Virus record (IMG/VR): IMGVR_UViG_3300028048_000080
Location: 32,001 to 96,000 of that record
Reading direction: 5' to 3' (one strand)
DNA from: a virus
Lineage: Duplodnaviria; Caudoviricetes
DNA: 64,000 nucleotides
Part shown: piece by piece, positions 1 to 64,000 of the stretch
Layout of the letters: each line of letters begins with the position of its first letter
Position numbering within the stretch: the stretch's first letter is position 1
Notes under the pieces: model-generated
What the model saw: the letters and a program-made list of their open reading frames with translations, nothing else
Databases searched by the model: none
What the model was told of the DNA's origin: nothing
Made by a program: the position numbers and the translations under genes

Positions 1-1137
1 AGCGAGTTGTTTGGTCTGGTCCTTGATGAAGTTGGTAGCCATGTCCTGATATTTCTTAATAGCTTCTTTAAAAGCTTTTTCGGCGGCCACTATGCGCGCC
101 TGCAGCTTAGCCACTTTAATGGTTATTTTTTCGATGGTCTTGACATGCTTTTTTATAAAAGGCTGTAATTTAGCGGATACTTTGGTACCAACGTTGGTGT
201 TAATTTTCCCTAGTACCGGCCCCAAAATCTTTTTGGAATTAATGGATTTTCCCGTTTTGCTCTGCACGCTGGAATCGATGCTTTTAAAGAACTTATCCAG
301 ATTGGTAAACTTATTAAGACTTGAAGAAATACTCTTTGTTACTGCCAGCGCAGCATCTTTTTCTTTCATTTTCTCATAGCTCTGCAACTTTCCTGAGGCT
401 TTTTTTAAGTCGTTATAAATGTTTTTTTCTTTTGACATTATCGAGTTAACCGACGTAAGAGCTTGCTTCGTTGCGCGATTACTCTGGCTCAAAATCCCCT
501 TCGTCTGTTTGTCGATATAATCCGTCAGATACTTGTCGATTTGGCTCACAGCCTGAGTAATCAAAGGAGATTGCGTAATGGATACAGTTTTATGCCCGCG
601 AATTACGGCGCGCATTTCGGTATATTTTTCATCCGTAATCTTGCCGCTTGCCTTCAGGCTGTCCAGTTCTTTCTGCATGTCTTCTTCAAGGCGTTTGGAT
701 AAAAGCTGTTGGGAAAGCTTATGAATCTCCTCTGAGACATTATTTTGATCCAGCGATGATAGAGTTTGTTCTACTCCTTTAACTTCCTGTACTTTACTGG
801 ACCATCTATCCAAAGCCTTGGAGCGTTCTTTTTCCAACTTCTTCAGCTCTTTGTCGGCTTTTTTGGTAAGAGGGTGGATGCGATTAAGATCGTTGATTTT
901 CTGATCAAGCTCTTTCACCTTATCCATCTCTTTTTGAGCTTCAGCATTTTTCTCGTTAATTTTTACCTGAGCCTTCGCCGCAATAGTCTTTTCTTTTTCC
1001 GCTTTCTTTTTGGCTTCTTTTTCAGCTTTTTCCTTAGCTTTGATGGCAGCAATTTTAGCTTTAGCCTCGTCCGCTATTCTCTTTTTTTCGGCTGCTTCTA
1101 TGGTAAGCTGTTTTTCCACATCCGCAATGCTAAGCAT
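1..1137 (-). CDS. Lys/Ala/Glu-rich coiled-coil protein, partial (runs off left edge); not in ORF track
   Basis: ATG at 1137 with AAGGAG RBS. Hand-translated segments read open (MLSIADVEKQLTIEAAEKKR...IKKYQDMATNFIKDQTKQLA at window edge). Confidence 0.8.
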   Translation of the reverse strand, partial: MLSIADVEKQLTIEAAEKKRIADEAKAKIAAIKAKEKAEKEAKKKAEKEKTIAAKAQVKINEKNAEAQKEMDKVKELDQKINDLNRIHPLTKKADKELKKLEKERSKALDRWSSKVQEVKGVEQTLSSLDQNNVSEEIHKLSQQLLSKRLEEDMQKELDSLKASGKITDEKYTEMRAVIRGHKTVSITQSPLITQAVSQIDKYLTDYIDKQTKGILSQSNRATKQALTSVNSIMSKEKNIYNDLKKASGKLQSYEKMKEKDAALAVTKSISSSLNKFTNLDKFFKSIDSSVQSKTGKSINSKKILGPVLGKINTNVGTKVSAKLQPFIKKHVKTIEKITIKVAKLQARIVAAEKAFKEAIKKYQDMATNFIKDQTKQLA

Positions 1138-1153
1138 AACATATCTCCTTTAA

Positions 1154-2482
1154 TTAAGATTTTGGTTTGCTGTTATCGCTGGAACTCTTCCCGGCAAATT
1201 GAGTATAAATTTCACGTGCCCTGCTTGCCCGGTCGTCCGCATAGCCGGAAAAACCGCCGCCTTCATATTCCACCGCGAATACTCTAGCCGCTTCTTCAGG
1301 CGTACCGCACCCTTGAGCGCTGTTAAATACACTGGCATATCCGCCATTTAGTTCTTCGGTAGCGAACTTAATTTGAGCTTGGGGAGTCCACCATTCGCCA
1401 TTGGATATAGTAAACAATCTTACGGCACGAGGACCCGTCCATTGTGCTAAGCCGATTCCAGGCATCGGGCCGAGTCCGTCGCCGCCATCATATCCACTAG
1501 GATTTGCGTTAACAAATTTGCTTAAATGAGACATAGCCCATTGTGCGTATTTACTACGGTCTTTTGACTGTTTAACCTGTTGTGACTCGGCTTCATCAAG
1601 GTAGTCCCCTTCTAACGCATCAAATCGTCCACTAGATTCACCAGAAAAACAGCCTAACAACCCTGCTGCTGCGATATCGTTGAACCCCATTTGCTTTAAT
1701 GCAGACCAAAGCGATTGCATATCGCCGCTAGAAATGGAAATATTGGTGTTTAAGCTGCCCTTGCCCGTATTTGGTAAGCCGGTTCCTGTGCCATAATTAG
1801 CATCGGTATTGCGAGCTACGCTGCCTGCTCTATCGATGCCTTCTTTACCGATAAGACTCTTGGCATCTTTGATAATGCCATTAACCTGATACCCTTTATC
1901 AGAAAGGGCCAATATATCCTCGTTAAGCTTGAGCGGGTCATTTATCTTAATAGCCGTATTAATTTCCGGCACATTCAATAGCGGGCCAAACATCGGGCCG
2001 CGCCATGGGCGCCGGATAAGCATATAGCGTTTAAGGTTGGGCTCCCAAGCTTTAACTAAAACGTGGCCACTCAAAGTAAGATTGCCCACGATTACGTTCT
2101 GATTAATAAGCAGTTTTTGAGCCCGCATATCAGCGAGCTCCCATAACTGCGGATTGAGCTTATGCTCATTTACTAAGATTTCATCGACGGTAAACTTCTG
2201 TCGATTAGCGATGGTTTCTTTTTCCATGGCCTGTTCAGTGATACGGCCATTAGGATTCATGTGCACCGAAGCGTACTTGGATGGCGTCATGTTAATCTGT
2301 CCATCTTTTCGTACCACTACGGCCGAACCCGTTATTTCATTTACGATACCCTGCTCGCTCATACGAGAAAGGTTATCAGCCTTGTCGCGAATTTGTTTTA
2401 ACGACGTAGAAAAATTTTTCGGTTCATCAGGCTCAATTGCTACATTGATGCTTCCCGATGATGCATTCTTTATTTCTTTCAT
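1154..2482 (-). CDS. Baseplate/tail-associated protein with C-terminal phage tail lysozyme (Phage_lysozyme2-like) domain
   Basis: GFNDIAAAGLLGCFSGESS...GIGLAQWTGPR...TPEEAARVFAVEYE...RASRAREIY matches the tail lysozyme pattern. Start moved to ATG 2482 (AGGAG RBS). Confidence 0.8.
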   Translation of the reverse strand: MKEIKNASSGSINVAIEPDEPKNFSTSLKQIRDKADNLSRMSEQGIVNEITGSAVVVRKDGQINMTPSKYASVHMNPNGRITEQAMEKETIANRQKFTVDEILVNEHKLNPQLWELADMRAQKLLINQNVIVGNLTLSGHVLVKAWEPNLKRYMLIRRPWRGPMFGPLLNVPEINTAIKINDPLKLNEDILALSDKGYQVNGIIKDAKSLIGKEGIDRAGSVARNTDANYGTGTGLPNTGKGSLNTNISISSGDMQSLWSALKQMGFNDIAAAGLLGCFSGESSGRFDALEGDYLDEAESQQVKQSKDRSKYAQWAMSHLSKFVNANPSGYDGGDGLGPMPGIGLAQWTGPRAVRLFTISNGEWWTPQAQIKFATEELNGGYASVFNSAQGCGTPEEAARVFAVEYEGGGFSGYADDRASRAREIYTQFAGKSSSDNSKPKS

Positions 2483-2490
2483 GCTCTCTC

Positions 2491-2862
2491 CTACATGATA
2501 CAGCCGCCAGGGGGCTGACACCCCCCGCCGTCACTGAATACATCCTGACGAAGCTGTCGTTTGGAACGCACGTCCATGGCATAGTTGCCGACGTGACGAG
2601 CCACTACTACGCAGGTATCGCCAGTATCTTCTACTACTACTGCGTCATTAACTGCCGGAAACCAGTCTGCACCGTTACCGTACAATCTGACGACTACATT
2701 ATCTCTATTACGTTTCCTACCGCCCTTATCGATGTATTTTATACTAACCGTATTATTCGATTCGTCGGAGTCCGTTACGACACCGATGGTCGTAATACCC
2801 ACGTTAACGCGGGCGGCGGGATTTACTACTTCACTCTGCAGTTTGTCTTTCAATGCTGCCAT
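2491..2862 (-). CDS. Putative baseplate spike / gpV-like OB-fold protein
   Basis: GVVT..D...TVSI...VRL...WFPAVNDAVVV pattern like gpV N-terminal OB folds; lies after the hub-like giant protein. Confidence 0.5.
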   Translation of the reverse strand: MAALKDKLQSEVVNPAARVNVGITTIGVVTDSDESNNTVSIKYIDKGGRKRNRDNVVVRLYGNGADWFPAVNDAVVVEDTGDTCVVVARHVGNYAMDVRSKRQLRQDVFSDGGGCQPPGGCIM

Positions 2863-5800
2863 TTACGATATCCCCCAATTCTTTGTCCTTTTTCTGGCCT
2901 TCTTCCGATATCCGAATAAGATAATCGGTGTCATCTTCTCCTTCACGGCGAGCAACATCTTCACTTTCCGTTTTTTCAGATTTTTGTTCGACGCTTCCGC
3001 GCTCCTCTCCATTGCCAGAAACTTTAGCCATACGAACTACGATGGCTACTTTCGTTTTATCCGTGCTATCTACGGAAACGTCAAATAAGGCCGTTTCGCC
3101 CAAACCATTTTTCTCGGCGTCAGCTTTAATCTCATCCTGTAAGTCCTTGATAGCGGAAGCGAGCGGAGTTACTGCGTTATCCACGCCTTGTAGGATAAAG
3201 GTATGCCCCGCCGCGGCCAACGACTGAGTATCGCCGATTCTGAGCGCTGACTCAAGAGCTATGAACGAACTCTTGGTCTGCTCGTAAGATTCGTACGGGT
3301 CAGACGAGTTGGCGGCCGGCATATAGTTCTTAGCCCGTCGAATAATCTCGTACAAGATATTCAAAGCATCGCGACTAAGAAGAGGAACGTCGTATACTAT
3401 CGCGCCGTTATCCAGCTTATATTTAATAACTTTGACGTAGGTTTCTTCGCCACGGATTCTCATAATCTGGCTGTCTACGTAAGCACCTTCATTAAGTGCC
3501 GGAGTTTCGTGGATAATCTTGAAGAACCCCTCTTCGCTGTATGGACGCAAACGGTTATCCGAGCTGATAAGATAGAAGTTTTTAAGCTTAGGGTCGGTAA
3601 GATACTTGTTAATATCGAGCATAGCAAAATGTTTATACGCCGACAGCACTTCATTTCCTTTAGAGAAGTCCGCTCTCGGAGTCATCTGCATAGCGCGGTA
3701 ATCATTCTTTAATTGCGCGCCGGCCTGAGGAGAAGAAAAGCTCGTACGCAAAGACTCGTTGAAGTCATCTTTATTCATGGTCGGGTCGCCATTCTCATCG
3801 ATGGTGCCCGCTTTATGTGCCGCGCTGTTCTTGGCCATAGACCACACTTCCGGATCATCAAAGATGGCCGCCGAGAAGTTAGCTATCGCCATAGACGGGT
3901 CATTAGTATTGACTCCCAACGCTTCACCTTGAGCATCTTTGCCTGGGGCTTCGATGCCGGTCATGCCATTAAAGATTTTGGTGTACGGGCCGTTATCTCC
4001 GAAGGAAGGTGTGCCGTATACCATGCCCTTAGTACCCGCTATGCCAGCTACCCAGGCTCTGCCGTAACGCTTCAGCGGATATAAAGTGATTACTTGGAGG
4101 TTACGAGCATGCTTTTTGAAAAGATTCGTCACAAGATTACCGACAGTTTCTATCACTACAGTTTCGGCGATTGCCAAGGCGGCGCCCGAAATAAGACCTG
4201 CTCCGGTGCCTAACGGACCAACTACCGACCCGATCAATGCCCCGGCCGCGGCGCGTGTAGCCAATTTAGTAAGTAATTTTTCTCCTGCGCTCACGGCCAT
4301 GCCGGCCGCTTTAGGTACTAATTTTCCGCCTGCTTTCGCAAGATTCCAAGCTCCGGCAGCAACAGAATTTTTGGCGGCCAAACTTTCAGCTTTTGCTATG
4401 GTACTGCCAAAGAATTTCTGCCCCACTTGTTTAAGAGCGGCTGCGTCGGAAGCTTTAGTAGCACCACTTTTCCAAATACGGAGAATATTGCCGACTACGG
4501 CTGTATGCGTAGCCCAGGTTATCGCACTCATATCATACCAATGATGAGAAGCGGCTTCGGACTTATCCTGCACCGTATTGATGCAGTCGGGGGATATGGT
4601 GGTAATAAAACCGTTCTCGAGAGACATATGATGCACGACTTCTTTAACCGTGCATTGCCCGCTAATGCCCGTATAGGTATCGTTAATACTGATACGATCA
4701 TGAGGCTTAACGCTAGTGTCGCCTAGAATTACCAGGTCGCCGGCATACATTTCTTTCATCGAATCCTTAAGAGCCGATGCCGTCATGCGCCATGCTATAG
4801 ACTTGGCATTCATGTTATGACCGCCGGTCAAATTAGGATTCCAACAGGAGTTGTCTTCGTCGTTACTGAAAAGCTCATCTACTATCTCGAAGGAAGTCAA
4901 GAAATTAAGTCCGCAAGCTCCGATGTACGGGACGCCTTTAGCGTATAGCTGCGTATCCACTATCATAGATTTCTGATTTTCGGGATAGATGTCAAAGTCG
5001 GCATACAGGGGGCCAACTTTATGCTGTTCTTTATTGTTAGCGGTGGCGGCTACCTGATAAAGCCCCGTAGCGGTGGTCTTCATATTTTGAGAAGTAGCCG
5101 TGATACCATTGCCGATTATATCGCAAGCGGAGCTATAGACGTGGAACTGTTGGAACGGTTTACGTTTTTCGCGAATTACTCCGCTGGTGGACATATAGGA
5201 GTAAGCGTAGTAATAACGCGGCGCACCAACGAAAACGGTCGAACGAAAATCAAATGGCGCAACGGCCGCGATAAAGTCAGGCATTACGCTGCGGCAGATA
5301 TTAATAACGTCCCAAGGGGATTTGCCGAAGACATCGAAGGAAATACTGGGAGCCTGGTCAAACAGCGCTCCTCCATCAGATTCTTCGTCCCATACCGGAG
5401 TTGGCAGAGCGTCAAAGATATTCTGAGTAGGCTCGCCACTGGCTATTATATCTTTGAAATCCTTATCGCCGAAATGGTATATACCGTACGGATTGTCGCC
5501 TAAAAGGTCAGGACGGCCGAAATTCTTAAGCGTTCGAGCAATCCAACCACCTTCCGTGGTAAGCATGTCGTTGATGATATCTTTAGGGTTATTGCCGTTA
5601 GAAAGCCATTTTGCATCTTGGCCAATCTCGTGTCCTTCCATTTCTTCCATTATGGGATTAGTGAGTTCAACGCCGTCACCTTGAGCTACTATGTTAATAG
5701 TAGCTTCCGCGTTAATCTCGGCTATACTGCCGTTAAAGATGATGGGAAGCATAGCAGCGTTAGAACCATATCCGGCGCGCAGATGGATTCTGGCGCCGGC

Positions 5801-8800
5801 GCGAAGATTGAGCTGGTCGAGCACACCGCTGGTACGAGTACGTTTTTCTTCCTCGTCTTCGCCCAGAGTAGAAGGAGAAAACATTGAACGGAAAACATCG
5901 TAGGCAGAACTTTCTTTAGCGCGAAGTCTCGTATCTTCCTCGGTAGTTTCTGACTGATAAATATTAGTCAGCACGATATTGGCCGTATCCGCGGGATTCT
6001 TTCTATCCTTAATTACGTCGAACGACAAGATATTGGTGGAATTATAGAAGTTATCGTGAAGTTTATAGCTGCCCAGCTCACGTCCTTCGTCGATAAGCAT
6101 CATATAATAGGTAGGAAATGCTCTAAGCATGCGACCGCGTGCATCGTAGACAATCATGTCGTGGCACGAATGCATCATGTACTGCTTCGGATCATCGGCA
6201 GCTTTAATGTAAAGCTGATTATCCATCTGCTGTACTTTCCGGCTACTCGGAGCACTGGGACGAACACCGGAAGCAATTTTGTTTTCCTGTCGCCCGACCC
6301 CAGCCAGAGCCAAGTTGGACTTGCGCATACCGGTGGACAATTTGTCATCCGGTGAAACCGGGGTAGATGGAACGGATACGCCATGCAAATATTCGTTGAG
6401 TCCTCGGTAATCACGTTTATCAATACGGTCACGAAGCATCTTGTTGCCGTCCGAGAGAGCGAGCATGGAGCATACCCACATCTTGCCGGCGTCGATAGCG
6501 TAAGCATTCTTGGTAAAGAATGTCATATGGTCGCGCAATTCAGCATCTGCCTGAGAAGCCGGAATCTTGTTGCGTTCTTCCGCTTTACGGATTTCTCCTT
6601 CAGCCTTAGTAACTTTACGGAGAATATCTCCGTTGATAGAAGGTAAAGCCCTTTTAAGAATTAAGCGGCGGAGCCAATAGAGCATGTTACGCATATAAGC
6701 GAATGCACAGTACTTGGGGCTGTTAATGCACCCTTGTTTATATAAGCGGATAGTGTCTACCGGTTGATAACGGTAGTAGCGGTCAAGAAGATAACGAGAA
6801 GCATTAAGAGGGCTCTTCTCTTTTTCCTCATCGCTCCACACGTCCACGGGATTTTCACCCGTTACCTGTAAGAATTCTTCTGGAGTATACTGGCGAATAT
6901 TGAATGCGCCAAACATACTAGCCTCTTCGATAGCTTCCGCGAGGGTGCTGGCAGATGCGGCCTGAGCCATATTCTGCGTGCCGACCGGAACTTTAACGCC
7001 CATGTAGTCAGGAGAGGGCATCCAATCGATAGCTTTTTTCTTGGAGGAGTATTCCTTAGAACCACTGGCGGAGCATGCCGCCGCGAATACGATATCTTCC
7101 GTAATTGAGCGGAACGCTTCTGTACGGTCAATATTCAATAGCTCAAAAATCTCGATAACTTCAGGGGTGCTCAAGAAGGCTCCTACGCCGAGCCGGATAT
7201 CGGCCTTAACTGAATCAAAGCTAGGTTTTAAATCCTGGTCGCTTTGTTTCTTGTCAAAATAGCTATTGCGGCAAGCACTTTCCTTTGGAGCCTCTAACGT
7301 AATGGGAACGTCGGTGAGATATTTGGCTATCTTTTCGGCTGCTGTATTAGCGTTGGCCAGTTGTCCGATTACCCATGCGCCTTCAGGCATCGTCCGCCCT
7401 TTTTGCGTCCCAGGAACTTGCGATGTATCATCGGTAGCCTTAACCTGCGTGGTATCATCCGTGGATTTAACCTGCGTAGTATCATCGGTAGCTTTAACCT
7501 GAGAAGTATCGTTGGTAGCGTCTACGTGAGGCTGTTCAAAGCTATCTTTAGCGTCATCGGCTTTTTTACGAGCGTCGTAGGATTCAGCTTCTTTCTTGTA
7601 ACGATTTTCCATGAAGACTACGCGAATATCGTTATTGATTTCCCACGCGTCGTAATCTTCTACGGCGGCACCTACACGACTTTTATCCCGAAGATTTTCA
7701 GACAATCCTTTGGCGTTAAGCTCATACTGTGAATTGAGAGCAGCTTTAGCGAATTCCGTTTGCCGTTTAGCTTCACTATTAGCAGCTATCAAATCAAACC
7801 CTTTTAATTCAGCGGGCGACATAGAGTATTGCGCGCCGGACGCATCCGTAAGCGTTCTGGTTCCGTCAATGCCTGCTTGCACTGAATTAATGATGGTTTC
7901 TCTTAATATCTGGCTGGATAAACGAGTAAGATATACGAAGTAGAAGTCAGGATCGACGTAAGTACGGTTGTCCTGGAACTTATAACGGATAAAGTCATAA
8001 CCCAGAGTGCTCATCTCGGCCAATGTGGGAAGTTCCAGGTCAGGATATAGTTCGGCGTGAGATATAGCAGTTTCGATTTCGAAGTATGACTTCATCTTCT
8101 TAGCTTGATAAACGTCAGCACGATTTTTCTTGCCTTGGGCCCAGTCAGCAATGTCGTCGGCGAATGAAGATGCGCGATAGCCGCCATTGTTTGCCTGGAT
8201 CATCTCCGCGGATTCGCGGTTGCGCAAGGTGCGGTCCATAGACTTCATGATAAGGTTAATCTGATACGTGCCGGGATGATTGTCGACCGTATTTACCGTG
8301 ACGTTATCAATCATTACTTCAGATACACCGAGAAAACGAGTGAACTCAGAATCGACTTTGATAGGATAACAGGGGATAATCTGTCGATACTTACGCATCA
8401 TCATGGTGGCGTAATCAGGCATGCTTTCGATCATCTTAACGGCATTTTTATCTGTAGTCATGATGCTGACATTGAATTCTATATCCTGGCCGCCAAGGAA
8501 CTGCGCGCAGGATTTGCCACTTTCCTGCAGATGAACGTTGCTGAACGTATTGCGGAGAGAAGCACTGATGGAAGTGATATGGAACACGCCGGTATCAATA
8601 GGTCTGAAACGCATGTTATCCAGCTGAGCTATTAACGGCGCCTTCATCCAGCCATCGGTGGAAGCTTCTCCACTGCCATCATTTTTTACTCGCGGAGAAT
8701 TCTGAAGCGTATTTAAGGCATAATCCCATACGCGAGCTTCAGGACGGGAGGTGTCAAGTCTGTCATATACGTGCTCCTGTGAATTCTTTTCGGGATCAGG

Positions 8801-11320
8801 ATATACGCTGAATGGAATCTCGATAAAACGGTTGGCAAACATGTTGCTGGCTTCTTCTTCTGAAGCGTTGATTAACGGTGCCATGTTGCCACGCAAATTC
8901 TTGATAACGTCGCCCTTATTCACCCCTTTTATCTTTACGGCCACACCGAAAGTTACTTTATTGCTCGCATTATCTTTACGATAAAAGATAGAGCAACCTT
9001 CTACGTTAGGATTCTTTTCAAGCGTTTCTTTAATTTGCGAGCAAAAATCCGTGACGATTTTGCCGGCATCTTGTCCGTCATCAGTAACTAAGGCACTATT
9101 GGGAGGAATATAACTAGTGAAATCACTATACCCCTTATTCATATCGGCATGAATGCCAGCCAAAGCTTTATGGGCGTCCCCCTGAAGAAATTCAGAGGAA
9201 CGCAAAAGCTTCTTTAGATCTTGAGCTACTTCTCCGATATTATGAATGACTTCGTTAGACTCTGGCGTGAACTGAATAGCGTACGACAAATTACGTTCAC
9301 GATCTTTTTTACTAGCCAGCATCTTGTCCAGATAATTGGCGTCCGCAATGAAGAACTTCATGCCGCTGTTTTCAAAGAGCATTGGCTGAAATGCCGTCCG
9401 CTGTTTAAGAGCTTCAATCATATACTCTTTCGTATTGATATCGTAGCCTACTCCGCGGAGTTTGTCGCCAGCCATTAAAGCCCTTTGATAATAGTAGCGC
9501 ATGGTTTTCCAGTTAAATGCTATCGCGAATGGATTGCTTACATCCATTTGCATGCCTAACAGAGCCACTTCAGGAATATAAGCCTCGTAGTTAAACTCAC
9601 GTAAGTAGAGATTAACCTGCATGAGCTGAGGCATACCAGGGACCGTATTGATATTGATGGTTTCAAACATTACGGCCTTGATACCCAACACTTCGTTCAG
9701 GTAAGTATTTTCGATAGGCAAGAACGGTGTGAAGTGAAATTGAGAAATAAGTGCGCGCAAACCGTTAATGGAGTATTCCATCTTAGTGCCATTGGGCGCC
9801 GTTTCAGTAATCTTATATCCGTTAATCCCGTCGTTATGAGAAAAGAATATAGACATCTGAATCGTGCGGATGCTATATTTCGAGCCGACAGGCATTGAAC
9901 CGCGAGCACGCAAAATAGGCATAGAATCATTTACGCTGGAGTTCTGCACCGTAATGCTAGTAGGCGGAATCATTAGGGTCGTGTCGCCGATGGTTACCGT
10001 CCAATCTTGCAGTTCGTTCCAACTCTTGCCGAGAACCTTTTGTTGAATCTTTTTACGGTCATCCAGTTCGTCCCATGTTCTGAAATACCCGTCAGCTACG
10101 GCCGTCTGTTCGGGGTCGTAGTTATTTTTGAATACTTTCTTATCCGAACCGCCGGTGAAATTCTTATCGACGTCAGCATGCGTATTTTCTTTATCGGCTA
10201 TTAAAGCCTTAGCAAGGTTAACCCATTTGCCGTCAACTTTAATATACGCCGTGCCGGACAAACTGCCCGCATGAATCTGGCGTAGGAGACGATAACCACA
10301 GTTGGGATTGTCGTCGCTGCTCCACTCTTTTAATTGTTTTACGGCCTCGGGGTCATGTTCAGCCATCTCTTTCAAATCGTTTTCGGGCGAACTAGCATAT
10401 CCGTCTAACATAACGTATACGTCTTTTTGGGTAAGACGATTGATGAATGCGGTCGCCGCTTCAGGATTTCCTTCTCCGGTAGCGGGAGCCATTACCCATT
10501 TAAAAGATCTGGTATCGCCATCTTCGTTGGTGGGAATGTACTGATGATATCTGCCACCGATTTTGACGAATTTATAGATTTCTCCGTCCTTAGGTTCTCG
10601 CGCGCAAACATAAAGTCCCGGCTTCGCATCTATCGTATCTTTACCAGCTTCAACCAAAGTTAAGCTGGACGCGGGAACATTCTCCTCGAAAGCCATACGA
10701 GAAGCTACGGGACAATTTATGCCGTATAAAGATATGGTTACGTAATCATTATCTTTCATCGTGCCGCATGGCGTTCCTCTATGTTTGATGGTGTTAGCGT
10801 AAGTCCCCTCTTCGCCATTACCATTTAAAGCGTCGAGGCGCACACGAAGAGTTTTACCGTTGAACCAATTGCCTTCGTGCCCCGGTTCATCCGTAGTTAC
10901 CTTAAAGAAGTAATGACCGTTATTGTCAGTTCCGGGGGTGTCAAAAGCGGGCGCTTCCGTATAGAAGACGGCTTTCTTCCCGTCGCCCTTCTTGGCTTCA
11001 GCATCTTCGACTTTTTCGATGTCACCGCGCAACATATGATCGAGCTTACGCAAGTACATGTCATCCACGCCACCAAGATAGAAATCGCCCATGTTGGGCG
11101 TATCAAACATCTCCTGGGGGATAGCGTAGTGCTGAAGATTCTCCGCTGAATTTCTATCAGCGTATGCTAAGGCTTCAGCAGATATAGCTTGTCTCGTTTG
11201 CGCTTGCTGCATTTCCCACATTTTACGTTTTGTTTCACTATCGCTTACCGCATTTTGTGCTAGAGCATTGGCTCCGGCAGCCTGCAGTTGTGTATTTGAA
11301 TTTGACAGGTTCTCAACCAA
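2831..11320 (-). CDS. Giant (2829 aa) baseplate hub-like tail protein with degenerate SNase-like N-terminal domain
   Basis: Hub-like segments (ADTANIVLTN, LRAGARIHLRAGYG..LPIIFNGSIAEI, GDLVILGDTSVKPHDRISIND..VKEVVHHMSLENGFITTI). TTG start with GGGAGGG RBS; position in tail module. Confidence 0.6.
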   Translation of the reverse strand: MVENLSNSNTQLQAAGANALAQNAVSDSETKRKMWEMQQAQTRQAISAEALAYADRNSAENLQHYAIPQEMFDTPNMGDFYLGGVDDMYLRKLDHMLRGDIEKVEDAEAKKGDGKKAVFYTEAPAFDTPGTDNNGHYFFKVTTDEPGHEGNWFNGKTLRVRLDALNGNGEEGTYANTIKHRGTPCGTMKDNDYVTISLYGINCPVASRMAFEENVPASSLTLVEAGKDTIDAKPGLYVCAREPKDGEIYKFVKIGGRYHQYIPTNEDGDTRSFKWVMAPATGEGNPEAATAFINRLTQKDVYVMLDGYASSPENDLKEMAEHDPEAVKQLKEWSSDDNPNCGYRLLRQIHAGSLSGTAYIKVDGKWVNLAKALIADKENTHADVDKNFTGGSDKKVFKNNYDPEQTAVADGYFRTWDELDDRKKIQQKVLGKSWNELQDWTVTIGDTTLMIPPTSITVQNSSVNDSMPILRARGSMPVGSKYSIRTIQMSIFFSHNDGINGYKITETAPNGTKMEYSINGLRALISQFHFTPFLPIENTYLNEVLGIKAVMFETININTVPGMPQLMQVNLYLREFNYEAYIPEVALLGMQMDVSNPFAIAFNWKTMRYYYQRALMAGDKLRGVGYDINTKEYMIEALKQRTAFQPMLFENSGMKFFIADANYLDKMLASKKDRERNLSYAIQFTPESNEVIHNIGEVAQDLKKLLRSSEFLQGDAHKALAGIHADMNKGYSDFTSYIPPNSALVTDDGQDAGKIVTDFCSQIKETLEKNPNVEGCSIFYRKDNASNKVTFGVAVKIKGVNKGDVIKNLRGNMAPLINASEEEASNMFANRFIEIPFSVYPDPEKNSQEHVYDRLDTSRPEARVWDYALNTLQNSPRVKNDGSGEASTDGWMKAPLIAQLDNMRFRPIDTGVFHITSISASLRNTFSNVHLQESGKSCAQFLGGQDIEFNVSIMTTDKNAVKMIESMPDYATMMMRKYRQIIPCYPIKVDSEFTRFLGVSEVMIDNVTVNTVDNHPGTYQINLIMKSMDRTLRNRESAEMIQANNGGYRASSFADDIADWAQGKKNRADVYQAKKMKSYFEIETAISHAELYPDLELPTLAEMSTLGYDFIRYKFQDNRTYVDPDFYFVYLTRLSSQILRETIINSVQAGIDGTRTLTDASGAQYSMSPAELKGFDLIAANSEAKRQTEFAKAALNSQYELNAKGLSENLRDKSRVGAAVEDYDAWEINNDIRVVFMENRYKKEAESYDARKKADDAKDSFEQPHVDATNDTSQVKATDDTTQVKSTDDTTQVKATDDTSQVPGTQKGRTMPEGAWVIGQLANANTAAEKIAKYLTDVPITLEAPKESACRNSYFDKKQSDQDLKPSFDSVKADIRLGVGAFLSTPEVIEIFELLNIDRTEAFRSITEDIVFAAACSASGSKEYSSKKKAIDWMPSPDYMGVKVPVGTQNMAQAASASTLAEAIEEASMFGAFNIRQYTPEEFLQVTGENPVDVWSDEEKEKSPLNASRYLLDRYYRYQPVDTIRLYKQGCINSPKYCAFAYMRNMLYWLRRLILKRALPSINGDILRKVTKAEGEIRKAEERNKIPASQADAELRDHMTFFTKNAYAIDAGKMWVCSMLALSDGNKMLRDRIDKRDYRGLNEYLHGVSVPSTPVSPDDKLSTGMRKSNLALAGVGRQENKIASGVRPSAPSSRKVQQMDNQLYIKAADDPKQYMMHSCHDMIVYDARGRMLRAFPTYYMMLIDEGRELGSYKLHDNFYNSTNILSFDVIKDRKNPADTANIVLTNIYQSETTEEDTRLRAKESSAYDVFRSMFSPSTLGEDEEEKRTRTSGVLDQLNLRAGARIHLRAGYGSNAAMLPIIFNGSIAEINAEATINIVAQGDGVELTNPIMEEMEGHEIGQDAKWLSNGNNPKDIINDMLTTEGGWIARTLKNFGRPDLLGDNPYGIYHFGDKDFKDIIASGEPTQNIFDALPTPVWDEESDGGALFDQAPSISFDVFGKSPWDVINICRSVMPDFIAAVAPFDFRSTVFVGAPRYYYAYSYMSTSGVIREKRKPFQQFHVYSSACDIIGNGITATSQNMKTTATGLYQVAATANNKEQHKVGPLYADFDIYPENQKSMIVDTQLYAKGVPYIGACGLNFLTSFEIVDELFSNDEDNSCWNPNLTGGHNMNAKSIAWRMTASALKDSMKEMYAGDLVILGDTSVKPHDRISINDTYTGISGQCTVKEVVHHMSLENGFITTISPDCINTVQDKSEAASHHWYDMSAITWATHTAVVGNILRIWKSGATKASDAAALKQVGQKFFGSTIAKAESLAAKNSVAAGAWNLAKAGGKLVPKAAGMAVSAGEKLLTKLATRAAAGALIGSVVGPLGTGAGLISGAALAIAETVVIETVGNLVTNLFKKHARNLQVITLYPLKRYGRAWVAGIAGTKGMVYGTPSFGDNGPYTKIFNGMTGIEAPGKDAQGEALGVNTNDPSMAIANFSAAIFDDPEVWSMAKNSAAHKAGTIDENGDPTMNKDDFNESLRTSFSSPQAGAQLKNDYRAMQMTPRADFSKGNEVLSAYKHFAMLDINKYLTDPKLKNFYLISSDNRLRPYSEEGFFKIIHETPALNEGAYVDSQIMRIRGEETYVKVIKYKLDNGAIVYDVPLLSRDALNILYEIIRRAKNYMPAANSSDPYESYEQTKSSFIALESALRIGDTQSLAAAGHTFILQGVDNAVTPLASAIKDLQDEIKADAEKNGLGETALFDVSVDSTDKTKVAIVVRMAKVSGNGEERGSVEQKSEKTESEDVARREGEDDTDYLIRISEEGQKKDKELGDIVNGSIERQTAE
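7412..7523 (-). repeat. About 4 copies of an in-frame 27-bp repeat (ATDDTTQVK) inside the 2829-aa gene
   Basis: ATNDTSQVK ATDDTTQVK STDDTTQVK ATDDTSQVP in the translation. Confidence 0.9.
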
Positions 11321-11360
11321 AAAGAAACCCTCCCTAATCGTCCGTTTTTTACTACTTGTA

Positions 11361-11367
11361 TATTACC
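11361..11367 (-). promoter_or_regulatory. Candidate phage late promoter motif GGTAATA
   Basis: Same motif occurs in five intergenic gaps 41-70 bp upstream of minus-strand starts. Confidence 0.5.
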
Positions 11368-11386
11368 CGCCATGACACTTAAAACG

Positions 11387-11417
11387 AAAAAGTATCAGCA
11401 CGATACTTTTTCAAAAA
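11387..11417. repeat. 31-bp palindromic element copy 1 (AAAAAGTATC-agcac-GATACTTTTT-CAAAAA)
   Basis: Identical copy at 20351-20381. Confidence 0.9.
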
Positions 11418-11441
11418 AATAACGCCACCCGAAGGTGACGT
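11413..11441 (-). terminator. Probable intrinsic terminator after the 2960-aa gene
   Basis: ACGTCACC-TTCG-GGTGGCGT hairpin followed by a T-run on the minus strand. Confidence 0.65.
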
Positions 11442-11446
11442 GTAAA

Positions 11447-14400
11447 TTATGCTACGCCGATAGCGTGAGCTACCATACGATTAACTTGTAGCTGAGATAA
11501 ACTGTTGCCTACCGAAGTGCTCAGGTTAACGTTGACTGAACCAGTCTGAGGAGTCAGTCCGCTGGCCGCGTTGGAGATGGCATCCACCGCTGCCTGCTGT
11601 CCTTGGCCAGTTTGAGCGTTAATGTTGATAACGTAGCCTGAGGATGGGCCACCGCGCATTACGTTCAGATTGGAGTCGGATAATGACATCTGCTGCATGG
11701 CAATCTGATCCCCTTGGTCATTAGACATCTGCATCGCCTGAGTCTGAGCCGGAGTAGGAACATCGTGCTCTACCGAGGGGCCGGAAGCGTAGCCGGCAGT
11801 CATGAGCCCGGCAGCTATCCCGATTGCCGCGGCTATAGCTTTTCCTCCGGCTCCGCCGATGGGCGCAATATCGAGCATGCGTCCGAAAGATTTCCCGGCG
11901 CTTTCGGCCGTATCTTGCACTACGGCGCGTCGATAACGAGCGTTACGGTTCCTGGAGGCCGCTTCAGCCATCTGCTGTGCCGCATCTTCAGCGTTCTTAT
12001 GTATCGCCGTTGAAGTAGCGTTATCCAAGTCGTTAAAAGCTCCGCTGACTCCGGCTTCAGCATTCATATCATTTAATACCTGAGCTGTTTTGCCGAGTTG
12101 ACTATCTACCGAGTGACTGGAACGATAATTGAGTGGATCGGAGGCTTTTAAACCTGAGGCAGAAATACCCGTCATTAAAAGTTTTTGTTCTTTCTGGTCG
12201 ATGGTAGTGTTGCGCACGATATCACCAAAAAGCTTAGTGGTATTTTCGATAAGCTCATCGGTGTCGCCAAGCATGGCTGAACGCGGGCCAAATTCCTTTT
12301 TAGCTCTGTCCTTAAATACGCCGCCTACAAATGTTTGAAGAGCACTTGCCGCTTCTTCACGGTTTTCTCCCGTATACATTGCTTTTACGGCATCGCCCCA
12401 TACCTTCTGCAGTTCCTCAGCTCGTTTTAAGTCCGTTTCGCCGCGGGCGTTTTTACCGGTGAGAGCACCTTCCTGTAGAGCCATTAGACCGATAAGAACT
12501 TCGGCGTTTTCTTTACCCGTAAGCTTAGCTTGAGAATGAGCTATACGAGAGAATTCGAATAAGCTCTTATTCATAATACCGGCTGCTTTCTTAGAAGCCG
12601 CTTCGGTAAAACGTTCATCCATGCCCATCTGCCATTTACGATAATGCAGGGCTTCATCAAAGGCGGCGGCTTCTTCTTTGCCGTAGTTTTGAGCTACGAA
12701 GTTACCCATTCGCTGAACATAAAGAGCTTCATCTTTGGCCGCTCCTTTCTCAGCATCCCAGATTTTTTCAAAGTCTTCCGCGTGGCTGGTCTTATAATTT
12801 TCATTCAGCTGATCTAACAGGGCTTTATTGGTTTTTATTTCTTCCTCGGTGTATTTCTTTTCGAAGTTAACCAGTCGGTCACCATCGTAAGTATATTCCG
12901 TAAGGTTGCTAACACCGTAGGAATCATCGGCGATATGTTTCCCGTCTTTCCCCCAGTGAGATTCCTGAGGCTGGCCATACGGCGTAATATCTACCGCGTT
13001 GCGTACCATGCCCGCCTTAGCTTCTATGAAGTTATCATCGAGCAGTTTAACGTTCGTACCTTCCATGGCGCTTAAAGCACGATACGCGGCGAAGTCGACT
13101 TGGGCACGTACGGTGCGTCCATCAGCGTAAGTAATTTCGGCTTCACTCTTACGGATCATCGCGTTGATCTTATCGGAGTCATAGTCACCGTTCTGCTGGC
13201 GGAACGTCTTTAAGTTGGTACGGAATTCATCTCGACCGAGAATATCGCTAAAGTGCATATTGACGGCTTGAACCGGGTCACGAGAAACCAACGGATAACG
13301 CTGATCTACCGCGATAGTACCCTCTTTATCTAATACGCCGAGAGTCTTTTCTTTCAGCTGCTTAGCCAGTTTTTTATCGCCGCCAGCCATCTGCTCGAAC
13401 ATCTCGTCGGAATAGATAGCGTCTCTATGCTGCGTGCTGGCAAATAAGAAGCCGAGATCCATACCACTACCCTTTAAGACAGCATCTTTGGCGTTTCGGA
13501 TGTCGGCCAGTTCAGTGAATGATTTCCCGGAATCAAGGAATTTGGCATTGCCAAAAGCGCCATCTAATCCGTCGCCGAGGAACTGGAACCCCTGTGCCGT
13601 GCCGTACATGGTGCCATCCGAAATAACCGTAGTGGACGCCCGTTTGAACGTGCCGTTTTTATCGGTAGCTTCCTGCGCAACCATCGAACGGAGTTTCTCT
13701 GTCTCACGCATCAGTTCACTGCGCCGCTTCTCGTTAATATCTTGTCCGCCGCCGCGATGATTCTCATACTCGCTCGTGTACTGGTCATGCAGGCGCGTTA
13801 CGCGAGCTACCTGGCGCTGCAGCTCACTCTTACGAGCCGCGCCGGTGCTGTCTTCCTGCTGCAGCGCGGAGAATGGCAAGGCAATGGTGCGGTCACGATC
13901 CGACGTATATATCTGGCCATCTATTAAAGAGTTGGAATGCAAGTCAAGAACAATGGCCTGTCCATACAATGATTCAGCGAATTTATCATCAGTTTTATGG
14001 ATGCGAGCGTTGGTACGGAGGTCGTCGATAGACAAGCTGGTAAAGCCCAGGTTGTTCATTTCTTCCAACGAGTATTTATGACTGCGATTATATTCATGCG
14101 CGTTGGTCGAACTATTAGCTTCGATGAGGTCTAAGACTCTATTGGCGGTAGCATCTTGTACGTTGGACTTCTTCAGAGCATTAATGGCTCTCTGCGCAGT
14201 CTTTTTGTCGACCCCTTGCTCTTTGAGCCATGCCATGCCCTCTTCAGCGGTTTGGGCAGTTTCTCCGTTTTTCAGAATATGCTCAGCCCCTTGTACGCCT
14301 TTCCCCTCGTGAACGAAAGTGTCTTTCATAAAGTCATCGACGAGAGTCTGGTAGGCCAAGTCGCCATCTTTTTTAGACTTGGTAAAATCTTGGATAGCTC

Positions 14401-17400
14401 TTGAGAAGGCCGTGTCGCCGAACGCATCGGATATAGCCGTGGAAGATTTATCTATATAGTCCTTCGTATATACGGTGCTCTTCAAAGCATCAATAGTACG
14501 TTCATCTGCTTTGAAAGTGGATCTGTCTCCAGACTTACCGTAGTTATAGTTAGGCAGGACTCTAACCTGAGTGCGGGCGACTTCGTACATTACGTCGCCA
14601 TATTTGGTGGAAAGCTGGTGCATGGAATCGTGCCAGCCATCTTTGCCGCCAAAATATTTTTCCGTAACTTTGTTTAAGCCTTTAGTGCTAAGATGGCTGT
14701 CGTCAGTTACGAATTCTGCCCATTTTTTACCGTCAGTATCTTCATGGATTTTGATGCCTTTCATGGCACCGTTTTTCTCCATGATGTCCTTGGCTTCTTC
14801 TATGGAAAAACCCTTAAGATCGATTAATCCGTTAAACGTAGCTTCGAATGCGGAAGGGCCACCATGTTTTTTATGACCGGCCGCCGTATGACCGAACATG
14901 TCAATAGCTTCTTTTATGCCTATATCTCTTAGAGCTTCGTCCATAACGGTATTGGTACGGTAACGCTCTTCGAGTAAAGCGGAAGCAAACTTCGCCACAC
15001 CGCCAAAATTCTTGTTAATAATTTCTTCTATCTTGGCGTCGTTAAGAGCTAATAGTCGTTCACGCTTGGCTTTGTCTTTTTCCGCCATCGCTTTGCTGAG
15101 CGTCAGACCATGAACGAAAGCGGCAAATCCCGTACCTTTTACGGTTCCGGTATCAAACAATTCTTGAATAAAGTCGACGTGAATTTGCCGGCCGATAAGC
15201 TTTTCTGCGTTCAGCTCTTTTAATGTGGAAGCGATTTTCTTGTCGACTTCTTGTGAACCTTGGCCAAGCCCGTTCATCAAGACATGGCTCATCTGTTTTT
15301 CGCTATAGTCGGTCAGCTTAGTGTGGCCATCTATATCCAGGCTTTTAACGTAGAAGTCGTGAGAGAACGGCGAATTTTCCTTAGAGAAAAGCGCCCAGGC
15401 AGCCTGCTCGCGCTCAGCCCCCGTAAGAGATTTGTTAATATTCTGGTTGATATAATCGCTTACGGCCTCATCGGTCATTTCTTGACCGTTTTTAAAGATG
15501 CCTGACCTTAAAAGCCCTGTCTGCTTAGCCCTTACGGTTTCGTCTTTATACGTAGCGCTATTAGAAGCTTTAGTAAACAGTTCTTCTCCAGATTCTACGT
15601 ATACGCCTGCGTTCGATTCATAATGGGCCATACCGTCGGCGTCAAAAGTAATTTTGCCCTGAGCTTTCAATAGCTTTTCGAAATTACGGCTATTTTCGAT
15701 ATCGGAGCGGGCAATTTTGCCGAAAGCAACATGCTGTTCAAAATGCTCGGAGGTTAATCCGGCATCTGCGGCGCGGGCCGAAATGGCGCCCGATGCTTCA
15801 TCCGTAAAGATGGACATCATCTGACGATATTCGAAGGAGTCCTCGCCCAGCTTATCGGCAGCATATCGCATTAAGCGGCGCATACTTTCCGAATCAGCGG
15901 AGAGCTTATTGACCACCATGGTGTCGGCAACGTTATGGCCAAGCTTCTCGGAAATAGCATTCATATGCATGTGTTCCTGCATGGATTCGAATGCTGCTCC
16001 AAAACGTACGCCACGGCCTTCCATGATTTTTGCGGCGCGTTCTACATTGAACGGGATGGCCCTATCCATCTTAGTAGAAATATGGTTAAGGTCTTTGTCA
16101 TAGGACATTAATCCGCGATAACTGTCGGATAGAATATTTACCTGACCACGGGTGTCACCGGCATGGCTCAGGATATCCTGAAAAGCGCCTGTGGTGTCGC
16201 CTTCAAAGAGGTCGAGAAATTCTGCGCGCCCAGAGTCAATACTATCGACGATATACGGAGTCAAAATATGCAGTGTGCGCATATATGCTGCCGCGAGAGA
16301 ACTCGATGCATTCTTTAACGAATTGATTTCATCGACTCTTTTAGCGTGTTTAATACCTTCATCGCCGATTTTCTCCAAGTGCTCAATCATGATATCGGCA
16401 GCCTGCGTACCTTCGTCGCGAAGTTTTTGTATTATCTCTTTGCGGTCTTTTTGCCCTATCGTATGTAAAGTTTCGTCTATATTAATAACGTTAGCGAGAT
16501 TACGGTCTTGGCGGTCGCCAAAATAATCAGCTGAGTGCTGCCGATATCTCGCGCTTCGCATTCCGAAAATGCCTGATACTTCTTCGGCAAGATTACCGTT
16601 TTCCCTTCCGCGGTTGAACATGAAGTTCATTAGGTTCTCGCCATCTCTAGCGAGACGACCTTCTTCCGTGGTATAAATTAAAGCGTTGTGCTTGGAAGAA
16701 TAATAGAGGCCTACTTCGTCGCCGAACTCTTGTCCGTTAGCCAGGCGGCGCTTAAAAGTACCGTTGGAAAATACGTTGCGGTCAAGACCGATTACGGTGT
16801 AGTTATTAGCCCTTACATCCTGCGCCGTATTATAGACCCAGAACTGGCCATAATCTTTGTTATAGCCTATAGCGCCGCCGTGAGAATAAATGCCGCCAAT
16901 AATCTGTTCAAGCATTTCTTGGCTGGCGCCGTAGCGGGCACGCTGCATCTTGTAAATCTTACGCGCGTCTCTCTCACTATAACCAGCGGTGTCTACCAGC
17001 TTCTGGATAAACTCCTGCTCTTCTTTTTCGGTTCCTTGCGATACATCGAAGCCGTTATTGAAAACTATGTTTTTATTAATGTCAGAAGCGACGCCCTTGG
17101 CCCAAGCTAGAAAATCCTGCCCTTCCTTGGACTCTTTTTTCCAAACAGGTTTACCGTTTTCAGCAACAGGCTTGAAACTAGTAGCAACCTGAAAATCGAT
17201 GCCGGTAGCTTTGGAACTAACGGCGAGAATCTCATCGTCCGTCAAACCGCCGTTAACCAAGTTGTCGATAATATCGAACTGCTCGGTGGTAGACAATATG
17301 CCAGCCCATACATTACGTTTTCTTCTTTCACGCATTAAATGAGTGATCTTGCCGCCGGCGATAGCAGCAGTGTCGTTTTCAATATCGACGAGATATTCTT

Positions 17401-20329
17401 GCCCGCGACCATCGGCGATGTCATCCAGTTTTATAATCCCTTGATCCAAGAGACGCTGTTGAAAGTTAGCCAAGAGAGTAAGTTTTTCATCTTCTTGAGC
17501 GTGCTCTATTTCGTTAGCGGAACGTCCCATTTGCCGCATCAAAGATTTGACTACGCCGTAATCAGCGTTGATATCGATTGAAGCCATAGTGCTTCCGGAC
17601 AAAGATTTAACCCCGTAGAATCCTTCGATATCCACTTGGAACTTATTCAGTTCGCTGGCAACGCGGGGAAGGACTTGATAACCTGCGCCGGCCTTGCCGA
17701 CTTTTTCTATAGCGGCTTCTTCAAACATATCCCGAATTTCGTGATAAAAGAATTGAGCTCTGTCATCACTTAAGGATATGTCTTTGCCATAATGGTCACG
17801 CACGGCTGTTAAAGAGGCTTTGATTAACCCCTTGTTTGCGCGCGCCCATTTTTCGAGCGACGCCATATTCTCCATCGTGTCGGCATAAGCCTTACGTTGT
17901 CCCGTCTCTTTGTCGATATAGCCAAAGTAGTCCTGAAGAGAACCGTCATATTCATTGAATTTAACTTCTACCCCAGAAAGTTGCTTCTCTTCTATCTCTT
18001 TCGTCTTAGCTTTAACCTTATCACGAAATTCTTGGCGAAGATCTTCAATGGTGCTTTCGTCCGCCTGATTTTTTAAAAGCCCTTTTTCCTTCAGCTTTTC
18101 ATTAACATATTTATCCATGTCGTCGACATACTGCATGAGCCTTTCGTCACGACTGGCAATTTTATCACGAGCTTTGCGCCCGGCAGCATCATTAAACGCT
18201 CTATCAGATATTTCCTCTAAATCTTTGAGAGAAGCTGTCTTGTATTTACGGTTGCCCTCAGCGTCTATAACCACCGTGCTAAGCATGTCCCGATATTCTT
18301 GGGGAACATTTTCCATTAAGAATTCTTTGTCGTTCCCCGTTTTTTTAGCACCCGCTAAGGTGAATAAGTTATTAACGGTATCCATAAGATCCTGATACTT
18401 GCCGACCAGAACGATGTCTCGGTGTGCCGAAGCCAACTTAGATTTGGTGTGCGTAGTCCAGCGCATAGCAAACAAGTCTCCGCCAGCCATATTTTCATGA
18501 TTGGAAAGTATAGGCATTAGCGGGGAATCAGATTCTATCTTGGAAATACCTGAAAGCTCGTATAATCCGCGGCGATGTATACCGGGCGCCTGATAAAGTG
18601 CCCGTGCGCCTCCTTTTTCGCCGATAGCTACGCCGTCAGAAGACCACCACTGGTTAGTGTCTTTGTCGAAAGCGAAAGACATTACGCCATGCTTATGCGG
18701 ATCCCAGGTAGAATTATTAGCGAAGAAAAGCTGCGTACTGTTGCCCTTTAATTTAACGGCGTTTTTGGTAGCTTTTTTAGTGATAAACGAATTAGAGGAG
18801 TTAGGGTCATAGAATCCGCTGCCGAATACTACGCGCATAAGGTCGATGGCATCAGCTTCAGCGATATGGGTTTGACCGCTATGGATAGCTTCCGGCGAAA
18901 GACCTTTTTTAATAGCCGTCGCCGCCAGGATTGTCTGCTGAGTTTTAGGAGTCTCTTTCTGCGTTTTCATCCACTTCATGAGCGAATCCGTCTTGTCCTT
19001 GTCGCCCATGTAATTGCTCCAGAACGTATACGGGTCACCCATGTGTTCTTTAGGAAGAACCATTGCGTCGAGAGCGTTATTAAAATGCAGATGGTCGCCG
19101 CCAAGAATGCTACTCATTTCCTTACGGAATGCTTCAGTAGTTAAATCCTTATTATGCAGGAGATAATCGAGCTGAGGAATATCGAAGCGATTGCCATTAT
19201 AGCTTACTGCCGTAAGGTTATTGGCATAAATGTTACGGATGGCCGAGGCAAGCTCTTTTTCCCATCCGAACATTTCGTTGCCTACGCGGGTCTTTTCTTG
19301 GTACTCGCCGACTTCACGGAGAAGATTAGCGCCCTTAATCATTTCTTCTATCGTGCCGTTCGCGCCAGTTATATCCTTCTGCTCGGAGAAAGAAGAAAAT
19401 CTAACTACACCGTCTTTGGCTTCATCCCAGTTCACGTGCGTATATTTAGCGCCATGCAAAGCGAGACGGTTAAGGGTTACAAGTTCACCTTCTGCCATCT
19501 TTTCGCCACGAGAAAAACGGTCGATGAGGTTAAGCATATTCTTATGCTCTTTGCCGGACAAACCAATAATAGAACCGTAAGTTTTCTTAATATTGAAGTC
19601 GCCCGTCTTAAAATCGCCGAAGCCATCAGAGAAAGAAAACTCGGTAATACGCTGCATCTTATCGTATAACTTATCACCGTGACGACCGAAGGTTTCCAAG
19701 TCGAATGCTACGGCGCGCCCTTTTTGGGCGACGATGTTTTCGACGGCTTTTACTGATTCGTGTGGAGCGCCTTTAGTATAGGGGGTAGTTTTTTGATAGA
19801 TAAAATCGTATCCCGTGGTCTTTCGACTTTTCCCGTAAGTAAAAGCTTTGGAAAAAGTACGCACATTAAGACCCGAATACAATTTAACTAACTGCTCGTC
19901 AATTTTAGGAAATTCACTGAACTTCCTGACGGCTGCGTGTGGAACCACTATAGTAGCGCCTTGCGGTTGAGCTAAGTCAGCTATACGATACGCCAAGAAA
20001 GGAGCTATACTATGGTTTTCTTGCAGAGCAAGTTTTTTCCGCATTCGCTCCAACTCGCCACTGTGTTTTTCTCTCCACCAATTCCGATCTTGATTGTATA
20101 GCCAGACACTATTGTCTAAGTCTTTGATGATATCGGCATCGGCTTCGTCGCCTATATCCTTAAAAAATTTTAAGCTTTCTTGTTGTTCGTGAAAAAGATC
20201 TCTTTCGATGTGTTGTCTAGCATGTTTTCGCTCGTCCATCTTTTTTTGGAACGATTCCGAATTAGTAAATTTATTTAATTCAGCCTGCATACGAGCCTGC
20301 CGTCTTGCGTTGTCGCTGAAAAATGCCAT
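11447..20329 (-). CDS. Giant (2960 aa) putative virion RNA polymerase (two-barrel type) with N-terminal DEDDh 3'-5' exonuclease domain
   Basis: QRYP followed 38 aa later by NGDYDSD (beta-prime-like RxP..DxDxD spacing). Exonuclease motifs AFDLET, YNGNRFD, HIAEAD. Hydrophobic C-terminal helix. Confidence 0.7.
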   Translation of the reverse strand: MAFFSDNARRQARMQAELNKFTNSESFQKKMDERKHARQHIERDLFHEQQESLKFFKDIGDEADADIIKDLDNSVWLYNQDRNWWREKHSGELERMRKKLALQENHSIAPFLAYRIADLAQPQGATIVVPHAAVRKFSEFPKIDEQLVKLYSGLNVRTFSKAFTYGKSRKTTGYDFIYQKTTPYTKGAPHESVKAVENIVAQKGRAVAFDLETFGRHGDKLYDKMQRITEFSFSDGFGDFKTGDFNIKKTYGSIIGLSGKEHKNMLNLIDRFSRGEKMAEGELVTLNRLALHGAKYTHVNWDEAKDGVVRFSSFSEQKDITGANGTIEEMIKGANLLREVGEYQEKTRVGNEMFGWEKELASAIRNIYANNLTAVSYNGNRFDIPQLDYLLHNKDLTTEAFRKEMSSILGGDHLHFNNALDAMVLPKEHMGDPYTFWSNYMGDKDKTDSLMKWMKTQKETPKTQQTILAATAIKKGLSPEAIHSGQTHIAEADAIDLMRVVFGSGFYDPNSSNSFITKKATKNAVKLKGNSTQLFFANNSTWDPHKHGVMSFAFDKDTNQWWSSDGVAIGEKGGARALYQAPGIHRRGLYELSGISKIESDSPLMPILSNHENMAGGDLFAMRWTTHTKSKLASAHRDIVLVGKYQDLMDTVNNLFTLAGAKKTGNDKEFLMENVPQEYRDMLSTVVIDAEGNRKYKTASLKDLEEISDRAFNDAAGRKARDKIASRDERLMQYVDDMDKYVNEKLKEKGLLKNQADESTIEDLRQEFRDKVKAKTKEIEEKQLSGVEVKFNEYDGSLQDYFGYIDKETGQRKAYADTMENMASLEKWARANKGLIKASLTAVRDHYGKDISLSDDRAQFFYHEIRDMFEEAAIEKVGKAGAGYQVLPRVASELNKFQVDIEGFYGVKSLSGSTMASIDINADYGVVKSLMRQMGRSANEIEHAQEDEKLTLLANFQQRLLDQGIIKLDDIADGRGQEYLVDIENDTAAIAGGKITHLMRERRKRNVWAGILSTTEQFDIIDNLVNGGLTDDEILAVSSKATGIDFQVATSFKPVAENGKPVWKKESKEGQDFLAWAKGVASDINKNIVFNNGFDVSQGTEKEEQEFIQKLVDTAGYSERDARKIYKMQRARYGASQEMLEQIIGGIYSHGGAIGYNKDYGQFWVYNTAQDVRANNYTVIGLDRNVFSNGTFKRRLANGQEFGDEVGLYYSSKHNALIYTTEEGRLARDGENLMNFMFNRGRENGNLAEEVSGIFGMRSARYRQHSADYFGDRQDRNLANVINIDETLHTIGQKDRKEIIQKLRDEGTQAADIMIEHLEKIGDEGIKHAKRVDEINSLKNASSSLAAAYMRTLHILTPYIVDSIDSGRAEFLDLFEGDTTGAFQDILSHAGDTRGQVNILSDSYRGLMSYDKDLNHISTKMDRAIPFNVERAAKIMEGRGVRFGAAFESMQEHMHMNAISEKLGHNVADTMVVNKLSADSESMRRLMRYAADKLGEDSFEYRQMMSIFTDEASGAISARAADAGLTSEHFEQHVAFGKIARSDIENSRNFEKLLKAQGKITFDADGMAHYESNAGVYVESGEELFTKASNSATYKDETVRAKQTGLLRSGIFKNGQEMTDEAVSDYINQNINKSLTGAEREQAAWALFSKENSPFSHDFYVKSLDIDGHTKLTDYSEKQMSHVLMNGLGQGSQEVDKKIASTLKELNAEKLIGRQIHVDFIQELFDTGTVKGTGFAAFVHGLTLSKAMAEKDKAKRERLLALNDAKIEEIINKNFGGVAKFASALLEERYRTNTVMDEALRDIGIKEAIDMFGHTAAGHKKHGGPSAFEATFNGLIDLKGFSIEEAKDIMEKNGAMKGIKIHEDTDGKKWAEFVTDDSHLSTKGLNKVTEKYFGGKDGWHDSMHQLSTKYGDVMYEVARTQVRVLPNYNYGKSGDRSTFKADERTIDALKSTVYTKDYIDKSSTAISDAFGDTAFSRAIQDFTKSKKDGDLAYQTLVDDFMKDTFVHEGKGVQGAEHILKNGETAQTAEEGMAWLKEQGVDKKTAQRAINALKKSNVQDATANRVLDLIEANSSTNAHEYNRSHKYSLEEMNNLGFTSLSIDDLRTNARIHKTDDKFAESLYGQAIVLDLHSNSLIDGQIYTSDRDRTIALPFSALQQEDSTGAARKSELQRQVARVTRLHDQYTSEYENHRGGGQDINEKRRSELMRETEKLRSMVAQEATDKNGTFKRASTTVISDGTMYGTAQGFQFLGDGLDGAFGNAKFLDSGKSFTELADIRNAKDAVLKGSGMDLGFLFASTQHRDAIYSDEMFEQMAGGDKKLAKQLKEKTLGVLDKEGTIAVDQRYPLVSRDPVQAVNMHFSDILGRDEFRTNLKTFRQQNGDYDSDKINAMIRKSEAEITYADGRTVRAQVDFAAYRALSAMEGTNVKLLDDNFIEAKAGMVRNAVDITPYGQPQESHWGKDGKHIADDSYGVSNLTEYTYDGDRLVNFEKKYTEEEIKTNKALLDQLNENYKTSHAEDFEKIWDAEKGAAKDEALYVQRMGNFVAQNYGKEEAAAFDEALHYRKWQMGMDERFTEAASKKAAGIMNKSLFEFSRIAHSQAKLTGKENAEVLIGLMALQEGALTGKNARGETDLKRAEELQKVWGDAVKAMYTGENREEAASALQTFVGGVFKDRAKKEFGPRSAMLGDTDELIENTTKLFGDIVRNTTIDQKEQKLLMTGISASGLKASDPLNYRSSHSVDSQLGKTAQVLNDMNAEAGVSGAFNDLDNATSTAIHKNAEDAAQQMAEAASRNRNARYRRAVVQDTAESAGKSFGRMLDIAPIGGAGGKAIAAAIGIAAGLMTAGYASGPSVEHDVPTPAQTQAMQMSNDQGDQIAMQQMSLSDSNLNVMRGGPSSGYVININAQTGQGQQAAVDAISNAASGLTPQTGSVNVNLSTSVGNSLSQLQVNRMVAHAIGVA

Positions 20330-20350
20330 GAAAATATCCCCTCTCTATAC

Positions 20351-20381
20351 AAAAAGTATCAGCACGATACTTTTTCAAAAA
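20351..20381. repeat. 31-bp palindromic element copy 2
   Basis: Identical to 11387-11417; lies in the leader of the 2960-aa gene. Confidence 0.9.
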
Positions 20382-20419
20382 CGTCTTTTCTAAATATAGA
20401 TTACCGATAACGGGCAAAG

Positions 20420-20444
20420 AAAAACCCTGGATTATTCCAGGGTT
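20420..20444 (-). terminator. Probable intrinsic terminator after the 2195-aa gene
   Basis: AACCCTGG-aataat-CCAGGGTT hairpin followed by Ts on the minus strand. Confidence 0.65.
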
Positions 20445-23400
20445 AATAAGAGCTCTGCATAGATAGAGAGTTTTCGACCATCTTCTGTTCGTGACGCATA
20501 CCCATCATCTGTTTAACAGCGGCCCATATGGTAGTACCGCCGCCGGTAGGTCCGGCTTCCACGGAAATGTCGACACCTTTAAGTCCGGCGCCCTTGAGCA
20601 CATCTTCCATGTAGTTTTTTACGGCGGCTTCATTATGGTCACGGCCGCCACCTCGGAAGTTTACCGTAGGAGCGTTGATTACTTTTTCATCTCTGACTTG
20701 AGAATCGTAGTAGCCAAAGTCCGAAAGATTCATCGCTTCGTTTTCGATGGTCTTAACCTCAATATTATTCAAATCATACTGAGGAGCCCATCCTGCCCAG
20801 TTGGCTACGGGCAGTTCATGCTTAGCGAAAAATGTTTCATTATCTTCCTGCTCGTCCACCGTCTGTCCCCAGGCAAGCTGCAGAGCTTTACGTAGGAACG
20901 GTGAAACCTTATTGAGAATAACGTTACGTTTATCTGGATTGACTTCTTTAACAAATTCCATGAAGTATTCACGATCATTCGTCGGAAGGGCGGTAACTAT
21001 TTGTGACCATGAAGAATTCTCGTCCAAAGCATACATGGTTGCGTCAGCCGCTTTCTTATAAAGAAGCGCGGTGCGCGTCCATTCGCCGCCCGGAAGAATC
21101 ATAGTGTCTCCTTCGAGATCGGCTATCTTAGCATTGAGCTTCTTCATCAGCTCGTCGCGCTGAGTGCTTGGACGGGAATTCTGTTGAAGTTTCTTCTTCA
21201 TGCTCTTGTACTTGCTAAGAGCCTTCTGGTTCTTCTCCGCTTTCTCTTGCTGAAGCTCTATGACGTCTTCGAGATCGACGTCTTCTTCTTCCTTGGCTTT
21301 TTCAGCGGCGGCATGGAATAATCCTTCGTACTTCAGATAGGTTAGTCTATCGAAGTAATCTTGCATCTCCCATTTTTCTTTAGTGCGTTCAGGAATCCAG
21401 TCACCGTTAGGGTTTTTCTTTCCGTGGTAGAGCATACCAGCCGCCGCGCCAATAGCGCCGTATATCGCACGGGTCTTGCCGTTCTTTTCGAAGAAACGCC
21501 CTACTTCCTGCCCGATATTGGCCATAGACAACGCTTCATCGACATAGCTGTTACCGCCGGTTGCGGCATGAGCTAAAGTCATCGCGGTACTGCCGTAGCG
21601 CGACCAATTCATACGGGTTCTTTCATCCAGCCCCATGGCATTACCGAGAACGTTACCGATGAAAGCGCCGCGATCGCCAAAGATAAACGCGTATGCGCCG
21701 GCATGCTTCATCCACGGAGAAGCACCTTCAAAATCGCGGGTAAAACGATAAACATTGCCGAGCATGCCAGTAAAAGCGCTGCGGTCATGTGCTGCACGTT
21801 CTAAAGCGGGCATCAGGATGGAATTAATAGGATGTTCCCATGACTGATATGGCGTACCGTATACCTGCTCTGCATCATACGACTCAAGAGGAGAACGTAC
21901 TCGTAAGAACTGGTCGGAAAGCCATGGGATATCCATATGGGCGATATACTCTGAACCCCATGCTACCATCTTCTGCACGGGGCCGTAATTAGCCAACGTT
22001 GCCGCCGCCGACGTATCACCTTTACGTATAGACGCATCGCCATTCTTAATCATTTCTTGGCCGATATTCATACCGTCAGCGAATACGGCGGCATTTAACG
22101 TGCCTTGAGCATCTTTGTTTTTACGAGCGTACTCATCTTCGTCTACCGCTACCGTTACAGTTTCGCCTACGTGAATATAACGATTCAAGACTTCTTGCGC
22201 GCTTTCCTGTGCATTGGCTTTTAAGTGAGCGCCGGCTATCTTGAATATGCGGTTGCCCGAACGGAACTTGCCGTACCCCATGACTTCTGATACGACTACC
22301 TGTTGGTATTCCAGCCCTTTACCTACTACCTTATAATCGTAGAAATCATGTTTTTTACCTTGCTGATTTACTCGGTCACGAATCTCGTCCATCTCGTCGA
22401 TAAGTGCCGGGTCAGTAATGGTCTTTTTGGCTATGTCGCGCCATAGACGATATTCGGGAGAAAACGGCGCGATATCAGCCAGTATTTTCATACGGTCAAA
22501 AGCGCCGTATTCGCCGTACTGGTCAGGATGCAACTCATTAAGTGATTCATATCCTTTACCCGGGAGACGCATTTCGCCTTTTTGAATTTGCGTGAAGGGA
22601 TCGCCGAATCTGAAACGTTCAGGGAGCCAATCAGGCATGGTATTCATAAGTGGATTATTTCTTGGCCCACGGCGATAATCGGGAACGAAACGACGAGCTA
22701 TTTCTGCTGCTGCGCCGCCCAAACCACCGAGATTTTCATCCCAGAAGGTACGGGAGAACGAAGTCATATCCTGCCCCGTAGCGATACGCTCCATATCATC
22801 GACGCCGAATCCGGTAGCGGCACCGAGAGCGTAACCGTAGATACCTGAAATCAAACGCCAGGATACGGCGGCATTTTCTACTACGCCCGCACCTTTAGTC
22901 TGGTTTATCAGCTGAGTTACGGCATCCGGGTCACTCAAGAAATCCATTGCTTGAGACGGGCGATAAGACTTCAGCTTGTCGCCGTGAATCATCGTCTCGT
23001 CTTCATCTACTCCGTAAGGCGAAACGGTTTTACCTGACTCAGCTTTACGGGAAGCAGTTACGGAAGCGAGCATTCTTCTGGGATTTACTTTAGAAGCAAG
23101 AGCGGAGAGTTCTCCCCACGCATGTGTGCTATGCATTGGATCAATGCCTCTTGCGACATCTTCCAACATATTGCCATGGACGAGCCCGTCAACTACGTCG
23201 TTGCGCGGCAGCATATCCGTTAACTCATCGTACAAAGTCTCTCCGACCAGCTCGTTATACAAAAGCTTATCTTCCGCAGAAATCTTTACATGCTGTTTTT
23301 GCGTGGTTATGACGGTACCATTGCCTTTGTCATCCGTTGCGATGACCGACCCCTGTTTCGGAGGAGGACCACCGAAGAGTTTGTAATCTATCGCTTCGAA

Positions 23401-26400
23401 GAAACCTATATGGGTAGAGCCGATATCATCGAGAACCTTTTCGGTCTTAACTCCTTTACCTAGCCCACCACCGCCAGTCGGCATCTTATCTAATGGATAT
23501 ACGCCGTATACGCCAGGGTCAACGTCGCCGTACTGTCCACTCTTAAATTGGAACGAAGCGATGCTGGTATCTGATGTCGGTGCGTCAAACATATCCAGGG
23601 TTACGGGATCAAAATCCATGCCGTTTACCTGAATATAGTTACGGTGGCCTATATCGCGAGCTTTCTGCTTAATGTTCTGCGTGATACCATACAGCAATGC
23701 TTTAGGGTCTACGCCGTTAATATTGCGATAGTCGAACCCAAGGAAAGTGTTGAGACTTTTTTGAGGTTTGATTAATTCGCCTATAGTAGGATTTAATACC
23801 GCGCCCCATGGAGTACCGTCGGCAAACATATGACCGGTCAGCTCATAAGGTCTGTCCTCTTTATGCTTCTCTTCTAACCAATACGGATCTAATATTCCGG
23901 CTATGGGAGAAAATGGATTGGTAGGCGTCGGCAAAAGGCTGTGCGACCATTTATCCCAGTAGCCATCGTAAAGAGCCTTGTCTTTCCAATCGGATTGGAT
24001 ACGACGAGCAAACGTAGGCTCCCAATAGGATATCTCTGCGCCGCGGGCTTCGTTTACGCCGCCGAATGTCCACCATGCACCTTTGCGTACGGGAGTGTAT
24101 CCTTTCTGATACCATTCACGCCGTTCATCGGCGTTCATGAAGTCATCGTGATCGCCCCAGTATTGCATTATAGGGTTAATAGCCTTTTCGCCTTTGAGCC
24201 AATCGGTTAAACCGATGGTATCCAAAACTTTGCGGCCGGCAATATCGAATTCCGCTACGCCTTGAGCCATAGCTCCAGACATGGACATACCCGTTATCTC
24301 TTCGGATGTATCATCCATCCATTCAAGATAAGTAGCTCCTACGGCCACGGGGAGAATGCGTTTGGTAAACATCGCCGTGAGCATATCCGTAGCACTGCCC
24401 ATGTTATCCTTGGAGAAACCTAATCCAACTTTATTCATTTCGTCGGACAAACGGGATAAGAAGAAATATGGAACGTACGTAGCGTTGGTAACATCACCCA
24501 TATTGCCGCGGCCGGCAGTAAACTGTTTTCCGAACTGCTTAGCCGTATCCATGAAACGGCCTTCGGTTACGCTGGTAAGAAGGTCTGTTACATGTACCGT
24601 TTTACGTTGAGTAACGAACTGGTTATACGGCAGCGGATTAGCTATCTCATCTGCCTGCATATATGGCGTGTCGAAGAGATGTTCATTTTCGGCGGCCATA
24701 TTAGCCAGGTCTTCCTGAAATTGCTTATCCATTTGTTCGTTGCTGCTGGATAATGCGCTGCTGACAGATCTTAACGCTTTCCATTCATCTTCTCTGGTGA
24801 AAGAGTTTTCTTCAGACATTCTTAGCGCATCTTCAAGATAAGTCAGATCATTCAATCGATGAGCGTTTATGCGTTCCGCGTCTTCCAGCCCAGCCGCGTT
24901 TATTTTGTCCAACGCTTTGGCATAATCAGGTTTTGAAGAACCATCGCGCGCCATCTGAGCGAAAGCTTCGCGACTAAACAAGTTGCGTAAGTACTCTTTT
25001 GCATCTTCCGTATAATTGCCGGGTTCGGTATTGGGTAAATCAAGGACGCTGGTAGAAAGATTTAATTTTTCTTTGGCTACTTTCTGAACGATATGGGAAT
25101 TGAGACTGTGGATATTGCCACGCGCCTTACGGGCCAGATCATTCAATTCGCCGATGGCATAAGTGTCGTCTCCGCTCTGCATAAGGAGCTCAAGCATAGA
25201 TTCGTAATCGTCTTTGACCAAATACTCCAGCATGGTGCGCGCAGGAGTTTTACCTTCGTTAGCCAAGAGCCGTTCAGCACTTAACGAATCAATGCCGTAA
25301 GTATGATTGCGAAGATTATCGCGGATAACGTCTACGCGATCGTGATAGCTATCAAGCCATTCATCAGAAACCAGTTTTTTATCATATTTTTGAAGTCCAA
25401 GAATGTCGGCGTCTTCTATAGTAGGATTGAGCATATCGCGGGCAGCCGTGGGGAAATAATCCAGATTGCTCCCCTTATTAGCCCAGGCATTGTATTTTTC
25501 AGCGAATTTAAAGCCGCTGAATTCATCGCGTCCTTGTCCTATATCAAAAAAACTAGTAAACCAGTTGCCACCTTTTTTGTAGCGTACGTTGCCGGACATT
25601 TGCTGATGCATATGCTTGCGTGGGCCGAATCTGCCGGAAACGAATTCTGTCTCGATACCCTGCATTTCTTTGGCGAGTTCGATCTTATCGTCGCCGACTC
25701 TATACCAGTCGCCCATAACGTAGAGCATATTGCTGTCAATTACGTTAGTCTTTCTATTATCGGCGGCGTTAGATAATGCCGCGAGGCCAGGATCTATAGA
25801 ACCTTTCGCCGCAAAATGAATATTGGGCATTACGCGGTCGAGAGATGCCTCGCGCATCTTAAAGATTTTGCCGGGAAGCGTATTCGCGAAACTGGATACC
25901 AGTTCATCCATAAACTTACGACTATCGTGGAGGCTATACATGTTGCCTCTCGCATCCATGCGCAGCACGTCAGCGTCAGGCGTTAAATCCAGGAATCTCT
26001 GCTCCTTAGACTCTTTCATGTAGCGGTCGTAAGCTTTGGTGCCCTTCTTGGCGTTCTTATTTAACCCCGCCTGCTTATCCAGTTCTTCGAAGTACAGGCG
26101 AGCATCTTCGATATCGTCAAGCGGGCTGTAGTTCGTGCCTCGATTTTCGCCATTTACCTGGTAATGGTTGACAGAAGTTTTATCTTTATTAGCCAGAATT
26201 TCACGGTTGCTTACGCCGCGGCCACCGGTAACCCTATCCTTTATGCTTAGATTTCTAACGGTACCGAAGCGTTTTTCCATTCGGTCGAGGTTATATGCAG
26301 ATTCGTTAACCTGTTCGGCGAGCTTCTGGCTGAAATCGTCAACATATTTTTTACGCGCTTGCTTGTTGTCAACATAACGCATATAGCGAAGCATTGTATC

Positions 26401-27030
26401 GATATTTTTATCTTCCAGGAGGCCAAGCTCTTTCCTGGCTTTTCTGACATCTCTTCTGTTACGGACATTGGATACAATCTTCTGCATGAATTCATAGCGC
26501 TTGGCTATTTGGTTTTCCGAATACTGTGCCCCAAAATGCTTTGTAAACTGGTTTATGGAGTGATTCAATATATCCTGTCGCCAGCTCGCTTGAGCCATGC
26601 TCTTAAATCCGGAAGCGTTAGCCTGACGAAGTTCGCTCATTAGGCCGAATAAATTGCGCTGGTCATACGGATCTAAGTGCAACGGAGCAGTCTTGGCTTT
26701 CTCCCAAGATTCTTCCCACGCACTCTTGCCATCGCTTTTAAGGCGGCGAATATCGCTTATCGTCCAATCGCCGAAATCACGTTTAAATACCGTGCTCTTG
26801 CCTAAACGAGAAGCGAAACGGGCACTAAAATTTAAGCCCCGCGAAATAGCAGGGCTGAGGCCAGATCGATGCGCCAGAACGGTGCCGGCAGCACCGGCCG
26901 CTCCATAATAGGCGTTATCCGTTATGAATTTACTAACTGAGCTAAAAAAGCCTTTACCTTCATTTTCACGGGCTTTGTTTCGCTCAGCCTGTTCCTGTCT
27001 TTGCTTTCTTGCTGCTTCTTCTGGCGTCAT
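20443..27030 (-). CDS. Giant (2195 aa) virion protein, probable tape-measure/ejected protein with degenerate SNase-like domain
   Basis: Directly follows the two tail chaperones (tape-measure position); largely helical, Gly/Ala-rich segments; SNase-like stretch at about 22030-22310. Confidence 0.55.
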   Translation of the reverse strand: MTPEEAARKQRQEQAERNKARENEGKGFFSSVSKFITDNAYYGAAGAAGTVLAHRSGLSPAISRGLNFSARFASRLGKSTVFKRDFGDWTISDIRRLKSDGKSAWEESWEKAKTAPLHLDPYDQRNLFGLMSELRQANASGFKSMAQASWRQDILNHSINQFTKHFGAQYSENQIAKRYEFMQKIVSNVRNRRDVRKARKELGLLEDKNIDTMLRYMRYVDNKQARKKYVDDFSQKLAEQVNESAYNLDRMEKRFGTVRNLSIKDRVTGGRGVSNREILANKDKTSVNHYQVNGENRGTNYSPLDDIEDARLYFEELDKQAGLNKNAKKGTKAYDRYMKESKEQRFLDLTPDADVLRMDARGNMYSLHDSRKFMDELVSSFANTLPGKIFKMREASLDRVMPNIHFAAKGSIDPGLAALSNAADNRKTNVIDSNMLYVMGDWYRVGDDKIELAKEMQGIETEFVSGRFGPRKHMHQQMSGNVRYKKGGNWFTSFFDIGQGRDEFSGFKFAEKYNAWANKGSNLDYFPTAARDMLNPTIEDADILGLQKYDKKLVSDEWLDSYHDRVDVIRDNLRNHTYGIDSLSAERLLANEGKTPARTMLEYLVKDDYESMLELLMQSGDDTYAIGELNDLARKARGNIHSLNSHIVQKVAKEKLNLSTSVLDLPNTEPGNYTEDAKEYLRNLFSREAFAQMARDGSSKPDYAKALDKINAAGLEDAERINAHRLNDLTYLEDALRMSEENSFTREDEWKALRSVSSALSSSNEQMDKQFQEDLANMAAENEHLFDTPYMQADEIANPLPYNQFVTQRKTVHVTDLLTSVTEGRFMDTAKQFGKQFTAGRGNMGDVTNATYVPYFFLSRLSDEMNKVGLGFSKDNMGSATDMLTAMFTKRILPVAVGATYLEWMDDTSEEITGMSMSGAMAQGVAEFDIAGRKVLDTIGLTDWLKGEKAINPIMQYWGDHDDFMNADERREWYQKGYTPVRKGAWWTFGGVNEARGAEISYWEPTFARRIQSDWKDKALYDGYWDKWSHSLLPTPTNPFSPIAGILDPYWLEEKHKEDRPYELTGHMFADGTPWGAVLNPTIGELIKPQKSLNTFLGFDYRNINGVDPKALLYGITQNIKQKARDIGHRNYIQVNGMDFDPVTLDMFDAPTSDTSIASFQFKSGQYGDVDPGVYGVYPLDKMPTGGGGLGKGVKTEKVLDDIGSTHIGFFEAIDYKLFGGPPPKQGSVIATDDKGNGTVITTQKQHVKISAEDKLLYNELVGETLYDELTDMLPRNDVVDGLVHGNMLEDVARGIDPMHSTHAWGELSALASKVNPRRMLASVTASRKAESGKTVSPYGVDEDETMIHGDKLKSYRPSQAMDFLSDPDAVTQLINQTKGAGVVENAAVSWRLISGIYGYALGAATGFGVDDMERIATGQDMTSFSRTFWDENLGGLGGAAAEIARRFVPDYRRGPRNNPLMNTMPDWLPERFRFGDPFTQIQKGEMRLPGKGYESLNELHPDQYGEYGAFDRMKILADIAPFSPEYRLWRDIAKKTITDPALIDEMDEIRDRVNQQGKKHDFYDYKVVGKGLEYQQVVVSEVMGYGKFRSGNRIFKIAGAHLKANAQESAQEVLNRYIHVGETVTVAVDEDEYARKNKDAQGTLNAAVFADGMNIGQEMIKNGDASIRKGDTSAAATLANYGPVQKMVAWGSEYIAHMDIPWLSDQFLRVRSPLESYDAEQVYGTPYQSWEHPINSILMPALERAAHDRSAFTGMLGNVYRFTRDFEGASPWMKHAGAYAFIFGDRGAFIGNVLGNAMGLDERTRMNWSRYGSTAMTLAHAATGGNSYVDEALSMANIGQEVGRFFEKNGKTRAIYGAIGAAAGMLYHGKKNPNGDWIPERTKEKWEMQDYFDRLTYLKYEGLFHAAAEKAKEEEDVDLEDVIELQQEKAEKNQKALSKYKSMKKKLQQNSRPSTQRDELMKKLNAKIADLEGDTMILPGGEWTRTALLYKKAADATMYALDENSSWSQIVTALPTNDREYFMEFVKEVNPDKRNVILNKVSPFLRKALQLAWGQTVDEQEDNETFFAKHELPVANWAGWAPQYDLNNIEVKTIENEAMNLSDFGYYDSQVRDEKVINAPTVNFRGGGRDHNEAAVKNYMEDVLKGAGLKGVDISVEAGPTGGGTTIWAAVKQMMGMRHEQKMVENSLSMQSSY

Positions 27031-27045
27031 CTTCTAACCTCTCTT

Positions 27046-27867
27046 TTACCAGCCAGGACGAAGTGCCGGAGAACGATCATCAACGTCATCCTGAGCAAGG
27101 CCGTCGATACCGCCCATCTCCATAACACTGTCGTTAGCGAACTGCGGGAATTTCTTCAGGAACTCTGCGCGTTCCTTCATTTTCTCCGGGGTGAGCTTAG
27201 ATGCTCGTTCACCGCCCCGAATAGTTTTTCCGCTGTCGTCTTTTTTCTTTTTCCGGGCTTTTTCTTCTTTTTGTATTTGGGGTCTATCCCCCATACCCAC
27301 GTCGTCCGTTCTATAGTGTTCATTGTTTCCACCTGCTACGCCAAATTCAATTCCACGAAGGGAATGTAGTTTCCATTCTGCGCGGGATAAATATTTCGTC
27401 GTCTTCTCGACATCCCAGCGCTCAATCTCTTCGATGTCGATATTAGGGAATGCTTCATTGATAATGCAGGTAATCTGATTATCGATATCGTACATTTCGG
27501 CACGATAATACTCGTGAAGCGTTCTACGATGTTCAACGGAATCCAGGAAGCTTTCTTTCAGAATAGCTTTTTCGAGTTCCGTTGGCACACCGGCAGGCAT
27601 ATCGTCCCACTCAATAGTATCTGGGTCAGGGTACAGCAGACACTGCGAGCAGATGATTTCTTCCTTCTTGTAATCATCGAAGCGAGGGTCCTGCAGTATT
27701 TCGCGGTATTCGCTGCGGCCAATGGCACGATAGAAATACACGTTACCATCGAGCTCAATGCCGAATACGTTACGATACTTCTCACACAAATCTACGTAAA
27801 TCTGTGTGAAGTTTATCGGCGCTTTCGGCTCATCAGCTTCCCGCATAATGCGAATTTTATTAGCCAT
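27046..27867 (-). CDS. Tail assembly chaperone, long (GT-like) paralogue
   Basis: N-terminal half resembles the upstream 118-aa protein (KY..V...YR.I.RSEY...LYP...AG...L...I...S.F). Confidence 0.65.
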   Translation of the reverse strand: MANKIRIMREADEPKAPINFTQIYVDLCEKYRNVFGIELDGNVYFYRAIGRSEYREILQDPRFDDYKKEEIICSQCLLYPDPDTIEWDDMPAGVPTELEKAILKESFLDSVEHRRTLHEYYRAEMYDIDNQITCIINEAFPNIDIEEIERWDVEKTTKYLSRAEWKLHSLRGIEFGVAGGNNEHYRTDDVGMGDRPQIQKEEKARKKKKDDSGKTIRGGERASKLTPEKMKERAEFLKKFPQFANDSVMEMGGIDGLAQDDVDDRSPALRPGW

Positions 27868-27870
27868 GTA

Positions 27871-28227
27871 TTACAGCTCCTCAGACTCCGGTAACGGTAG
27901 GAAACCGGAATGAGCCATAATCTCTTCCGCCAACAGATTGGCAAGGCCGGCCTGAGCTTCCAGCATTTCCTCGATGTTTTCAGGATACAGAACGGACGTG
28001 CGGCAAATACCGAGACGACGATTATCCGTACGCTCGATACGCTTTTCTACTACTTCTTCGTCTTCTTCAGAGATATCCGTTTCGAGCATCAGCTGAGTAT
28101 ATTCACTACGGCGAATAGGGCGATAGATAATAGCGTCATTGCCGTTAGCCGTCTTATAAACATGACCGTATTCAGCTTTCCATTCATCAATCTGTGCCTG
28201 AGACACTGCTTCTTTGTCAATTTTCAT
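27871..28227 (-). CDS. Tail assembly chaperone (G-like)
   Basis: IDEWKAEYGHVYK...IIYRPIRRSEY typical of myophage chaperones; sits between tube genes and the giant gene. Confidence 0.7.
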   Translation of the reverse strand: MKIDKEAVSQAQIDEWKAEYGHVYKTANGNDAIIYRPIRRSEYTQLMLETDISEEDEEVVEKRIERTDNRRLGICRTSVLYPENIEEMLEAQAGLANLLAEEIMAHSGFLPLPESEEL

Positions 28228-28294
28228 GAGTTAGTTCTCTCCTTTTGTCTTTTACATTTTGTAATTTATACTATATCTATTACCAGCTAGTATG

Positions 28295-28972
28295 TTATTT
28301 CTCCGCCTCTTTTACGGCGCTTTCATCTAGCGTCTTCATATCCTTGGCTACGAACTGATACGTTTCGGTAAGAGGAGTAGGATTAGAAGAACTGGCGCCA
28401 GAAACCAGGTTTATAATGCGTACGCCTTCCAAGACCACGTGAGTTTCTCTTAATCCACGCGCGGGTTTACCATATACGATATCGATATCAAAAGTTTGAG
28501 GCCAAAGTTCCTTCGTGTTGGTACCCGCAACTATGCCTCTCACGCTGTCGTCCAAAGCTCCACTCACTTCTCCCAATACACGGTCATGAGTAGGGATGAT
28601 GTAAGAGCTCTGACCATAAAATGCATTTTGTTTAGCAGCCGTTTCCAGTATCTTGAACAGATAGTTAGGGCTGGTAAAGCGTATAGAGAAGGTTCCTGAT
28701 ATCAGCCGCGAACCTACGTGGATCTCGTCCACCGTATAGGAGTTAAATCCGAAGATAGGAAGATTTTGCTGGTTGAGCGACCACTGTATATCGCATACAT
28801 CTTCTACGTATTCATTGCCGAAATATAGTTCAGCGTCTATAGAAGAGTAGTAACGTTTCATAATGGCGTTGGGCTGTTCCTTTATCCCATTGGCCGTCTT
28901 AGTTCGTTTATACCCCGTGACGAATGGCACGTACAGAGGCGTTTTATCCATGTATTTAGTTATGTCTGCCAT
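28295..28972 (-). CDS. Tail tube-like protein (paralogue 3, possible tube initiator)
   Basis: YYSSIDAELYFG...PIFG...GSRLISGTF...FDIDIVYG...LEGVRI parallels the main tube protein. Confidence 0.65.
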   Translation of the reverse strand: MADITKYMDKTPLYVPFVTGYKRTKTANGIKEQPNAIMKRYYSSIDAELYFGNEYVEDVCDIQWSLNQQNLPIFGFNSYTVDEIHVGSRLISGTFSIRFTSPNYLFKILETAAKQNAFYGQSSYIIPTHDRVLGEVSGALDDSVRGIVAGTNTKELWPQTFDIDIVYGKPARGLRETHVVLEGVRIINLVSGASSSNPTPLTETYQFVAKDMKTLDESAVKEAEK

Positions 28973-30746
28973 GATAAATGATTACCTCCATATCCATTTG
29001 GTCACGATAATAACTACGTTCGCCGAGATTGTTAAAAAATACGCGGCCGGAAGACTTGTGGCTATCCACGTCAACGGCGTATACGCAGCAGAAATCGGCG
29101 TTATCTATCCTAGTGCTTATGCCACTATCGCTATCGCTGGAAAGATATTCGCGGGAAACTACGTCGTTAAAAGCATCGTAACGTTCCACGCATAGCACGT
29201 AGCTGGCGCGATTGTTAGGGAAAGTCAGGCGATTTTCTGCGTAGTAAAACACCGGCGGTTCAGGGAAGAAGGTGGAATCATACAGACCAAGTTTCATCCA
29301 ATTATCTTCCACGAAGAATAGTATGTTGCCTCTATCTCCGGCAATCTTTTGATTCTTGATAACACCCAGTATGATTTCATCGAAAACGTCCCGCGGATTT
29401 TTGGAAGAATCCGTACATAATGGTAGCGTAATATCGGCGAATACGTTATATGATTCACCAGCGCCGAAAACTTCGATAAAGCCGTTGAGAAGCTGCTTAG
29501 AGTATTCCGCGAGCTCGACCTGATGCCGTTTTTCGCAGTATTCCTCGACATAATCGTCATCATCCGAAATAGAATAACGAGCGAATTTAGAAACTACGGT
29601 TCCTCGGCTGTCTTTAACGCAGACGATAATTTCGTCGTCCAGCATAGACTGCCTAGTGTCAATCTTCATAACGGGGGAATTAATTAAGAAACGTAAATCA
29701 AAGTTTGCGTCGATACCCAAATCGTTTTCTACTATAGAGAGGTAATACTCATCGGTAGAAGCGGCGAGCATATCGTAATCCGGTATCGTTACAACTAGCA
29801 CGGATGGGTCTAGTCCGCTGGCCACAACTTCCGGACGATCAATCATAATACTGCGCGGCATTGAGGCCCGTTCTTCGATTATGCGCTGTTTGTCCTCGTG
29901 GGTGAGCTCTATTCCAGTATGAGCAAGTTCTGCGTCATCCATCATTTCCACTTCGATAGCTGCGTCAGAATGCTTACTTTGTTCCCAGAGATATGCCAAA
30001 CCAAGCTCATTCAGCTGATAATGATAAAGGCTTACTACGAGTTCCGGGCCGCTATAAAAATCCATTCGATAAAAATGGCCTGGTATGAAGAACGGATGAA
30101 TATCTCCCGGACCAATTTTTTGTGCGTAGACAAAGTTTGGTTTGTCTCCATCGTAAATGAATACGCTCATATGAGTAATGGAAACTGAAGGCGTTATCGA
30201 AAAATCTGGAGCGTAATGGCATACCATTTTGCTTAGATAGCCACGGTTTGCCGCCATAATCATAGTGTTTTCAAAATGTTCGGCTACGTTTATTAGCTGA
30301 TAAAAACTGATTAGCTCGTAATCAGACGGAGACTTTATCTTAGAGAACTCTTTAAGTATCTGATGTGTATAGCTTACTTGCGCGTTATTAATTTTGCCGA
30401 CCAGATTCTTTACGAAATTCTCGTCTTCGCAATCGTGTAAGTAGGATAGTATTTTTTGGAACACTGCTTTATCGCTGTCACGCGTATAATAAAATTCGAT
30501 AGCGGGAGACTGTGCTCCTCCGGGCGCGCTCAACCATACGCTATAACGGCCGGCGCCTTCCGGGAAATTCGTTATGACGACTTCATCCCCTTCTAGGGCT
30601 ATGCTATGCGTAATATCCGTTCCTACGAGAGAATAATTAAGTGTACTATAACCATAATGCCTGCCATTGGCTTTTACGTAGACTGCCGTATTTAATTGCT
30701 TAGAAATTGTCACGGGAAATAAAGATTGTTTTGGCAAGCGTATCAC
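28956..30746 (-). CDS. Hypothetical tail/baseplate-region protein (596 aa)
   Basis: Long ORF, GTG start with GAGG RBS, tightly coupled to neighbours; no recognised motif. Confidence 0.6.
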   Translation of the reverse strand: MIRLPKQSLFPVTISKQLNTAVYVKANGRHYGYSTLNYSLVGTDITHSIALEGDEVVITNFPEGAGRYSVWLSAPGGAQSPAIEFYYTRDSDKAVFQKILSYLHDCEDENFVKNLVGKINNAQVSYTHQILKEFSKIKSPSDYELISFYQLINVAEHFENTMIMAANRGYLSKMVCHYAPDFSITPSVSITHMSVFIYDGDKPNFVYAQKIGPGDIHPFFIPGHFYRMDFYSGPELVVSLYHYQLNELGLAYLWEQSKHSDAAIEVEMMDDAELAHTGIELTHEDKQRIIEERASMPRSIMIDRPEVVASGLDPSVLVVTIPDYDMLAASTDEYYLSIVENDLGIDANFDLRFLINSPVMKIDTRQSMLDDEIIVCVKDSRGTVVSKFARYSISDDDDYVEEYCEKRHQVELAEYSKQLLNGFIEVFGAGESYNVFADITLPLCTDSSKNPRDVFDEIILGVIKNQKIAGDRGNILFFVEDNWMKLGLYDSTFFPEPPVFYYAENRLTFPNNRASYVLCVERYDAFNDVVSREYLSSDSDSGISTRIDNADFCCVYAVDVDSHKSSGRVFFNNLGERSYYRDQMDMEVIIYHGRHN

Positions 30747-30749
30747 CTC

Positions 30750-32330
30750 TTATTGATTTTCAAAATATTTATCTACGTCTTGACGTCCTTTTTGCCAAGC
30801 TTTCTTGAGAGAAGCGTACCACTCCACGTATTGCCCTTGCGTAATGGCTCCGTTTTCTTTCGCTGACAATAACGTATTGCTTAAATTCTGTAGCGTGCTG
30901 TCGATGATAGCCAGACAATGATTCCGCCCTTTTTTTAAATCATCCTCGCTAATTATGAACGCTTGACTATAGTCAGGTTTGTCGGCCGTTACTTCCTGTT
31001 TGCTAGGCGTTTCTTGTGCGGGCAAATCAACGGGCGCTTCCTCTTTCGTGTCATCGTTGTCATGTTTCGGCTTTTCAGCGGCATGGCTTCCGCTCTTAGC
31101 GCCGCCATTGGAATCAACGTTTACCGTCAGATAATCCAAATCTTTAGCCATATACTGGAACGTATTTTCCGTATACATATCCTGAACACTCATAGTCTGA
31201 CCTTCCATGACGAAGGTGACGCCATATATAGCTAGGCGTGATTTGTCGCCGTACTCATTGCACATGGAAATAGTAATATTAATGGGCGGCAACTCATCCG
31301 TGAGAATATGCGCGTTACTGCCAACATGCCGTAAATACTCATCCATCATCTTATGGGCCCAGTGCCGGTCAAATACGGTAAACACCATGGAACCGGCGAT
31401 GGTGCGGTTACCGAATACTACACTCTTCATATTCATGTCGCCTAATACGCGTACGGGCATTTTTTCGTTATACATGGAGTAGGAGATAGTCTGAAGCTCG
31501 CCGACAACATGTGTAATACTGCCTTTCTCGAGAGGAATTTCGAAGATGGCTACCATGTCATGTCCTGAGTATGAAGTATATGTTTTGACATACTGAGAAG
31601 AAATGGTCATATTGGATGGCTTCTGCCAGTCAATTTTTTGCTCTCCTTTAGATGGAAGGCTCGGGGACGATGGAGTAGTATTTTTAGGCGGAGCTTTTAC
31701 CTTGGCGGGGGATTGTTTATTGTTTTCTGGGAGTTTGACGGGTGCCTCTTTTTTGTCCTCCGATTTATTCTCTTGAGGTTTTTCCCCTTGAGGCTTTTCT
31801 TGAGGTTTTTCTTCCTGAGGAGCATTTTCTTGAGGCTTCTCCTGAGGCTTTTCTTCCGAAAGGGGGTCTTGGGGAGGAGCCTGAGGAGGTTTATTTTCTT
31901 CCGGCTTTGTTTGGTTGCCCGTATTGCTGGGAGGAGGGCCGCTAACCACATCGGTATTGTTGGCGTTAGCCATTTCTTCTATAGTAACGCCGTATGCATC
32001 ACCGGCTTCTTTCCAGTAGGCGGTGCTTTCAGCACTACTTAACGGAGTGGGAGTTCCTCCAGCGTTAGCGTAATCTTTTCCTGCTTTTCGCAAGGCGTTT
32101 GTTTTACGGGCTAACATGATATTATATGCTGCCGCATCATAACCATTTTGCCACAACAATTCGCTAGTTATGGCAACATCAGCGCCGTATTGAGCTTGTA
32201 TTTTCTTAATCACGGAGGCTTTGAGTGCTATCCAGCTGGCCGTGGTCTTGGTATAATCTATTTGTGCAGCCCTGAGCGCCGCTTCCGTTTCTTGCAATTT
32301 ATCATTATTTGCCATATCGGGTTTGTTCAA
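30750..32330 (-). CDS. Tail tube-like protein (paralogue 2) with low-complexity extensions
   Basis: YVKTYTSYSGHD..VGELQTISYS..IAGSMVFTVFDR..DELPPINITISMCNEYG, close to the 228-aa tube protein; EKPQ repeats. Confidence 0.75.
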   Translation of the reverse strand: MNKPDMANNDKLQETEAALRAAQIDYTKTTASWIALKASVIKKIQAQYGADVAITSELLWQNGYDAAAYNIMLARKTNALRKAGKDYANAGGTPTPLSSAESTAYWKEAGDAYGVTIEEMANANNTDVVSGPPPSNTGNQTKPEENKPPQAPPQDPLSEEKPQEKPQENAPQEEKPQEKPQGEKPQENKSEDKKEAPVKLPENNKQSPAKVKAPPKNTTPSSPSLPSKGEQKIDWQKPSNMTISSQYVKTYTSYSGHDMVAIFEIPLEKGSITHVVGELQTISYSMYNEKMPVRVLGDMNMKSVVFGNRTIAGSMVFTVFDRHWAHKMMDEYLRHVGSNAHILTDELPPINITISMCNEYGDKSRLAIYGVTFVMEGQTMSVQDMYTENTFQYMAKDLDYLTVNVDSNGGAKSGSHAAEKPKHDNDDTKEEAPVDLPAQETPSKQEVTADKPDYSQAFIISEDDLKKGRNHCLAIIDSTLQNLSNTLLSAKENGAITQGQYVEWYASLKKAWQKGRQDVDKYFENQ

Positions 32331-32340
32331 CTCTTTTCAA

Positions 32341-32381
32341 ATAAAAAATAGGAAGATGAGAAACAAATCTCATCTTCCTAT
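32341..32381 (-). terminator. Intrinsic terminator after the tube gene, overlapping a GGTAATA motif
   Basis: TAGGAAGATGAG / CTCATCTTCCTA 12-bp stem followed by TTTTTT on the minus strand. Confidence 0.7.
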
Positions 32382-32409
32382 TACCATCCGTAGAATATGT
32401 AATTAGTAA

Positions 32410-33096
32410 TTACTTACTGTTGGACATAGGGACAGAACCGGCGTTTTCGATAGTGGAGCCGTTACGGTCAACCGGCTTCATGTATTCAACGCGGCGAGCT
32501 ACGAAGGAGCAAGCCTTCTCGCTCGTAACGTTATCGATGGAGAAGCCGGACTGTTCATCCAGAATCTCAACCGCGTACAGAACAATGGAAGCCTTCTGGC
32601 CATATTCGTTTGCGAACGAAATGGTGATATCGAACGGCGGGATTTCATCAGCATAACGCGGCGTAGCAGCCGAGCTGATATTTTTTGTAATCTGCTGAGA
32701 AGCAGCGTCGGAGAATACGGAGGAATCCGTTTCAACGCCGTTCATAGCGATATCGGTCAGCTTAGCATCCCATTCATCAACGGAGATGCGTTCGTATTCG
32801 AGCTCTTCGCCACCAATACGGTGGAACGTCTGTTCCTTTTTAACGTGTTCTTGCAGGGCGGCCAAAAGTGCGTCCCTATCGAACACCGTGAACACCAGAC
32901 TGCCTGCCACTCCCCGCTTGCCTCTAGAGAAGGAACGCGGCTCCGGGCTACCCATGGTGTAAATGGGGGCCTTCTCTCTTTTGACGGCATAGGTGATAGC
33001 CTGCAATTCCCCGACGACTTTATCGCCGAAAGTTGCTACGATATCGCAGCCGCTAAAAGAGGTGTAGGTTTTTGTATATTCCGAGGATACGGACAT
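32410..33096 (-). CDS. Major tail tube protein
   Basis: Immediately after the sheath; strong codon bias; TYTSFSGCDIVATFG..GELQAITY..GKRGVAGSLVFTVFDR. Confidence 0.8.
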   Translation of the reverse strand: MSVSSEYTKTYTSFSGCDIVATFGDKVVGELQAITYAVKREKAPIYTMGSPEPRSFSRGKRGVAGSLVFTVFDRDALLAALQEHVKKEQTFHRIGGEELEYERISVDEWDAKLTDIAMNGVETDSSVFSDAASQQITKNISSAATPRYADEIPPFDITISFANEYGQKASIVLYAVEILDEQSGFSIDNVTSEKACSFVARRVEYMKPVDRNGSTIENAGSVPMSNSK

Positions 33097-33132
33097 GTTT
33101 TTACACTCCTTTGTGGATATAACTAATAGCTC

Positions 33133-33156
33133 TCCGGCGGAATTATATCCGCCGGA
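33133..33156 (-). terminator. Hairpin between sheath and tube genes
   Basis: TCCGGCGGA-attata-TCCGCCGGA inverted repeat; no clear U-tract. Confidence 0.4.
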
Positions 33157-33176
33157 AAACTAATGGTTTATATGAA

Positions 33177-36119
33177 TCAGGCACCGACGGTGGTCGTCGT
33201 GATAGCGTCAACCATCTTGATGCTATTGCGAACTTCGCGGATCTCGTAAATCGGAACGATCTGGTAGAAGATTTCGATGTAAGAGAACTTAGCGATAGTC
33301 GGGTCAGTGTTCATCTTGAAGTCGTAGTTTTCAATAAGAACGCCTATGATCTTATCAAGTTCGCTCTTAATAGCCGTATTCAAGGAGTTGCGGTTTGCCT
33401 GATGGTTTTCTTTACCGATGAACGGTTCAGCTGCGGCGCGAATCAGTTCTTCAACGCCACCGACGATACGGCTAGTGGACAGGCGGCGGAAAATGGAATC
33501 TGCCGGAGCCATCGTGATACCATCGGTTACTACCGTGCCGCGCGTAAAGGAATCGCGGAACGTTACGATACCAGCTTTGGTCAGGTTGCCGAGCTGAGTC
33601 TTCGTGAACTGATAGCTGAGATCCGGGAGGGAAATCGGCTGACCAGTGGAGCTCTGATCCAGCGGCAGGGTGGTTACATAACCAGCATAACCTGCGGCAC
33701 CGTTGCTGATATAACGGTAATGGCTCTGACCTACCGTTACTACGTACTGGCCGAGAACGAGAGATACGTTCTTGCCGATCGGGTAGGGGAGGTCATTTGC
33801 GTCATGGATATTCTGACCGATAACGTTCTTCGCATACAGGTCGAAGTCACGGGAAAGAATATCGGATACGCGGTTAGCGACTGCGGCCAGGCCAACGTTG
33901 GACATAATCTTGCAGCCCATAACACCATGGGTCGGGCCCGTGTGGTATTCAGTCTGCGTGCAGTGCTGAGCCAGCTGACGGAGGAAGTTATCGTTCGTAC
34001 GGAACGGAATATACTTCGTGTAATCGTACGTAAGTACGCGGTCAGCTACGGCTACTTCTTCGGCCGGAACTGCGGCGATAGCAGCCTCGATAACGTTGCC
34101 GCTTTCATCCAATACGGCAGCTTTTGCTTCCTGAGCGAATGCCTGAGAAGCAAACTGAGCTTCATCAACGAAGTCATCTTTTTCAAGAGCGCCCTGCTCA
34201 GACAACTGCAGGCGGAACAGGCGATCCATTACGGCGTGATTGTTCAGGTCGTTAATGAGTTCGTCTACCGTCATGGTGTCGAACATATTGGAGCGAATAA
34301 CTACGTGGTTAGTGATGCCAGCCAAGTTGGTAGCAGCAATCGTGAGTTTGTCAAGGTCTTCGCTGCCGAGCGTATTCAGGTCGCCGAGGTTTTTACCCGT
34401 CAGGGCGTCGAATACGAATACGCTGTCCATTACGTCAGCCAGGACATAATCCTTGGTCGGAACGACCGGAATCAATGCGCCCGTAGCGTCAGCGTCTTTG
34501 ATGGATACAGAACCGTCCTGAGCAAATACCACGAACTTCATGCCATCTACTACAGCCGGAGCCAGTTCTTCGAACTTATCGCCGTTAACGCGTTCGATCT
34601 TGCCGTTGCTGTTAACGACCAGTGTGCCGATAGCGTAGTCCGTAGCAGCCAAGTTCGGATTGCGTTCAGCGACAATCTTACGGATGTCATCTACGTCAAC
34701 CTTCGTCATGTCGATTGCTTCGAGATCTTCCGGCAGGCGTTCGAAGGAGATTACGTAATCACGCGGAGCCTTCAAATCGTCGCGATCAACTACAGCCGTA
34801 GCGACAACGTCGCCTTTCAGGATTTCAGTGTCATTGGCTACTGCTGCGCGGAACTTATCGGCGCGCGGAAGCTTGCCATTGATGCTATCATCAGCATTCG
34901 CGCAGGTGAGTACGCGATACTTAGCGTTGGAGCTTTCCAGTACGGAATAGATACCGTCTTCGATAGCCATGATGTGGTTCGGATCATCCATAGCGGATTC
35001 CTTAATGCGCGGCGTAAGCTCGATTTCGTTACCGTTCTTATCTTTCTTCACGCGGCGAATAGCATGCGCCGTAATAGCATAGCCGGAGCCGAGGCGTTCG
35101 TAGATGTCGAACTTGCTGAGACGCGTTTCTTCGTAGTCAACCGTATCGGGAATAAAGAGTTTGTCGGAAGCTTCGCCGACTTCAAGGAAATCCCACTCCT
35201 CGGCCATCAGAACGGATGCCTTCTGGAAGTCAGCGGTCAGTTCTTTTTTACTGCCGAAAATCGGGTAAGCTACGGATACGTCCGTATTCTTGACGAGCTC
35301 GCGGTAATACTTGCCTTCGAATTTGCTATAGGGCTTCTGGTCTTCATTATTCACGTAAACGAAACGCGTCTTCGTTACGGCAGGAACCGTAGAAGCGGTG
35401 TTTTCGCGACCAATGAAATAAGCACCTTTGTAAAGCGCACCGATAGAAAGCTCGTAAGTTTCCGGAGAGCCCGTTACGTCATTGCCGTTTTCATCGATAA
35501 TGCTCATTAGCAATACGTTGTTGAACGGATGAGCGTTGAACTTATTAATCAAGTCTACCAGACGGTCGTTACGGGTCAGCCCCTGACCATACAGATTAAT
35601 GGAGTTCTTGATAACGGTTTTGTTACCCGTAGCGACGCCGCGCATCTTTTCCTTAACCGTAGCACGATTGGTCGGCTTGTAGAAAGAGAGCGTTTCTGCG
35701 CCAGCGGAACCGCTGAACAGAACATAGCATTCCTTGCAGCCGTTCGAGGGGAACATGCTGCGGAGACGGAGCTTGTACTTGGAATCAACCTTGAAATTGA
35801 AATCTTTGTACACATCTTTGCCGCCGATACGCATGCAGTAGATAGTACGGCATCCACGATCCCAAGCATCTTTTACGCCCGGGATAAGAGTTGCTTCCTG
35901 ACGTTTCTTGCTGTCATAAGCATCGCCAAACGTGTAGATGGCATGTTCAACGGAAAAAACTTTGGTAAGAACACCAGTCGGGCCGTCAAATGCCGTGCCG
36001 ATAACAATTTCAGCGTCGGTAGTTCCGAAAAGAGAGCTATCGAAGCCGTAAGAGTAATCAGCCTCTACATGAGTGATGACGCCAGGCAGATTCATGTCGT
36101 TTTCCAAAAAATTGCTCAT
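33177..36119 (-). CDS. Tail sheath protein (980 aa)
   Basis: N-terminal LPGV..IVIGTAFDGP and C-terminal VTDGITMA..RRLST.RIV..IR.AAEPFIG..PIYEIREV sheath signatures. Confidence 0.9.
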   Translation of the reverse strand: MSNFLENDMNLPGVITHVEADYSYGFDSSLFGTTDAEIVIGTAFDGPTGVLTKVFSVEHAIYTFGDAYDSKKRQEATLIPGVKDAWDRGCRTIYCMRIGGKDVYKDFNFKVDSKYKLRLRSMFPSNGCKECYVLFSGSAGAETLSFYKPTNRATVKEKMRGVATGNKTVIKNSINLYGQGLTRNDRLVDLINKFNAHPFNNVLLMSIIDENGNDVTGSPETYELSIGALYKGAYFIGRENTASTVPAVTKTRFVYVNNEDQKPYSKFEGKYYRELVKNTDVSVAYPIFGSKKELTADFQKASVLMAEEWDFLEVGEASDKLFIPDTVDYEETRLSKFDIYERLGSGYAITAHAIRRVKKDKNGNEIELTPRIKESAMDDPNHIMAIEDGIYSVLESSNAKYRVLTCANADDSINGKLPRADKFRAAVANDTEILKGDVVATAVVDRDDLKAPRDYVISFERLPEDLEAIDMTKVDVDDIRKIVAERNPNLAATDYAIGTLVVNSNGKIERVNGDKFEELAPAVVDGMKFVVFAQDGSVSIKDADATGALIPVVPTKDYVLADVMDSVFVFDALTGKNLGDLNTLGSEDLDKLTIAATNLAGITNHVVIRSNMFDTMTVDELINDLNNHAVMDRLFRLQLSEQGALEKDDFVDEAQFASQAFAQEAKAAVLDESGNVIEAAIAAVPAEEVAVADRVLTYDYTKYIPFRTNDNFLRQLAQHCTQTEYHTGPTHGVMGCKIMSNVGLAAVANRVSDILSRDFDLYAKNVIGQNIHDANDLPYPIGKNVSLVLGQYVVTVGQSHYRYISNGAAGYAGYVTTLPLDQSSTGQPISLPDLSYQFTKTQLGNLTKAGIVTFRDSFTRGTVVTDGITMAPADSIFRRLSTSRIVGGVEELIRAAAEPFIGKENHQANRNSLNTAIKSELDKIIGVLIENYDFKMNTDPTIAKFSYIEIFYQIVPIYEIREVRNSIKMVDAITTTTVGA

Positions 36120-36149
36120 GTAAATTTTTCCTCCTGTATTTTTTGCTTA

Positions 36150-36812
36150 TTAGCGAACAGTAATGTCTCCAATCGTAGTCTCGAATCTCGTAAATAGCTT
36201 TTCGATATCTACGTCGTATTGGAGACTTCGCACTGAGCATTTTTGCCTATAGAGATCAAAATTGGAGTCAGTGATTCTGCGCAAGAAGCGTATATCTTTG
36301 ACACCTTCTCGCTTAAAATAAGCTGTGTAGCTGAAGATTATATCTTCAAAAATTTTCATTACCTCAGTAACTTCGTTATATCCCTCTGCGAAGATATTAA
36401 ACTGAATGGAGTAGCGGAGCAGCTGTCCCCAGATATCACGGGGTTGAAGGAGCTCTTCTTCCCCATCTTTAATAGCCAAATCTACGGCATCCTGACGGAT
36501 ACGGGGTTTTAACTCTTTTACTGGTTGGCAATTCGTAATAGTAAAGAAAATATAGGGGTGATCGATGGACTCAGCCTGATCAACTTTGGGGCGTGCACCT
36601 TCGTCTGGCTTGAGCTCAACGTTCATCTTTTTCATTACCTTTTTGCAGACCTTAGATAACATCAAAATGAAGTCATCGATAGAGGCATTTGCCTCTGACG
36701 TAAGGCGTTCCGGCGTACGAAAAGGTATGGAATCTACCACATTATCGTTAAGAGCTCTTTTTTGCCCTAAGAACTCTGCTAAACCATTGTCTAAGTTCTT
36801 GTCGTTAATCAT
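36150..36812 (-). CDS. Putative tail terminator/completion protein
   Basis: Position upstream of the sheath; P.I.F.I...KPRIR..YSIQFNIFA pattern. Confidence 0.55.
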   Translation of the reverse strand: MINDKNLDNGLAEFLGQKRALNDNVVDSIPFRTPERLTSEANASIDDFILMLSKVCKKVMKKMNVELKPDEGARPKVDQAESIDHPYIFFTITNCQPVKELKPRIRQDAVDLAIKDGEEELLQPRDIWGQLLRYSIQFNIFAEGYNEVTEVMKIFEDIIFSYTAYFKREGVKDIRFLRRITDSNFDLYRQKCSVRSLQYDVDIEKLFTRFETTIGDITVR

Positions 36813-37826
36813 TTAGAGTTCAACCTCCACGTTAAGAGAGCATCGTTCTAGACAGTTTACGGGCTGAACAGATATTCTAGCTACCAAAACTACTGCGCCG
36901 GGAACATCTCGGTACGCATCTAAGCTATTAATGGTATAGTCTACTATAACGTAACCTTTTATGCTGTCTAAGTACTTAACCAAAGCCTGATTGAACAGCA
37001 GCTTCTGGTAAGAGGAGTAATTTCTGCCGCGAAATTGGGAAAAATCCATCTCTCTATGCAAGAATTTCAAGATGCGGTCAATAAACACCACTTTTTCCGG
37101 GGCCAATTCCTGCGACATGTTCACGAGATTCTCTATCGTAGTCTCTCTAGCCGGATCTGAGCGGAAATATACCATGTCTCCAGGGGCATCCCAGGGGTCA
37201 ATGCGGAAAATTGCCTTACCAAAGTCGTAAGAAATGGGATATTCGTTCAAATCGCCGGTACAAAGCGCCGCGGCGAGCGGAACAGAAGCCATTTTATAAT
37301 TCTCTAAGTTGTTAGCCACGAAGATAAGGTTCTCTAAATTGGCTCTCTCCGAGCATCTATTCAAAAATGTCGACTGCACGGCACGCATATCGTTCAAGAA
37401 AGCGTCGATATCCTCGTAAAGAGAGGCATGTTTGTCCGTGACGATGAAAGTTGAGTCATGCTGTCGCCCGATATAGCCCATAATATAGGCGAAAAACGAA
37501 TGTATTTCGCCACCGTGACTGATATCTTGAAAGGAATCGGACAGAGTTAGGGTAGTGAATACGACGTAAGCGAAGTCATTTTGCTTAATAACTTCTAAGG
37601 CATCGAAATAGTCCTGATCTTTTTGGAGATTCATCAGAAATACGGCAGGGGCGCCAAGAAACTTGGCGTCCTGAAAAGCCATAGCAAGGTCTGATTCACC
37701 ATATTTAGCCAAAACTTCATCGGGATCTTCGGCGTAAACTACTTCTCCGCGGCCATAATTGGTAGCGGCCTTGCCAATAATCAGCATATTGGTATGTTTA
37801 TTAACGATTAGCTTATTAGCCATCAA
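36813..37826 (-). CDS. Short sheath-like protein (337 aa)
   Basis: LIIGKA..V..Y..DEV.AKYGESDL..F.DA..LGA..VFLMNL echoes the sheath N-terminus; VARISVQPV echoes its C-terminus. Confidence 0.5.
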   Translation of the reverse strand: MMANKLIVNKHTNMLIIGKAATNYGRGEVVYAEDPDEVLAKYGESDLAMAFQDAKFLGAPAVFLMNLQKDQDYFDALEVIKQNDFAYVVFTTLTLSDSFQDISHGGEIHSFFAYIMGYIGRQHDSTFIVTDKHASLYEDIDAFLNDMRAVQSTFLNRCSERANLENLIFVANNLENYKMASVPLAAALCTGDLNEYPISYDFGKAIFRIDPWDAPGDMVYFRSDPARETTIENLVNMSQELAPEKVVFIDRILKFLHREMDFSQFRGRNYSSYQKLLFNQALVKYLDSIKGYVIVDYTINSLDAYRDVPGAVVLVARISVQPVNCLERCSLNVEVEL

Positions 37827-38283
37827 ATCCCGCCTCTCGTAGAACTTCGGCGAGATTATTTAAGACTACTTGACGACTAAATTTATATGGTGCGCACTCA
37901 ATGCGCCAGAAAACTGTCTTTTGCTCATCGCTATGCTCGTAATATACGTCCTTTACGATATCGAGGCTTTCTCCGTCGTTAATCAGGTCACCCTCTTTAA
38001 TATTGGTCTTGCTATGAGTATAGTAAACGGGGCCAATATTGATTTCGCCGAATCCAAGGCCGGGACCACGCATAGAGATGGTGCTATTTTGATGAGATGC
38101 ATTTACGCGCGCCAACGTGATTTTTCGTCCGGTGCCTAAGCAGCTCTTGCAGTGTTTGTCTGCTTGTTTGGATACTGGGTCAACGCAAGTGCATTCAACC
38201 TCTTCATCTCGGATGATAAACCATACGGGATGACTAAAGAGGTCAATCGGCTTGTAAATATTTTTATCGAACCATTCAGCCAT
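37816..38283 (-). CDS. Putative head-closure (stopper) protein with Zn-finger insert
   Basis: CTC..(9)..CKSCLGTG; IKEGDLI; neck-region position. Confidence 0.55.
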   Translation of the reverse strand: MAEWFDKNIYKPIDLFSHPVWFIIRDEEVECTCVDPVSKQADKHCKSCLGTGRKITLARVNASHQNSTISMRGPGLGFGEINIGPVYYTHSKTNIKEGDLINDGESLDIVKDVYYEHSDEQKTVFWRIECAPYKFSRQVVLNNLAEVLREAGFDG

Positions 38284-38289
38284 GTCTTA

Positions 38290-38949
38290 TCAACTCCATT
38301 GCGGCGAATTACGCGTAACGTCTTGAATAATCGTATCGAGATTGGTATAAGCGATTTCAGCATTCTGAGCGCTCTTAAGCCCGACACGAGTAGCTTTCGG
38401 TTTGGCGCGGCCTTCGTTGAAGTAGCCACGGATAGCATCCTGCCACTTCTGCAGTTCTTTTCCCAATCTATCTAAAAGCTGTTTAAACGCAGCGCTGTTA
38501 AGAGAGTCTTCATATTCTGCCGTATCTAATTTGTATTTAGAACCGCCGCCAGAATAAGTTCTGTCCATAAAAGAACGGGATAAGCAATCATATATCGCTT
38601 TGGTGCGGGCAAACTGTTGTACGGCAAAATCGGTGGGGTCTGCCGTGCCGCCCGCTATGAAGTCAGCTTCTCTTGAAGCCTGTCGAATATACGACAAGAG
38701 AGCTTCCTCGTTAATGCTAAACGTATCTATAGCAAGCTTCAGTGAATCCACTGAGCAGTAGAGAGGAGAGTAGGGTGTACGATATTCAATCGTAGTGTCG
38801 GGAATAGGTGTACCATCGGCTGACGTAAGCCCACTTATCGTAACGGTATAGATGGAATTATCTAAGAGTTTTTGATCTGGCGTTACGATAGCTGTTGTCT
38901 GGTCTTCGCTAAGAGAGATTGTTCCGACAATCGGTTTTTCTGTTGCCAT
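38290..38949 (-). CDS. Putative head-tail adaptor with N-terminal Ig-like domain
   Basis: TAIVTPDQKL..NSIYTVTISGLTSADG (Big_5-like), then YSPLYCS adaptor-like helical part. Confidence 0.55.
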   Translation of the reverse strand: MATEKPIVGTISLSEDQTTAIVTPDQKLLDNSIYTVTISGLTSADGTPIPDTTIEYRTPYSPLYCSVDSLKLAIDTFSINEEALLSYIRQASREADFIAGGTADPTDFAVQQFARTKAIYDCLSRSFMDRTYSGGGSKYKLDTAEYEDSLNSAAFKQLLDRLGKELQKWQDAIRGYFNEGRAKPKATRVGLKSAQNAEIAYTNLDTIIQDVTRNSPQWS

Positions 38950-39821
38950 TATGAATCCCTCCGTTTAATCGTAACAGTTGCCTGGTCAATATTTATTGCA
39001 CCGTCAAACACAAATTCGAAGGTTTGGGGGAGTTCATCACAATTAACTCGAGTATCGGAAACCAAAGTGGCTATAATTGCCTCTGAAGGCGTTTCTTCTT
39101 CTGGCGCGAATACTACAGGAGTATCGTCCTTGGTGTAATCCACTATTTCTGGAATACCCGGACGAGGTTTTGGTTCTGGCTGCGGATTAGGCACCGGAGC
39201 AGGCTTCTCTTTAGGAACCGTAAACGTAACTGCTTTAGACCACTGCCCGTAATCATCATCTTTGACAGCCCTAATACGAACATAATATTGTTTAGCGGGC
39301 AATATGGTAGAAAATGACGGTGGGGTAGCCGGCTCGCATTCAATCATGTTATGAAGCACGATATCAAAGAAACCGCTATCGGTAGCCACTTGGAGTTCGT
39401 ACTTATAGCAGAAATCTTCAGGTTTACCTTCTTCTTGCCAAACAATATTAACTTCCTGCCCCTGTTCGATAGCTTCGAACGTAATGGGGCTGATTATTTT
39501 AACCGAGGTAGTTACGGCGCTTTCGAATACTACCTTAAGAGCTTTTAAGGGTTCAAGTTTATCGCCGACGACATCTTCGATATCGGTAGTGGTAGTCAAG
39601 CGATAATCTGCGCCTACTTGTATCTCGGGTATGACGGATATAATGATTAATCTCCTATCACAACTGAGTGTGATAGGAATCATTTTGGCTGAAGACGGAA
39701 GTGCCAGACATACACTGTCTGGCGTTACCGTATCTTCATCGATATCCGAAGAGCACTTAAGTATAATTGTTTTGTCTTTTAGATTCGTCTTTACGGACAA
39801 TACCTGTATTCTGTGCTCCAT
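38949..39821 (-). CDS. Ig-like/fibronectin type III virion accessory protein
   Basis: YELQVATDSGF..YYVRIRAVK..YGQWS (Fn3) plus N-terminal Ig-like repeat. Confidence 0.65.
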   Translation of the reverse strand: MEHRIQVLSVKTNLKDKTIILKCSSDIDEDTVTPDSVCLALPSSAKMIPITLSCDRRLIIISVIPEIQVGADYRLTTTTDIEDVVGDKLEPLKALKVVFESAVTTSVKIISPITFEAIEQGQEVNIVWQEEGKPEDFCYKYELQVATDSGFFDIVLHNMIECEPATPPSFSTILPAKQYYVRIRAVKDDDYGQWSKAVTFTVPKEKPAPVPNPQPEPKPRPGIPEIVDYTKDDTPVVFAPEEETPSEAIIATLVSDTRVNCDELPQTFEFVFDGAINIDQATVTIKRRDS

Positions 39822-39831
39822 GGGTTACTCC

Positions 39832-40323
39832 TTATTCTTTGTCGGCAGCTTTCTTGCGGCCACCCTTTTTACCGGCTTTTTTGGGTTTTTCCTCTTCTGC
39901 GGGAGCTTCTTCCTCGACTTCTTCTGCGGGTTCTTCAGCTTTTACTTCTTCCGTTTTGATCTCTTCGGGCTTAGCATCTTTTACGTCGCCGCCGTCTTCA
40001 ACTTTTACGTTTTCTACGGGAGCTACGGCTTCTTCGAGCTTAACAGCTTCTTTGAATACCGGTTTGATTTCTTCCTGAACATTGGAAGCCAGTTTCAGCT
40101 TATCGCCAACCTTGACGATTTTAAACGGAGGAATTTCACCGCCGAGCGTACCGTCAACCAAACGAATTACGCCATCGCGTACAGCACGACGCAGACGAGC
40201 GCAGTTGGTGCCGCTATATACATGAGCCGTCGGAGCACCGAGCGTCAAATGAATACGGGAAAGTTCATCGTAAAAACCTACGCGGCCTGCGGCCAGTTTA
40301 ATCGTTGCAATAACTTCTCTCAT
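39832..40323 (-). CDS. Hypothetical head-associated protein with acidic/Lys-rich tail
   Basis: RBS, directly downstream of the capsid gene; low-complexity C-terminus. Confidence 0.6.
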   Translation of the reverse strand: MREVIATIKLAAGRVGFYDELSRIHLTLGAPTAHVYSGTNCARLRRAVRDGVIRLVDGTLGGEIPPFKIVKVGDKLKLASNVQEEIKPVFKEAVKLEEAVAPVENVKVEDGGDVKDAKPEEIKTEEVKAEEPAEEVEEEAPAEEEKPKKAGKKGGRKKAADKE

Positions 40324-40340
40324 GAATTTATTCTCCTTAC

Positions 40341-40374
40341 AATAAAAATGGAGGCGACTATGAAAGCCGCCTCC
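40341..40374 (-). terminator. Intrinsic terminator after the major capsid gene
   Basis: GGAGGCG..CGCCTCC stem followed by ATTTTTATT on the minus strand. Confidence 0.65.
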
Positions 40375-40391
40375 TGCTTATCTGCTTACTA

Positions 40392-41648
40392 TCAGGGGTT
40401 TACAGTGCCAGCAGCAAGATTCGTGTCAATCGTAACCTTCGGCGGAACCGGATAGGTCGGAGCAACAGCGATATTCTTTGCAACCGTGATACCGCGACCA
40501 TTGTCGAGGATACCAACGCCGTAGCGTTCCTTAACCTTGAGCATCCGCAGGTCGCGTTCCGGATCAACCCAGTTGTCCGTCTGCAGGCCTTCACGTTCAG
40601 CGATAACGCCGACGTTGTTGCGGTCGATGCAGTACATATCGAAGCGCTTGTTCTGCTTGTCGAACTTGACGAACGGGGAGAAGTTAACCGTGAGAGGAAC
40701 AGGCAGACGACCCTGTACCTGGCCAGGATTCATGATAAGCTTCTGCGGGCCCTGTTCAGCGGAAAGACCAGCGAAGCCCGGCGTACCCTGCGTAGCACCC
40801 CAAGGATGAACCTGGTTGCCGCCAAATGCGCCATAAGACAGACCGTTGCCGATCATGGAGTTACGAGCGAAGATTACCCAAGTCAGCGGGTGCATGATGA
40901 TATCCGTCGGAGTCTGGTCATTGCCCATCAGAGCGAGTACCAAATCAAGGAAATCTTCTACGCTGAACGTATCATTGAAGTTGCCATTTTCATCGCGGCC
41001 GGTCGTGCCCAGTTCCTTCTGCTGCTGACGGCGAGAGTTATCAAATACCGTCCAGCCATGCGTAGAGAAGCTGTTAAAGCACCATTCTTCCTTGTAGCGT
41101 GCCATAGCGCGGCCCATCTTACGAACGTTGATGCCGTAGATATCCCAGCTGGCGTCAGAAATGGTTTCTTCGGAGATTTTTACCTTCAGACCGATCTTCT
41201 TAACACGGATCTCCAAACCACCGTTTTCGATCGTGTTAACATCGATGTAGTCTTCATTGTAACGGCCGCCCTCGCCGACTTCTCCTGCATGGAGTTCGCC
41301 GATTACGGGAACGACGTACGTTACACTGGAACCGCCGTCAACATGAACAACGCTCATGAAGCGGGTAGCCAGATATTCAGGTTCAGCAGCTTCACGCAGC
41401 TGGCCTTCGATAACTTTCGGAATGAGCTGGATAACGTCCGTAGACATCAGGCCTTCCTGAATGGTCGAACGACCCTTATCAAAGTTACCGTTGATATTCA
41501 GAACCATCTTTTCCATGAGGTCAAAAGTCTTGACGTCAACAGACGGTTTTTCTTTCGTTTTGCCTTCTTCAAAAGCCACGGCCTGCTTCTTAGCTTCTTC
41601 GCGGAGCTTCTGAATATTGGCCAAGGTTTCCTGTAAACTAATAGACAT
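40392..41648 (-). CDS. Major capsid protein (HK97-type fold inferred)
   Basis: EVGEGGRY..KKIGLKVKISEETISD..MGRAMARYKEE..PTDIIMHPL..KVKERYGVG; strongest codon bias; follows protease. Confidence 0.85.
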   Translation of the reverse strand: MSISLQETLANIQKLREEAKKQAVAFEEGKTKEKPSVDVKTFDLMEKMVLNINGNFDKGRSTIQEGLMSTDVIQLIPKVIEGQLREAAEPEYLATRFMSVVHVDGGSSVTYVVPVIGELHAGEVGEGGRYNEDYIDVNTIENGGLEIRVKKIGLKVKISEETISDASWDIYGINVRKMGRAMARYKEEWCFNSFSTHGWTVFDNSRRQQQKELGTTGRDENGNFNDTFSVEDFLDLVLALMGNDQTPTDIIMHPLTWVIFARNSMIGNGLSYGAFGGNQVHPWGATQGTPGFAGLSAEQGPQKLIMNPGQVQGRLPVPLTVNFSPFVKFDKQNKRFDMYCIDRNNVGVIAEREGLQTDNWVDPERDLRMLKVKERYGVGILDNGRGITVAKNIAVAPTYPVPPKVTIDTNLAAGTVNP

Positions 41649-41714
41649 TTAGTGTCCTCCCTTTATGGTAAGGGCTTTCCCTCCCATTCTAGGGAGGGGA
41701 GCCTCTTCACTATC

Positions 41715-43352
41715 TTATTTCGTGAGCAGAATCTTAACGGAACCGATGCAGCCGTCCCAATCCATGAAGGTCGGAACGCCAGCCATGCCACGCTTAGCGT
41801 AGCTCAGAACTACGTCTACGCCTTCAGCTTTGTCCTTCAGCAGTTCGTCAGCCTTATCCTTGTCGGCTACGGCGATAACGATATAACCCTGTTCAGCGTT
41901 AGCGTACTTAACTACGAATGCACCGTCGCACAGCTTAGCACCTTCAACACAGTTAGCCTTAGCTTCGCCATTGATGGAGATCTGCAGGTCTTCTACGTTA
42001 ACATCCAAATTCTTGAAGAACATGTCAATGTAGTCCTTGCCGCCGGCATAATGGATCGTACCAGCTTTGAAATCAGGCTTCTGCGTCTTAACGGCGTTGT
42101 AACCATCGGTCAGACCCGGGATACCCAGATCACTGTACTGATATTCCGGATTCATGCGCGGATCGAACGTGTCGAGACGAGCCGTGGAAGCCAACATGTG
42201 CAGATCGTTATTGAGATAATTTTTGTCGTACGGATAGCCGTAAGGCTTACCTTCGCTGTTAAACGGAGAAGTATTAACAGCATCTTCGCCGCGACGGTTG
42301 TTCTTAGCGTAGAGGGCCGGATTGAATTCATCGCTCTTCAGACGATCTTCAAGAGCCCAAGTAGCCCACTTAGCAGCGCCTTCCGGTACGAGTTCGTGAT
42401 TTACGCTGTAAATCTGGCCGATAACCTGCTGACGTTCCAATTCATATTCAGCGAGGGACATCGTAGCAACGATTTTCGGGAAGGACAGCGGGGAAAGAAC
42501 GAAACGACCGTTTTCATCGGACTTAACGAGAGCGCCCGGGAAGAATGCGCCGTAAGCGGAACCCCAGAAGTTTTCTTCTGCTTTGTCCTTGTATGCGAAC
42601 CAGGGCATTTCAACCATTGCGTCCGTAAGGAACGGGCCAGGCATGATGCCGTTGAACGCATCATCGTCACGAGTGTATTCGTTGCGTTCGAGCATACCAA
42701 TCGGATGGTTGCCAACGCGTACGTTGTTAACAGTTACGCCATCTTTAGCTACTTTACCGGTAGCGGCATCAATTTCGAAGCCTGCTTCAGCGAGCTGATC
42801 AGCCGGAGCTTTGAATTCAACGCTTGCATTGCCAGCTACTTTAGCGAACGGACGATAGCAGGTATCGGAGTACGTGCCATCTACGCCAGCCAGCGGAGTC
42901 CATTCTTTGTAAGCATTCAGGAGCTGCTTGCCCTGTGCTGCGGCGGATACGATTGCCTTATCCGGGTTGCCGCCGAAGGACGGATACAGATCGCCAGCTT
43001 CACGCAGACGGACCGGAGCACCGCCGTTTGCCAGCGTTACCGTATTGAACTGCTTCTGGGATTCAAAATCAACGAGATCCATATTCGGATCGGTTGCTAC
43101 GATACGGCCTTTCGGGATAACAATCTGGTTAAAGCCCTGAGCAAAGCCATACTTGAAGAGTACCGGCAGACGATAGTCGAACAGATATTTGATGTTCGGT
43201 ACGTCATGCTGGGACGTATTCATGAAGTTCTGGGAGCGATTGATGCGGTCCGCACCATCACGGTAGCCCGGAAGATTCGGGTTAAAAATCTGACCACGAG
43301 CACCAGGCTGGAGGTGTTCGTTACTTGTATAATCTCTTGGAGCTAATGCCAT
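41715..43352 (-). CDS. Abundant head protein (decoration/cement-like, 545 aa)
   Basis: Between protease and capsid; IVIPKGRIVA..PIG..PGALVKSDENGRFV; high-expression codon usage. Confidence 0.6.
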   Translation of the reverse strand: MALAPRDYTSNEHLQPGARGQIFNPNLPGYRDGADRINRSQNFMNTSQHDVPNIKYLFDYRLPVLFKYGFAQGFNQIVIPKGRIVATDPNMDLVDFESQKQFNTVTLANGGAPVRLREAGDLYPSFGGNPDKAIVSAAAQGKQLLNAYKEWTPLAGVDGTYSDTCYRPFAKVAGNASVEFKAPADQLAEAGFEIDAATGKVAKDGVTVNNVRVGNHPIGMLERNEYTRDDDAFNGIMPGPFLTDAMVEMPWFAYKDKAEENFWGSAYGAFFPGALVKSDENGRFVLSPLSFPKIVATMSLAEYELERQQVIGQIYSVNHELVPEGAAKWATWALEDRLKSDEFNPALYAKNNRRGEDAVNTSPFNSEGKPYGYPYDKNYLNNDLHMLASTARLDTFDPRMNPEYQYSDLGIPGLTDGYNAVKTQKPDFKAGTIHYAGGKDYIDMFFKNLDVNVEDLQISINGEAKANCVEGAKLCDGAFVVKYANAEQGYIVIAVADKDKADELLKDKAEGVDVVLSYAKRGMAGVPTFMDWDGCIGSVKILLTK

Positions 43353-43369
43353 TGAAAAATTCCTCCTAC

Positions 43370-44677
43370 TTATTTACGTGCGGACATAATGTCGCCAAAA
43401 ATGTTTTTCAGTCCGGCTTTGAGATCGATCTGTTCAGTCTGTGCCGACTCTTTGAGCTCGGGAGCCTTAAGAGACGGATCTTGTACACTGCCTGCTGCCG
43501 CCGGATCAATAGCTGCTTTCGGCTCTTCTTTTTTGCTTGCCGCGCTTTTCTTGGACAGGGATTCTTTCATATCCAAGATAGAATATTTGAGCGCTTCCAC
43601 CGGACGTTCTTTGATGGAGTCTACGTTTTCAACTTTGTCGCCCATCGCTTCGCGAAGAGTTACGTAAGTTTCCGTCATAGATTCCTTAAGAGCCGCCTTA
43701 GTGTCAGCAATTTCTTTTTCCATGCTTTCTTTCAGCTCAGCAGCTTCTTTTGCCGCCGTTTCCAAAGCGCTTTTCTGCTCGGTAAGTTCGGTAACCTGCG
43801 CCGTCAGTTTTTCAACCGATTCGGTCAGTTCCACGACTTTGCTTTCAGAAGCCGTCTTTGCCTCGGTCAGTTCAGTGACTTTCGTCTCCAACTCAGAAAC
43901 TTTAGCAGTTGCTTCTTCCAGCTTGGCCTTCATTTCTTCTGGCATGTGCTGTTCTCCTTTATTTTGCAAGTTTTTATCGAGGCTTTCCTTTAACTGAGGC
44001 TGATTGCTCGATTTCTTGTCCTGCGCAGGATAGTAGTCAGTGTTCTTGGCATACATATCGCTGGGGACATCAACATAGGATAACTCTTTGGCTTCCATTG
44101 CGTGAACATCCCAGTAACAAATTTCGGAAGTGCCATCATCTTTCTGGCACGTCGAACCGCGTTCATGGCCATTGGGACATCCTTCTTCAACGTCCGTAAT
44201 GGGTTCACCACAAATGGAACAACGAACATCATGGGCAATAACGCCTACGGAAGTGGTGGAGAGAAGCCCGTTTTTTACTCCTTCGATTGCCGCCTGGTCA
44301 GGAACGTTGACGGTAAACTTAAGAGCCGGCGTACCAGAGCGCGTATCACGGGTTACATATTCCGCCGCGATAATACGACCGATGGGCTCTCCATTTTCTT
44401 CGTTATGATGTTTAAGAAGTGGTCTGCGATATGGGTTGGTCCATGAAGGCACGGAGGCTTTCAAAGCTTTCGCCGTATATCGCGTAAAGTTTCTAGTGGC
44501 AAACGGAACTGCGTGAAGTCCTTCGATTTCAACCATCAGGCTGTTCGGATCCAACGCATCCACATTGCTTTTAGGGGCTTTGGCGCCTTCAGTCAGACTG
44601 ACCGGCGCATGATAATCGCTTACCCGCTTAGCAAAGCTTTTGCCGTTTTCCACAAACTCTCTAATCATGATTGCCAT
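43370..44677 (-). CDS. Prohead protease fused to coiled-coil scaffold
   Basis: TRNFTRY..PLLKHHN..PIGRI..SVG..CSICG..ELSYVDVPSD; C-terminal KVTELTE heptads. Confidence 0.8.
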   Translation of the reverse strand: MAIMIREFVENGKSFAKRVSDYHAPVSLTEGAKAPKSNVDALDPNSLMVEIEGLHAVPFATRNFTRYTAKALKASVPSWTNPYRRPLLKHHNEENGEPIGRIIAAEYVTRDTRSGTPALKFTVNVPDQAAIEGVKNGLLSTTSVGVIAHDVRCSICGEPITDVEEGCPNGHERGSTCQKDDGTSEICYWDVHAMEAKELSYVDVPSDMYAKNTDYYPAQDKKSSNQPQLKESLDKNLQNKGEQHMPEEMKAKLEEATAKVSELETKVTELTEAKTASESKVVELTESVEKLTAQVTELTEQKSALETAAKEAAELKESMEKEIADTKAALKESMTETYVTLREAMGDKVENVDSIKERPVEALKYSILDMKESLSKKSAASKKEEPKAAIDPAAAGSVQDPSLKAPELKESAQTEQIDLKAGLKNIFGDIMSARK

Positions 44678-44682
44678 TTTTT

Positions 44683-46803
44683 TTACTTCACCTGCCTTTT
44701 AGTTCCCAGTGTGCATCTACAATATGGATGAAACGCCGGGATGTCATCCAGGCTGAAGTTTTTGGTGTGGATTACTTTATTATGCTCTTTTTTGTCGTCG
44801 GAGCTATTAAAGTCCACGTAAACCTGTTTGATTCCTAGTGCGGCGCATGTTTTAACATACGCATACCACTGGGCTTTGGCCGCTACTTGGTCGGCCAGGA
44901 ATCGGAGCCTGTACTCGGAAGAATTAAAAGCCGCTTCTTTCTCTTCCTTGTTTTTAGCCCCTTTGAGCTTCGTTTGAATATCTTTAAACATATCGTTTAA
45001 ATGCTTATCGATACGAGACTCAATGACGGACGACCCGATATTTGGCTGCGTTTCCGGTATTTCGCCAACATCCTTAATCGCTTGAGCGTAGCCCGTAAGA
45101 GCTTCTTTCTTTACGTAACGCTTAAGACTACCGGCAAGATCGTCACGGATCAGCGGAAGCACGATGTAGTCATTTTTCGCGCCGTCTTCACATAATTCAT
45201 TACGCACTGAATTATATTTTTTGTAAACTGCGCCGAATTTTTTCCTGTAGTCTTCGATATTAGCGTCCGTTATTTTCTGCCGTTCCTTAACGGTACTTTC
45301 TTTTAAATCGATTTGAGCGTTCTCTTTTATATGCGCAGAACTCGTTCCATGCTGGTTTTTGGGGGCCATGGTATTGGAAGCGGAGCCATTTGGCTTGGCC
45401 GATTTTGCCGGGCCACTGTTGCCGTTGCCGGATGCGCCCGTAGTAGCAGCTTTAGCCTGAGTAAGTGCAAGTTCAGCCGGCGTAACAATCATATTCTGGT
45501 ACAGGCGGGATTCATCCACCGTATCGCTGCGAAGGCCCATTCGTGTACGGTATTCGTCATAGGTAATACCGTTACCCTGCAGAATATTAAGAGCGTGGGT
45601 TTCCATCTTAACTTTGGTATCCAGATTGATTTCTTCGAACTTGAAATGTACCTGGTCCTGTACATTGGTAATAGGATCATAACCACCTTCCAAGAGAAGT
45701 TCTAAGATAACAAAATTCTCCATGAAAGTGCTTATAGTCCGCTGATAAAACTTGACGGCATCATGCGTCTGTTCTTCCATAGAGTCGGCATCCTGCTTTG
45801 CGCCGCCACGACCGCACTGAGCTGGAGACAAGGATAACGCGGAGAATACGCGCGCCTCGTGATATTTTAGATAGGGTACTAAATCGATAGCATGACCATC
45901 AGCGCCGATTATATTGAATTCTGTGCGTTCATTGGTAATCAGGATGCCATCATCGGCCAGACGTTCTACTTCTTTTTGGGCGTCTTTAATTTCCTGATTG
46001 GTAGCCATCATGCCGGCCTGTGGAATGCCGACCTTCATCTGATAGAGGGGAGCGGCGTAGCGATAACCCAATTTTAAGGCGAGGCCTTCCAGCTTGCGGA
46101 GAATCTTGACGTCTTCCAAGGCCGCCTCGATACGAGGCGTGCCGAACGCGGCGCCGCCTTTCTTGTCGATATAAAAGTGGATTACGTCTTCTGGCTTGTA
46201 AGCCTTCTTATCGTTGCCAACCTGCTGCTGATAATTTTTAATCGTACCGTTCTTATCACGCTTAATCTGAATAGTGGTGGGGTCTACCCGGAAATAGCCG
46301 GCTACGGGTTTCTGAGATAAAGCACCTTTTGCCTGCACGGACGATACTTTCACTTTGTCGTCGCGGCTAATAAGCAGGAATGCATTGGAGTAGGCGACCA
46401 AATCATCGGCGATTCCTTGTAAGAGAATGTCCATAGGGGTGCGGGTAGTAAAGCTCATCAGGTTGAAGCGTTGCTGGATATATTCCGCCGCCGCGTCATT
46501 ATCGGATACGATGTGATAACCGGCTTTAAATATAAGCTGGGAATATTTAGATACGGCGAGCTTTACGTAAGAATCGGCGCCGATAGCGTCACGGATTTCG
46601 CCCAAGTCAGATTCAGGGGGAGCGAAATCGTTATTGCCGCCGGTATCAATGTTACCAACGGCTTTTACGACGAAGTTCTTAACGTTTTGCGGCGAAATAT
46701 TTAAGCTTCCGCCCGCTTCATTTATATTGACGGGAGCCTTGGGGGTAGTTTTAGCTACGCCGAGGTTTTCTAAGTACCCCCGTATCTTCGCGATAGGATT
46801 CAT
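44683..46803 (-). CDS. Portal protein with C-terminal MuF/gp7-like extension
   Basis: DLVAYSNAFL..VDPTTIQIKRD..EDVIHF..FGTPRI..YDEYRTRMGL portal motifs; ends IPAFHPYCRC. Confidence 0.85.
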   Translation of the reverse strand: MNPIAKIRGYLENLGVAKTTPKAPVNINEAGGSLNISPQNVKNFVVKAVGNIDTGGNNDFAPPESDLGEIRDAIGADSYVKLAVSKYSQLIFKAGYHIVSDNDAAAEYIQQRFNLMSFTTRTPMDILLQGIADDLVAYSNAFLLISRDDKVKVSSVQAKGALSQKPVAGYFRVDPTTIQIKRDKNGTIKNYQQQVGNDKKAYKPEDVIHFYIDKKGGAAFGTPRIEAALEDVKILRKLEGLALKLGYRYAAPLYQMKVGIPQAGMMATNQEIKDAQKEVERLADDGILITNERTEFNIIGADGHAIDLVPYLKYHEARVFSALSLSPAQCGRGGAKQDADSMEEQTHDAVKFYQRTISTFMENFVILELLLEGGYDPITNVQDQVHFKFEEINLDTKVKMETHALNILQGNGITYDEYRTRMGLRSDTVDESRLYQNMIVTPAELALTQAKAATTGASGNGNSGPAKSAKPNGSASNTMAPKNQHGTSSAHIKENAQIDLKESTVKERQKITDANIEDYRKKFGAVYKKYNSVRNELCEDGAKNDYIVLPLIRDDLAGSLKRYVKKEALTGYAQAIKDVGEIPETQPNIGSSVIESRIDKHLNDMFKDIQTKLKGAKNKEEKEAAFNSSEYRLRFLADQVAAKAQWYAYVKTCAALGIKQVYVDFNSSDDKKEHNKVIHTKNFSLDDIPAFHPYCRCTLGTKRQVK

Positions 46804-46817
46804 ATATATTCTCTCCT

Positions 46818-49097
46818 TTAAGAGCTGAGTTCAGCCAGCTCTTTCATCAGTTTGCTACGGTTACGACTGGCTTTGACCAATTCGTTATGACGCAACGTGG
46901 AATGTCCGGTTTCTTTTCTCTCTTTTTTGATATCAGCCAACTGCGCATCCAGCTCGGCGATATCTTGCTTAATCTGTGCTACGCGCTTTTTGCGCTGAAT
47001 CAGTTTGTCATCATTTTCATAGTCTATGCGATTGTATTCCGGATATTTTTTCTGGGCATCTTTTTCATGGGCGTCTTTCTTTTGGGATTCAACTTTTTTA
47101 CTGCTGTTTTGTTGAACTATGACTTTTGAAAGCGCGTTAGTGACGCCCTTTTCAAGATCTTTGCTGATATTCCCGATAGCTTTTTGCGCCACATCATTTA
47201 TAGTTTTATCTACAGACTTAGTGTCGATAATTTTACCCAGTATGTTGTTACCGGCAATGGCACCGGTAAGTTTACCAATAGGATTCTTGAGAGCGGACGA
47301 AGCCAGTTCACTCCAAAGACCTGCGGTAGAGGTAGAGCCGGAAATGATGCTGTTGGCAGTAGTGGACTTTTTGTCCTCCTGTGCTTTTTTAGCTTCTTCC
47401 TTCTTAGTCTCTTCCTTCTTGGAGTCTTCTGCCTTGGCTTCTTCTTTCTTGCCTAAGCGATCTTTGTACTGAGGTAACTTGGCCAATTCAGCATCGGCGG
47501 CAGCTTTATCATAGCCTTGATCCATAAGATATTTAATGTCATTTTCATACTGCTCATCAGAAGCCTGCTCAGTTTTGTCGCTATCAGTAGATTCGTCATC
47601 TTTTTTGTCCGCATCTTTTTTGTCCGCATCTTTTTTGTCGTCTTTGTTTTCACTTGCGTCTTTATCGAAGCCGGAACCTTTTCCGTCGCCGAGCTGTCCG
47701 GCGTCGGTAGCCAATTTAGCAAATTCAGCTTCAGACTGATCAAACGCATAAATATCGACGTTATTCTTTAAGAGCTCTGCCTTGGCCTGAGCTTCTTTGG
47801 TGGTCAAATCAAGTATGTCATTAGTAATCATTACCGAGGAGTTCAAGTATTTGTACATATCGTATAAGCTGGCTTCATACGCATTGTCGTACGTTGCACG
47901 CGATTCTCTAAGCAATGAATTGCTGTGCGACTCAGTAAAATTAGTGGAATCCTTGTATTCCTCGGAGTAATAGCGTTTTCGTTGCTCATTGGCCGCGTGC
48001 CATGAACGCATATGCATAAGAGTTTTGTCCGTAGAGTGCGTCTTATGAAACATACGAGAAATCTGATTACGTTGCACCTGAGAACGTACGATATAATCTC
48101 TTAAATGTTCTAGGCCTTTATTAGCGGGCACTTGAACGTAATCGCCGTCAAAGTCTTTCGTCAGATCATCAATAGAACTCACGCCGCAGTCAGCCATGAT
48201 GGCCATCATCTGCTGAAAATATTTCTGCATTATGGTTTGAAGTTTCTGCACGTAGTATTTATCCAATTCAATCTGATCTTTAGCGTAGCTATCCTGAATA
48301 AGCTGTACCAGAGTTTTAGGTTGTTCGACTTTAAGCACTATATTGCTCATTTGAGGAAATAGCTGAGGCAACTGATCTAAATCAGGGTTATCGTTAATAG
48401 CCGTATCGTAAAAATTGATAATATCGGGAAGTGTTCCGGGTGTATATCCAGACTGCCATCCATCTTCGATGTTTGGGACATGAGATTGTACGTGCCGTTC
48501 GATGATCCCTGGTTTTTCCACTATGGGCTCTTCCGACGGTCCGTATTCGCGCTCTCTAGGCTCCCAGGGGTAATGCCGAGTTGGGCCTTGGGTTCCTTTA
48601 GTGGTAGAGCCAGGGGTGTAGGTATGTGGTTTTGGCCCTCCGCCTTTATTCGTTCCAGGAGTATAGGTTCCGGGAGTATGGGATCCAGGCTCGTACGTTC
48701 CTCCATGAACATACGGGCCTTCGGTATACGTACCCGGCTGATAGGGGGTGGGCGGATTCCCACTTTCTTCAGGAGGAGTTGTCTCTGGAGAGGTGGGGTC
48801 CGTAGGCGGCTCATAGGTAGAAGGTACATACACCCCCGGAGGAAAAGCTATAATTACCCGCTGTTTTATTTTCTTAATGCTTTCCTTCATATGCTGAACA
48901 TCTTCGGGAAGCAGGTGGTATATTTCTTCTATCTCCTTTAGATCATCTACGATTTGAGTCGGAGAATCGTCTAACGGTTCCTCAAGTGGCTCAGGGGGCA
49001 CGAGAGGGAAGTATGTTATTTCGCCGTCGGAAAGATATTCTCTTTCTGGACGTAGCTTGGGACGATATAAAAGTTTGTCTTTATCTAAATCGTTCAT
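46818..49097 (-). CDS. Hypothetical 759-aa protein with YxPG and KKDAD repeats
   Basis: Long ORF between TerL and portal; repeats visible in translation. Confidence 0.65.
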   Translation of the reverse strand: MNDLDKDKLLYRPKLRPEREYLSDGEITYFPLVPPEPLEEPLDDSPTQIVDDLKEIEEIYHLLPEDVQHMKESIKKIKQRVIIAFPPGVYVPSTYEPPTDPTSPETTPPEESGNPPTPYQPGTYTEGPYVHGGTYEPGSHTPGTYTPGTNKGGGPKPHTYTPGSTTKGTQGPTRHYPWEPREREYGPSEEPIVEKPGIIERHVQSHVPNIEDGWQSGYTPGTLPDIINFYDTAINDNPDLDQLPQLFPQMSNIVLKVEQPKTLVQLIQDSYAKDQIELDKYYVQKLQTIMQKYFQQMMAIMADCGVSSIDDLTKDFDGDYVQVPANKGLEHLRDYIVRSQVQRNQISRMFHKTHSTDKTLMHMRSWHAANEQRKRYYSEEYKDSTNFTESHSNSLLRESRATYDNAYEASLYDMYKYLNSSVMITNDILDLTTKEAQAKAELLKNNVDIYAFDQSEAEFAKLATDAGQLGDGKGSGFDKDASENKDDKKDADKKDADKKDDESTDSDKTEQASDEQYENDIKYLMDQGYDKAAADAELAKLPQYKDRLGKKEEAKAEDSKKEETKKEEAKKAQEDKKSTTANSIISGSTSTAGLWSELASSALKNPIGKLTGAIAGNNILGKIIDTKSVDKTINDVAQKAIGNISKDLEKGVTNALSKVIVQQNSSKKVESQKKDAHEKDAQKKYPEYNRIDYENDDKLIQRKKRVAQIKQDIAELDAQLADIKKERKETGHSTLRHNELVKASRNRSKLMKELAELSS

Positions 49098-49117
49098 TAA
49101 TTTCTCCTGTAATAATC

Positions 49118-49144
49118 AAAAATGCCGGCACAGAGCCGGCATTT
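49118..49144 (-). terminator. Probable terminator after terL
   Basis: AAATGCCGGC-acaga-GCCGGCATTT inverted repeat with T-run. Confidence 0.6.
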
Positions 49145-49198
49145 AAACGGGAAAGGGGATATATAATAACGGGTGGAGAGAAATGAAGCATCCCGTTA

Positions 49199-50965
49199 CT
49201 ACCACATAGAGCGGCCCGAAAAACCTCCGGAACGTTTGCCCCAGAAATTATTAGAGCCTGATTTCCGTGAACTGCTGCCCATAGGAACTTTCACCCATTG
49301 CTGATAGTCGCCGGGGCGTTCGCCCGGACCTTTACCTATTTGGGTCGGCGCCGGCCGTTTTTTCCACGGATTTATAGGATTGGATATGTCGCGGAGAACG
49401 GCATTTTCGCGGCGCGTAATAGCATCGCCATGCAATTGCTTGATTTCGGTGCTAAACTGTACCGTCTTAATAGCTGCCGTTATATCCGGGAATTTTAATA
49501 CGAATGCCAAGTGAGCAAGCCCTAACGCATCGACAAAATGCTCGTTTTTACTGGTGTATACGGGCATACCGTTGGCCGAGATATGATCTACCTCGTAATC
49601 AATAAGCTGTTTGTGTAAGGTTTCGTCGAACGGAGACAATATGAGTCGGTCACGTTCGATATCCAGCTTTAACTGATTGACCATGAATTGTTTGAGCGGT
49701 TCTTTTCGCATCTCTTTGGTGACCGGATCCATGATATCCAAGGATTCTTTGAACTGATAGCCAACTACTTTATTGCGCAAATTGGTTTCAGGGTGCTCAT
49801 CACCATAAATATGCAAACGCTCAATCTGATAGTCACCGTATCCACGGTCGCAGAAGATCCATGCCGGATTGTAAATCTTATTTAATCTAATAACCCAGTT
49901 AACGGCGTTATCCAGGGTGTACTCGCCGCGCGGAACTTCTACTCTTTTCATTACCTTGAAACATCTTGTTTTCATATCGAAATCTAAGACTAGTAAAGAA
50001 GACCCGGCTGCATAAGCGTCCCAGTCAATCCCGATTGCGCGGAAGGGGTTATATGGAGCAGGATTGCTTTCATCATAGATAAGGCGTTCTGGATGCCTTC
50101 CCGATTCTTCTAATCGACGCTGTTCGGTAGGAGTTAACTCGTTGTAGAGATAATACTCGCGCTTCATGGCGGCATCTAATTTATCCTTATCGAATACACC
50201 CGCTTCTTCAGTGCCGAATTCAGCCAGGATTTCATGCTCATACTGGATTTCAGTAAGCTCGGCGCGGAACTGGTCTTCCATCTCCTGGCACCAGTTCGGG
50301 TTATGCATGGACGGATGATAATGTTCGTGGTAGCCGAAGGACTCATCCATGCACATGCGGTAGAACGTACCGCGTTTACCGGTTGGGGTAGAAGAAGCCG
50401 TAATGCCGATTTCCACACGTTCGCCGGCAATAGCTGCTACGGTGGAGTAGTCAAGCTCGCCCATGTAGTCAATTTCGTCCATATAGATCCAGTCTGCTTT
50501 CTGTCCGCGGACTGAAGCTGCGCCAGAACCTGATGAAGCGCCCGTAGTAAAGCCCATTATAACGGAGCCATTAGAGAACTCGACGGTATAAGGAGAGTTT
50601 TTCATTTTAGTAATTTGAGCTTTTAAAAGCGGGCTGTCTGCTATAATCTCTCTTATACGCATAAAAATCAAGTTAACCTGTGTTTCGTAAGGGGTGACGT
50701 AAAGAATACGGAAATTTTTATTTGTGGAAGCCTTATGAAGACCGCCGACAACCATTGATTCGGTTTTGCCGCAGCGTCTTCCTAGACGGTAAACTACTCG
50801 TGTACCGTTATCTCTTAGCATTTCTTCCTGATAATCTCGAGCGGACCATGGTTCGAGCTTCTTAGTCTTAGGATTATTAATCCGAAGAAAAGCCCTGGCC
50901 CATAATACGGGATCTGCCATTATCTTTTGTAGTTTAGCTTGTTCTATGGGAGATAATTTTGCCAT
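49199..50965 (-). CDS. terL: Terminase large subunit
   Basis: RDYQ Q-motif, GRRCGKT Walker A, WIYMDE Walker B, SSTPTG, GIDW and HFVDA nuclease motifs. Confidence 0.95.
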   Translation of the reverse strand: MAKLSPIEQAKLQKIMADPVLWARAFLRINNPKTKKLEPWSARDYQEEMLRDNGTRVVYRLGRRCGKTESMVVGGLHKASTNKNFRILYVTPYETQVNLIFMRIREIIADSPLLKAQITKMKNSPYTVEFSNGSVIMGFTTGASSGSGAASVRGQKADWIYMDEIDYMGELDYSTVAAIAGERVEIGITASSTPTGKRGTFYRMCMDESFGYHEHYHPSMHNPNWCQEMEDQFRAELTEIQYEHEILAEFGTEEAGVFDKDKLDAAMKREYYLYNELTPTEQRRLEESGRHPERLIYDESNPAPYNPFRAIGIDWDAYAAGSSLLVLDFDMKTRCFKVMKRVEVPRGEYTLDNAVNWVIRLNKIYNPAWIFCDRGYGDYQIERLHIYGDEHPETNLRNKVVGYQFKESLDIMDPVTKEMRKEPLKQFMVNQLKLDIERDRLILSPFDETLHKQLIDYEVDHISANGMPVYTSKNEHFVDALGLAHLAFVLKFPDITAAIKTVQFSTEIKQLHGDAITRRENAVLRDISNPINPWKKRPAPTQIGKGPGERPGDYQQWVKVPMGSSSRKSGSNNFWGKRSGGFSGRSMW

Positions 50966-50970
50966 ATTAA

Positions 50971-52506
50971 TTAAATTTGTGAGCTGTATAAATCACTGTT
51001 AGAACGTCTACCTCTTGAATCTGAAAGGGCTAATACGGATGCGCCGGCTACTCCGAGCATTGCTCCGCTTGCCGCCCGATTACCTAGCATATAATTAGCG
51101 ATGCCTGGGCCGTCAGCTATTCTCTTATCGAAGTGAGCGTTGATATTCTTCTCTAACTCTGCGCCGCTCATACCTTCCTTATAGTTAATACCGGTTTCTT
51201 CCATTAGCTTGGAGAAAGCTTCCTGATCTTTAGCCCCTTGCATTTTAGCCATTAAGTTTTGATAATCTTGTGCTACGCTCTTATGGAGATGCTTATTGGC
51301 GCCGGCTTCTATCCAGTTCATATTCTCGGTGTCGACGGCGCCGGTATATTTGCCGCCCGCAAACTTGTTAACCATTTCCGTAGTTTGCTGTTGAAACTCG
51401 GTAGGAGTATTGGAATATTTAGCCTTAAAACCTTCGATAGCTTCTTCAGCCTGGCCGACTTTGTTTGTTACAGAGGATTTAATTCCACCAACGGTTTCTG
51501 TTGCCTGATTGATTTTTTCCGCAGCAGTTGCTTTAAGGTTACTGATAGATGATTTGACGCTATTAAAGAATCCTTTGCCATCTTTACGAGAACCGGTTAC
51601 TTCGCCTTGTCCAGCCATACGGGCTTTTGCTTCGGCTGTTTCGGCTTCGCGAGAAGCTTGCGTACCGAGAGGGTTAGCGGCATCTACCTCGGACTGAACA
51701 GAACTTCCTGAAACAGAAGAATCGTTTTTGATTCTAAAATCATCTAGGTGCTTGCTTTGCTTGAACCGATAAACATCTTTAGGCGAATCAGGCGTGTTGT
51801 CAGGATTATACGCGCTCTGATGAGGTTCTTCTGGAGCTGGCTCGATTATTGGCTCAGGTTTTGGCTTTGGTTCCTCAGGAATTTCTACGGGTTGCTCTAC
51901 GACAGGCTCTTCTTTAGGCAATTCCCTTGGCTGTTCTACAGCGGGTTCTTCCTTAGGAATTTCCTTGGGAATTTCTGCTGGCTGTTCGACAGGAGGGGGA
52001 GCCGCAGGTTTTGGAGGTGCAGGTTTGGGAGCCGAAACGGAAGGGGCTTCTTCAGCCATTCTACTCCCTTGGCTATAAAGCGAAAAGCTACCTTTCTTGA
52101 CGATATTGCCATTAACGTCGATAGAAGCCGGTACGATACTGCGTATTTGGTCTGGACTGTATACGTGTCCACCTTTAAAGTCGGAATCAAAAAAATATCC
52201 CCCGCCTGCGTAATCATGCACATCGCCGATATACCCGCCTCTTAAGGTGCCATGGGGAATAATATCGTACCCGCCACTCTTATTTGGGAGCCCTAAAAAA
52301 CTTGCGTCACCAGTAATATTTTCACCCGTTATGGCCAGTTTTGGAGCCAATTCGGGATGGTTTATTCTTTGAGTGGAGTTAGTAGTCTGGAACGCAACCA
52401 CGCCATATTTTTTTTCTAGGTCTCTGGCTACTGCGGTTCGTTGCATTTTTGCCGCTTTGGACATTTCAGACAATATTGTTTCAAATATTTTAGATGTGCC
52501 TGCCAT
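50971..52506 (-). CDS. Hypothetical 511-aa protein, Pro/Glu-rich linker, hydrophobic C-terminal helix
   Basis: EIPKE repeats; AMLGVAGASVLAL near the C-terminus. Confidence 0.6.
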   Translation of the reverse strand: MAGTSKIFETILSEMSKAAKMQRTAVARDLEKKYGVVAFQTTNSTQRINHPELAPKLAITGENITGDASFLGLPNKSGGYDIIPHGTLRGGYIGDVHDYAGGGYFFDSDFKGGHVYSPDQIRSIVPASIDVNGNIVKKGSFSLYSQGSRMAEEAPSVSAPKPAPPKPAAPPPVEQPAEIPKEIPKEEPAVEQPRELPKEEPVVEQPVEIPEEPKPKPEPIIEPAPEEPHQSAYNPDNTPDSPKDVYRFKQSKHLDDFRIKNDSSVSGSSVQSEVDAANPLGTQASREAETAEAKARMAGQGEVTGSRKDGKGFFNSVKSSISNLKATAAEKINQATETVGGIKSSVTNKVGQAEEAIEGFKAKYSNTPTEFQQQTTEMVNKFAGGKYTGAVDTENMNWIEAGANKHLHKSVAQDYQNLMAKMQGAKDQEAFSKLMEETGINYKEGMSGAELEKNINAHFDKRIADGPGIANYMLGNRAASGAMLGVAGASVLALSDSRGRRSNSDLYSSQI

Positions 52507-52514
52507 TTAATCAC

Positions 52515-52952
52515 CTACTTCCTCATGTAACGGGCTTCGTTGCCCATCATCGCTTGTTGCATGTTATATCTACTTCTTTCGGCTATAGCCATACCTGCCT
52601 GACGCATAGTAAAAGCTTGCTGGGTGTCATCGAAGTGAGCGTTAACGAATGCTCTATTGGATGATGCCTTAGCCATATTACGCTGATAAGTACCTATAGC
52701 ATCTGAAGCAGTTACGGCGAGTTCAGGTAATTCCGTCGCCGCGAAATATGCCGCGTATGCCGGAGCACCTAACACGAAGGGGAGGGCGGCATCCACTACC
52801 GCGCCGGCCGCGGCGCCTAATTTGCTTCCGCCTTCTTCTCGGGCAGTTTGGTAAGAGTCAATACCCGCCCAAGCAGACACGCCTACGTTAAAAGCCGTCA
52901 TCTTATGATGTTTGGCGACATTGCCCAAGGCTTTACCTACCGCTCTTAACAT
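52515..52952 (-). CDS. Gly/Ala-rich hypothetical (candidate internal virion protein)
   Basis: RBS AGGTGA; hydrophobic central segment; TMRQAGM. Confidence 0.6.
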   Translation of the reverse strand: MLRAVGKALGNVAKHHKMTAFNVGVSAWAGIDSYQTAREEGGSKLGAAAGAVVDAALPFVLGAPAYAAYFAATELPELAVTASDAIGTYQRNMAKASSNRAFVNAHFDDTQQAFTMRQAGMAIAERSRYNMQQAMMGNEARYMRK

Positions 52953-52968
52953 TTATATGTTCACCTAC

Positions 52969-53565
52969 TTATCCAAATCTATTATTGTGAAGGGCAAAAA
53001 CCAAGTCTCCCGTCGCGCCGCAATTATTAGCGTAAGAGGGAGTTTTTGCCGGCTCATAGTTAGGAGTAGCCGTTACTACGTTGCTGTCTACGGGGCCGAC
53101 GCGGTTATCTTCATACTTCTGCGCGCCGCCTACTACGCCCGCAGCAAGAGCCGGCCCGAATAATGCCGCTTTGCCGAAAGTGCCTAACTTAAAGTGGGCA
53201 TCTGTATGTTTTAGCTGTCCCGTTAAAGGATTGTAAACATCTTTAGCTTTCTCCCAGTCGCCCATGCCTTTAACCATAGCTTTGCCCATATGAACGAACT
53301 GGCCTACGGCATTGCGGGCACCTTCTTCATTGCGCGCCGCGTAAGCATCTTTTACGACCGCGGCAGTGCCTTTAGCTACGCCTTCGGCCGCATAAGCCGT
53401 TCCTTTAAGAGCGGCTTTGCCACCGTAATAAGCTACGGTGCCTATACCGCCCGCCGTTGCTTTGCCGACTTGATAGGCACCTTTAGCCGCTGTGCCGACG
53501 ACCGCTTTGGTTCCTTCCCACGCGGCAATCCTCGCCGCCGTGCCAATAGCTCCTAGTAACCCCAT
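52969..53565 (-). CDS. Gly/Ala-rich hypothetical (candidate internal virion protein)
   Basis: 11-residue amphipathic repeats; ends GATGDLVFALHN. Confidence 0.6.
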   Translation of the reverse strand: MGLLGAIGTAARIAAWEGTKAVVGTAAKGAYQVGKATAGGIGTVAYYGGKAALKGTAYAAEGVAKGTAAVVKDAYAARNEEGARNAVGQFVHMGKAMVKGMGDWEKAKDVYNPLTGQLKHTDAHFKLGTFGKAALFGPALAAGVVGGAQKYEDNRVGPVDSNVVTATPNYEPAKTPSYANNCGATGDLVFALHNNRFG

Positions 53566-53577
53566 CTCTTATACCTC

Positions 53578-54063
53578 TTAGTCATCGTCGGAAAGTACGC
53601 CGTAAGCACCTAAGCCTAATCCGGCCGCGACGCCAGCTATGCGCCCCTCAGAGAGCATACCGGTTTCGCCTGAGTAAAACAGACTTGCGCCGCGGCTAAG
53701 ATAGTGGTTTTTGCTATTAAGAGCTTTGTTAAACCCGTTAGAAACAAAGTTTTGTGGTGCGACACCAGTCCTCTTGCTTATAATACCGGCTTTTCTGGCA
53801 TCTGCGTACTCGCCCGCGGCTTGGCTATAAGCCGAAACCCTACTGTCAGCCTGGCCCATAATTGCTTTTCTTTCTGCAGGAGTATATCCAGCTGTAATAG
53901 CTCTGTTTCCGTCCATTACGGTGTGCCCTTTAGCTATTTCGTCCACTGCTTTTGTGACACGATTATTTCTAATGGCTGTTGCCCGGCCGGATATACTTTC
54001 CGCGGCAGCGAGGGTTTTATTAATCAGCGTTTTGCCGCCATCTAATAGTCCCATATTTATCAC
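53578..54063 (-). CDS. Hypothetical protein with C-terminal hydrophobic helix
   Basis: IAGVAAGLGLGAYGVL; co-oriented in the operon. Confidence 0.55.
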   Translation of the reverse strand: MINMGLLDGGKTLINKTLAAAESISGRATAIRNNRVTKAVDEIAKGHTVMDGNRAITAGYTPAERKAIMGQADSRVSAYSQAAGEYADARKAGIISKRTGVAPQNFVSNGFNKALNSKNHYLSRGASLFYSGETGMLSEGRIAGVAAGLGLGAYGVLSDDD

Positions 54064-54203
54064 CTGTATTCTGCCGGGGGAAGTTTTTCTCCCGGATAAT
54101 GTTAAATAAATTCTACGTCGGGAAATTTTCTATTCGAGAAAGGCGCCGTCGCCGTCTGCGGGGCAGAACGGCTTCCGCCCTTCGGGCGGGGCGTATCCAT
54201 TTC

Positions 54204-54899
54204 TCATACTGAAATTCCCGAGCTGTCAATTACATCACGTAAAGTATCCGTAAGACTCTGCGTATCGTCGTCCTGGCCGGAATTCTTCTTATCCTTACGG
54301 GTAAGCATTAAGAGCTGATAAGTCTGGTCACGTTTCTTAGACACTTTCTCGTATGCTTCCCATGCTTTAGAGACGGCAGGTTGACGTACTTCATTGCCGT
54401 CCTGGTCAATGCCGATAGCCATGTCGATAACGGGAGTACCGTCTTTAGCCAGTAAAGCCTTACATCTCTCTAACATGACATCCAGCATGATAAGTTCACT
54501 CATTAGATTACGATCCGTAAAAGAAGCGTTGTCATAATCGATATCCTGCGCATAGCGCGTGGCGCGATATTGAATCTGCCCGATTTCCCATGCGCAGTAG
54601 CCACCGACCTGTGCTCTTCCGTTAGGAAGCAGGATGCACTGCTCGGCGTACGGGCATTCATCGCCTTTACATACGAGAGGTACCCGGCTATACATGCCAT
54701 TAGTCATAGCGATGCCGGCCATAGACAGGCGTACGGCATCCAACCCCTTGTAATCAAGTCCCCAAACATTCCCGCTTTTCTGCATGTTGGCGATAATCTG
54801 ATTGGTTTCCGCTTCAAGTTCTTCACGCGTAATCTCTTCAGGATCTTCGATAAGCATCGAATCGATATCTGTAGATTTCTCTTTATTTTCTTCAGCCAA
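54204..54899 (-). CDS. Putative terminase small subunit (Cys-rich)
   Basis: C-x4-C-x5-C..C cluster, helical acidic core, RQPAV and LMLTRKDK tail; located upstream of terL. Confidence 0.45.
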   Translation of the reverse strand: MAEENKEKSTDIDSMLIEDPEEITREELEAETNQIIANMQKSGNVWGLDYKGLDAVRLSMAGIAMTNGMYSRVPLVCKGDECPYAEQCILLPNGRAQVGGYCAWEIGQIQYRATRYAQDIDYDNASFTDRNLMSELIMLDVMLERCKALLAKDGTPVIDMAIGIDQDGNEVRQPAVSKAWEAYEKVSKKRDQTYQLLMLTRKDKKNSGQDDDTQSLTDTLRDVIDSSGISV

Positions 54900-55182
54900 C
54901 GTATTTCACTTCCTTTAAGTTGTCCGCCATGCCGAAAGCCTTGGCCGTAAAAGAATACAGGACGTAATCTTCTTCGGAGCCAAAAGCTTCCTGATACACG
55001 CGGATACCGCTCAATAAATAGCGTTCGTTTTCTATAGTGCTAATCTCCGGGAGATACCCCGAAGCCGTCTTAAACTGGCCTTCAATGGTCATAAGAGGCG
55101 GATTCTTCGTCGTATCGTAATCGATAGAGAACGAGAACTCGCCTTCAACCATAAAAGAGCCGTTGATGCATACCTTAGACAT
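54892..55182 (-). CDS. Hypothetical protein (96 aa)
   Basis: AAGGAG RBS, overlaps the next start. Confidence 0.6.
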   Translation of the reverse strand: MSKVCINGSFMVEGEFSFSIDYDTTKNPPLMTIEGQFKTASGYLPEISTIENERYLLSGIRVYQEAFGSEEDYVLYSFTAKAFGMADNLKEVKYVG

Positions 55183-55212
55183 TTTCTCTCCTTTTCGTAG
55201 AATACTTACCGT

Positions 55213-55422
55213 TTATCTTCTGAGATTTAGAGGATTATTCATGTTAAGAGCCGTCGAGCCTGCGACTGCTCCCATACCAGCCAATCCAGCCACGGCCACG
55301 CTCTGAGTAGCGCTATCTGCCTGATTAAAAGCCGCCTTGTATTCATGCGCCGCGCTTTTCATGATATCGGCGCCGGTTTTTCCTAACCCTGAAATCTGAT
55401 TATAAATGGAACCTATACCCAT
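55213..55422 (-). CDS. Small Gly/Ala-rich hypothetical, first gene of the late cluster
   Basis: AAGGAG RBS; VAVAGLAGMGAVAG segment. Confidence 0.55.
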   Translation of the reverse strand: MGIGSIYNQISGLGKTGADIMKSAAHEYKAAFNQADSATQSVAVAGLAGMGAVAGSTALNMNNPLNLRR

Positions 55423-55466
55423 ATCGTAAACATCTCCTTATGGAATTTAAGTTGTTCATCAAAATA

Positions 55467-55473
55467 TATTACC
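55467..55473 (-). promoter_or_regulatory. Candidate late promoter motif GGTAATA at the head of the late cluster
   Basis: 45 bp upstream of the first minus-strand gene; recurs elsewhere. Confidence 0.5.
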
Positions 55474-55721
55474 GCCGCGTATGCGGCAATAAAATATGCC
55501 CCTCATTGCCATTTTGTAGATTACTTTATATAGGCGATAAAGGGCATAAAATATATAATTTGGTGCGAATTGTCTGACAATTTCCTATAGGGCGTGAAAA
55601 ATGTAAAAAATTTTTCGGGGTACCAGGTGTAAATGGGGAAAAAGCGGGAGGCAGAAATCGAGCCCCCACCCCCAGTTTCCCGGCACAAAGGTGACCGGGA
55701 CATGATGAGGAGGAAAACATC

Positions 55722-56222
55722 ATGAAAAATATTATAAAAGCTATCGCTATTGTTATGAGCAGCTTGCTGCTCATGATTTTCTTTGCACCAGAGTGCTTGG
55801 TGCAAATGACCAAGCCCTTCATGGGCAAAAACTACCAGAATCTCGTCCTGGTAGACAGCTGGGACGAGAAAAATAATGAGGACATGTTCTACCTGTACCT
55901 TTCAAGGGACGGGAAAACTGCCCATGTGATTTTCCATGGGGGCCCCAATGGAGAAACCCATTGGGGCGATGCTCGTGGAGCAGTCGAAGAAATCTGGCTG
56001 CATCACGAGGAAGAGATGGAACACGTAGACACAGTCGTGTTCCATTGCTGCTATCCGGCAGCACAGCCTTCTCTCTTCTTCGTAAGAGGAGGAAAGGTGG
56101 CGGTAATGCGCGGGGAACGTAAGGCCTGCGCGTATTACCGCAACACACGGAGTGATGGGTTCTCCATTACTCCGGACCCGCAGAGCCTGGTAAAGGAAAC
56201 TTTACTGGGCTTTGTACACTAA
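55722..56222 (+). CDS. Secreted/membrane-anchored hypothetical protein
   Basis: GAGGAGG RBS; N-terminal signal/TM segment; IFHGG and FHCCY motifs. Confidence 0.65.
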   Translation: MKNIIKAIAIVMSSLLLMIFFAPECLVQMTKPFMGKNYQNLVLVDSWDEKNNEDMFYLYLSRDGKTAHVIFHGGPNGETHWGDARGAVEEIWLHHEEEMEHVDTVVFHCCYPAAQPSLFFVRGGKVAVMRGERKACAYYRNTRSDGFSITPDPQSLVKETLLGFVH

Positions 56223-56269
56223 AAGCCCCTGTCAGCAGGGGCTTGGCCACCAGAAAGGAAGTGACAAAG

Positions 56270-56506
56270 ATGATCTGGTTAGCAGATCAGACCGTTATTG
56301 AGGTTATGGCACGCGCGCAGAAAGCTGTCCGTAACAGCCATAGTACGGTCGAAATTGAAAAGGAGCCGTCCTCAACACTGACCAGTGTGTACCTGGTCAG
56401 AAAGGACGGTTCCCATGATCTGTACCGGCGGTTCAACACACGCCTAACCGGTGCAGAAATCGCCGCATGCATTGAGCATGCGGAAAGAAAAATTATGGGG
56501 GTATAA
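56270..56506 (+). CDS. Hypothetical early protein (78 aa)
   Basis: ATG 56270 with GAAAGGAAG RBS. Confidence 0.55.
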   Translation: MIWLADQTVIEVMARAQKAVRNSHSTVEIEKEPSSTLTSVYLVRKDGSHDLYRRFNTRLTGAEIAACIEHAERKIMGV

Positions 56507-56623
56507 CCCCTTCCTCGCCCTAGTTGACACTAGGGCATGCCGGAGAGCTGGTGCTACCAACACTGGCTCTCAAGTTTATTTGTCAACGCCCCTATAAAAG
56601 AGGGGCGAAGGAGGCTAATTACT

Positions 56624-56812
56624 ATGTTTACTGAAGTTATTATTCTGTTCGCTGTTGTTTCTATCGTTGTTGCTCCCCTGGCTATGTTTATGAGCTTCTG
56701 CGACTGGGCTCATGATAACCACCGTGTGCCATTCTTTGTGAAATTGTATCGCACATGGAGCCGCAACAAAGGCGAGCGCATTGTCGCTGACGCCAAGGAA
56801 ACCGTTCGTTAA
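56624..56812 (+). CDS. Small single-TM membrane protein (62 aa)
   Basis: AAGGAGG RBS, ATG 56624; VIILFAVVSIVVAPLAMFM. Confidence 0.6.
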   Translation: MFTEVIILFAVVSIVVAPLAMFMSFCDWAHDNHRVPFFVKLYRTWSRNKGERIVADAKETVR

Positions 56813-56934
56813 TTCTATGTCCTGTCATAAGACGTTAAACTGGGCAGCCCACTAGTAGGGGTATAAGGACTACTAGGGTCTTCAGGAAGGGCTAGGACCA
56901 ACCAAGCCCTTCACCAAAGAAAGGAGTTGGTATA

Positions 56935-57012
56935 ATGCTGAGCAAGCTCAAAGCTATCCTTGAAGTTGTCTGGCTGATAATCGAGATTACCGAGACATTC
57001 TTTAAAGACTGA
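56935..57012 (+). CDS. 25-aa hydrophobic peptide MLSKLKAILEVVWLIIEITETFFKD (type I toxin-like); not in ORF track
   Basis: AAAGGAG RBS, ATG 56935, TGA ending 57012. Confidence 0.5.
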   Translation: MLSKLKAILEVVWLIIEITETFFKD

Positions 57013-57082
57013 TTAGGAGGATAGCGTAAGACGGGGTGGAGAGGAGTGACAGCTCCTCTCTGCTCTTGTTGCTCATGCATAT

Positions 57083-57111
57083 ATTATACTCCACTTGGTT
57101 TTCTATGTCCA
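57083..57111 (-). promoter_or_regulatory. Sigma70/SigA-type promoter firing antisense toward the 25-aa ORF
   Basis: TGGACA-17 bp-TATAAT on the minus strand. Confidence 0.65.
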
Positions 57112-57138
57112 TTGTTAGTTTTTTAGGAGGCAAAGAAA

Positions 57139-59181
57139 ATGAAAAAGAATCGTTATTTAACCGACGTCAACGCTGTTGTGGAGATGGCTCGCGCCCATAA
57201 GCGCGTAGTCATTTCTAATCAGCAGGATTTTCAGGCGGTTACTCACCGTCTGACATCAAAGGCTGGTAAAATGTTCAGCGTTATGTCGCTGAATTATAAC
57301 CAGTCTACCGGTTGGTTCTCGCCGATGGCGGTGAAAGTTCCGGTTTCACTGGAAACGGCGGAGCTGGAAGGTACGGTGCGCGCCGAAAACGCGCACATCA
57401 ATAGCATCACTATGATGCCTATTGAACGATTCTCTCGGGCATACATTAATGTATGCTGCGGCGACAATCCGGACCTTTTAGACTTGCTGTTGCTCGACGG
57501 CAAGATTTATTGCGTCCTGAAAGTGGGCGCCAATGGGAAGAACGTGAAAGAATCGTTCTTCGTTCAGAGCGAAAAGGAAGGCGTTGCTCTGAATATCACC
57601 AATGGCAAGGAATGCCCGTTCACCGCCTTCGATAGGGAAGACGTACACGTACATGTGTACGGGCTTCTCGGGGTGTCTTCTCCCGGCCAGCAGAAACAGG
57701 GGGAAATCTCGCTTTATTGCGAGAATCTGGATGGTTTTGATGCCGTAGACCATCTGGACAACATGACTCACGGCATGTATCGGCTTATCGCCAAGCATTA
57801 TGCTGGGCAGCATGATAAGCTGAAAACCCTGGCACAGATTTCGACCCGTATCAGCCAGTTTAAAGCTGGCATGGTTCGGACGAAACCTATCCAGGGTATT
57901 GCCATCTCTATGTTCAAAGTCAAGGATGTCCTTGACAATGAATGGATGGATGGTCTGCAGCTGTTCTCGGCCGAAGGTGTTGCCCGCGCTTTCAGCGACG
58001 ATCAGTTTACGGTACTTCCGAGTGCCGTGGACGGAGCTGCCGCACAAGCTAGACCTCTTATCGTGAACAAAGGTTTGGGTTTGTGCATGCCGACTCAGTG
58101 CATCTTAACCATCTTAAGAGCGCTGGGGTGTGAGTTTGAATTCCTTGCTCAGGATGAACTCACGGATGAACAGTTTAAGAGCTACCAAAAGGCAGTTCTT
58201 AAAAAGTCCGGCGACTACAAGGGCAAAACGCTGGTTATTCTTCCGACTTTCAAGAAGGAAGATGGCAGCATTATGAGCGACGAAGAGAAACTCATGCATA
58301 TCGATGCGTGGGTGGATCTGAACGTACACAAAACTGTGTGCGATATTCGCCGCCCATTCACGGGATTCAATGTCATGGGCTTTGACCATGGCAAGAAAAC
58401 CGTGGAGGAGGAAGCCAATACCTCCAATCAGTTATTGGCATCTGCGCTGTACGCTGATACTCCGCGTACTCTTGAGTATATGCTCAATTGCACGAAGAAA
58501 GAGGCAGACAGCATTATGGCTAATGCCGTCCGCATGGATGGCCGGCGCCTGACAGCTAAAGACCTCTTAGGGGATTTGGCTATGGCTTCGCAGACAGCTT
58601 ATCCAGAATTTGCCGTGCGCCATTGGGCGCCGTACTTCCAGGATAATCTGAATAAGGCCCTGGAAGGATTCGGTACGCGTCTTGAGAAACTGTCAGTTTC
58701 CACTGACGGTATCTATCTTAAGATTATTCCGGATCTTAGCCATTTCTTCGGTATCAACCTTCTCCAGTACGATGCCGAAGAGGGGGTATGCGAAGTGTTA
58801 GCACCGCAGCTTTCGAAAGAAGGCAAACGGCGCGCAATCGCTATCAAATACCCGAAGATGGCGACGGACGAATTCGCCAAGATTATTCCGGTTGCTCCGG
58901 AAGACTTGGTAGAACGTGCTCGCTACCATCTGGAGAATGGGGAAATCACCGAGGAACAGTTCGATGTACTGCAGCATCTGTTCTATATGCTTCATGACGG
59001 TATCATCATGGTGCCGGCTATCGAAGAATTGAAGAATATGCTTGCGGGCATGGACTTCGATGGTGATGCGCTTGTTGCTTATTGTGATGAGACTTTGGTC
59101 GACATCATTTGGGCAATCAAACCCGTGGCAACTACTATTATGAAGGATAAAGACTTCGCCGTCTTTCAAGCTTCAAATTAA
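57139..59181 (+). CDS. YonO/QDE-1-like two-barrel RNA polymerase, N-terminal catalytic subunit
   Basis: MDGLQLFS, AQARP..NKG, KYP and LAGMDFDGD (DFDGD at 59053-59067). Confidence 0.8.
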   Translation: MKKNRYLTDVNAVVEMARAHKRVVISNQQDFQAVTHRLTSKAGKMFSVMSLNYNQSTGWFSPMAVKVPVSLETAELEGTVRAENAHINSITMMPIERFSRAYINVCCGDNPDLLDLLLLDGKIYCVLKVGANGKNVKESFFVQSEKEGVALNITNGKECPFTAFDREDVHVHVYGLLGVSSPGQQKQGEISLYCENLDGFDAVDHLDNMTHGMYRLIAKHYAGQHDKLKTLAQISTRISQFKAGMVRTKPIQGIAISMFKVKDVLDNEWMDGLQLFSAEGVARAFSDDQFTVLPSAVDGAAAQARPLIVNKGLGLCMPTQCILTILRALGCEFEFLAQDELTDEQFKSYQKAVLKKSGDYKGKTLVILPTFKKEDGSIMSDEEKLMHIDAWVDLNVHKTVCDIRRPFTGFNVMGFDHGKKTVEEEANTSNQLLASALYADTPRTLEYMLNCTKKEADSIMANAVRMDGRRLTAKDLLGDLAMASQTAYPEFAVRHWAPYFQDNLNKALEGFGTRLEKLSVSTDGIYLKIIPDLSHFFGINLLQYDAEEGVCEVLAPQLSKEGKRRAIAIKYPKMATDEFAKIIPVAPEDLVERARYHLENGEITEEQFDVLQHLFYMLHDGIIMVPAIEELKNMLAGMDFDGDALVAYCDETLVDIIWAIKPVATTIMKDKDFAVFQASN

Positions 59182-59249
59182 GTTGTCAATGCCGTATGTA
59201 CAGAAAGCCCCCGATTATGCGGGGGCTAATTGTTTAGGAGGAGTCTATT

Positions 59250-61436
59250 ATGGAAAAGAAAGTTATCAATGCCCTGAATGCTATCGTTACCGGCAAAAAC
59301 TACCCCATCGATGAACGGGTAGTTTGGACGTATTTCTATACGTACCAGAAAAAACAGATTGACCCGGTTGGGATGGTTACGAAAGATTTCTGGCCATTTC
59401 AAGCCATTATGTACGCTGTTGATATGTACAAGATGGTGCAGAGCTGGGAAGAGTCCCCGGCAAAGACGGCTTGGCTCAAAGAGTTGAGCATGTCTTTGGA
59501 CATCGCTTTTAAGTGGCTCAGAAATGAGCTGCTCGTCGGTACGGAATACACTGACAAGAAAAGCAATTACAAAGTATTCCGCGCACCCATCTCCGAGAAA
59601 GAGATGACCGGCGCTCCGAAAGTGAGCGCCATCTGCGTACGCGCTGGCCGCAAGGCCATTAACCGTGCGCGCAAAATGTTCTTTGCGCCGCTGAGCCAGC
59701 AGGAAATGGCTAAGAGCCATGAGCTTAGCGAAGAAGAACTCCTGACCTTGGATAATGTCATGGCATTCTGCAAGGTCATGGAAAAAGTGGGTCGTATGAG
59801 CCAGGAAGGCACTATCGACTCCACCAAGAGCGGTGACGCTCCGAAAATCCTGCAGTACGTCGTCAAGACGGAAGCAGGGAAGAACGGACTCCGTGAGGTA
59901 ACCCTTATGGAGGCTCTTAGCCGTGTCAGCTTGCTTAGCCGTAAATCCGAGAAGTTTGGCGTACAGCTGAACTTCGAAGCAGGCGAAGTCGAGGTTAATC
60001 ATAATAAACGTATCTCTTATCAGGAGAAGAAACGTTACGTGATTGCCGATATGTTGGATAAAATCCGCATTAACGGCCTCGACAACGCTATTCCGGCCGA
60101 TGTATCGGAGAAGGTATTCGCCGTAAAGCAGGCACTCTCCGATGAGCAGATGGCGATCTGCAGCCGTCTTGCTGAACAAGGTGTATACGCAGACGCTATT
60201 CGTGTTCTTATGAACATTTATCGCAACCTGCGTGATACCCAGAAAGCAGATATGCGTCAGGCAATCAAGGATGCCGGCAAGAATGAGGAAGCTCAGAAAG
60301 CCGGTATTGCCGTAGCCAAGGAACAGACCAAGGTAGCGTACAATGCGCTGTCCAATACGGTGCGTTCCCTGGTGAAAGGTATGAGCCATGAACAGCTCAT
60401 TCAGCTCGTACTTGGAGTAACGTTCAAGTATATGGGCAAGGACGCAAAACGTCCGAGCTCTTTCGCCGGGATTATCCTGGCCGAGGAGTTCTTCGAATAC
60501 ATCATGAGCTTGTATTCGGAAAACGAGGAATTCGCACTTACCCGCGATGAACTCGCTGCGTGCGACGCAGAGGACGGAGAAGTGGTAGAGTTTGTCGGCG
60601 GCGTAGTACCTGGTCGTGCTATCTTCTCTCAGGAGAGAAACGCTATCCCCGATGGCGTGTACACCGTTCGTAAGAATGGCAAACATGCTTGGGTAGAGGC
60701 CAGTGTACGTGATCGTATCGAAGCTCGTTTAAACGATGCTTATAATCCGGAAGAACTCATCTTCCAGACTGGTACGATTGCCACCGAGAAAGAAGCCGAT
60801 GCTCTGCTGGATGCTATTAACGGCGCCAACGAGGTAGTTCTCGCTTCTCGGATGCATAATCCGAATGGTGGCAAAGATCTCTTCGACGTAGTTTTAGCTG
60901 ACGGCAAAGCTGTCGCTCATTATCAGACCAAGGTGAAGAACATGGTCAAGAACGATAAGGGCGAATTGGTAGCCAACAAGGTCAACGGCAAAGACGATTA
61001 TACGATTTCGCAGGCTCTTCGTAAGTTCTACTCCGGTAAAACTGGCGAGGTTGCGTTCGCGCATAAGCTGTCTTTCGGCGAAGGCAATAAGACTCAGTAT
61101 GCCGTCATCGTAGTACTGAAAGGTACTAAGCAGATGCGCGCCAATGCTGTAGTTAAAGCTGCCGCCGAAGCCGTTGTTAGCGCCGATTTCGGAGTAGAGA
61201 AGAAAGCTGCTCCTAAAGCGTCCGTTAATAGCCGTCTTGCCGCTCTTAAGGCAAAGGCTGCGGACAGTGAAAAGGAAGAAGCTCCTGCTCAGCCCGAAGA
61301 AGCAGAAGAAGCTCCTCAGCTTACCTTAATGCAGCGCCTGATGGCGAAACGCAACAAGGTAGCCGAGAAGCCCGTTACTGATAAGAAGCCCAGCCGACTC
61401 GCTCGCCTGCGCAAAGCTGGTGCTGACATTCAGTAA
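59250..61436 (+). CDS. Probable second (C-terminal) subunit of the split YonO-like RNA polymerase
   Basis: PVGMVT and SQEGTIDSTKSG resemble the G.IS and AVD..KTG motifs that follow DxDGD in this family; own AGGAGG RBS. Confidence 0.6.
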   Translation: MEKKVINALNAIVTGKNYPIDERVVWTYFYTYQKKQIDPVGMVTKDFWPFQAIMYAVDMYKMVQSWEESPAKTAWLKELSMSLDIAFKWLRNELLVGTEYTDKKSNYKVFRAPISEKEMTGAPKVSAICVRAGRKAINRARKMFFAPLSQQEMAKSHELSEEELLTLDNVMAFCKVMEKVGRMSQEGTIDSTKSGDAPKILQYVVKTEAGKNGLREVTLMEALSRVSLLSRKSEKFGVQLNFEAGEVEVNHNKRISYQEKKRYVIADMLDKIRINGLDNAIPADVSEKVFAVKQALSDEQMAICSRLAEQGVYADAIRVLMNIYRNLRDTQKADMRQAIKDAGKNEEAQKAGIAVAKEQTKVAYNALSNTVRSLVKGMSHEQLIQLVLGVTFKYMGKDAKRPSSFAGIILAEEFFEYIMSLYSENEEFALTRDELAACDAEDGEVVEFVGGVVPGRAIFSQERNAIPDGVYTVRKNGKHAWVEASVRDRIEARLNDAYNPEELIFQTGTIATEKEADALLDAINGANEVVLASRMHNPNGGKDLFDVVLADGKAVAHYQTKVKNMVKNDKGELVANKVNGKDDYTISQALRKFYSGKTGEVAFAHKLSFGEGNKTQYAVIVVLKGTKQMRANAVVKAAAEAVVSADFGVEKKAAPKASVNSRLAALKAKAADSEKEEAPAQPEEAEEAPQLTLMQRLMAKRNKVAEKPVTDKKPSRLARLRKAGADIQ

Positions 61437-61512
61437 TATCATTATATGCCCTGGCAGACGGCCTGTAAATAGTCTGCCTTATTTTTATGTCTATTTTTAG
61501 GAGGTATTTTAT

Positions 61513-61770
61513 ATGCTCAAATTCGATAAAGAAGGTTCACCTATGTGGATCTGGAAATTTCGTCTCTTGATAGACGAAAAGCCTTATGAAGCGCTCATAC
61601 ATTCTTTTAGCCGAGAAGGAGCGATCAAAAGGCTTAACATAATTGCCCGCAAAGGCGAATTACATGCACATTATATCAGAGATATTCAAGATGTGCAAGT
61701 GGAAGATGATTTATATGACGATACCAATCCGGCGCACAAGGAATATCTTGTACGCTTTTTTGCTTATTGA
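61513..61770 (+). CDS. Hypothetical protein (85 aa)
   Basis: TAGGAGG RBS. Confidence 0.6.
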   Translation: MLKFDKEGSPMWIWKFRLLIDEKPYEALIHSFSREGAIKRLNIIARKGELHAHYIRDIQDVQVEDDLYDDTNPAHKEYLVRFFAY

Positions 61771-61788
61771 GATTAGGAGGAAAAGAAA

Positions 61789-63180
61789 ATGAAAATAACA
61801 GAGTTAGAACTCATCGCCAGTGTGTGCGACGACTATGAATACGATACTATGTCATCCAATGAAGGCATGTGGTGCTTGGATGTATATAAATACGACAAGG
61901 CGCCGCATGGAACCATTGCGTTTTATTCGGATGATAATATCCGATACGGGCTGACCTTCGACTATACGTTTGACGACGTAACAAAGCTCCTGCAAGTTAT
62001 GCAGGAGATGAAGGAAAAAGATGATTACCATGATGTGCAGTTCCCATTTGATGAACATGGTATCGATTTGGACGACTTTGAGTGGGTACCCATGCCCGCA
62101 AGATGCAAGGGACGGCATATCAATGCTGAAGAAGTCGAAGAAGTGAAGGTTGAAGAGTTGAAGGAAATCGCTATGAAAACTATGACTATTGCTAACCAGA
62201 ATAAAATTGCTGCCGCTATCAACAATGTTACTGCTAAAGCTGAGGAGGAAAAAGCCATGAAGAAGAATAATCGTTACGTTGTTGCTATGGTAATTGGTTC
62301 TGTCGTAAACATGACGCAGATTAACGCCGTTAAAACTTGGCTGACTAAGAACGCTAAAGCCAGCGTGGATATCATCGTTAGCGGCAATCCCATTCGCGTA
62401 CAGAAGCTTGGCTGCGTCATTAACGAATTAAAGACTCCTATCCGCATGATTGGTTGCGGCGTAAAGAATAATGACATTTTTGCTTATACACATCAGGATG
62501 AACATCCTTGCGTATGGGCCATTAACCATAGTGACGTAGTGTTCACCATCGGCGATGGTATGGTAGTTACCGAAGCTAAAAAGTATGCCTTTAAGACCAA
62601 CCGTAGCTACTATAGCTATGGCCGTCAATTCGTAGAATCCATTTGCAAGGGCCATTACGATAAAGCCGTTATTACGCGCGCCGATATCGTAACCACCAAC
62701 GAGGCAAAGGCTATTAAGGCTGAAGAAGTCAAAGTTGTCGCCAAGCCCAAGGTAGACCTCATCGCCGTAGCCAAGGCCGAGATGGATGCCGCAAAGAAAG
62801 TGTATGATGCCGCCAAAGCTAAGTACGACAAGCTGGTAGCTGAATCCAAACCGGTAGCTAAGAAAGAGGTTGTCGGCCGCGGCAAAGAACTCTTCGTCGA
62901 CGTTGAGCTCAGCTCCAATATGGGTGATATTACGAAGTCCTTTACGGAAGAGCAGAAGAAAGCCGAAGAAGAAGCGGTTGATGAAGTCGTAGAAGCTTTT
63001 ATGGCTAAAGAAGAATCCATGGCAGAACCTGTTAAAGCCGACTTCACCTTCGAAGGTAAGGGTTACAACGTGATAGTCAAAGAAGCTTTTGATGTAGAAC
63101 TCTTTAACAGCTGTGATGCCGAGACTCAGAAGATGGTTATCGAAGAGTCTATGGCAGCGGGCCATATCGTAGCCGCATAA
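61789..63180 (+). CDS. Hypothetical multi-segment protein, possible degenerate SLOG (YspA-like) domain
   Basis: RBS; IIVSG..HSDVVFTIGDG..KKYA weakly SLOG-like; internal RBS+ATG at 62257. Confidence 0.5.
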   Translation: MKITELELIASVCDDYEYDTMSSNEGMWCLDVYKYDKAPHGTIAFYSDDNIRYGLTFDYTFDDVTKLLQVMQEMKEKDDYHDVQFPFDEHGIDLDDFEWVPMPARCKGRHINAEEVEEVKVEELKEIAMKTMTIANQNKIAAAINNVTAKAEEEKAMKKNNRYVVAMVIGSVVNMTQINAVKTWLTKNAKASVDIIVSGNPIRVQKLGCVINELKTPIRMIGCGVKNNDIFAYTHQDEHPCVWAINHSDVVFTIGDGMVVTEAKKYAFKTNRSYYSYGRQFVESICKGHYDKAVITRADIVTTNEAKAIKAEEVKVVAKPKVDLIAVAKAEMDAAKKVYDAAKAKYDKLVAESKPVAKKEVVGRGKELFVDVELSSNMGDITKSFTEEQKKAEEEAVDEVVEAFMAKEESMAEPVKADFTFEGKGYNVIVKEAFDVELFNSCDAETQKMVIEESMAAGHIVAA

Positions 63181-63236
63181 GATAATAGATAAGAGGGGCG
63201 CGCATGACGCCCCTCGTTATATTTAGGAGGTAAATT

Positions 63237-63749
63237 ATGAACAAGGATTTATCTGTTCGCCAGCTCAATGCTTTTAAGGTTGGCGCATGCAAGCTGGGCA
63301 TGCGCACGAGTTCTGATTACGTCAGAACTATTGGCGCATTCTTTGACGATTACAAGTTAAAAGAGTGCGAATATGACGGCAAGCTCTGGGAGATCATTGT
63401 GATGTTTGTGTTGGGAGTGTTCAAGGCATCCATGAAAGAACGTGGCATAAATTTCTGGATAGTCGTTGATTCCAGCTTGGATATCGCCCAGATTGACCTG
63501 GAAATAAATCACCGTCCGATACAGCTGAAGTATGATTTTTCAGCGTTAGCCATTACCGCCATACAGGATGTTCTGTCTTGTAGCGGCATCACCGTTGTAG
63601 GAGCCAAGAAAGGAGATGACCCAATAGATATTTTTCGCGACATACTAAAAGCGGCCGGACTCTCCGAAGAGGAGATCGACCGCGAGATTGATATTAATCC
63701 TGGTTTTGACGCCGCCTGTGAAGTGTGGGATTGGTTCACAGGCAATTAA
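63237..63749 (+). CDS. Hypothetical protein (170 aa)
   Basis: TAGGAGG RBS. Confidence 0.6.
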   Translation: MNKDLSVRQLNAFKVGACKLGMRTSSDYVRTIGAFFDDYKLKECEYDGKLWEIIVMFVLGVFKASMKERGINFWIVVDSSLDIAQIDLEINHRPIQLKYDFSALAITAIQDVLSCSGITVVGAKKGDDPIDIFRDILKAAGLSEEEIDREIDINPGFDAACEVWDWFTGN

Positions 63750-63752
63750 TGA

Positions 63753-64000
63753 TTACCAGGTGTGTTTTTTGACGGGAGCACTATTTAATGCCCGTAGCAC
63801 GCTATCCCTAGTAGGAGCAGATTCCTTACCGTTGCACAGCACGATGTCCCATCCTTCGCTGCATGAAGTTCCTGGCTGAACTGCTAAGATTTCCTGATAG
63901 ATCTCTTCCACGAGATTAAAGACGGACTGTTCCTTCGTCTTGTAAGCATTAAATGCGCTTACGCATTTGGGAGTAATGGCGGCGGCAAATTCATCGGTAA
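63753..64000 (-). CDS. 3' end of a convergent hypothetical gene (partial)
   Basis: Open minus frame from the window edge (TDEFAAAITPK...KKHTW) to TAA at 63753-63755. Confidence 0.45.
   Translation of the reverse strand, partial: TDEFAAAITPKCVSAFNAYKTKEQSVFNLVEEIYQEILAVQPGTSCSEGWDIVLCNGKESAPTRDSVLRALNSAPVKKHTW

Follow-up and report, generated by a model that had tools for sequence, protein, structure and literature searches.

The gene at 11447-20329 on the minus strand of the window (the whole stretch of 64,000 nucleotides that was analysed) encodes a tail-associated multidomain protein that is most likely packaged in the virion and delivered with it, and which we regard as a putative virion RNA polymerase with a probability of roughly two in three. 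The reading frame is open for 2960 amino acids and its product, as translated, is 329.9 kDa, in line with the size of roughly 330 kDa given in the original prediction; the whole gene is read as encoding an exonuclease-RNA polymerase protein in the tape-measure slot of the phage. The reading as a packaged polymerase is supported by the fold, the conserved catalytic residues and the position of the gene, while RNA synthesis, packaging, injection, the target genes and the role of the exonuclease are what we infer.

The translation contains IAVDQRYPLVSRDPVQ, then FRQQNGDYDSDKINAMI, with an RxP motif, R2344-Y-P2346 (aa 2344-2346; 13292-13300, minus strand), and a DxDxD metal-binding loop, D2382-Y-D-S-D2386 (aa 2382-2386; 13172-13186, minus strand). 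The spacing from R2344 to D2382 is 38 residues, and both the coordinates and the spacing of RYP and DYDSD are exactly those first predicted. By itself this motif is weak evidence for a polymerase, because DxDxD is present in 70% of 5000 shuffles of the 2960-aa protein and RxP-(30..45)-DxDxD in 1.1% of them; it is the conservation among homologues that raises it above chance.

A single-chain two-barrel RNA-polymerase-like core at aa ~1500-2700, with the DxDxD loop as its conserved centre, is supported because of fold matches and invariant residues, and the proposal of a two-barrel RNA polymerase in one chain is borne out to that extent. The AlphaFold model of aa 1501-2700 (12230-15829, minus strand) has a pLDDT of 84, and the best 50 Foldseek matches listed are all RNA polymerase entries of the two-barrel type. 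QDE-1 is the best of these, and P23-45 gp96 and crAss gp66 are among them, which makes the initial comparison with these two phage enzymes an apt one. The residues D2382, D2384 and D2386 lie within the model segment that superposes on isolated DPBB domains, and single-chain polymerases align from model residue 7-8, so that the beta-like half is covered as well. The core would run from a beta-like half through a clamp-like domain with a helical hairpin (aa ~2068-2229; 13643-14128, minus strand) and a beta'-like double-psi beta-barrel carrying RxP and DxDxD (aa ~2239-2394; 13148-13615, minus strand) to a set of long helices.

In the beta-like half, the catalytic residues are candidates assigned by order and conservation. 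The acidic E1511...D1522 (TDEGS...AD; 15764-15799, minus strand; 94% conserved) falls in the first part of the segment whose QDE-1 alignment starts at residue 697, and D709 of QDE-1 is the DPBB1 metal ligand (PMC9508822); E1511/D1522 may provide the fourth catalytic carboxylate. The fully conserved K1671-x5-E1677-K1678 (15296-15319, minus strand) is the candidate basic pair of the beta-like barrel, with K1671 and K1678 placed in a predicted beta-hairpin (model strands 169-174 and 177-184), and would be equivalent to Rpb2 K979/K987. Together with K1602 (97% conserved), the candidates K1671/K1678 and E1511/D1522 follow the order expected for Rpb2 K979, K987 and D837. Of the beta-like strings pointed out in the original prediction, all are present, FTDEASGAIS at about aa 1508, YVESGEEL at about aa 1577, HTKLTDYSEKQ at aa 1669-1679 and IDMFGH at aa 1809-1814, and conserved residues fall in FTDEASG and HTK...EKQ. 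IDMFGH is unconserved, and for YVESGEEL it is just the preceding G1575 that is retained, at 90%.

About 30 giant homologues were found (counted as clusters), 2500-3300 aa in length and all unnamed and metagenomic. R and P of the RxP motif and the three aspartates of the loop are invariant, as is D2412, in 32 sequences, most of them with just 19-30% identity, and E1788, K1821 and H1822 are, like K1671, E1677 and K1678, 100% conserved in the aligned homologues. The middle residue of RxP varies across the family (E, Y, D, H, S, N, Q or F). The universal residues of two-barrel polymerases are RxP, DxDxD and, in the other barrel, one acidic residue plus two lysines, with R-x-P, in Rpb1 R446/P448, placed some 35-40 residues ahead of DxDxD (PMC2919709); judged from the alignment, the conserved residue set of the giant family would correspond to this same set. 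The metal loop reads DYDSD in 11 of the 32 sequences, DFDSD in eight, DNDSD in seven and other variants in six, giving the family pattern D[YFNSIW]D[SGA]D. QDE-type enzymes have a bulky residue at position 2 of DxDxD, and P23-45 gp96 has DFDGD. DYDSD is accordingly not very atypical, contrary to what had been claimed: the family variation and the gp96 loop argue against a strongly atypical site, and the sole unusual feature is the serine at position 4.

By sequence comparison the family is a separate orphan family, with no tie to the curated polymerase families. Pfam and PHROG searches with the 2960-aa protein returned nothing except a sub-threshold RNase_H_2 match, and Pfam searches with 16 diverse members gave no polymerase family at E up to 1, including RNA_pol_Rpb1, Rpb2 and the RdRP family PF05183. 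Phmmer and profile searches of PDB sequences yielded nothing meaningful for the giant protein, no match emerged among 50,697 phage records in megablast or tblastn, and an IMG/VR scan using the family alignment confirmed no relative. None of the papers or curated libraries searched describes the protein family.

Besides the polymerase core, the protein contains two parts that the original prediction omits, an N-terminal exonuclease and a C-terminal hydrophobic segment with a beta module. A DEDDh (DnaQ-like) 3'-5' exonuclease with intact catalytic motifs is predicted at aa ~200-520 (18770-19732, minus strand), where the translation reads AFDLETFG, NGNRFDIPQL and HIAEADAID, corresponding to ExoI (DxE; D210/E212), ExoII (NxxxFD; N378/D383) and ExoIII (Hx4D; H488/D493). 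Conservation is 90% or more for D210, E212, N378 and D383 and complete for H488 and D493, and the region has an RNase H-like exonuclease fold. In Pfam, the giant protein stayed below the RNase_T/DnaQ threshold, its best match being RNase_H_2 at E 0.045, under the cut-off. The mixed beta and helical middle region (aa 521-1500; 15830-18769, minus strand) is confidently folded where modelled, to aa 1200, with pLDDT mostly 80-95 across aa 521-1200; fold searches covering it are dominated by exonuclease matches, and the protein atlas gave no usable match for aa 520-1500. The hydrophobic segment at aa ~2821-2850 (GGKAIAAAIGIAAGLMTAGYASG; 11780-11869, minus strand) is the sole strongly hydrophobic stretch in a Kyte-Doolittle scan, is kept in the family as GIAGGLxxAGYAS, and has an equivalent in WH1 gp095, ME3_36, Moorella CDS0031 and 0305phi8-36 gp146. 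It precedes a C-terminal module (aa ~2883-2960; LSDxNLNVxRGGPxxGYVININA...; 11450-11683, minus strand) which, active sites aside, is the best-conserved block in the family. This module resembles the tail end of 0305phi8-36 gp146 weakly, sharing the same GYxVNV strand (E 0.12-0.16 in C-terminal-only hhalign comparisons), which is suggestive; the C-termini of WH1 gp095 and gp146 match each other at E 1e-3.

The giant gene is surrounded by sheath, tube, hub, portal, capsid and terminase genes, which supports its placement, as predicted, in the tail module of a myovirus-type phage. Its upstream neighbour (2195 aa; 20443-27030, minus strand) is a homologue of 0305phi8-36 gp145 (tblastn, 29-34% identity over 43-58% of the query), annotated in that phage as a conserved virion protein by mass spectrometry. 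The downstream neighbour (2829 aa, with a cell-wall-degrading part; 2831-11320, minus strand) is a homologue of the baseplate hub protein gp147 (phrog_20474, E 7e-203) and matches ORF147 and the ME3 'baseplate hub protein' in tblastn. The order running from sheath and tube on to the gp145 homologue, giant gene and hub homologue is that of 0305phi8-36; the slot, which follows the tail chaperone genes and precedes the hub, is syntenic with 0305phi8-36, ME3, WH1 and the Moorella phage, and the block of three giant genes is retained in distant family members. By synteny, the giant gene itself occupies the tape-measure slot, that of gp146, rather than lying between a tape-measure-like gene and the hub as first described. 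The 2195-aa upstream gene was rejected as the tape measure, being a well-conserved gp145 homologue. In 0305phi8-36, gp146 is a putative tape measure found in virions by mass spectrometry, the tape-measure role being tentative (PMC2147016).

An intrinsic-terminator-like hairpin lies just past the stop codon of the giant gene (11422-11441, minus strand), followed by a palindromic element (core AAAAGTATCGTGCTGATACTTTT; 11385-11413, minus strand) of which an exact second copy, with a chance expectation of none, lies upstream of the gene (20352-20374, minus strand), flanked by the preceding gene's terminator (20423-20444) on one side and the ribosome-binding site on the other. On the larger scale, the structural genes form an 87-kb minus-strand arm, opposite which lies a plus-strand arm whose first genes are small ones and a candidate split polymerase. 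The latter consists of two adjacent genes (680 and 728 aa; 57139-61436, plus strand) near the start of the arm, the first of which ends with GMDFDGD, and 10 homologues keep KYP...GMDFDGD without change. For this candidate, searches of Pfam, PDB, profiles and phage records found no match, and in hhalign its DxDxD loop pairs with that of the giant family non-significantly (E about 0.09). The pair is thus an unconfirmed, motif-level lead to a second, non-virion polymerase.

The giant protein shares several features with the slot proteins of the 0305phi8-36 lineage (gp146, Moorella MTATph1 CDS0027/0031, WH1 gp095 and ME3_36), which are likewise encoded between gp145-like and hub genes and end in a hydrophobic helix and, after it, a short tail rich in beta structure; the exonuclease domain is shared with the Moorella and WH1 proteins and RxP...DxDxD with those of WH1 and ME3. 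It differs from them in that sequence similarity is marginal or absent and that none of them is annotated as a polymerase. In Bacillus phage vB_BceM_WH1, on which no paper was found, gp095 occupies the same slot and is annotated as a virion structural protein; its exonuclease motifs align with the giant protein (BLASTP E 2e-4), as does NRYPT...KADHDGD. ME3_36 of Acinetobacter phage vB_AbaM_ME3, also in the slot, carries REP...GGDHDQD, and a BFVD model taken from its size as the second half of ME3_36 matches the aa 1501-2700 model at E 1.1e-5. Hhalign of the giant family gave no match to ME3_36, nor to gp146 beyond the C-terminal resemblance. By their motifs, WH1 gp095 and ME3_36 appear to carry the same RxP...DxDxD signature, unannotated as a polymerase. 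Moorella CDS0027 matches Pfam RNase_T at E 5e-5 and, like gp146, is without DxDxD. No paper found in the literature ties ME3, gp146 or any myovirus tape-measure-slot protein to an RNA polymerase.

Among characterized enzymes, P23-45 gp96 is a tape-measure-fused virion two-barrel polymerase that works with a second, non-virion polymerase (PMC10770324, Chaban et al. 2024; PDB 8H2M/8H2N), and has homologues in P74-26, G20c and TSP4. No sequence similarity was found between gp96 and the giant protein, and P23-45 is a siphovirus, whereas the present phage has a contractile tail. The gp96 polymerase is N-terminal (DFDGD at 779-783), is described as flat and clamp-less, and is accompanied by a metallopeptidase and no exonuclease, whereas the giant protein has its polymerase in the C-terminal half, a clamp-like domain in the model, and an exonuclease. 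The giant protein is also close to QDE-1 of Neurospora (PDB 7Y7P; PMC9508822) and the YonO/RdRP-like single-chain two-barrel polymerases, including 0305phi8-36 orf99, but is much larger, has an exonuclease, a tail-associated C-terminus and a beta'/A'-like clamp-like domain, is encoded among structural genes, and showed no PF05183 match in the 16 members searched. The crAss-like phi14:2 gp66 (PDB 6VR4) is a virion-packaged RNA polymerase of a podovirus with a cargo-protein system and no exonuclease; it has no sequence similarity to the giant protein, and the structural match is weaker than that to QDE-1 or beta'. Compared to the largest subunits of multisubunit enzymes (bacterial beta', archaeal A', Rpb1/A190 and vaccinia Rpo147), the giant protein has both barrels in one chain, no zinc motifs were noted in it, and the identity in structural alignments is about 10%.

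A packaged polymerase with this architecture would comprise, in order, N-terminal short helices, the DEDDh exonuclease, some 1000 folded residues, the polymerase core, the hydrophobic segment and the C-terminal module, an ending of the type found in the tape-measure-slot proteins of related phages. The protein would be synthesised late together with the structural genes, be incorporated via its C-terminal end at the hub, and, when the tail contracts, exit together with the DNA or before it. It may then transcribe the first genes of the plus-strand arm without the host polymerase, and this arm may, like the P23-45 genome, encode a second polymerase of the non-virion kind. At entry, the probable substrates of the exonuclease are 3' ends of nucleic acids, where it would either trim phage DNA to expose the template or attack host nucleic acid. 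That it proofreads the polymerase is unlikely, because related slot proteins have the exonuclease without a polymerase.

Some observations count against this main reading. In 0305phi8-36, gp146 is the sole slot protein with stated mass-spectrometry evidence, and it is without DxDxD and shows no homology to the giant protein apart from a weak C-terminal likeness. Both modelled halves (aa 1-1200 and 1501-2700) are compact, multidomain and globular, the models representing the free folded state, and as such they differ from the long helical rod expected of a length-setting tape measure; a folded protein of about 330 kDa may also not readily fit in, or pass through, the tail tube. An unlikely alternative with which these bulky models agree, as the folded domains look too large for the tail lumen, is that the protein is a real two-barrel polymerase which is unpackaged, is made late and works inside the infected cell (for example in priming, RNA-templated synthesis or transcription of late genes), its tail-module location reflecting chance gene order. 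QDE-1, the best structural match, is indeed both an RNA- and a DNA-dependent polymerase (PMC9508822). However, in every relative examined the giant gene is fixed between two virion-protein homologues, the protein has the hydrophobic and C-terminal ending that characterises the lineage's slot proteins, a separate candidate polymerase is already present in the early arm, and an enzyme made solely late could not start an infection. It is very improbable, in turn, that the protein is mainly structural, a tape-measure or ejection protein whose polymerase- and nuclease-like domains are non-catalytic relics kept for their fold: the catalytic residues of both enzymes are invariant or nearly so at about 20% identity, with nearly all else changed, which argues for selection on catalysis. 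That reading nevertheless fits the gene's position, which in 0305phi8-36 is that of the putative tape measure, and the wide variation among slot proteins, where Moorella CDS0027 and gp146, both without DxDxD, show that the polymerase is dispensable for tail building.

Proofreading DNA polymerases are typified by the fusion of a polymerase with a 3'-5' DEDDh exonuclease, and a partial survey of the 124.6-kb genome turned up an AEP/PriCT primase and an AAA ATPase but no DNA polymerase gene. It is nonetheless very unlikely that the protein is a phage analogue of archaeal PolD, a DNA polymerase of the two-barrel type that proofreads with its own exonuclease and serves replication or end repair of the injected genome, as PolD, though it may still be structurally similar, is absent from the best 50 structural matches listed, the exonuclease also occurs in slot proteins without a polymerase (the RNase_T domain of Moorella CDS0027) and so forms no obligate pair, about 1000 residues separate exonuclease and polymerase, and the tail-module position fits delivery and not replication. 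Quite unlikely, too, is a more speculative extension in which exonuclease and polymerase jointly act, after delivery, as an 'end-processing transcription machine'. In this scheme the 3' strand of whichever DNA end enters the cell first would be resected by the exonuclease, leaving a single strand on which the polymerase would initiate with no need of a promoter, and transcription would then also help to pull the genome in; in its radical version, the protein would be a proofreading two-barrel DNA polymerase, the bacterial-virus counterpart of archaeal PolD.

To our knowledge, virion-delivered two-barrel RNA polymerases have been demonstrated in just a few unrelated phages, namely the multisubunit enzymes of jumbo phages of the phiKZ/AR9 type, crAss-like gp66 and P23-45 gp96, and the pairing of an exonuclease with an RNA polymerase is undescribed in the papers searched. 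In the present family, an intact 3'-5' exonuclease is part of the same chain, and the genes fill the tape-measure slot of phages with contractile tails that belong to the old 0305phi8-36 lineage. If the putative virion RNA polymerase is real, large myoviruses would commonly bring in, through the tail, an enzyme that makes their early transcription self-sufficient, structural and evolutionary comparisons with the cellular enzymes would gain a new minimal single-chain polymerase that has a clamp-like domain, and the role of a nuclease on an injected polymerase would become testable. As unannotated versions apparently exist in the cultured phages WH1 and ME3, the idea is directly testable.

The virus record is a single contig of 124,580 bp, in which about 87 kb of minus-strand genes encode a terminase, a portal, a protease-like protein, a capsid, a sheath, a tube-like protein and further tail proteins, three giant genes (2195, 2960 and 2829 aa) among them; a plus-strand arm begins at about 55.7 kb of the window, and most of the left-arm proteins belong to no family. 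The terminase and the giants that flank the 2960-aa gene match the 0305phi8-36 group (Bacillus 0305phi8-36, WH1, Edson and KLEB27-3, Moorella MTATph1 and Acinetobacter ME3). The gene order in 0305phi8-36 is sheath, tube, tube paralogue, two chaperones, gp145, gp146 and gp147, of which gp145 is annotated as a virion protein by mass spectrometry, gp147 as the baseplate hub, and gp146 as a ‘hypothetical tape measure protein’ found in virions by mass spectrometry. As the 2195-aa neighbour is a homologue of gp145 and the 2829-aa neighbour a homologue of the hub, the 2960-aa giant gene itself sits in the tape-measure slot, the place of gp146, and not, as originally predicted, downstream of a tape-measure gene. 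The tape-measure role of orf146 was assigned mainly from tail length, and the last 60 residues alone are conserved among the slot proteins (Hardies et al., PMC2147016). The three-giant block also surrounds distant members of the giant-protein family on contigs of 190 and 254 kb. The two genes that follow the sheath (30750-32330 and 32410-33096, minus strand) both match phrog_9206, ‘major head protein’; by synteny with ORF140/141 of 0305phi8-36 they correspond to the tail tube and its paralogue, so that the PHROG label seems misleading.

Translation of the minus-strand ORF at 11447-20329 gives 2960 open codons and a product of 329.9 kDa. It is not recognized by Pfam, PHROGs or PDB sequences, and has no match in 50,697 phage records in DNA or protein searches; its relatives in large protein collections form about 30 clusters, all of 2500-3300 aa and none with a functional name. 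The strings on which the original prediction of a two-barrel RNA polymerase was built are all found where it placed them, including RYP (aa 2344-2346, nt 13292-13300, minus strand), followed 38 residues later by DYDSD (aa 2382-2386, nt 13172-13186, minus strand). The bare motif is weak evidence, as DxDxD occurs in 70% of shuffled giant-protein sequences and RxP followed 30-45 residues on by DxDxD in 1.1%, and the case therefore has to stand on conservation and structure. In an alignment of 32 sequences, the majority 19-30% identical to the giant protein, few columns are kept, R2344, P2346, D2382, D2384, D2386 and D2412 being invariant. K1671, E1677, K1678, G1689, E1788, K1821 and H1822 are likewise 100% conserved, and E1511, D1522, Q1532, K1602 and R1944 are conserved in 94-97%. 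The middle residue of RxP is freely variable, and variation in the catalytic loop is confined to the x positions (DYDSD in 11 sequences, DFDSD in eight, DNDSD in seven, also DFDGD, DYDGD and others). The predicted catalytic residues are thus conserved among homologues, while DYDSD loses the strongly atypical character first ascribed to it. The universal signature of two-barrel polymerases comprises RxP and DxDxD in one barrel, with one acidic residue and two lysines contributed by the other (Ruprich-Robert and Thuriaux, PMC2919709), and the set of residues conserved in the giant protein appears to fit it, in the correct order.

An AlphaFold2 model of aa 1501-2700, built from the 32-sequence alignment, is confident (mean pLDDT 84.4, pTM 0.81). 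All 50 of the matches listed by Foldseek against the PDB are in RNA polymerase entries, nearly all of them bacterial beta' or archaeal A' chains (best E 3.6e-4, probability 0.99). An independent VIA-align search of 48,161 chains scored highest with QDE-1 (10.6; 287 residues, rmsd 4.1, model residues 8-1152, model residue 1 being aa 1501), followed by Pol I A190 (9.3), Vaccinia Rpo147 (9.0), Pol II Rpb1 (8.8), P74-26 gp62, a non-virion enzyme of the P23-45 group (8.8; model residues 7-1200), archaeal A' (8.5), the AR9 and phiKZ non-virion polymerases (8.0 and 7.8), M. tuberculosis beta' (8.0), P23-45 gp96 (7.2), plant RDR2 (6.6) and crAss phi14:2 gp66 (5.5; 394 residues). The largest subunits of multisubunit enzymes, such as A190, Rpo147, Rpb1 and A', align from about residue 583 of the model; the alignments of the single-chain enzymes start at residue 7-8 and run past 1150, and so cover both barrels together. 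In QDE-1, residues 697-1144 span the DPBB1 ligand D709, lysines K743 and K767 and the DPBB2 aspartates 1007-1011 (PMC9508822). We conclude from the model that aa ~1500-2700 constitutes a complete single-chain two-barrel polymerase core, predicted to consist of a beta-like half, a clamp-like domain, a catalytic beta'-like barrel and then long helices; we infer the exact catalytic residues of the beta-like half.

Upstream of this core the family conserves the exonuclease motifs AFDLETFG, NGNRFDIPQL and HIAEADAID, with H488 and D493 invariant and D210, E212 and D383 conserved in at least 90%. The region aa 521-1200 has a confident predicted fold, with no match separable from those of the exonuclease. 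The sole strongly hydrophobic segment of the giant protein lies near the C-terminus (aa ~2821-2850), and the C-terminal end carries a highly conserved block, LSDxNLNVxRGGPxxGYVININA... The original interpretation is largely right as regards a two-barrel polymerase, which the structural matches, QDE-1, gp96 and gp66 included, bear out, but needs correction in the slot, the supposed motif atypicality and the domains it omitted.

Related architectures are found in the slot proteins of cultured phages. WH1 gp095 (vB_BceM_WH1, LC597490.1 94592-102139; 2515 aa), annotated ‘virion structural protein’, is 25% identical to the giant-protein exonuclease over 220 residues (pairwise E 2e-4); its DEDD exonuclease motifs FFDIENIG and NINTYDIPF, near the N-terminus, pair with AFDLETFG and NGNRFDIPQL, its NRYPT...KADHDGD (aa ~1957-2000) aligns motif-to-motif with RYP...DYDSD (E 0.1), and its final ~150 residues match gp146 (E 1e-3). 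Judged by these sequence matches, gp095 is a putative unannotated exonuclease-polymerase with the architecture of the giant protein. The slot protein of ME3, ME3_36 (vB_AbaM_ME3, KU935715.1 33172-37983; 1603 aa, ‘hypothetical’), carries REP...GGDHDQD (aa ~1170-1221) and, at its C-terminus, a hydrophobic helix, and a BFVD model, taken by its size as its second half, matches the polymerase model at E 1.1e-5; a jumbo-phage survey lists no two-barrel polymerase for ME3 and credits 0305phi8-36 solely with a YonO-like enzyme (PMC7824862). The slot gene of Moorella MTATph1 (OR602862.1 30512-37868) is split by an IS21-type insertion (transposase and IstB-like ATPase) and has no DxDxD; CDS0027, before the insertion (1309 aa), matches the Pfam RNase_T exonuclease (E 5e-5), and CDS0031, after it, resembles a slot-protein C-terminus, with its hydrophobic and beta portions. 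An ExoI-like YLDIETTGL is present in mid-protein in gp146 (EF583821.1 52623-60236), at aa 1223. There is no DxDxD anywhere in gp146, nor any detectable similarity to the giant-protein family beyond a weak C-terminal strand resemblance; it may keep the exonuclease without the polymerase, or be too diverged to read. Further BFVD matches to the polymerase model are the unnamed viral protein A0A7R7G2L5 (E 1e-10), A0A8S5SD80, a ‘minor tail protein’ from a gut siphovirus contig (E 4e-6), A0A075BUT7 of Microcystis phage MaMV-DC (E 7.8e-5) and a crAss-like protein, which suggests more unannotated tail-associated polymerases. Taken together, these comparisons indicate that the slot protein is modular in the 0305phi8-36 lineage, with the exonuclease and C-terminal anchor widespread and the polymerase in several branches.

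The plus-strand arm contains, near its start, two adjacent genes of 680 and 728 aa (57139-59181 and 59250-61436, plus strand), the former ending with KYP...GMDFDGD, which is invariant in 10 homologues. Searches of Pfam, the PDB, profiles and phage records gave no support for the pair; by its motif, the 680-aa product may represent one half of a non-virion polymerase of the YonO/QDE-like type that is split in two. A homologue is located on a contig of 253,826 nt, and the record carrying one member of the giant-protein family (P0007) is equally long. The giant gene is also bracketed by terminator-plus-palindrome units. Immediately past the terminator that follows the giant gene is a palindrome with core AAAAGTATCGTGCTGATACTTTT and a 13-bp stem (11385-11413, minus strand), and an identical copy comes directly after the terminator of the preceding gene (20352-20374, minus strand); the two copies match exactly, and by chance none would be expected. 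The palindrome may serve as a processing site, as an operator or as an element of a promoter.

The best reading, drawn by analogy from P23-45 and given about two chances in three, is that the giant protein is a virion-delivered polymerase. It is supported by the gene layout, the C-terminal module common to slot proteins, active sites that are intact and the candidate second polymerase. The P23-45 counterpart, gp96, is fused to the tape measure and transcribes pre-early genes, among them that of a second polymerase (PMC10770324). That the giant protein is instead a PolD-like DNA polymerase is unlikely given its gene position and structural neighbours, even though no DNA polymerase gene was recognized among the larger ORFs scanned in the 124,580-bp genome, which yielded just an AEP/PriCT primase (genome positions 105969-107051) and an AAA ATPase, besides a DUF1599 nucleotide-modification protein. 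As the exonuclease is present without the polymerase in relatives, that of the virion-delivered polymerase would act by itself during entry, with the DNA end or host nucleic acid as its substrate, rather than in proofreading. An injected two-barrel polymerase within a giant tail protein is of a kind already known from P23-45 and crAss-like phages, whereas the sequence family of the giant protein, its occurrence in the contractile-tailed 0305phi8-36 lineage and the fusion of the polymerase to a DEDDh exonuclease are new relative to the literature searched.

Follow-up and report, generated by a model that had tools for sequence, protein, structure and literature searches.

A split QDE-1/YonO-type RNA polymerase and a candidate virion polymerase-exonuclease in a putative jumbo myovirus

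Two adjacent genes, ORF1 and ORF2, in a 64,000-nucleotide stretch of phage DNA (the window) encode what would be a two-piece RNA polymerase (RNAP). By its modelled structure, ORF1 is a two-barrel RNAP of the QDE-1/YonO type, and the split between ORF1 and ORF2, placed after the catalytic barrel, is natural and ancient. Both products are predicted to assemble into the non-virion RNAP of the phage. In addition, it is likely, but unproven, that a giant tail-module protein, ORF B, carries both a DEDDh exonuclease and another two-barrel RNAP (R-x-P ... GDxDxD), which would be very divergent.

The window is contained in a 124,580-bp metagenomic IMG/VR phage contig with a CheckV completeness of 54%; relatives span 204–265 kb. 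The best explanation is that the sequence represents roughly half of a ~250-kb jumbo myovirus that is distant kin of Bacillus phage 0305phi8-36. The self-contained transcription programme suggested by the initial annotation could be judged only on a whole genome, of which about half is present here. The minus-strand structural cluster, comprising TerL, portal, major capsid, tail sheath and three giant genes of a contractile-tailed phage, measures 87 kb in the contig and not 55 kb as first stated. It faces a plus-strand block that starts at 55722 and whose first large genes (57139–59181 and 59250–61436) are those of the split RNAP, in agreement with the layout proposed earlier. The relevant features of this block are:

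57139..59181, plus strand: ORF1, first part of the split non-virion RNAP, 680 aa, with an N-terminal domain and both double-psi beta-barrels (DPBBs)
59053..59067, plus strand: DFDGD codons of ORF1, metal-binding triad D639, D641 and D643
59250..61436, plus strand: ORF2, 728 aa, second part of the split RNAP, corresponding to the C-terminal half of relatives in which both parts form a single chain

The AF2 model of ORF1 has a pLDDT of 91.7 and a pTM of 0.87. Searching with this model, Foldseek retrieved QDE-1 (E 3e-11) as well as RDR2 and the crAss protein gp66 (E 4.6e-5), and VIA superposed residues 41–670 of the model on residues 487–1036 of QDE-1 (2j7n_A; Z 21.1, rmsd 3.9, 430 aligned). This superposition contains two double-psi beta-barrels, DPBB-B preceding DPBB-A. 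DFDGD (residues 639–643) aligns with DYDGD of QDE-1; the three aspartates are unchanged in 53 sequences. The ESM Atlas assigned ORF1 to RdRP clusters (score 0.96), and 251 relatives were collected. A comparison of ORF1 with Pfam gave no match, and PF05183 (RdRP), which weakly matches only 6 of 53 relatives (best E 5.9e-4), found nothing in the contig, so membership of the QDE-1/RdRP/YonO assemblage rests on the fold and not on Pfam.

The protein stops ~38 aa past DFDGD, the motif GMDFDGD being located at residue 639. The ORF2 profile, which found nothing in the PDB, matches residues ~780–1400 of proteins of 1200–1500 aa, the first 650–750 residues of which match ORF1; in an enzyme of this type, the C-terminal part would be expected to bear the bridge helix and trigger loop. 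The order ORF1-then-ORF2, and hence the split, is kept in 8 related loci. The earlier call of a split YonO-like enzyme is upheld on structural grounds.

The best structural match of ORF1 is to QDE-1 and RDR2 (2j7n, 7y7s, 7w82), over 430 residues that include both barrels and the catalytic loop. Unlike the phage enzyme, these are cellular RNA-silencing enzymes consisting of one chain, and identity is 11–13%. ORF1 ends near QDE-1 residue 1040, and the remainder is here a separate gene. In the split enzyme, a two-barrel RNAP that is otherwise a single chain is broken just past the catalytic barrel, as in cyanobacterial rpoC1/rpoC2, and this break is ancient and conserved. It mirrors the subunit splits of cellular RNAPs and could offer a tractable model for two-piece assembly. 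Among phage proteins, gp66 of crAss-like phage phi14:2 (6vr4) is a two-barrel RNAP of giant size that is packaged in the virion; its DxDxD is non-canonical, and its gene lies among the tail genes. It matches ORF1 (E 4.6e-5, Z 8.0) and not ORF B, lacks an exonuclease and belongs to a podovirus. Like YonO, which transcribes the late structural operon of SPbeta (PMC5467207), ORF1 and ORF2 would form a phage two-barrel RNAP of the RdRP/YonO assemblage. YonO-like RNAPs have already been reported in the contractile-tailed jumbo phage 0305phi8-36 (PMC7824862) and in jumbo phage c-st (PMC5467207, PMC7824862). Unlike these enzymes, the RNAP described here is split, with ~1400 aa in total, and its family profile had no match in the 0305phi8-36 record. 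Separate Rpb1/Rpb2-type genes for beta and beta-prime, as in phiKZ/AR9, were not found: canonical genes for these subunits are absent here, the sole PF00623 (Rpb1_2) match being a weak one in ORF B, and the five relatives scanned have neither a canonical beta-prime (5/5) nor any PF00623 match.

The second candidate polymerase is located in the tail module:

2831..11320, minus strand: ORF A, baseplate hub / cell-wall hydrolase homologue, 2829 aa (phrog_20474, E 7e-203)
11447..20329, minus strand: ORF B, tail-module protein in the tape-measure slot, candidate virion exonuclease-RNAP, 2960 aa
13139..13393, minus strand: candidate DPBB-A (beta-prime-like) segment of ORF B, with RYP at 13292–13300 and DYDSD at 13172–13186
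15170..15847, minus strand: candidate DPBB-B (beta-like) region of ORF B, aa 1495–1720, with invariant E1511, K1671 and K1678, proposed from conservation only
18800..19747, minus strand: candidate DEDDh 3'-5' exonuclease domain of ORF B, aa 195–510
20443..27030, minus strand: ORF C, homologue of virion protein gp145 of 0305phi8-36, 2195 aa

Tail-module homologues are common to this phage and 0305phi8-36. ORF C matches gp145 (E 9e-67) and CDS0026 of a Moorella phage (E 3e-94) in blastp, and ORF A matches ORF147 of 0305phi8-36 and Moorella phage MTATph1 in tblastn. Since its flanking genes are homologues of gp145 and gp147, ORF B occupies the slot of gp146, which is annotated as a hypothetical tape measure and which, as stated in its record, mass spectrometry placed in the virion. 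ORF B itself is likely, although unproven, to be a virion protein that is ejected with the DNA. Its C-terminus contains a conserved hydrophobic stretch rich in Gly/Ala.

Homologues of ORF B (2888–3168 aa) are present in 6 other large contigs. The best conserved part is the R-x-P/GDxDxD segment: 10 homologues all retain G-T, R-x-P and G-D-x-D-x-D unchanged, with a spacing of R-x-P-(35–38)-GDxDxD (RYP sits 38 residues upstream of DYDSD in ORF B itself), and the motifs persist down to 17–19% identity. The last motif occurs as DYDSD, DFDSD, DSDSD or DSDGD, but its three Asp are always kept. In a six-frame scan of the contig, the single match of Pfam Rpb1_2 falls on this motif, although it is weak (E 0.0065, 13.1 bits), and PF00623 is likewise the only Pfam family matching a 251-aa segment of ORF B (E 0.17). 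In-register matches to the active sites of phiKZ gp55 and archaeal A' are sub-threshold, and the PDB matches were lost once the profile was widened. In the candidate DPBB-B region, AF2 predicts beta strands (pLDDT 55–79) that have no fold match. The model of aa 1440–2480 reaches a pLDDT of 45 and a pTM of 0.29, with the DxDxD segment unstructured, which makes the fold searches uninformative: Foldseek gave no match, and the highest VIA-wide scores went to the RNAP clamp-domain chains 3qqc_A and 8w9z_C (Z 6.7), tied with generic helical hairpins. ORF B had no match in the ESM Atlas, and hhalign detected no similarity between ORF B and the split-RNAP family.

Within the candidate exonuclease domain, D210-x-E212, N378-x3-F-D383 and H488-x4-D493 are invariant in 7 homologues and follow the order ExoI, ExoII, ExoIII. 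PF13482 (RNase_H_2) matches this region weakly (E 0.0038; 17.7 bits, below the cut-off of 22; 2 of 7 members), and a PDB profile search with it found nothing. We know of no RNAP with a built-in exonuclease. If ORF B combines both activities, the exonuclease could serve in proofreading, in primer or transcript trimming, or in degradation of host nucleic acids at the entry site. The stronger proposal, that ORF B is a virion two-barrel nucleotide polymerase fused to an active DEDDh exonuclease, either an exonuclease-bearing RNAP or a PolD-like DNA polymerase in the tail, seems unlikely. Should a polymerase-exonuclease be confirmed, uncultured jumbo myoviruses of this clade would possess a new family of ejected enzymes, each ~3000 aa long. 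The giant RNAP-exonuclease that was initially called is a candidate at the level of motifs, strengthened by their deep conservation, the tape-measure slot and the co-occurrence with the split enzyme; as to its folds, the AF2 model is of low confidence and the profile matches are sub-threshold. As to this co-occurrence, which the initial annotation had put forward as a check, an ORF B-type protein is encoded by 7 contigs of 100 kb or more, each of which also has a split or fused RNAP, although this may reflect shared descent alone as all belong to one phage clade.

The closest precedent for such a pair is Thermus phage P23-45, which has a virion two-barrel RNAP fused to the tail tape, gp96, and a non-virion two-barrel RNAP, gp64 (PMC10770324). 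Together with the YonO-like RNAP of contractile-tailed 0305phi8-36 (PMC7824862), it shows that the novelty claimed for the two-RNAP combination was overstated. In both P23-45 and the present phage, a giant tail-lumen-type protein has a DxDxD two-barrel candidate that resembles known RNAPs only around DxDxD, and a second, non-virion two-barrel RNAP is among the first early genes; ORF1 matches gp64 homologues structurally (Z 11.4). Unlike the siphovirus P23-45, the present phage is a myovirus. Its candidate lies mid-protein (aa ~1500–2400), behind the DEDDh-like domain, and not at the N-terminus, with DYDSD, DFDSD or DSDSD in place of DFDGD, and its non-virion enzyme is QDE-1-like, twice the size and split in two genes. 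Provided that both enzymes are real, the P23-45 strategy, in which a tail-delivered two-barrel RNAP activates a second phage RNAP, would have a second, independent example in this clade; it would extend to contractile-tailed jumbo phages and not be a Thermus curiosity.

In the scheme that we tentatively favor, and to which we give slightly less than an even chance, ORF B would be ejected together with the phage DNA and, like gp96 of P23-45, be the first to transcribe the plus-strand block with its split RNAP genes. The split RNAP would then transcribe the structural cluster on the minus strand, starting at compact (G)GTAAT-N~8-TAG sites located behind intrinsic terminators, like YonO on the SPbeta late genes. 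This two-stage, host-independent logic would resemble that of phiKZ/AR9, which share split beta-prime-like subunits, and of N4. The virion RNAP of N4 is T7-like, not two-barrel. The regulatory features on which the scheme builds are:

55565..55613, plus strand: conserved divergent-region element preceding the plus-strand block, containing the palindrome AATTGTCTGACAATT and the sigma70-like CTGACA-17-AAAAAT
55468..55473, minus strand: intergenic GGTAAT on the coding strand, preceding the minus-strand cluster's first gene
11362, 20400, 28279 and 32380, coding strand: other intergenic GGTAAT sites in the window

The divergent-region element is single copy. Its 28-nt core, which contains the sigma70-like match found by promoter scanning (55574–55602), is identical in a relative whose RNAP is 55% identical. 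Host RNAP could thus start the infection from this conserved site ahead of the early block. It is possible, if rather doubtful, that a single phage polymerase suffices, with host RNAP transcribing the split RNAP genes from this site and the split RNAP in turn transcribing the structural cluster. ORF B would then be no polymerase; it would be ejected from the tape-measure slot and have a nuclease domain as well as an acidic metal-binding loop that is conserved. This would fit the searches with ORF B, which gave neither an RNAP fold of good confidence nor a significant match to any profile. Moreover, 0305phi8-36 has its YonO-like RNAP (PMC7824862), while its gp146, unlike ORF B, lacks DxDxD and has no similarity to ORF B, which indicates that the lineage can manage without a virion RNAP. 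However, sigma70-like matches in the region are at chance level (8 found, 7.4 expected), ORF B and the RNAP always occur together on large contigs, and R-x-P-(35–38)-GDxDxD is invariant over 10 very divergent homologues and is picked up by Rpb1_2.

For the favored two-polymerase scheme, a late role of the split enzyme cannot be taken for granted, as P23-45 uses its non-virion RNAP for early genes and some middle ones but host RNAP for the late genes (PMC10770324). By analogy, the split RNAP might serve the early and middle plus-strand genes, with GGTAAT being read by host RNAP under the direction of a phage factor, the gene of which may lie outside this ~54% complete contig in the other half of the genome; we regard this division of labor as quite improbable. 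The motif TYTATGTCY occurs three times on the plus strand adjoining the RNAP genes (56814, 57102 and 61484), in line with such a role, but three copies are near chance for a genome of this size by our own estimate of about 2 per strand. Besides, YonO does transcribe the late genes of SPbeta (PMC5467207), and the compact GGTAAT motif, which lacks a -35 partner, is conserved among phages that are unlikely to share hosts.

The promoter-like motif of the initial annotation is real and conserved. As a bare heptamer, GGTAATA shows no genome-wide enrichment (10 and 11 copies, with 9.7 expected per strand). By contrast, coding-strand GGTAAT is present in 9 of the 15 intergenic gaps of the cluster, and 9 of its 29 copies are intergenic (2.4% of the cluster; binomial P 1.7e-8) compared to 0 of 23 antisense copies. 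The extended consensus is GGTAAT-A-N-ATAT..TAG, and the compact GGTAAT sites provide a candidate promoter set for probing the specificity of the split RNAP. A hairpin with a T-run often directly precedes the site, and GGTAAT is kept ahead of orthologues in relatives, down to those in which the neighboring protein is 23–28% identical.

The stretch covers bases 32001-96000 of a single IMG/VR virus contig of 124,580 bp without terminal repeats. Completeness of this contig was estimated at 54% (CheckV) and related metagenomic contigs measure 204-265 kb, so it probably represents about half a genome. Genes on the minus strand occupy the contig from its left end up to window position 55422, followed from 55722 to the contig end by plus-strand genes, which are mostly small. 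The minus-strand cluster described in the initial annotation does exist, but it extends over 87 kb in the contig and not over 55 kb. The main features are listed below.

Main features (window positions)
2831-11320, minus strand, giant gene A (ORF A)
11447-20329, minus strand, giant gene B (ORF B)
20443-27030, minus strand, giant gene C (ORF C)
within the minus-strand cluster, minus strand, tail-tube paralogues
33177-36119, minus strand, tail sheath, 980 aa
40392-41648, minus strand, major capsid protein
44683-46803, minus strand, portal
49199-50965, minus strand, large terminase
57139-59181, plus strand, ORF1, 680 aa, with GMDFDGD at residue 639
59250-61436, plus strand, ORF2, 728 aa

The plus-strand block additionally includes a primase-like protein, a nucleotidyltransferase and an ATPase; no tRNA genes were found. 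ORF A is homologous to gp147 (hub / cell-wall hydrolase) and ORF C to gp145 (virion protein) of the Bacillus jumbo myovirus 0305phi8-36, and Moorella phage MTATph1 has equivalents of both that are homologous as well. Judged by these homologies, the phage is a contractile-tailed relative of the 0305phi8-36 / MTATph1 group. Three paralogous genes (28295-28972, 30750-32330 and 32410-33096) match phrog_9206 ('major head protein'). Their 0305phi8-36 counterpart, ORF141, is described as a tail tube paralogue, which makes it probable that the PHROG label misleads in this case.

The call of a split RNA polymerase (RNAP), encoded by the adjacent genes ORF1 and ORF2, proved solid. By sequence, ORF1 has no match in Pfam, PHROG, PDB sequences or phage databases, tblastn against 50,697 phage records gave no match, and a PF05183 scan of the contig found nothing. 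A protein language-model search places ORF1 among viral clusters labelled RdRP / PF05183 (score 0.96, 29 of 30 hits), and a profile of 13 close homologues matched 251 proteins among 1.84 billion representatives, 58 of them at E ≤1e-30. The AlphaFold2 model of ORF1, based on a 53-sequence alignment, reached a pLDDT of 91.7 and a pTM of 0.87. Foldseek matched this model to QDE-1 (E 3e-11), plant RDR2, crAss-like phi14:2 gp66 (E 4.6e-5) and Thermus phage gp64. Using VIA-align, residues 41-670 of the model superpose on residues 487-1036 of QDE-1 with a Z of 21.1 and an rmsd of 3.9 Å over 430 residues; Z was 18.9 for RDR2 and 11.4 for the P74-26/P32 non-virion RNAPs. The catalytic barrels of Rpb1 and of beta-prime from cyanobacteria and plastids gave a Z of about 9. 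The Asp triad (D639, D641 and D643) is invariant across the family, and ORF1 ends approximately 38 residues past it, at a point equivalent to about residue 1040 of QDE-1.

ORF2 has no family match of its own, and its profile matches the part following the ORF1-like region in single-chain relatives of 1200-1500 aa, as illustrated by a 1252-aa protein in which residues 75-649 are ORF1-like and residues 776-1171 are ORF2-like. In eight related loci, some of them in relatives that are just 26-28% identical, an ORF1-type gene is directly followed by an ORF2-type gene, and in more distant relatives (1617 and 1707 aa) the two are fused. From this distribution, the split is judged to be real, old and conserved, and the independence of the eight loci rules out a sequencing or assembly artefact. 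The fused relatives suggest that both halves would physically assemble. Other break points occur in the family: P0089 and P0096 (approximately 860-890 aa) begin shortly ahead of the catalytic barrel and include the C-terminal half, and in another relative (locus L009) the N-terminal RNAP gene encodes 1069 aa. Splits have arisen in this family on more than one occasion.

The second component is ORF B, flanked by the homologues of gp145 and gp147. The same slot in 0305phi8-36 holds gp146, a virion protein of 2537 aa with the annotation 'hypothetical tape measure', which has no similarity to ORF B and lacks DxDxD. Neither the split-RNAP family profile (A2) nor the 10-sequence ORF B profile (A9) has a match in 0305phi8-36 or MTATph1. 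The C-terminal end of ORF B contains a conserved Gly/Ala-rich hydrophobic stretch, which together with the gp146 slot makes it plausible that ORF B is a virion, ejected protein. A related locus (L012), with an ORF B of 65% identity, has an insertion at 18856-20824 between its ORF B and ORF A orthologues, comprising a ParA-like ATPase gene and a 372-aa gene on the opposite strand; the window has no such insertion. As to the co-occurrence of the two loci, proposed earlier as a check, all seven contigs of at least 100 kb with an ORF B homologue have an ORF1-family gene. These contigs form one clade, so their co-occurrence does not count as independent evidence for functional coupling. A canonical beta-prime is missing from each of the five scanned relatives, and a complete 227-kb contig with a distant fused RNAP is without ORF B.

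ORF B has no Pfam or PHROG match, and the ESM Atlas gave no usable match with residues 1350-2650. Close homologues are few, and a profile search identified homologues of 2888-3168 aa in IMG/VR contigs, down to 17-19% identity. Across these homologues, a DEDDh pattern (D210-x-E212, N378-x3-F-D383 and H488-x4-D493) is invariant, as are E1511, K1671 and K1678, and G2337-T, R2344-x-P2346 and G2381-D-x-D-x-D2386. The central motif varies between DYDSD, DFDSD, DSDSD and DSDGD, with the three Asp residues always kept, and the surroundings of this triad are the best-conserved segment of the whole protein. An EF-hand-type calcium loop at DYDSD was ruled out, as no homologue has Gly at position 6 or an acidic residue at position 12.

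Profile comparisons were less clear. PF00623 (RNA_pol_Rpb1_2) gave a single match in a six-frame scan of the whole contig, at residues 2313-2397 of ORF B (13.1 bits, E 0.0065), and was the sole Pfam match of an isolated 251-aa ORF B segment (E 0.17). It matches two of eight ORF B homologues, and a scan of five relatives gave no match. With an 8-sequence ORF B profile (A7), the active-site barrels of phiKZ gp55 and archaeal A' were matched in register (E 1.8-2.8), but these matches were gone with the 10-sequence profile. Comparison of ORF B profiles with the split-RNAP family by hhalign yielded nothing (probability <1%), searches of PDB sequences, run with single sequences as well as profiles A1, A2, A8 and A12, gave nothing significant, and IMG/VR scans with profiles A1 and A4 found no loci. 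The AlphaFold2 model of residues 1440-2480, made from an alignment of five sequences without distant homologues, reached a pLDDT of 45 and is a failed model, so its fold searches carry no weight. Foldseek returned gyrase-type noise only; VIA-wide gave Z values up to 6.7; ranks 1, 2 and 18 went to clamp-domain chains of RNAP, which match approximately 170 residues upstream of the triad and tie with generic helical hairpins. This ranking may be read as no more than a hint. For the exonuclease region, the call is based on the three motifs and a sub-threshold match to PF13482. On this sequence evidence, a DEDDh nuclease within ORF B is likely, and a two-barrel polymerase is narrowly favoured. Altogether, the giant RNAP-exonuclease of the initial annotation is a well-motivated candidate, as yet unproven.

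The heptamer GGTAATA, earlier proposed as promoter, shows no overall enrichment, but within the minus-strand cluster the hexamer GGTAAT does stand out. Nine of its 29 coding-strand copies are intergenic, although intergenic sequence makes up 2.4% of the cluster (P 1.7e-8), compared to 0 of 23 antisense copies. It is present in 9 of 15 gaps of at least 40 bp, often right after a hairpin and T-run, and its similarity extends downstream (GGTAAT-A-N-ATAT..TAG) with no upstream partner. The site upstream of ORF B orthologues is kept in relatives of 65%, 43%, 28% and 23% identity, and AGTAAT and CGTAAT variants precede the hub gene. GGTAAT is a conserved, compact and strand-specific signal. The analogy of YonO, the enzyme transcribing the late operon of SPbeta (PMC5467207), leads us to infer that it may be read by the split RNAP.

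An identical 25-nt perfect hairpin (arms AAAAAGTATC / GATACTTTTT) is found in the gaps on either side of ORF B (11387-11411 and 20351-20375), one copy in the ORF B leader downstream of a GGTAAT site and the other preceding the next GGTAAT site. In a relative of 28% identity (L021), the ORF B orthologue is likewise flanked by similar GAAAAAGT...ACTTTTTC hairpins. At 32380-32440, a strong hairpin and T-run come directly after a GGTAAT site, in front of the gene of a tail-tube paralogue; this arrangement may be attenuator-like and not a plain promoter.

On the early side, the divergent region contains a single-copy element (55565-55613) with a palindrome, AATTGTCTGACAATT, followed by TGAAAAATG-AAAAAATTT, and with a sigma70-like CTGACA-17-AAAAAT. 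Its 28-nt core (55565-55592), which includes the palindrome, is identical in a relative with a 55% identical RNAP. The element could be a host-RNAP promoter, an operator, another control site or a site used by an injected enzyme. In a one-polymerase model, early transcription could be started by host RNAP, for which the conserved core with its sigma70-like site is a possible promoter; however, sigma70-like matches in this region occur at chance frequency. A two-enzyme temporal programme, in which an injected RNAP-exonuclease would be followed by the split RNAP, is an inference from the layout. Overall, the initial annotation is confirmed in part as an observation and supported in part as an interpretation. 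TYTATGTCY has three intergenic plus-strand copies around the split RNAP genes (56814, 57102 and 61484); its count is near chance for the genome, but the way the copies cluster hints at an early or middle promoter.

In P23-45, gp96, a virion two-barrel RNAP fused to the tape measure, transcribes pre-early genes, among which is the gene of the non-virion two-barrel RNAP gp64, and for its late genes the phage uses host RNAP (PMC10770324). Single-chain RNAPs resembling YonO have been reported for 0305phi8-36 and phage c-st (PMC7824862). The scheme and most of its parts are therefore already known. The novel points would be that the lineage is one of uncultured jumbo myoviruses, that a QDE-1-like enzyme is split into two genes in a conserved manner, that the candidate virion enzyme lies within a 3000-aa protein occupying the tape-measure slot, and that it is fused to a DEDDh-type domain. 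For this fusion, no precedent was found in the literature searched.

Lastly, at 96.3-100.5 kb of the genome (window 64312 onward, mostly outside the window), approximately 4 kb contain very few ORFs, long gaps and repeated words of the CGTAGAA and TACTACCTAC type, and two plus-strand GGTAATA copies precede the gene at genome position 96644. The region may serve as an origin or in regulation, or may hold RNA genes.

Follow-up and report, generated by a model that had tools for sequence, protein, structure and literature searches.

An uncultured jumbo phage encodes a predicted DEDDh exonuclease and a predicted two-barrel RNA polymerase in one giant protein of its tail module

The locus and its gene neighbourhood

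An uncultured jumbo phage from the cattle gut encodes a giant tail-module protein that combines a predicted DnaQ/TREX-type 3′–5′ exonuclease with a modelled QDE-1/YonO-like RNA polymerase. Its gene (P0001) lies within a stretch of 64,000 nucleotides, here called the window, and the features of the locus are collected in Table 1. The reading frame begins with an ATG at position 20329, is preceded by its own ribosome-binding site (GAGAGGGGA), and is flanked by a palindrome (AAAAAGTATCGTGCTGATACTTTTT) that occurs in two copies in the whole 124.6-kb record. The exonuclease and polymerase modules are separated by approximately 1000 residues.

Table 1. Features of the P0001 locus (positions in the window; aa, amino acids of P0001)
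Feature	Position	Strand	Remarks
Downstream giant, 2829 aa	2831..11320	-	orthologue of 0305phi8-36 gp147
Palindrome AAAAAGTATCGTGCTGATACTTTTT, copy 2	11387..11411	.	directly past the terminator of the P0001 gene
Exo-RNAP giant protein gene (P0001)	11447..20329	-	2960 aa, stop-free translation
C-terminal domain, aa ~2880-2960 (GYVININA ... VNRMV)	11450..11692	-	highest conservation in P0001
Hydrophobic Gly/Ala-rich helix, aa 2821-2849	11783..11869	-	sole such helix in P0001; conserved family-wide
Modelled two-barrel RNA polymerase module, aa 1500-2699	12233..15832	-	structure model and structure search
R2344-x-P2346 and, 38 aa on, G-D2382-Y-D2384-S-D2386	13172..13300	-	β′-like barrel metal site
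Conserved K1671 ... E1677-K1678	15296..15319	-	candidate β-like barrel lysines
N-terminal module, aa 1 to ~700	18230..20329	-	separate ORF in some relatives
DEDDh exonuclease domain, aa ~190-521	18767..19762	-	model residues 24-355, alignable to solved DEDDh enzymes
ExoIII THIAEADAIDL, aa 487-497 (H488-x4-D493)	18839..18871	-	'h' subtype, not 'y'
ALDAMVL, aa 419-425, invariant D421	19055..19075	-	aligned with the 'DT' motif after ExoII in TREX-like enzymes
ExoII SYNGNRFDIPQL, aa 376-387 (N378, F382, D383)	19169..19204	-	string match and homologue alignment
Helical insertion of ~110 aa (aa ~259-369), between ExoI and ExoII	19223..19555	-	model secondary structure
ExoI AVAFDLETFG, aa 206-215 (D210, E212)	19685..19714	-	string match and homologue alignment
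25-bp palindrome AAAAAGTATCGTGCTGATACTTTTT	20351..20375	.	flanked by the upstream terminator and the P0001 RBS
Upstream giant P0002, 2195 aa	20443..27030	-	orthologue of 0305phi8-36 gp145

In the tail module, genes for the sheath, a tube-like protein and chaperone-sized products precede the P0001 gene. Its two giant neighbours have orthologues in Bacillus phage 0305phi8-36, where mass spectrometry detected gp145 in virions and gp147 carries a baseplate-hub annotation. P0001 fills the tape-measure slot between them, standing where 0305phi8-36 has the non-homologous gp146, a 'hypothetical tape measure'. On the basis of this synteny, P0001 is probably carried in the virion of a jumbo myovirus, and a precedent for a virion RNA polymerase fused to a tape measure exists in P23-45 gp96 (PMC10770324). 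The family is without a cultured member, and tblastn with P0001 against 50,697 phage records gave no match. The record is a 54% fragment in which physical genome termini were sought and not found, and a 'terminal repeat' in a complete relative was rejected as a 55-bp assembly overlap.

A complete DEDDh exonuclease domain

The initial annotation had recognised an intact DEDDh exonuclease at 18840-19712, quoting four motif strings. All four are present in the ORF at 11447-20329, and the span proved accurate to within 1-2 bases. The ExoII pattern is N-x3-F-D and aligns with ExoII of 9mrd. No variation occurs at D210, E212, N378, F382, D383, D421, H488, or D493 among 10 full-length homologues with identity down to 29%. 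Clustering at 50% identity gave approximately 150 representatives, which retain the catalytic residues in 152/152 (D210), 152/152 (E212), 147/149 (D383), 144/144 (H488), and 142/143 (D493) cases. All five are kept at ~97-100% across clusters that diverge to 20-30% identity. The Exo motifs of P0001 are not a product of chance.

Modelled with AlphaFold, aa 167-540 (pLDDT 83, pTM 0.82) can be superposed on DEDDh exonucleases, among them Pol III epsilon and TREX1/2. In VIA-align, the top match has a Z of 10.8 and an rmsd of 3.1 Å, with 170-172 of the 175 Pol III epsilon residues aligned, and all of the best 50 entries listed are DEDD exonucleases. The Foldseek list is headed by Pop2 and RNase T, followed by 3′hExo and TREX1 (probability 0.99). 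A family profile retrieves a TREX-like 'exodeoxyribonuclease III' (9mrd, E 0.002), aligning the ExoII, DT, and ExoIII motifs. The RNase_T/DnaQ profile search proposed in the initial annotation stayed below the Pfam threshold: with the curated Pfam DEDD models, six diverse members gave no RNase_T match, and the only hit was to RNase_H_2, which at 17.8 bits falls short of the cut-off of 22. This score is a limit of sensitivity rather than a failed catalytic feature, and support comes instead from structure and the family profile. With the modelled fold superposing on solved DEDD enzymes and the motifs conserved, the DEDDh identity stands. Residues ~190-521 are predicted to form a complete DEDDh (DnaQ/TREX-like) fold that is a catalytically competent 3′–5′ exonuclease.

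The domain shares its fold, the full DEDDh set, and the DT motif with DnaQ/epsilon, TREX1/2, ExoI, Cas2-DEDDh, and DinG-N. Unlike epsilon and TREX, however, it carries a helical stretch of ~110 additional residues that separates ExoI from ExoII; the D210-D383 spacing is 173 aa in P0001, while the corresponding spacing in epsilon and TREX1 is about 90-110 aa. The spacer between ExoII and ExoIII is also longer than in these enzymes. Finally, the partner of the domain is an RNA polymerase, and not a DNA polymerase, helicase, or Cas protein.

Of the ten best structural matches, nine are DNA exonucleases, as is the best sequence match, with Z differences below 1. These matches lean weakly towards DNA over RNA as the probable substrate. 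DNA-acting and RNA-acting DEDDh enzymes are not separable by such structural ties; Foldseek places Pop2 and RNase T first.

A two-barrel polymerase module

The model of the polymerase module has a pLDDT of 83 and a pTM of 0.80. All of its top 50 Foldseek matches are β′/A′ chains. In VIA-align, QDE-1 is the best match (Z 10.2-10.6), spanning both barrels over model residues 10-1154, and the P74-26 gp62/P23-45-type nvRNAP reaches a Z of 8.9; the model also resembles cellular β′/Rpb1. The R-x-P and DxDxD motifs, assigned to a β′-like double-psi β-barrel, are conserved at 0.95-0.97 in 127 homologues, and the DxDxD loop aligns with the DFDGD loop of phiKZ β′. K1671 and K1678, in a β-rich region of the model, are among the most conserved positions and are candidate catalytic lysines; both lysines and the two motifs are conserved in 128 full-length relatives. 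The C-terminal half of P0001 is confidently modelled as a QDE-1/YonO/P23-45-type single-chain two-barrel RNA polymerase. The same phage has a candidate second, non-virion two-barrel RNA polymerase at 57139-61436 of the window. The partner had initially been described as a putative virion RNA polymerase; the modelled two-barrel fold and the tape-measure slot agree with this, the virion part by synteny.

Persistence of the fusion

Whether the fusion persists in homologues, a check suggested at the outset, can be answered directly: both active sites are present in ~130 full-length relatives. In a few lineages, the exonuclease module is a separate ORF of 629-679 aa immediately upstream of the remaining part. 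Among 1.84 billion representatives, the module occurs solely within or beside the polymerase giant. One lineage (L011/P0013) encodes a full-length protein in which the polymerase site is dead, and its exonuclease site is dead too (DEGHN). Coupling of the two activities is favoured by this joint loss and by the adjacent, upstream position of the split exonuclease ORF. Against coupling, L011/P0013 is the sole lineage with a dead polymerase site, so that the co-loss is a single event, and another lineage (P0123) carries an ExoII D-to-N change yet has an intact polymerase site.

Comparison with known systems

P0001 invites comparison with P23-45 gp96. Each is a giant encoded in the tail module at the tape-measure position (PMC10770324), each has its single-chain two-barrel RNA polymerase on the N-terminal side of a membrane-type segment, and both phages apparently possess a second, non-virion two-barrel RNA polymerase. 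They differ in that P23-45 is a siphovirus and the P0001 phage a jumbo myovirus, and in that the polymerase of P0001 occupies the C-terminal half, with a DEDDh exonuclease added N-terminally. gp96 was absent from the PDB sequence search and from the fold matches listed, an absence that is compatible with kinship.

The gp66 protein of crAss-like phage phi14:2 differs in being, presumably, capsid cargo of a podovirus. It is likewise a large virion-packaged single-chain two-barrel RNA polymerase, with a non-canonical DxDxD motif and a QDE-1-like architecture (PDB 6VR4; 10.1101/2020.03.07.982082). It is not among the structural matches listed for the polymerase model.

Members of the QDE-1/YonO clade share the family consensus motif KxDxDGD, and QDE-1 is the best structural match; they differ in their size (~800-1400 aa), in not being virion proteins, and in having no fused nuclease. 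In eukaryotic RNAi, the DEDDh enzymes ERI-1 and QIP act beside such polymerases as separate proteins only. Coronavirus nsp14 ExoN is a DEDDh exonuclease that serves the viral RNA-synthesising enzyme nsp12. The latter is a right-hand RdRp and copies a genome made of RNA, and in their mature form nsp14 and nsp12 are distinct proteins. P0001, by comparison, is a modelled DNA-templated two-barrel transcriptase in one polypeptide with its exonuclease. Coliphage N4 gp50 uses single-stranded promoter hairpins and differs from P0001 in being a T7-like right-hand polymerase. It resembles P0001 in being a giant of ~3500 aa; this polymerase is ejected, and its flanking domains serve ejection and packaging (PMC13434306).

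Possible roles of the exonuclease

The favoured explanation, held tentatively, is that the exonuclease resects the 3′ end of the entering genome and so supplies a single-stranded template for the polymerase. P0001 would be present in the virion and be ejected before or together with the DNA, and its polymerase would produce the first (pre-early) transcripts. The exonuclease would serve the polymerase by degrading the 3′-ended strand at the end of the entering linear genome, exposing single-stranded DNA. Single-stranded DNA is the preferred template of the nearest characterised relatives of the polymerase: crAss gp66 transcribes in vitro well on single-stranded and poorly on double-stranded DNA, and QDE-1 likewise prefers single strands (10.1101/2020.03.07.982082). 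Several considerations count against resection. A 3′–5′ exonuclease at the leading end would destroy the template for inward transcription, leaving one just for genes oriented toward the terminus. The distance between the two modules is also unfavourable. Other virion RNA polymerases (N4, crAss, and P23-45) manage without an exonuclease; to our knowledge, crAss gp66 has no such domain. The texts of the N4 paper (PMC13434306) and the P23-45 paper (PMC10770324) contain no mention of a nuclease.

Ranking close behind resection is the editing of RNA 3′ ends, which is possible though somewhat doubtful. Here the exonuclease would trim the nascent transcript, for proofreading or for the rescue of backtracked or arrested complexes, supplying in cis an activity missing from the YonO-type site, somewhat as nsp14 ExoN does for the coronavirus polymerase. 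Characterised polymerase-attached DEDD domains (Pol I, Pol B, PolC, epsilon-alpha, and nsp14-nsp12) edit the 3′ end of the product. RNA-acting Pop2, RNase T, and 3′hExo are among the best fold matches, and the joint loss in L011/P0013 fits editing and resection equally well. With few polymerase copies per virion and no Gre-like factor, an arrested complex could abort infection. On the other hand, we know of no DNA-dependent RNA polymerase that uses a separate exonuclease, and selection on the fidelity of short-lived mRNA is weak. The modules are far apart, and even on separate polypeptides in some lineages, and a deoxyribonuclease heads the sequence matches. The single-chain two-barrel polymerase YonO is error-prone, with undetectable transcript hydrolysis (PMC5467207), which favours editing. 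P0001 might then be the first transcriptase working from a DNA template to have an exonuclease devoted to proofreading or rescue, a possibility we hold with some reservation. If so, the DEDDh module would clear misincorporated or backtracked RNA 3′ ends, as a transcriptional counterpart of nsp14 ExoN and the epsilon subunit.

It is unlikely that the exonuclease is an independent weapon or end-processing enzyme, injected to act on targets other than the polymerase's own substrates. Such targets could include host or defence nucleic acids, nicked host DNA, or phage terminal repeats exposed for annealing and circularisation. Proteins that other phages inject commonly act against host defences or shield DNA ends, and 3′–5′ resection uncovers complementary ends in terminally redundant DNA; the relative 0305phi8-36 has a 6.5-kb terminal repeat. 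The module can also stand as its own ORF. However, it is confined to the polymerase giant or its side, its site decayed together with the polymerase site in L011/P0013, and it has no defence-related family match in scans of Pfam and PHROGs.

Far less probable is that the two-barrel module is a DNA polymerase, following PolD-like logic, with the DEDDh domain as a classical proofreader. Epsilon is the closest resemblance of the exonuclease domain among the matches listed, and the archaeal replicase PolD is also two-barrel (PMC7281927). Yet the best matches of the polymerase model are QDE-1, phage nvRNAPs, and the largest subunits of cellular RNA polymerases, with PolD absent among the matches listed, and the gene lies in the tail module rather than a replication module. 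That the exonuclease domain is a non-catalytic structural relic is the least credible reading, given how strictly its five catalytic residues are kept, even though the full-length protein of L011/P0013, retained despite degenerate sites, implies that the scaffold has a role of its own.

Implications

The initial annotation knew of no characterised RNA polymerase with a fused DEDDh domain, and the literature searched likewise yielded no description of an exonuclease-RNA polymerase fusion like P0001. This suggests that a DEDDh exonuclease joined to a two-barrel RNA polymerase is an apparently undescribed combination. It further suggests that the phage may deliver, together with the enzyme for its first transcription, an enzyme of its own for trimming nucleic acids.

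Genomic setting

The parent record is 124.6 kb long with a CheckV completeness of 54%, which points to a jumbo phage, and near-identical DNA is held by bovine gut metagenomes of several studies. Genes for a large terminase, a portal, a protease-like protein, a major head protein and the tail sheath were recognised by PHROG matches, and all are on the minus strand. The sheath gene is followed downstream by three giant ORFs in tandem, the middle one of which is the exonuclease-polymerase fusion (Exo-RNAP, P0001). Judged by the terminase, the nearest isolates are Moorella phage MTATph1, at 44% identity, and, at 31-36%, a set of Bacillus jumbo phages to which 0305phi8-36 belongs. In a complete relative, G003, what is labelled a 'direct terminal repeat' is really a 55-bp assembly overlap.

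Two neighbouring ORFs each match phrog_9206, labelled 'major head protein'. This label is probably misleading here, since the pair occupies the position of the tail tube and tube paralogue in 0305phi8-36. Downstream of the hub gene, a 455-aa protein has a domain that matches Pfam PF18013, phage tail lysozyme, at E 5e-21, which fits a baseplate or cell-wall-piercing block following the giants.

Locations of features in the window and in related contigs
Feature	Location	Strand	Remark
Upstream giant (P0002)	20443-27030	-	2195 aa
Exo-RNAP (P0001)	11447-20329	-	2960 aa
Downstream giant	2831-11320	-	2829 aa
Exonuclease motif 1	19685-19714	-	P0001 aa 206-215
Exonuclease motif 2	19169-19204	-	P0001 aa 376-387
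Exonuclease motif 3	19055-19075	-	P0001 aa 419-425
Exonuclease motif 4	18839-18871	-	P0001 aa 487-497
Tail lysozyme protein	1154-2521	-	455 aa
phrog_9206 ORF	30750-32330	-	
phrog_9206 ORF	32410-33096	-	
Palindrome copy	20351-20375		just upstream of Exo-RNAP gene RBS
Palindrome copy	11387-11411		just past Exo-RNAP gene terminator, upstream of hub gene
Terminator-like hairpin and T-run	20419-20442		after 2195-aa gene
Terminator-like hairpin and T-run	11412-11440		after Exo-RNAP gene
Candidate non-virion RNAP, ORF1	57139-59181	+	680 aa; ends K-Y-P-K ... G-M-D-F-D-G-D, invariant among homologues
Candidate non-virion RNAP, second ORF	59250-61436	+	728 aa; 68 bp after ORF1
Doubly degenerate relative (P0013)	L011:9506-17584		full length
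Split locus	L024:5170-7488		TAA at codon 670
Split locus	L025:396-2676		TAA at codon 670; same ORF as L024
Split locus	L026:1514-5688		TAA at codon 670; second lineage

The exonuclease domain

The four exonuclease motifs quoted in the initial annotation, with their catalytic positions, are all present in the translation of P0001. Among 10 full-length homologues (2923-3200 aa, down to 29% identity), D210, E212, N378, F382, D383, D421, H488 and D493 are invariant. A profile built from six diverse copies of the domain and searched against 1.84 billion representative proteins retrieved 167 clusters, nearly all of which are 2600-3500 aa long and have the domain at roughly aa 110-550. Across these clusters, D210 and E212 are each kept in 152/152, D383 in 147/149, H488 in 144/144 and D493 in 142/143. 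Such near-universal conservation of catalytic residues speaks for catalytic activity.

This domain is beyond the reach of curated profiles. Neither the whole protein nor the exonuclease domain alone had any Pfam or PHROGs match above threshold, and in the Pfam check proposed for the DnaQ assignment the sole match, RNase_H_2, scored 17.8 bits where the cut-off is 22. A single-sequence search of the PDB with the domain returned one weak, irrelevant match. An AlphaFold2 model of aa 167-540, computed from an alignment of 15 rows, is confident (pLDDT 83.2, pTM 0.82), and its top Foldseek ranks are Pop2, RNase T, 3'hExo, TREX1, PARN and ExoI (E ~5e-3, probability 0.99). With VIA-align, the model superposes on Pol III epsilon with Z 10.8 and rmsd 3.1 A over 170-172 of the 175 epsilon residues; TREX2, TREX1, the PolC exonuclease, the DnaQ domain of Cas2-DEDDh, the DinG N-domain and ExoI follow within one Z unit, and all 50 of the matches listed are DEDD enzymes. 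The predicted structure thus supports the DEDD fold that the motifs had suggested. The family profile also matches 9mrd, a 195-aa TREX-like 'exodeoxyribonuclease III', at E 0.002, and the ExoII, DT and ExoIII motifs of the two line up; ExoI and ExoII are aligned in a separate comparison. Compared with minimal DEDDh enzymes, the P0001 domain contains some 110 additional helical residues between ExoI and ExoII, and its spacer from ExoII to ExoIII is longer.

The polymerase module

Conservation over the whole protein peaks at K1671, E1677, K1678, G2337, R2344, P2346 and D2382/D2384/D2386 (127 full-length homologues). The model of aa 1500-2699 is likewise confident (pLDDT 83.1, pTM 0.80), and its 50 best Foldseek matches are all RNAP beta' or archaeal A' chains. 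QDE-1 tops the VIA-align list (Z 10.2-10.6), with an alignment that spans model residues 10-1154 and therefore both barrels; P74-26 gp62 and the P23-45-type non-virion RNAP come next (Z 8.8-8.9), and then the largest subunits of Pol I/II/III and of archaeal, ASFV and vaccinia RNAPs. The RNP...DFDGD stretch of the family profile aligned with the phiKZ beta'-like subunit non-significantly (E 0.58). Together, fold matches and the conserved K/K/RxP/DxDxD residues give good support to the assignment of the earlier 'putative RNAP' as a predicted single-chain two-barrel polymerase. An ESM Atlas look-up of the middle region (aa 541-1499) gave no usable match.

Persistence, loss and splitting of the fusion

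The fusion was scored in full-length proteins with a length of 2500 aa or more, to which twelve related viral contigs contributed their giant ORFs. It does persist in homologues, as 128 scored proteins have both active sites intact, that is, the exonuclease set D210, E212, D383, H488, D493 and the polymerase set K1671, K1678, R2344-x-P, D2382-x-D-x-D. Three loci apparently without the exonuclease proved to have it once filters were off.

Two lineages depart from this pattern. P0013 is a full-length protein in which the lysines and RxP are lost, NDAESN replaces DxDxD, and the exonuclease set reads DEGHN (ExoII D to G, ExoIII D to N). It is a pseudo-enzyme that presumably keeps a structural or ejection role, and the loss of both sites together, a single event, is suggestive of functional coupling between them. 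In the P0123 lineage, the ExoII D is changed to N and the polymerase site is intact.

Elsewhere, the N-terminal 630-680 aa or so (or 1025 aa), including the exonuclease, form an ORF of their own directly upstream of the rest. Short exonuclease-bearing matches are not only contig-end fragments, as several are complete ORFs inside contigs, and the exonuclease module is therefore a separable unit that remains adjacent to the polymerase. An in-frame TAA at codon 670 occurs in three contigs representing two divergent lineages, with the reading frame carried on from a new start 5-18 codons past it, and could reflect either a true division of the gene or programmed read-through; the remaining splits involve a frame change or a gap between ORFs. 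Stop-codon recoding was rejected as a general cause, since TAA also ends neighbouring genes and other splits change frame.

The tape-measure slot

In 0305phi8-36, sheath, tube and chaperonins are followed by gp145, a virion protein by mass spectrometry; gp146, annotated as 'hypothetical tape measure protein' and likewise found in virions; and gp147, the baseplate hub. Of the giants flanking P0001, the upstream one (P0002) is an orthologue of gp145 (E 5e-67) and the downstream one of gp147 (E 3e-78). P0001 itself has no similarity to gp146; an hhalign probability of 0.15 for the family against gp146 ruled out a diverged homologue, and neither exonuclease nor DxDxD motif was found in gp146. By gene order and homology, P0001 is a non-homologous occupant of the tape-measure slot, and this context makes it a putative virion protein. 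It has one hydrophobic helix, Gly/Ala-rich and conserved (aa 2821-2849), and nowhere in its sequence is conservation higher than in the C-terminal domain.

Among isolated phages, tblastn of P0001 against 50,697 phage records gave no match, and profiles of the exonuclease and RNAP modules found none in MTATph1 or 0305phi8-36. A precedent in the literature is the 5002-aa tape measure of Thermus phage P23-45 (PMC10770324). At its N-terminus is a two-barrel virion RNAP by which the pre-early genes are transcribed, and these include the gene for a second RNAP, of non-virion type. Neither that paper nor the recent N4 vRNAP structure paper (PMC13434306) mentions a nuclease.

Other elements around the giants

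As in P23-45, the window holds a candidate non-virion two-barrel RNAP, encoded by two ORFs. It has no Pfam match, nor did a profile search of PDB sequences give one. In a relative, G001, a 1428-aa ORF has DGMDWDID mid-protein, which suggests a fused form; BLAST similarity is confined to the DxDxD region.

Intrinsic-terminator-like hairpins with T-runs follow the 2195-aa and Exo-RNAP genes, so each of the three giants seems to be a transcription unit of its own and not part of a shared operon. Only two copies of a perfect 25-bp palindrome, AAAAAGTATCGTGCTGATACTTTTT, are present in the 124.6-kb record, and it could be an operator or RNA hairpin specific to the Exo-RNAP and hub giants. An exact k-mer search of the same record found no repeated early promoter or hairpin motif.

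Possible roles of the exonuclease

Restriction of the domain to the polymerase giant, joint decay and retained adjacency argue that the exonuclease serves the polymerase. One tentative reading is that it would resect the end of the entering linear genome in the 3'-5' direction, and that the RNAP would transcribe the single-stranded DNA so exposed. This reading is slightly favoured. The nearest characterised polymerase relatives prefer single-stranded DNA: in vitro, crAss gp66 transcribes ssDNA and denatured DNA efficiently and duplex DNA hardly, and QDE-1 behaves alike (10.1101/2020.03.07.982082). The best sequence match is a DNA exonuclease, as are most of the top structural ones, with score differences within noise. 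The model is constrained in that resection from the 3' end would leave template only for genes pointing toward the terminus.

RNA 3' editing, in which the cis exonuclease would provide proofreading or rescue, is a similarly tentative alternative, nearly as likely. By analogy, YonO cannot hydrolyse its transcript and is error-prone (PMC5467207), a gap that such a domain could fill. A role independent of the polymerase, in anti-defence, on host DNA or in terminal-repeat annealing, is unlikely. That the protein is a PolD-like DNA polymerase with the exonuclease as its proofreader is very improbable, and an inactive relic is scarcely credible.

Significance

The constituent kinds are already known, namely DEDDh exonucleases, single-chain two-barrel RNAPs and polymerase-bearing giant virion proteins. 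Two-barrel virion RNAPs (crAss gp66, P23-45 gp96) are reportedly recent discoveries. No characterised RNAP is known to have a fused DEDDh domain, and a full-text literature search covering few subscription papers found no such combination. Metagenomes from the gut and elsewhere supply the roughly 150 sequence clusters of the family, in which, apart from the exceptions described, a two-barrel polymerase is coupled to an intact 3'-5' exonuclease.

The finding shows a tape-measure gene swapped non-homologously for an enzyme-bearing giant, and widens the idea of a tape-measure/RNAP fusion, which rested on one Thermus siphovirus, to many jumbo myoviruses. If resection is true, the phage would be injecting a self-contained device to 'resect and transcribe'; if RNA editing is true, the protein would rank as the first transcription enzyme to have a separate proofreader. 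The fusion family offers an experimental handle on how two-barrel virion RNAPs are supplied with template in the cell.

Follow-up and report, generated by a model that had tools for sequence, protein, structure and literature searches.

Within the window, i.e., the 64,000-nt stretch of phage DNA that was analysed (positions 32,001 to 96,000 of IMG/VR record IMGVR_UViG_3300028048_000080), two plus-strand genes, ORF1 and ORF2, follow each other in different reading frames. They are listed with their signals in Table 1. The virus that carries them is a large uncultured rumen phage. An earlier note, made by a model from the sequence only, had described the pair as a YonO/QDE-1-like non-virion RNA polymerase (RNAP) naturally divided over two genes. 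On re-reading the sequence, the ORF coordinates and lengths, the length of the spacer and the motif placements that it gave were exact, and the spacer does contain the hairpin and the separate ribosome binding site (RBS) that it reported. A further hairpin, 3′ of the ORF2 stop, forms a terminator-like end of the pair; it was read directly, having escaped the hairpin scan, which does not allow so long a loop.

Table 1. Features of the two-gene locus (window coordinates).
Feature	Position	Strand	Basis or remark
ORF1 RBS, AGGAGG	57125..57130	+	8 nt upstream of ATG; read directly
ORF1, 680 aa, catalytic subunit: N-terminal domain, barrel B, connector helices, barrel A with metal-binding loop	57139..59181	+	
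Barrel-B active-site residues of ORF1, D271-G272 and Q303-x-R305...K311	57949..58074	+	Invariant in 79/79 relatives
K570-Y-P572 of ORF1, barrel A, R-x-P counterpart	58846..58854	+	Conservation among 79 relatives
Catalytic metal-binding loop of ORF1, D639-F-D641-G-D643	59053..59067	+	Invariant in 79/79 relatives
Intercistronic spacer, 68 nt	59182..59249	+	Bridged by contigs of three studies, 0 gaps
GC-rich hairpin AGCCCCCG/CGGGGGCT, 8 pairs (7 G-C), then a weak T-tract	59206..59227	+	
ORF2 RBS, AGGAGG	59236..59241	+	8 nt upstream of ATG; read directly
ORF2, 728 aa, putative second subunit	59250..61436	+	AF2 model and homology to C-terminal halves of fused relatives
Long helix 161-194 of ORF2, ending in TIDSTKSG, probable bridge helix	59730..59834	+	Motif, AF2 model, predicted complex
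Hairpin GGCAGAC...GTCTGCC, then TTATTTTTAT	61453..61478	+	Read directly

Catalytic residues and fold of ORF1

Two-barrel RNAPs share eight invariant residues (PMC2919709): barrel B contributes an Asp, an Arg and a Lys, barrel A the residues of Arg-x-Pro and DxDxD. All eight are found in ORF1 (D271, R305, K311, K570, P572, D639, D641 and D643), with K570 as a conservative replacement of Arg. They lie in the motifs DGLQLFS (271-277), QARPLIVNKG (303-312), KYP (570-572) and GMDFDGD (637-643). After the last Asp of GMDFDGD the protein continues for 37 residues, in agreement with the ~38 aa noted before. Besides the barrel-B and loop residues mentioned in Table 1, G637 is invariant among the 79 relatives, which extend to ~20% identity, and P572 nearly so (75/79); the motifs are not a product of chance. 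The DxDxD loop is present in nearly all among the 150 representatives listed. The lysine that the earlier note had singled out as replacing the usual Arg of RxP is indeed present, but it is not peculiar to ORF1, since K is the majority state in the family (58/79 relatives, against 17/79 with R).

The AlphaFold (AF2) model of ORF1 (pLDDT 93.6, pTM 0.90) shows two facing DPBB domains, as recognized through its match to solved members of the two-barrel class. The best structural matches are QDE-1 and plant RDR2 (2J7N, 7Y7P-T, 7W84, 7ROZ; PF05183), with E-values from 4e-11 to 6e-6 over ~700-780 columns; in Foldseek, QDE-1 (7y7s_A) was found at E 3.8e-11 and RDR2 at E 8e-8, followed by crAss phi14:2 gp66 (6vr4, E 1.3e-4) and the Thermus-phage gp64-type enzyme (8f72, E 1.3e-2). 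The Foldseek probability was 1.00 for QDE-1, RDR2 and crAss gp66, and 0.96 for a designed DPBB protein (7dvh). A search of BFVD returned uncultured-phage entries named 'RNA-dependent RNA polymerase' (E 2e-14), then crAss RNAP segments and P23-45 gp64. ORF1 has in common with QDE-1 and RDR2 the order of barrel B, connector and barrel A, the D, R, K and R/K-x-P residues and the DxDGD loop; D271, R305 and K311 correspond to D709, R738 and K743 of QDE-1, and K570 and P572 to R962 and P964. In contrast to this structural likeness, sequence identity is ~11% and the Pfam RdRP profile PF05183 matches neither ORF1 nor ORF2 at E<=1, nor any part of the whole record at E<=10, with faint, sub-threshold matches in two fused relatives (E 0.066 and 0.097). 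ORF1 had no match among Pfam, PHROG or PDB sequences. With PF00623, used as a test for Rpb1/Rpb2-type enzymes, nothing was found at ORF1 or ORF2, and a single sub-threshold match lies in a giant ORF.

YonO, the DNA-dependent RNAP of the Bacillus prophage SPbeta, is a single chain of 839 aa and thus much shorter than the pair. Its real sequence has all five motifs, arranged in an identical order, as had been claimed: DG (249), R-x-P-x-x-KG (266-273), RSP (492), with R where the ORF1 family mostly has K, DNDGD (535) and TIDFAKT (623). An hhalign comparison of the family profile with YonO was collinear, with DFDGD opposite DNDGD and KYP opposite RSP, but not significant (probability 2.6%, E 0.017; 1.1% in another comparison). 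The designation YonO/QDE-1-like therefore holds for fold class and motif order and not for sequence kinship, which is not demonstrable given this hhalign result and the missing PF05183 match.

ORF2 and the predicted complex

Both barrels sit on ORF1, according to its model and active-site residues, and this model terminates in a 10-residue helix ~20 residues past barrel A, without a bridge helix. In the AF2 model of ORF2 (pLDDT 81.5), the N-terminal helices are followed by a helix resembling a bridge helix, a helical 'head/clamp' region and C-terminal domains rich in beta structure, and the charged tail (~650-728) is disordered. ORF2 contains VGMVT at 40-44 and TIDSTKSG at 188-195 (DSTKSG at 59817-59834), and within the ORF2 family G41, R182, E186 and D190 do not vary and K193 hardly does. 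With a profile made from ORF2 homologues, matches were obtained to the downstream ORFs of distant relatives of the split type (E 3e-104 to 4e-20) as well as to residues ~770-1370 of the fused proteins P0061, P0062, P0065, P0053 and P0087 (E 3e-27 to 4e-14). In BLASTP against single-chain relatives the matches of ORF1 and ORF2 are non-overlapping and collinear, and a profile built from ORF1 homologues and fused forms aligns with ORF1 at 2-666 and with ORF2 at 695-933. On the strength of these alignments, ORF2 corresponds by homology and in its linear order to the C-terminal half of the single-chain relatives, which are 1200-1500 aa long. This agrees with the idea, already put forward in the earlier note, of a natural two-gene split with the break past the catalytic loop.

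Structural comparison of ORF2 alone gave nothing at E<=0.001 in Foldseek. With VIA-align, the best long match was the post-catalytic part of maize RDR2 (residues 856-1112), which is weak (Z 6.5) and tied with generic helical bundles. The assignment of helix 161-194 as the bridge helix is therefore based on its motif, its position and the predicted complex, which together make it probable. Compared to QDE-1 and RDR2, which are one chain of ~1000-1400 aa, the pair consists of two chains of 680 and 728 aa in a phage context, with ~140 extra residues between the catalytic loop and TIDxxK.

The complex was predicted from ORF1 250-680 and ORF2 1-450 using own alignments. These fragments scored 0.85, while the best among 3 controls scored 0.00. 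That mark is reached by 58/80 solved complexes and 2/110 mismatched pairs, counts that hold only roughly here because own alignments were used. The runs share at least 86% of their contacts, with a partner pLDDT of at least 75. In the predicted complex, ORF2 175-186 contacts ORF1 543-551, 572-578 and 628-634, adjoining the catalytic loop. The C-terminal strand of ORF1 (664-668) would add to a beta-hairpin of ORF2 (115-129), and the ORF1 connector helices 430-464 and 497-518 would pack on ORF2 helices 40-62 and 268-292. As single-chain QDE-1 and RDR2 have been solved, the passing score may mirror likeness to these relatives and is no proof of binding; the two proteins probably assemble.

We consider it likely that ORF1 and ORF2 are two subunits of one two-barrel RNAP, belonging to the branch of QDE-1/RDR, YonO, crAss gp66 and P23-45 gp64. 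ORF1 would then provide the whole metal-binding centre, with D271, R305 and K311 coming from barrel B and K570-x-P572 and D639/D641/D643 from barrel A, and ORF2 the bridge-helix-like helix with TIDxxK, the helical clamp/head and the C-terminal beta-rich domains. The location of every catalytic residue and both barrels on ORF1 would also fit a self-sufficient minimal polymerase, with ORF2 as an accessory promoter-specificity or processivity factor that became fused in some lineages. The P23-45 virion RNAP is active without a clamp (10.1101/2022.12.01.518664), and ORF2 alone, as mentioned, has no significant fold match. This alternative is nevertheless quite improbable: the bridge helix that is missing from the ORF1 model is reported to be conserved across all two-barrel RNAPs compared, TIDxxK is present on ORF2 whereas in YonO it follows DNDGD by 84 aa on the same chain, and ORF2 175-186 lies against the catalytic loop region in the predicted complex. 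Moreover, an ORF2 homologue accompanies the ORF1 homologue in 7/7 loci examined.

Split and fused members of the family

An exhaustive profile search yielded 251 cluster representatives (clusters at 50% identity). Their tail lengths after DxDxD are bimodal, with 29-108 aa in split and 450-800 aa in fused forms; 67 representatives are of split length. The same two-gene layout, for which the earlier note had proposed to look in related genomes, was present in 6/6 relatives tested (L001, L003, L004, L005, L006 and L007; 24-57% ORF1 identity). The window's arrangement is not a one-off. Conversely, the fused P0061 and P0062 are each encoded by one table-11 ORF of their contig. The family tree requires at least 10 changes between split and fused states, and the window's protein falls within a 14-member all-split clade (support 100). 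About half of this large metagenomic polymerase family is split, and the two states have been interchanged repeatedly. Four family members queried against GenBank phage genomes gave no match, and no paper describing a two-gene split of a QDE-1/YonO-type polymerase was found in the literature.

Since single-chain relatives of 1200-1500 aa exist, the split could in principle stem from an assembly error, or from a frameshift or nonsense mutation by which a single gene recently became a pseudogene. Three independent rumen studies supplied contigs (X3, X4 and X6) that run through the stop, the spacer and the next start with 0 gaps, a continuous ORF was sought in independent assemblies and not found, and among the variants listed for 59063-59330 there is no indel, in line with the earlier view that the junction is no sequencing artefact. 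Codon position 3, in each ORF's own frame, takes 33/40 of the natural variants listed. Both ORFs are conserved and under purifying selection. The two ORFs with their own starts and SD sites have been kept at seven independent loci down to 24% identity, and the clustered tail lengths and the all-split clade likewise argue against an artefact or decay, which we regard as extremely unlikely. As the cut is thus genuine, has been conserved and is frequent in a phage family not described so far, a two-barrel enzyme type that has been described as single-chain would also have a two-subunit form.

Comparable cuts occur elsewhere. The beta′ subunit of cyanobacteria (rpoC1/rpoC2) and of jumbo-phage RNAPs (phiKZ, AR9) is split directly past barrel A (PMC7598289), and the cut between ORF1 and ORF2 is at the same architectural place, past barrel A and before the bridge helix. 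However, the split beta′ enzymes belong to the beta/beta′ branch, with the barrels on different subunits, whereas here both barrels are on one chain of the QDE-1/YonO branch. The phage two-barrel RNAPs crAss phi14:2 gp66 and P23-45 gp64/gp96 are single chains. Of these, gp66 and gp96 belong to giant proteins of the virion, in contrast to the split pair, which lies in a non-structural cluster.

Template, timing and transcription strategy

The pair probably acts as a DNA-dependent, host-independent transcriptase of phage genes, by analogy with the characterized phage members of the QDE-1/YonO branch, all of which are DNA-dependent. YonO-like phage RNAPs as a class are marked by DNA-dependent, rifampicin-insensitive RNA synthesis on phage late genes. 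YonO and the pair are both phage-encoded with presumed transcription of phage genes (PMC5467207), and in this respect the pair would differ from QDE-1 and RDR2, its template here probably being DNA. The pair could also be a polymerase other than the phage transcriptase, either an RNA-dependent one like QDE-1/RDR or an enzyme for primer-making or anti-defence. The nearest solved folds of ORF1, QDE-1 and RDR2, are RNA-dependent, and a search for a promoter motif within the window found none, nor were target genes identified. Nonetheless, YonO (PMC5467207), crAss phi14:2 gp66 and P23-45 gp64 use DNA templates, and some of the solved structures of QDE-1, too, include DNA templates, judging from the titles of 7y7s and 7y7r. 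Furthermore, neither a sigma factor nor a T7-like or beta/beta′ RNAP was found that would offer the phage an alternative route, yet the record is ~54% complete, so other transcription genes may exist. Taken together, we judge a role other than phage transcription unlikely. In none of the RNA runs searched was the ORF1/ORF2 locus present.

The phage transcriptase would be made after infection, since the pair is part of a plus-strand cluster of non-structural genes, oriented divergently from the structural genes. This non-virion reading draws on gene position and on a giant structural ORF of 2960 aa that carries RYP...DYDSD and is a weak candidate for a virion RNAP. P23-45 has a virion RNAP inside a giant structural protein and a separate non-virion RNAP, and the phage described here may do likewise. 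A hairpin of unrelated sequence is present at the same intercistronic position in 5/6 lineages examined; the conserved hairpin may tune the ratio of the two subunits or stabilize the upstream message.

In the literature consulted, polymerases of the QDE-1/YonO branch, from phages and eukaryotes alike, are described as single-subunit enzymes. Here, the same catalytic machine would be distributed over two polypeptides, one with the complete metal centre and the other with the bridge helix and clamp, in a family of 251 clusters without Pfam or PHROG model. At present, annotation pipelines give neither gene a name, and they probably also miss how many large gut and rumen phages organize their transcription. 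The family is a natural system to ask what the post-catalytic half contributes, why unrelated polymerase lineages repeatedly break at the seam past barrel A, and how polymerases pass from a single chain to several subunits or back. A more speculative and rather doubtful extension is that this rumen jumbo myovirus runs a host-independent programme of two polymerases, both from the QDE-1/YonO branch, one packaged in the virion within the 2960-aa protein and the other a heterodimeric non-virion enzyme. In it, the seam past barrel A would be a joint at which two-barrel polymerases can universally break; within the family it would have been severed and rejoined over and over, and cyanobacterial and jumbo-phage beta′ would have been cut there independently. 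The hairpin would set the stoichiometry. If this is true, the family would show, as a living model, single-chain polymerases turning multisubunit.

The two genes and the reality of the split

The polymerase is encoded by two adjacent genes, ORF1 for the catalytic half and ORF2 for the post-catalytic half, with a gap of 68 nt and a change of reading frame between them. Both start codons (ATG) are preceded at 8 nt by a strong AGGAGG, which suggests that the host uses Shine–Dalgarno initiation. Besides the hairpin between the genes, a second hairpin with a T-run is found 3′ of ORF2. Reading the sequence confirmed the coordinates, the spacer, its hairpin, the AGGAGG of ORF2 and the position of every motif that the earlier note had listed.

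Coordinates of the polymerase genes and other features in the window
Feature	Position	Strand	Remarks
ORF1	57139-59181	+	680 aa
ORF2	59250-61436	+	728 aa
Intercistronic GC-rich hairpin, 8 pairs	59206-59227		Followed by a weak T-tract
2960-aa structural ORF	11447-20329	-	RYP, 38 residues, DYDSD around 13139-13393
Palindromic element of ~31 nt (TTTTTGAAAAAGTATC-GTGC-TGATACTTTTT), two identical copies	11385-11415, 20349-20379	-	3′ of two giant ORFs

The claim that the split is no sequencing artefact holds. Contigs from three independent rumen studies (X3, X4 and X6) span the stop codon, the spacer and the start codon with 0 gaps, and no indel is reported among them between 59063 and 59330. The 40 best-supported natural substitutions listed comprise 20 in each gene; third codon positions of the gene's own frame account for 18 of those in ORF1 and for 15 of those in ORF2, and both genes are therefore maintained as coding. 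The same split, which the earlier note had proposed to look for in relatives, is present at six other loci as adjacent ORF1-like genes (696, 707, 680, 679, 700 and 687 aa; 57, 54, 42, 30, 24 and 28% identity to ORF1) and ORF2-like genes (737, 701, 639, 655, 546 and 655 aa), with a 58-aa ORF between the two at one locus. The intercistronic hairpin recurs at the same position in five of the six lineages folded, usually followed by a T-run, and the hairpin sequences are unrelated; it is thus conserved by position and not by sequence.

Inspection led to the rejection of an intein and of a programmed frameshift: the 37-residue tail of ORF1 and the N-terminus of ORF2 are homologous to unbroken sequence in fused, single-chain relatives, and the 68-nt spacer, which holds a stop codon and a separate Shine–Dalgarno sequence and ATG, could by its length accommodate neither an intron nor an intein.

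Fold, active site and predicted assembly of the two halves

Searches of ORF1 against Pfam, PHROGs and PDB sequences gave no meaningful match. Its predicted model, built from an alignment of 79 relatives, has a pLDDT of 93.6 and a pTM of 0.90. In the PDB, Foldseek matches this model best to QDE-1 (E 3.8e-11), followed by Arabidopsis and maize RDR2 (E 8e-8 to 6e-6), the virion RNAP of crAss-like phage phi14:2 (E 1.3e-4) and a Thermus-phage gp64-type RNAP (E 1.3e-2), all with high probability; nothing else was significant. Among predicted viral structures, it is matched most closely by proteins of uncultured phages that bear the name 'RNA-dependent RNA polymerase' (E 2e-14). They are followed by a 1218-aa protein, judged by its accession series probably the YonO-like protein of Bacillus phage 0305phi8-36, and then by CrAss RNAP segments and P23-45 gp64.

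Eight residues are invariant across all two-barrel RNAPs, in QDE-1 D709, R738, K743, R962, P964 and D1007/1009/1011 (Ruprich-Robert and Thuriaux). The ORF1 counterparts are, in the same order, D271, R305, K311, K570, P572 and D639/641/643. They are invariant in the 79 relatives except for K570 and P572, the latter being present in 75 of 79. The lysine that the earlier note had seen in place of the arginine of RxP is indeed there, but it is not unusual: position 570 is K in 58 relatives and R in 17, so that lysine is the family norm.

For ORF2 alone, searches of Pfam, PHROGs and PDB sequences likewise gave no meaningful match, and its predicted model (pLDDT 81.5) had no Foldseek match at E<=0.001. 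A wide VIA-align comparison reached Z 6.7 at most, level with generic helical bundles. The only long structural alignment was to post-catalytic residues 856-1112 of maize RDR2 (Z 6.5, rmsd 7.0, 238 residues); tied as it is with the helical bundles, this model-based alignment is no evidence by itself. Subunits of the RNAP assembly platform make up six of the best 50 rows (archaeal L, AC19, plastid and bacterial alpha, and NRPD3; Z 5.2-6.2, rmsd 2.0-4.5, 52-65 residues), matching residues ~502-626 (window 60753-61127). This part of the model may have a small alpha/beta fold of a common kind; alternatively, the polymerase may carry a fused module that resembles alpha/Rpb11.

Decisive for the identity of ORF2 is its sequence homology to the post-catalytic half of the single-chain relatives, in line with the earlier note. 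A profile of ORF2 homologues matches long forms in their C-terminal half, at 776-1171 in P0061 (E 3e-27), at 845-1371 in P0062, and likewise in P0065, P0053 and P0087; it also matches the downstream ORFs at all four distant split loci (E 3e-104 to 4e-20). In a profile of ORF1 homologues and long forms, ORF1 aligned at positions 2-666 and ORF2 at 695-933, and pairwise BLASTP matches are collinear without overlap. On their own contigs, two long forms that nest within groups of split relatives are each encoded by one table-11 ORF. A second search by word index, with the ORF2 alignment as query, yielded no new relatives.

A bridge helix, an element reported to be conserved across all structurally compared two-barrel RNAPs, is missing from the ORF1 model, which closes with a short helix. 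For this reason the long ORF2 helix 161-194 is a candidate bridge helix. It terminates in TIDSTKSG, and R182, E186 and D190 within it are invariant in the ORF2 family; in YonO, TIDFAKT is found 84 residues past DNDGD.

The pair had been proposed to act as a heterodimer. Complex prediction for ORF1 250-680 with ORF2 1-450 scored 0.85, against 0.00 for the best of three controls. Among solved complexes 58 of 80 attain this mark, and among mismatched pairs 2 of 110; the counts hold roughly, since custom alignments were used. At least 86% of contacts agree between runs, with a partner pLDDT of at least 75. The predicted interface is sensible: ORF2 115-132 pairs with the ORF1 tail 661-680, ORF1 connector helices pack ORF2 helices 40-62 and 268-292, and ORF2 175-186 lies against ORF1 543-551, 572-578 and 628-634, beside the catalytic loop. 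The prediction favours assembly of the two chains without showing it, as the pass may reflect resemblance to solved single-chain relatives.

Genome setting and putative function

The parent record has 124,580 nt and a CheckV completeness of ~54%; the window covers its bases 32001-96000. The minus strand carries a tailed-phage structural module with terminase, portal, major head protein and contractile-tail sheath, including three giant ORFs of 2195-2960 aa. The gene pair is part of a plus-strand cluster, and the point of divergence between this cluster and the module is at ~55,450. Close relatives are found on 254-260 kb contigs, and the virus is therefore a jumbo myovirus-like phage. Sequencing runs with the locus come from many studies and are mostly metagenomes of the bovine and sheep gut; no RNA runs are listed among them. 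Just 5′ of ORF1 lies a 25-codon hydrophobic ORF (MLSKLKAILEVVWLIIEITETFFKD; 56935-57012, plus strand) with its own GGAG site, towards which a near-consensus promoter-like site, TGGACA-17-TATAAT, is directed (minus strand, 57111-57083).

YonO is a DNA-dependent RNAP that transcribes phage genes without host factors (PMC5467207), as are phi14:2 gp66 and P23-45 gp64 and gp96. By analogy, the ORF1/ORF2 enzyme would, with moderate confidence, transcribe phage genes on DNA without host factors. The label non-virion, used in the earlier note, rests on gene position and on a weak lead for a second polymerase in the 2960-aa ORF, where Pfam Rpb1 domain 2 (RNA_pol_Rpb1_2) gives a sub-threshold match (13.1 bits, E 0.0065) at 13139-13393. 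This ORF may encode a two-barrel RNAP packaged in the virion, comparable to crAss gp66 or P23-45 gp96. Between the family profile and this region, hhalign found only an 11-residue TIDAxK match (probability 0.6%), and an ESM Atlas search of the region gave no usable match. PDB sequence searches yielded no meaningful match for any of the three giant ORFs. In the 2829-aa giant ORF (2831-11320, minus strand), residues 918-1029 match DUF6046 near threshold (23.3 bits, cut-off 27.4); the other two match no family. Sigma70_r2 had no match in the ~54%-complete record; neither had PF00940 (T7-like RNAP), a result that carries no weight as its control also matched nowhere.

The sole intergenic word repeated within the window is the ~31-nt palindrome, an exact repeat for which 0 chance copies are expected. 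It is a bidirectional terminator-like hairpin positioned after the giant ORFs, and not a promoter. A 28-nt motif (~TCGTA..ATAAACCCCTTxATAGCGGG) has zero copies inside the window. Its three copies (291-318, 532-559 and 4439-4466 of L012, the stretch past the window end) sit in G-poor intergenic tracts 5′ of plus-strand genes, 300-4500 nt past that end. It is possibly a phage promoter or terminator-promoter unit for the ORF1/ORF2 enzyme.

Family, evolution and place of the split enzyme

An exhaustive profile search with ORF1 homologues gave 251 cluster representatives, of which 136 near-full-length ones were used for tail counts and tree. The tail past DxDxD is bimodal: 29-108 aa in 67, 450-800 aa in 61 and between these in 8. 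'Split' is deduced here from protein length, with the downstream partner confirmed at seven loci. The tree (maximum likelihood, quick search, LG+G4, unrooted) was built from the ORF1-homologous region. In it, ORF1 belongs to a 14-member all-split clade (support 100), nested in a group of 64 (support 96) in which 58 proteins are split, 4 are fused and 2 are intermediate. The other half of the tree is mainly fused, with 48 fused and 8 split proteins. No fewer than 10 switches between the two states are required, and the starred branches force 9-12. Fission and fusion are indistinguishable on this tree because it is unrooted; to our knowledge, all known outgroup enzymes are single-chain, and fission is therefore likelier as the first event. 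A tblastn search of four family representatives (P0001, P0052, P0063 and P0082) against 50,697 GenBank phage records found no match, and a search of IMG/VR for related loci with close alignment gave no confirmed relative. At the locus of the fused P0062 (L013), the polymerase gene is followed immediately 3′ by a BrnT-family toxin gene (PF04365; 7263-7547).

The cut lies ~20 residues past the last barrel A strand. A cut at the same place is found in the β′ of cyanobacteria and in both RNAPs of phiKZ/AR9-type jumbo phages (PMC7598289). The ORF1/ORF2 enzyme is a member of the superfamily's other main branch, and the shared seam is therefore convergent. The earlier description as YonO/QDE-1-like stands for fold, active-site residues and motif order, by which the enzyme is a two-barrel superfamily member closest to QDE-1/RDR. 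By sequence, kinship of the family profiles with YonO is not significant (hhalign), and both ORFs fall outside the Pfam RdRP definition. The literature searched, which covered few subscription journals, describes single-subunit enzymes in the QDE-1/YonO branch, and no description of a split member was found in it. As a whole, the earlier interpretation holds: a kind of polymerase otherwise known only as a single chain exists here as a two-subunit variant that is both real and conserved. This split is not unique to IMGVR_UViG_3300028048_000080 and occurs within a large unannotated phage family.
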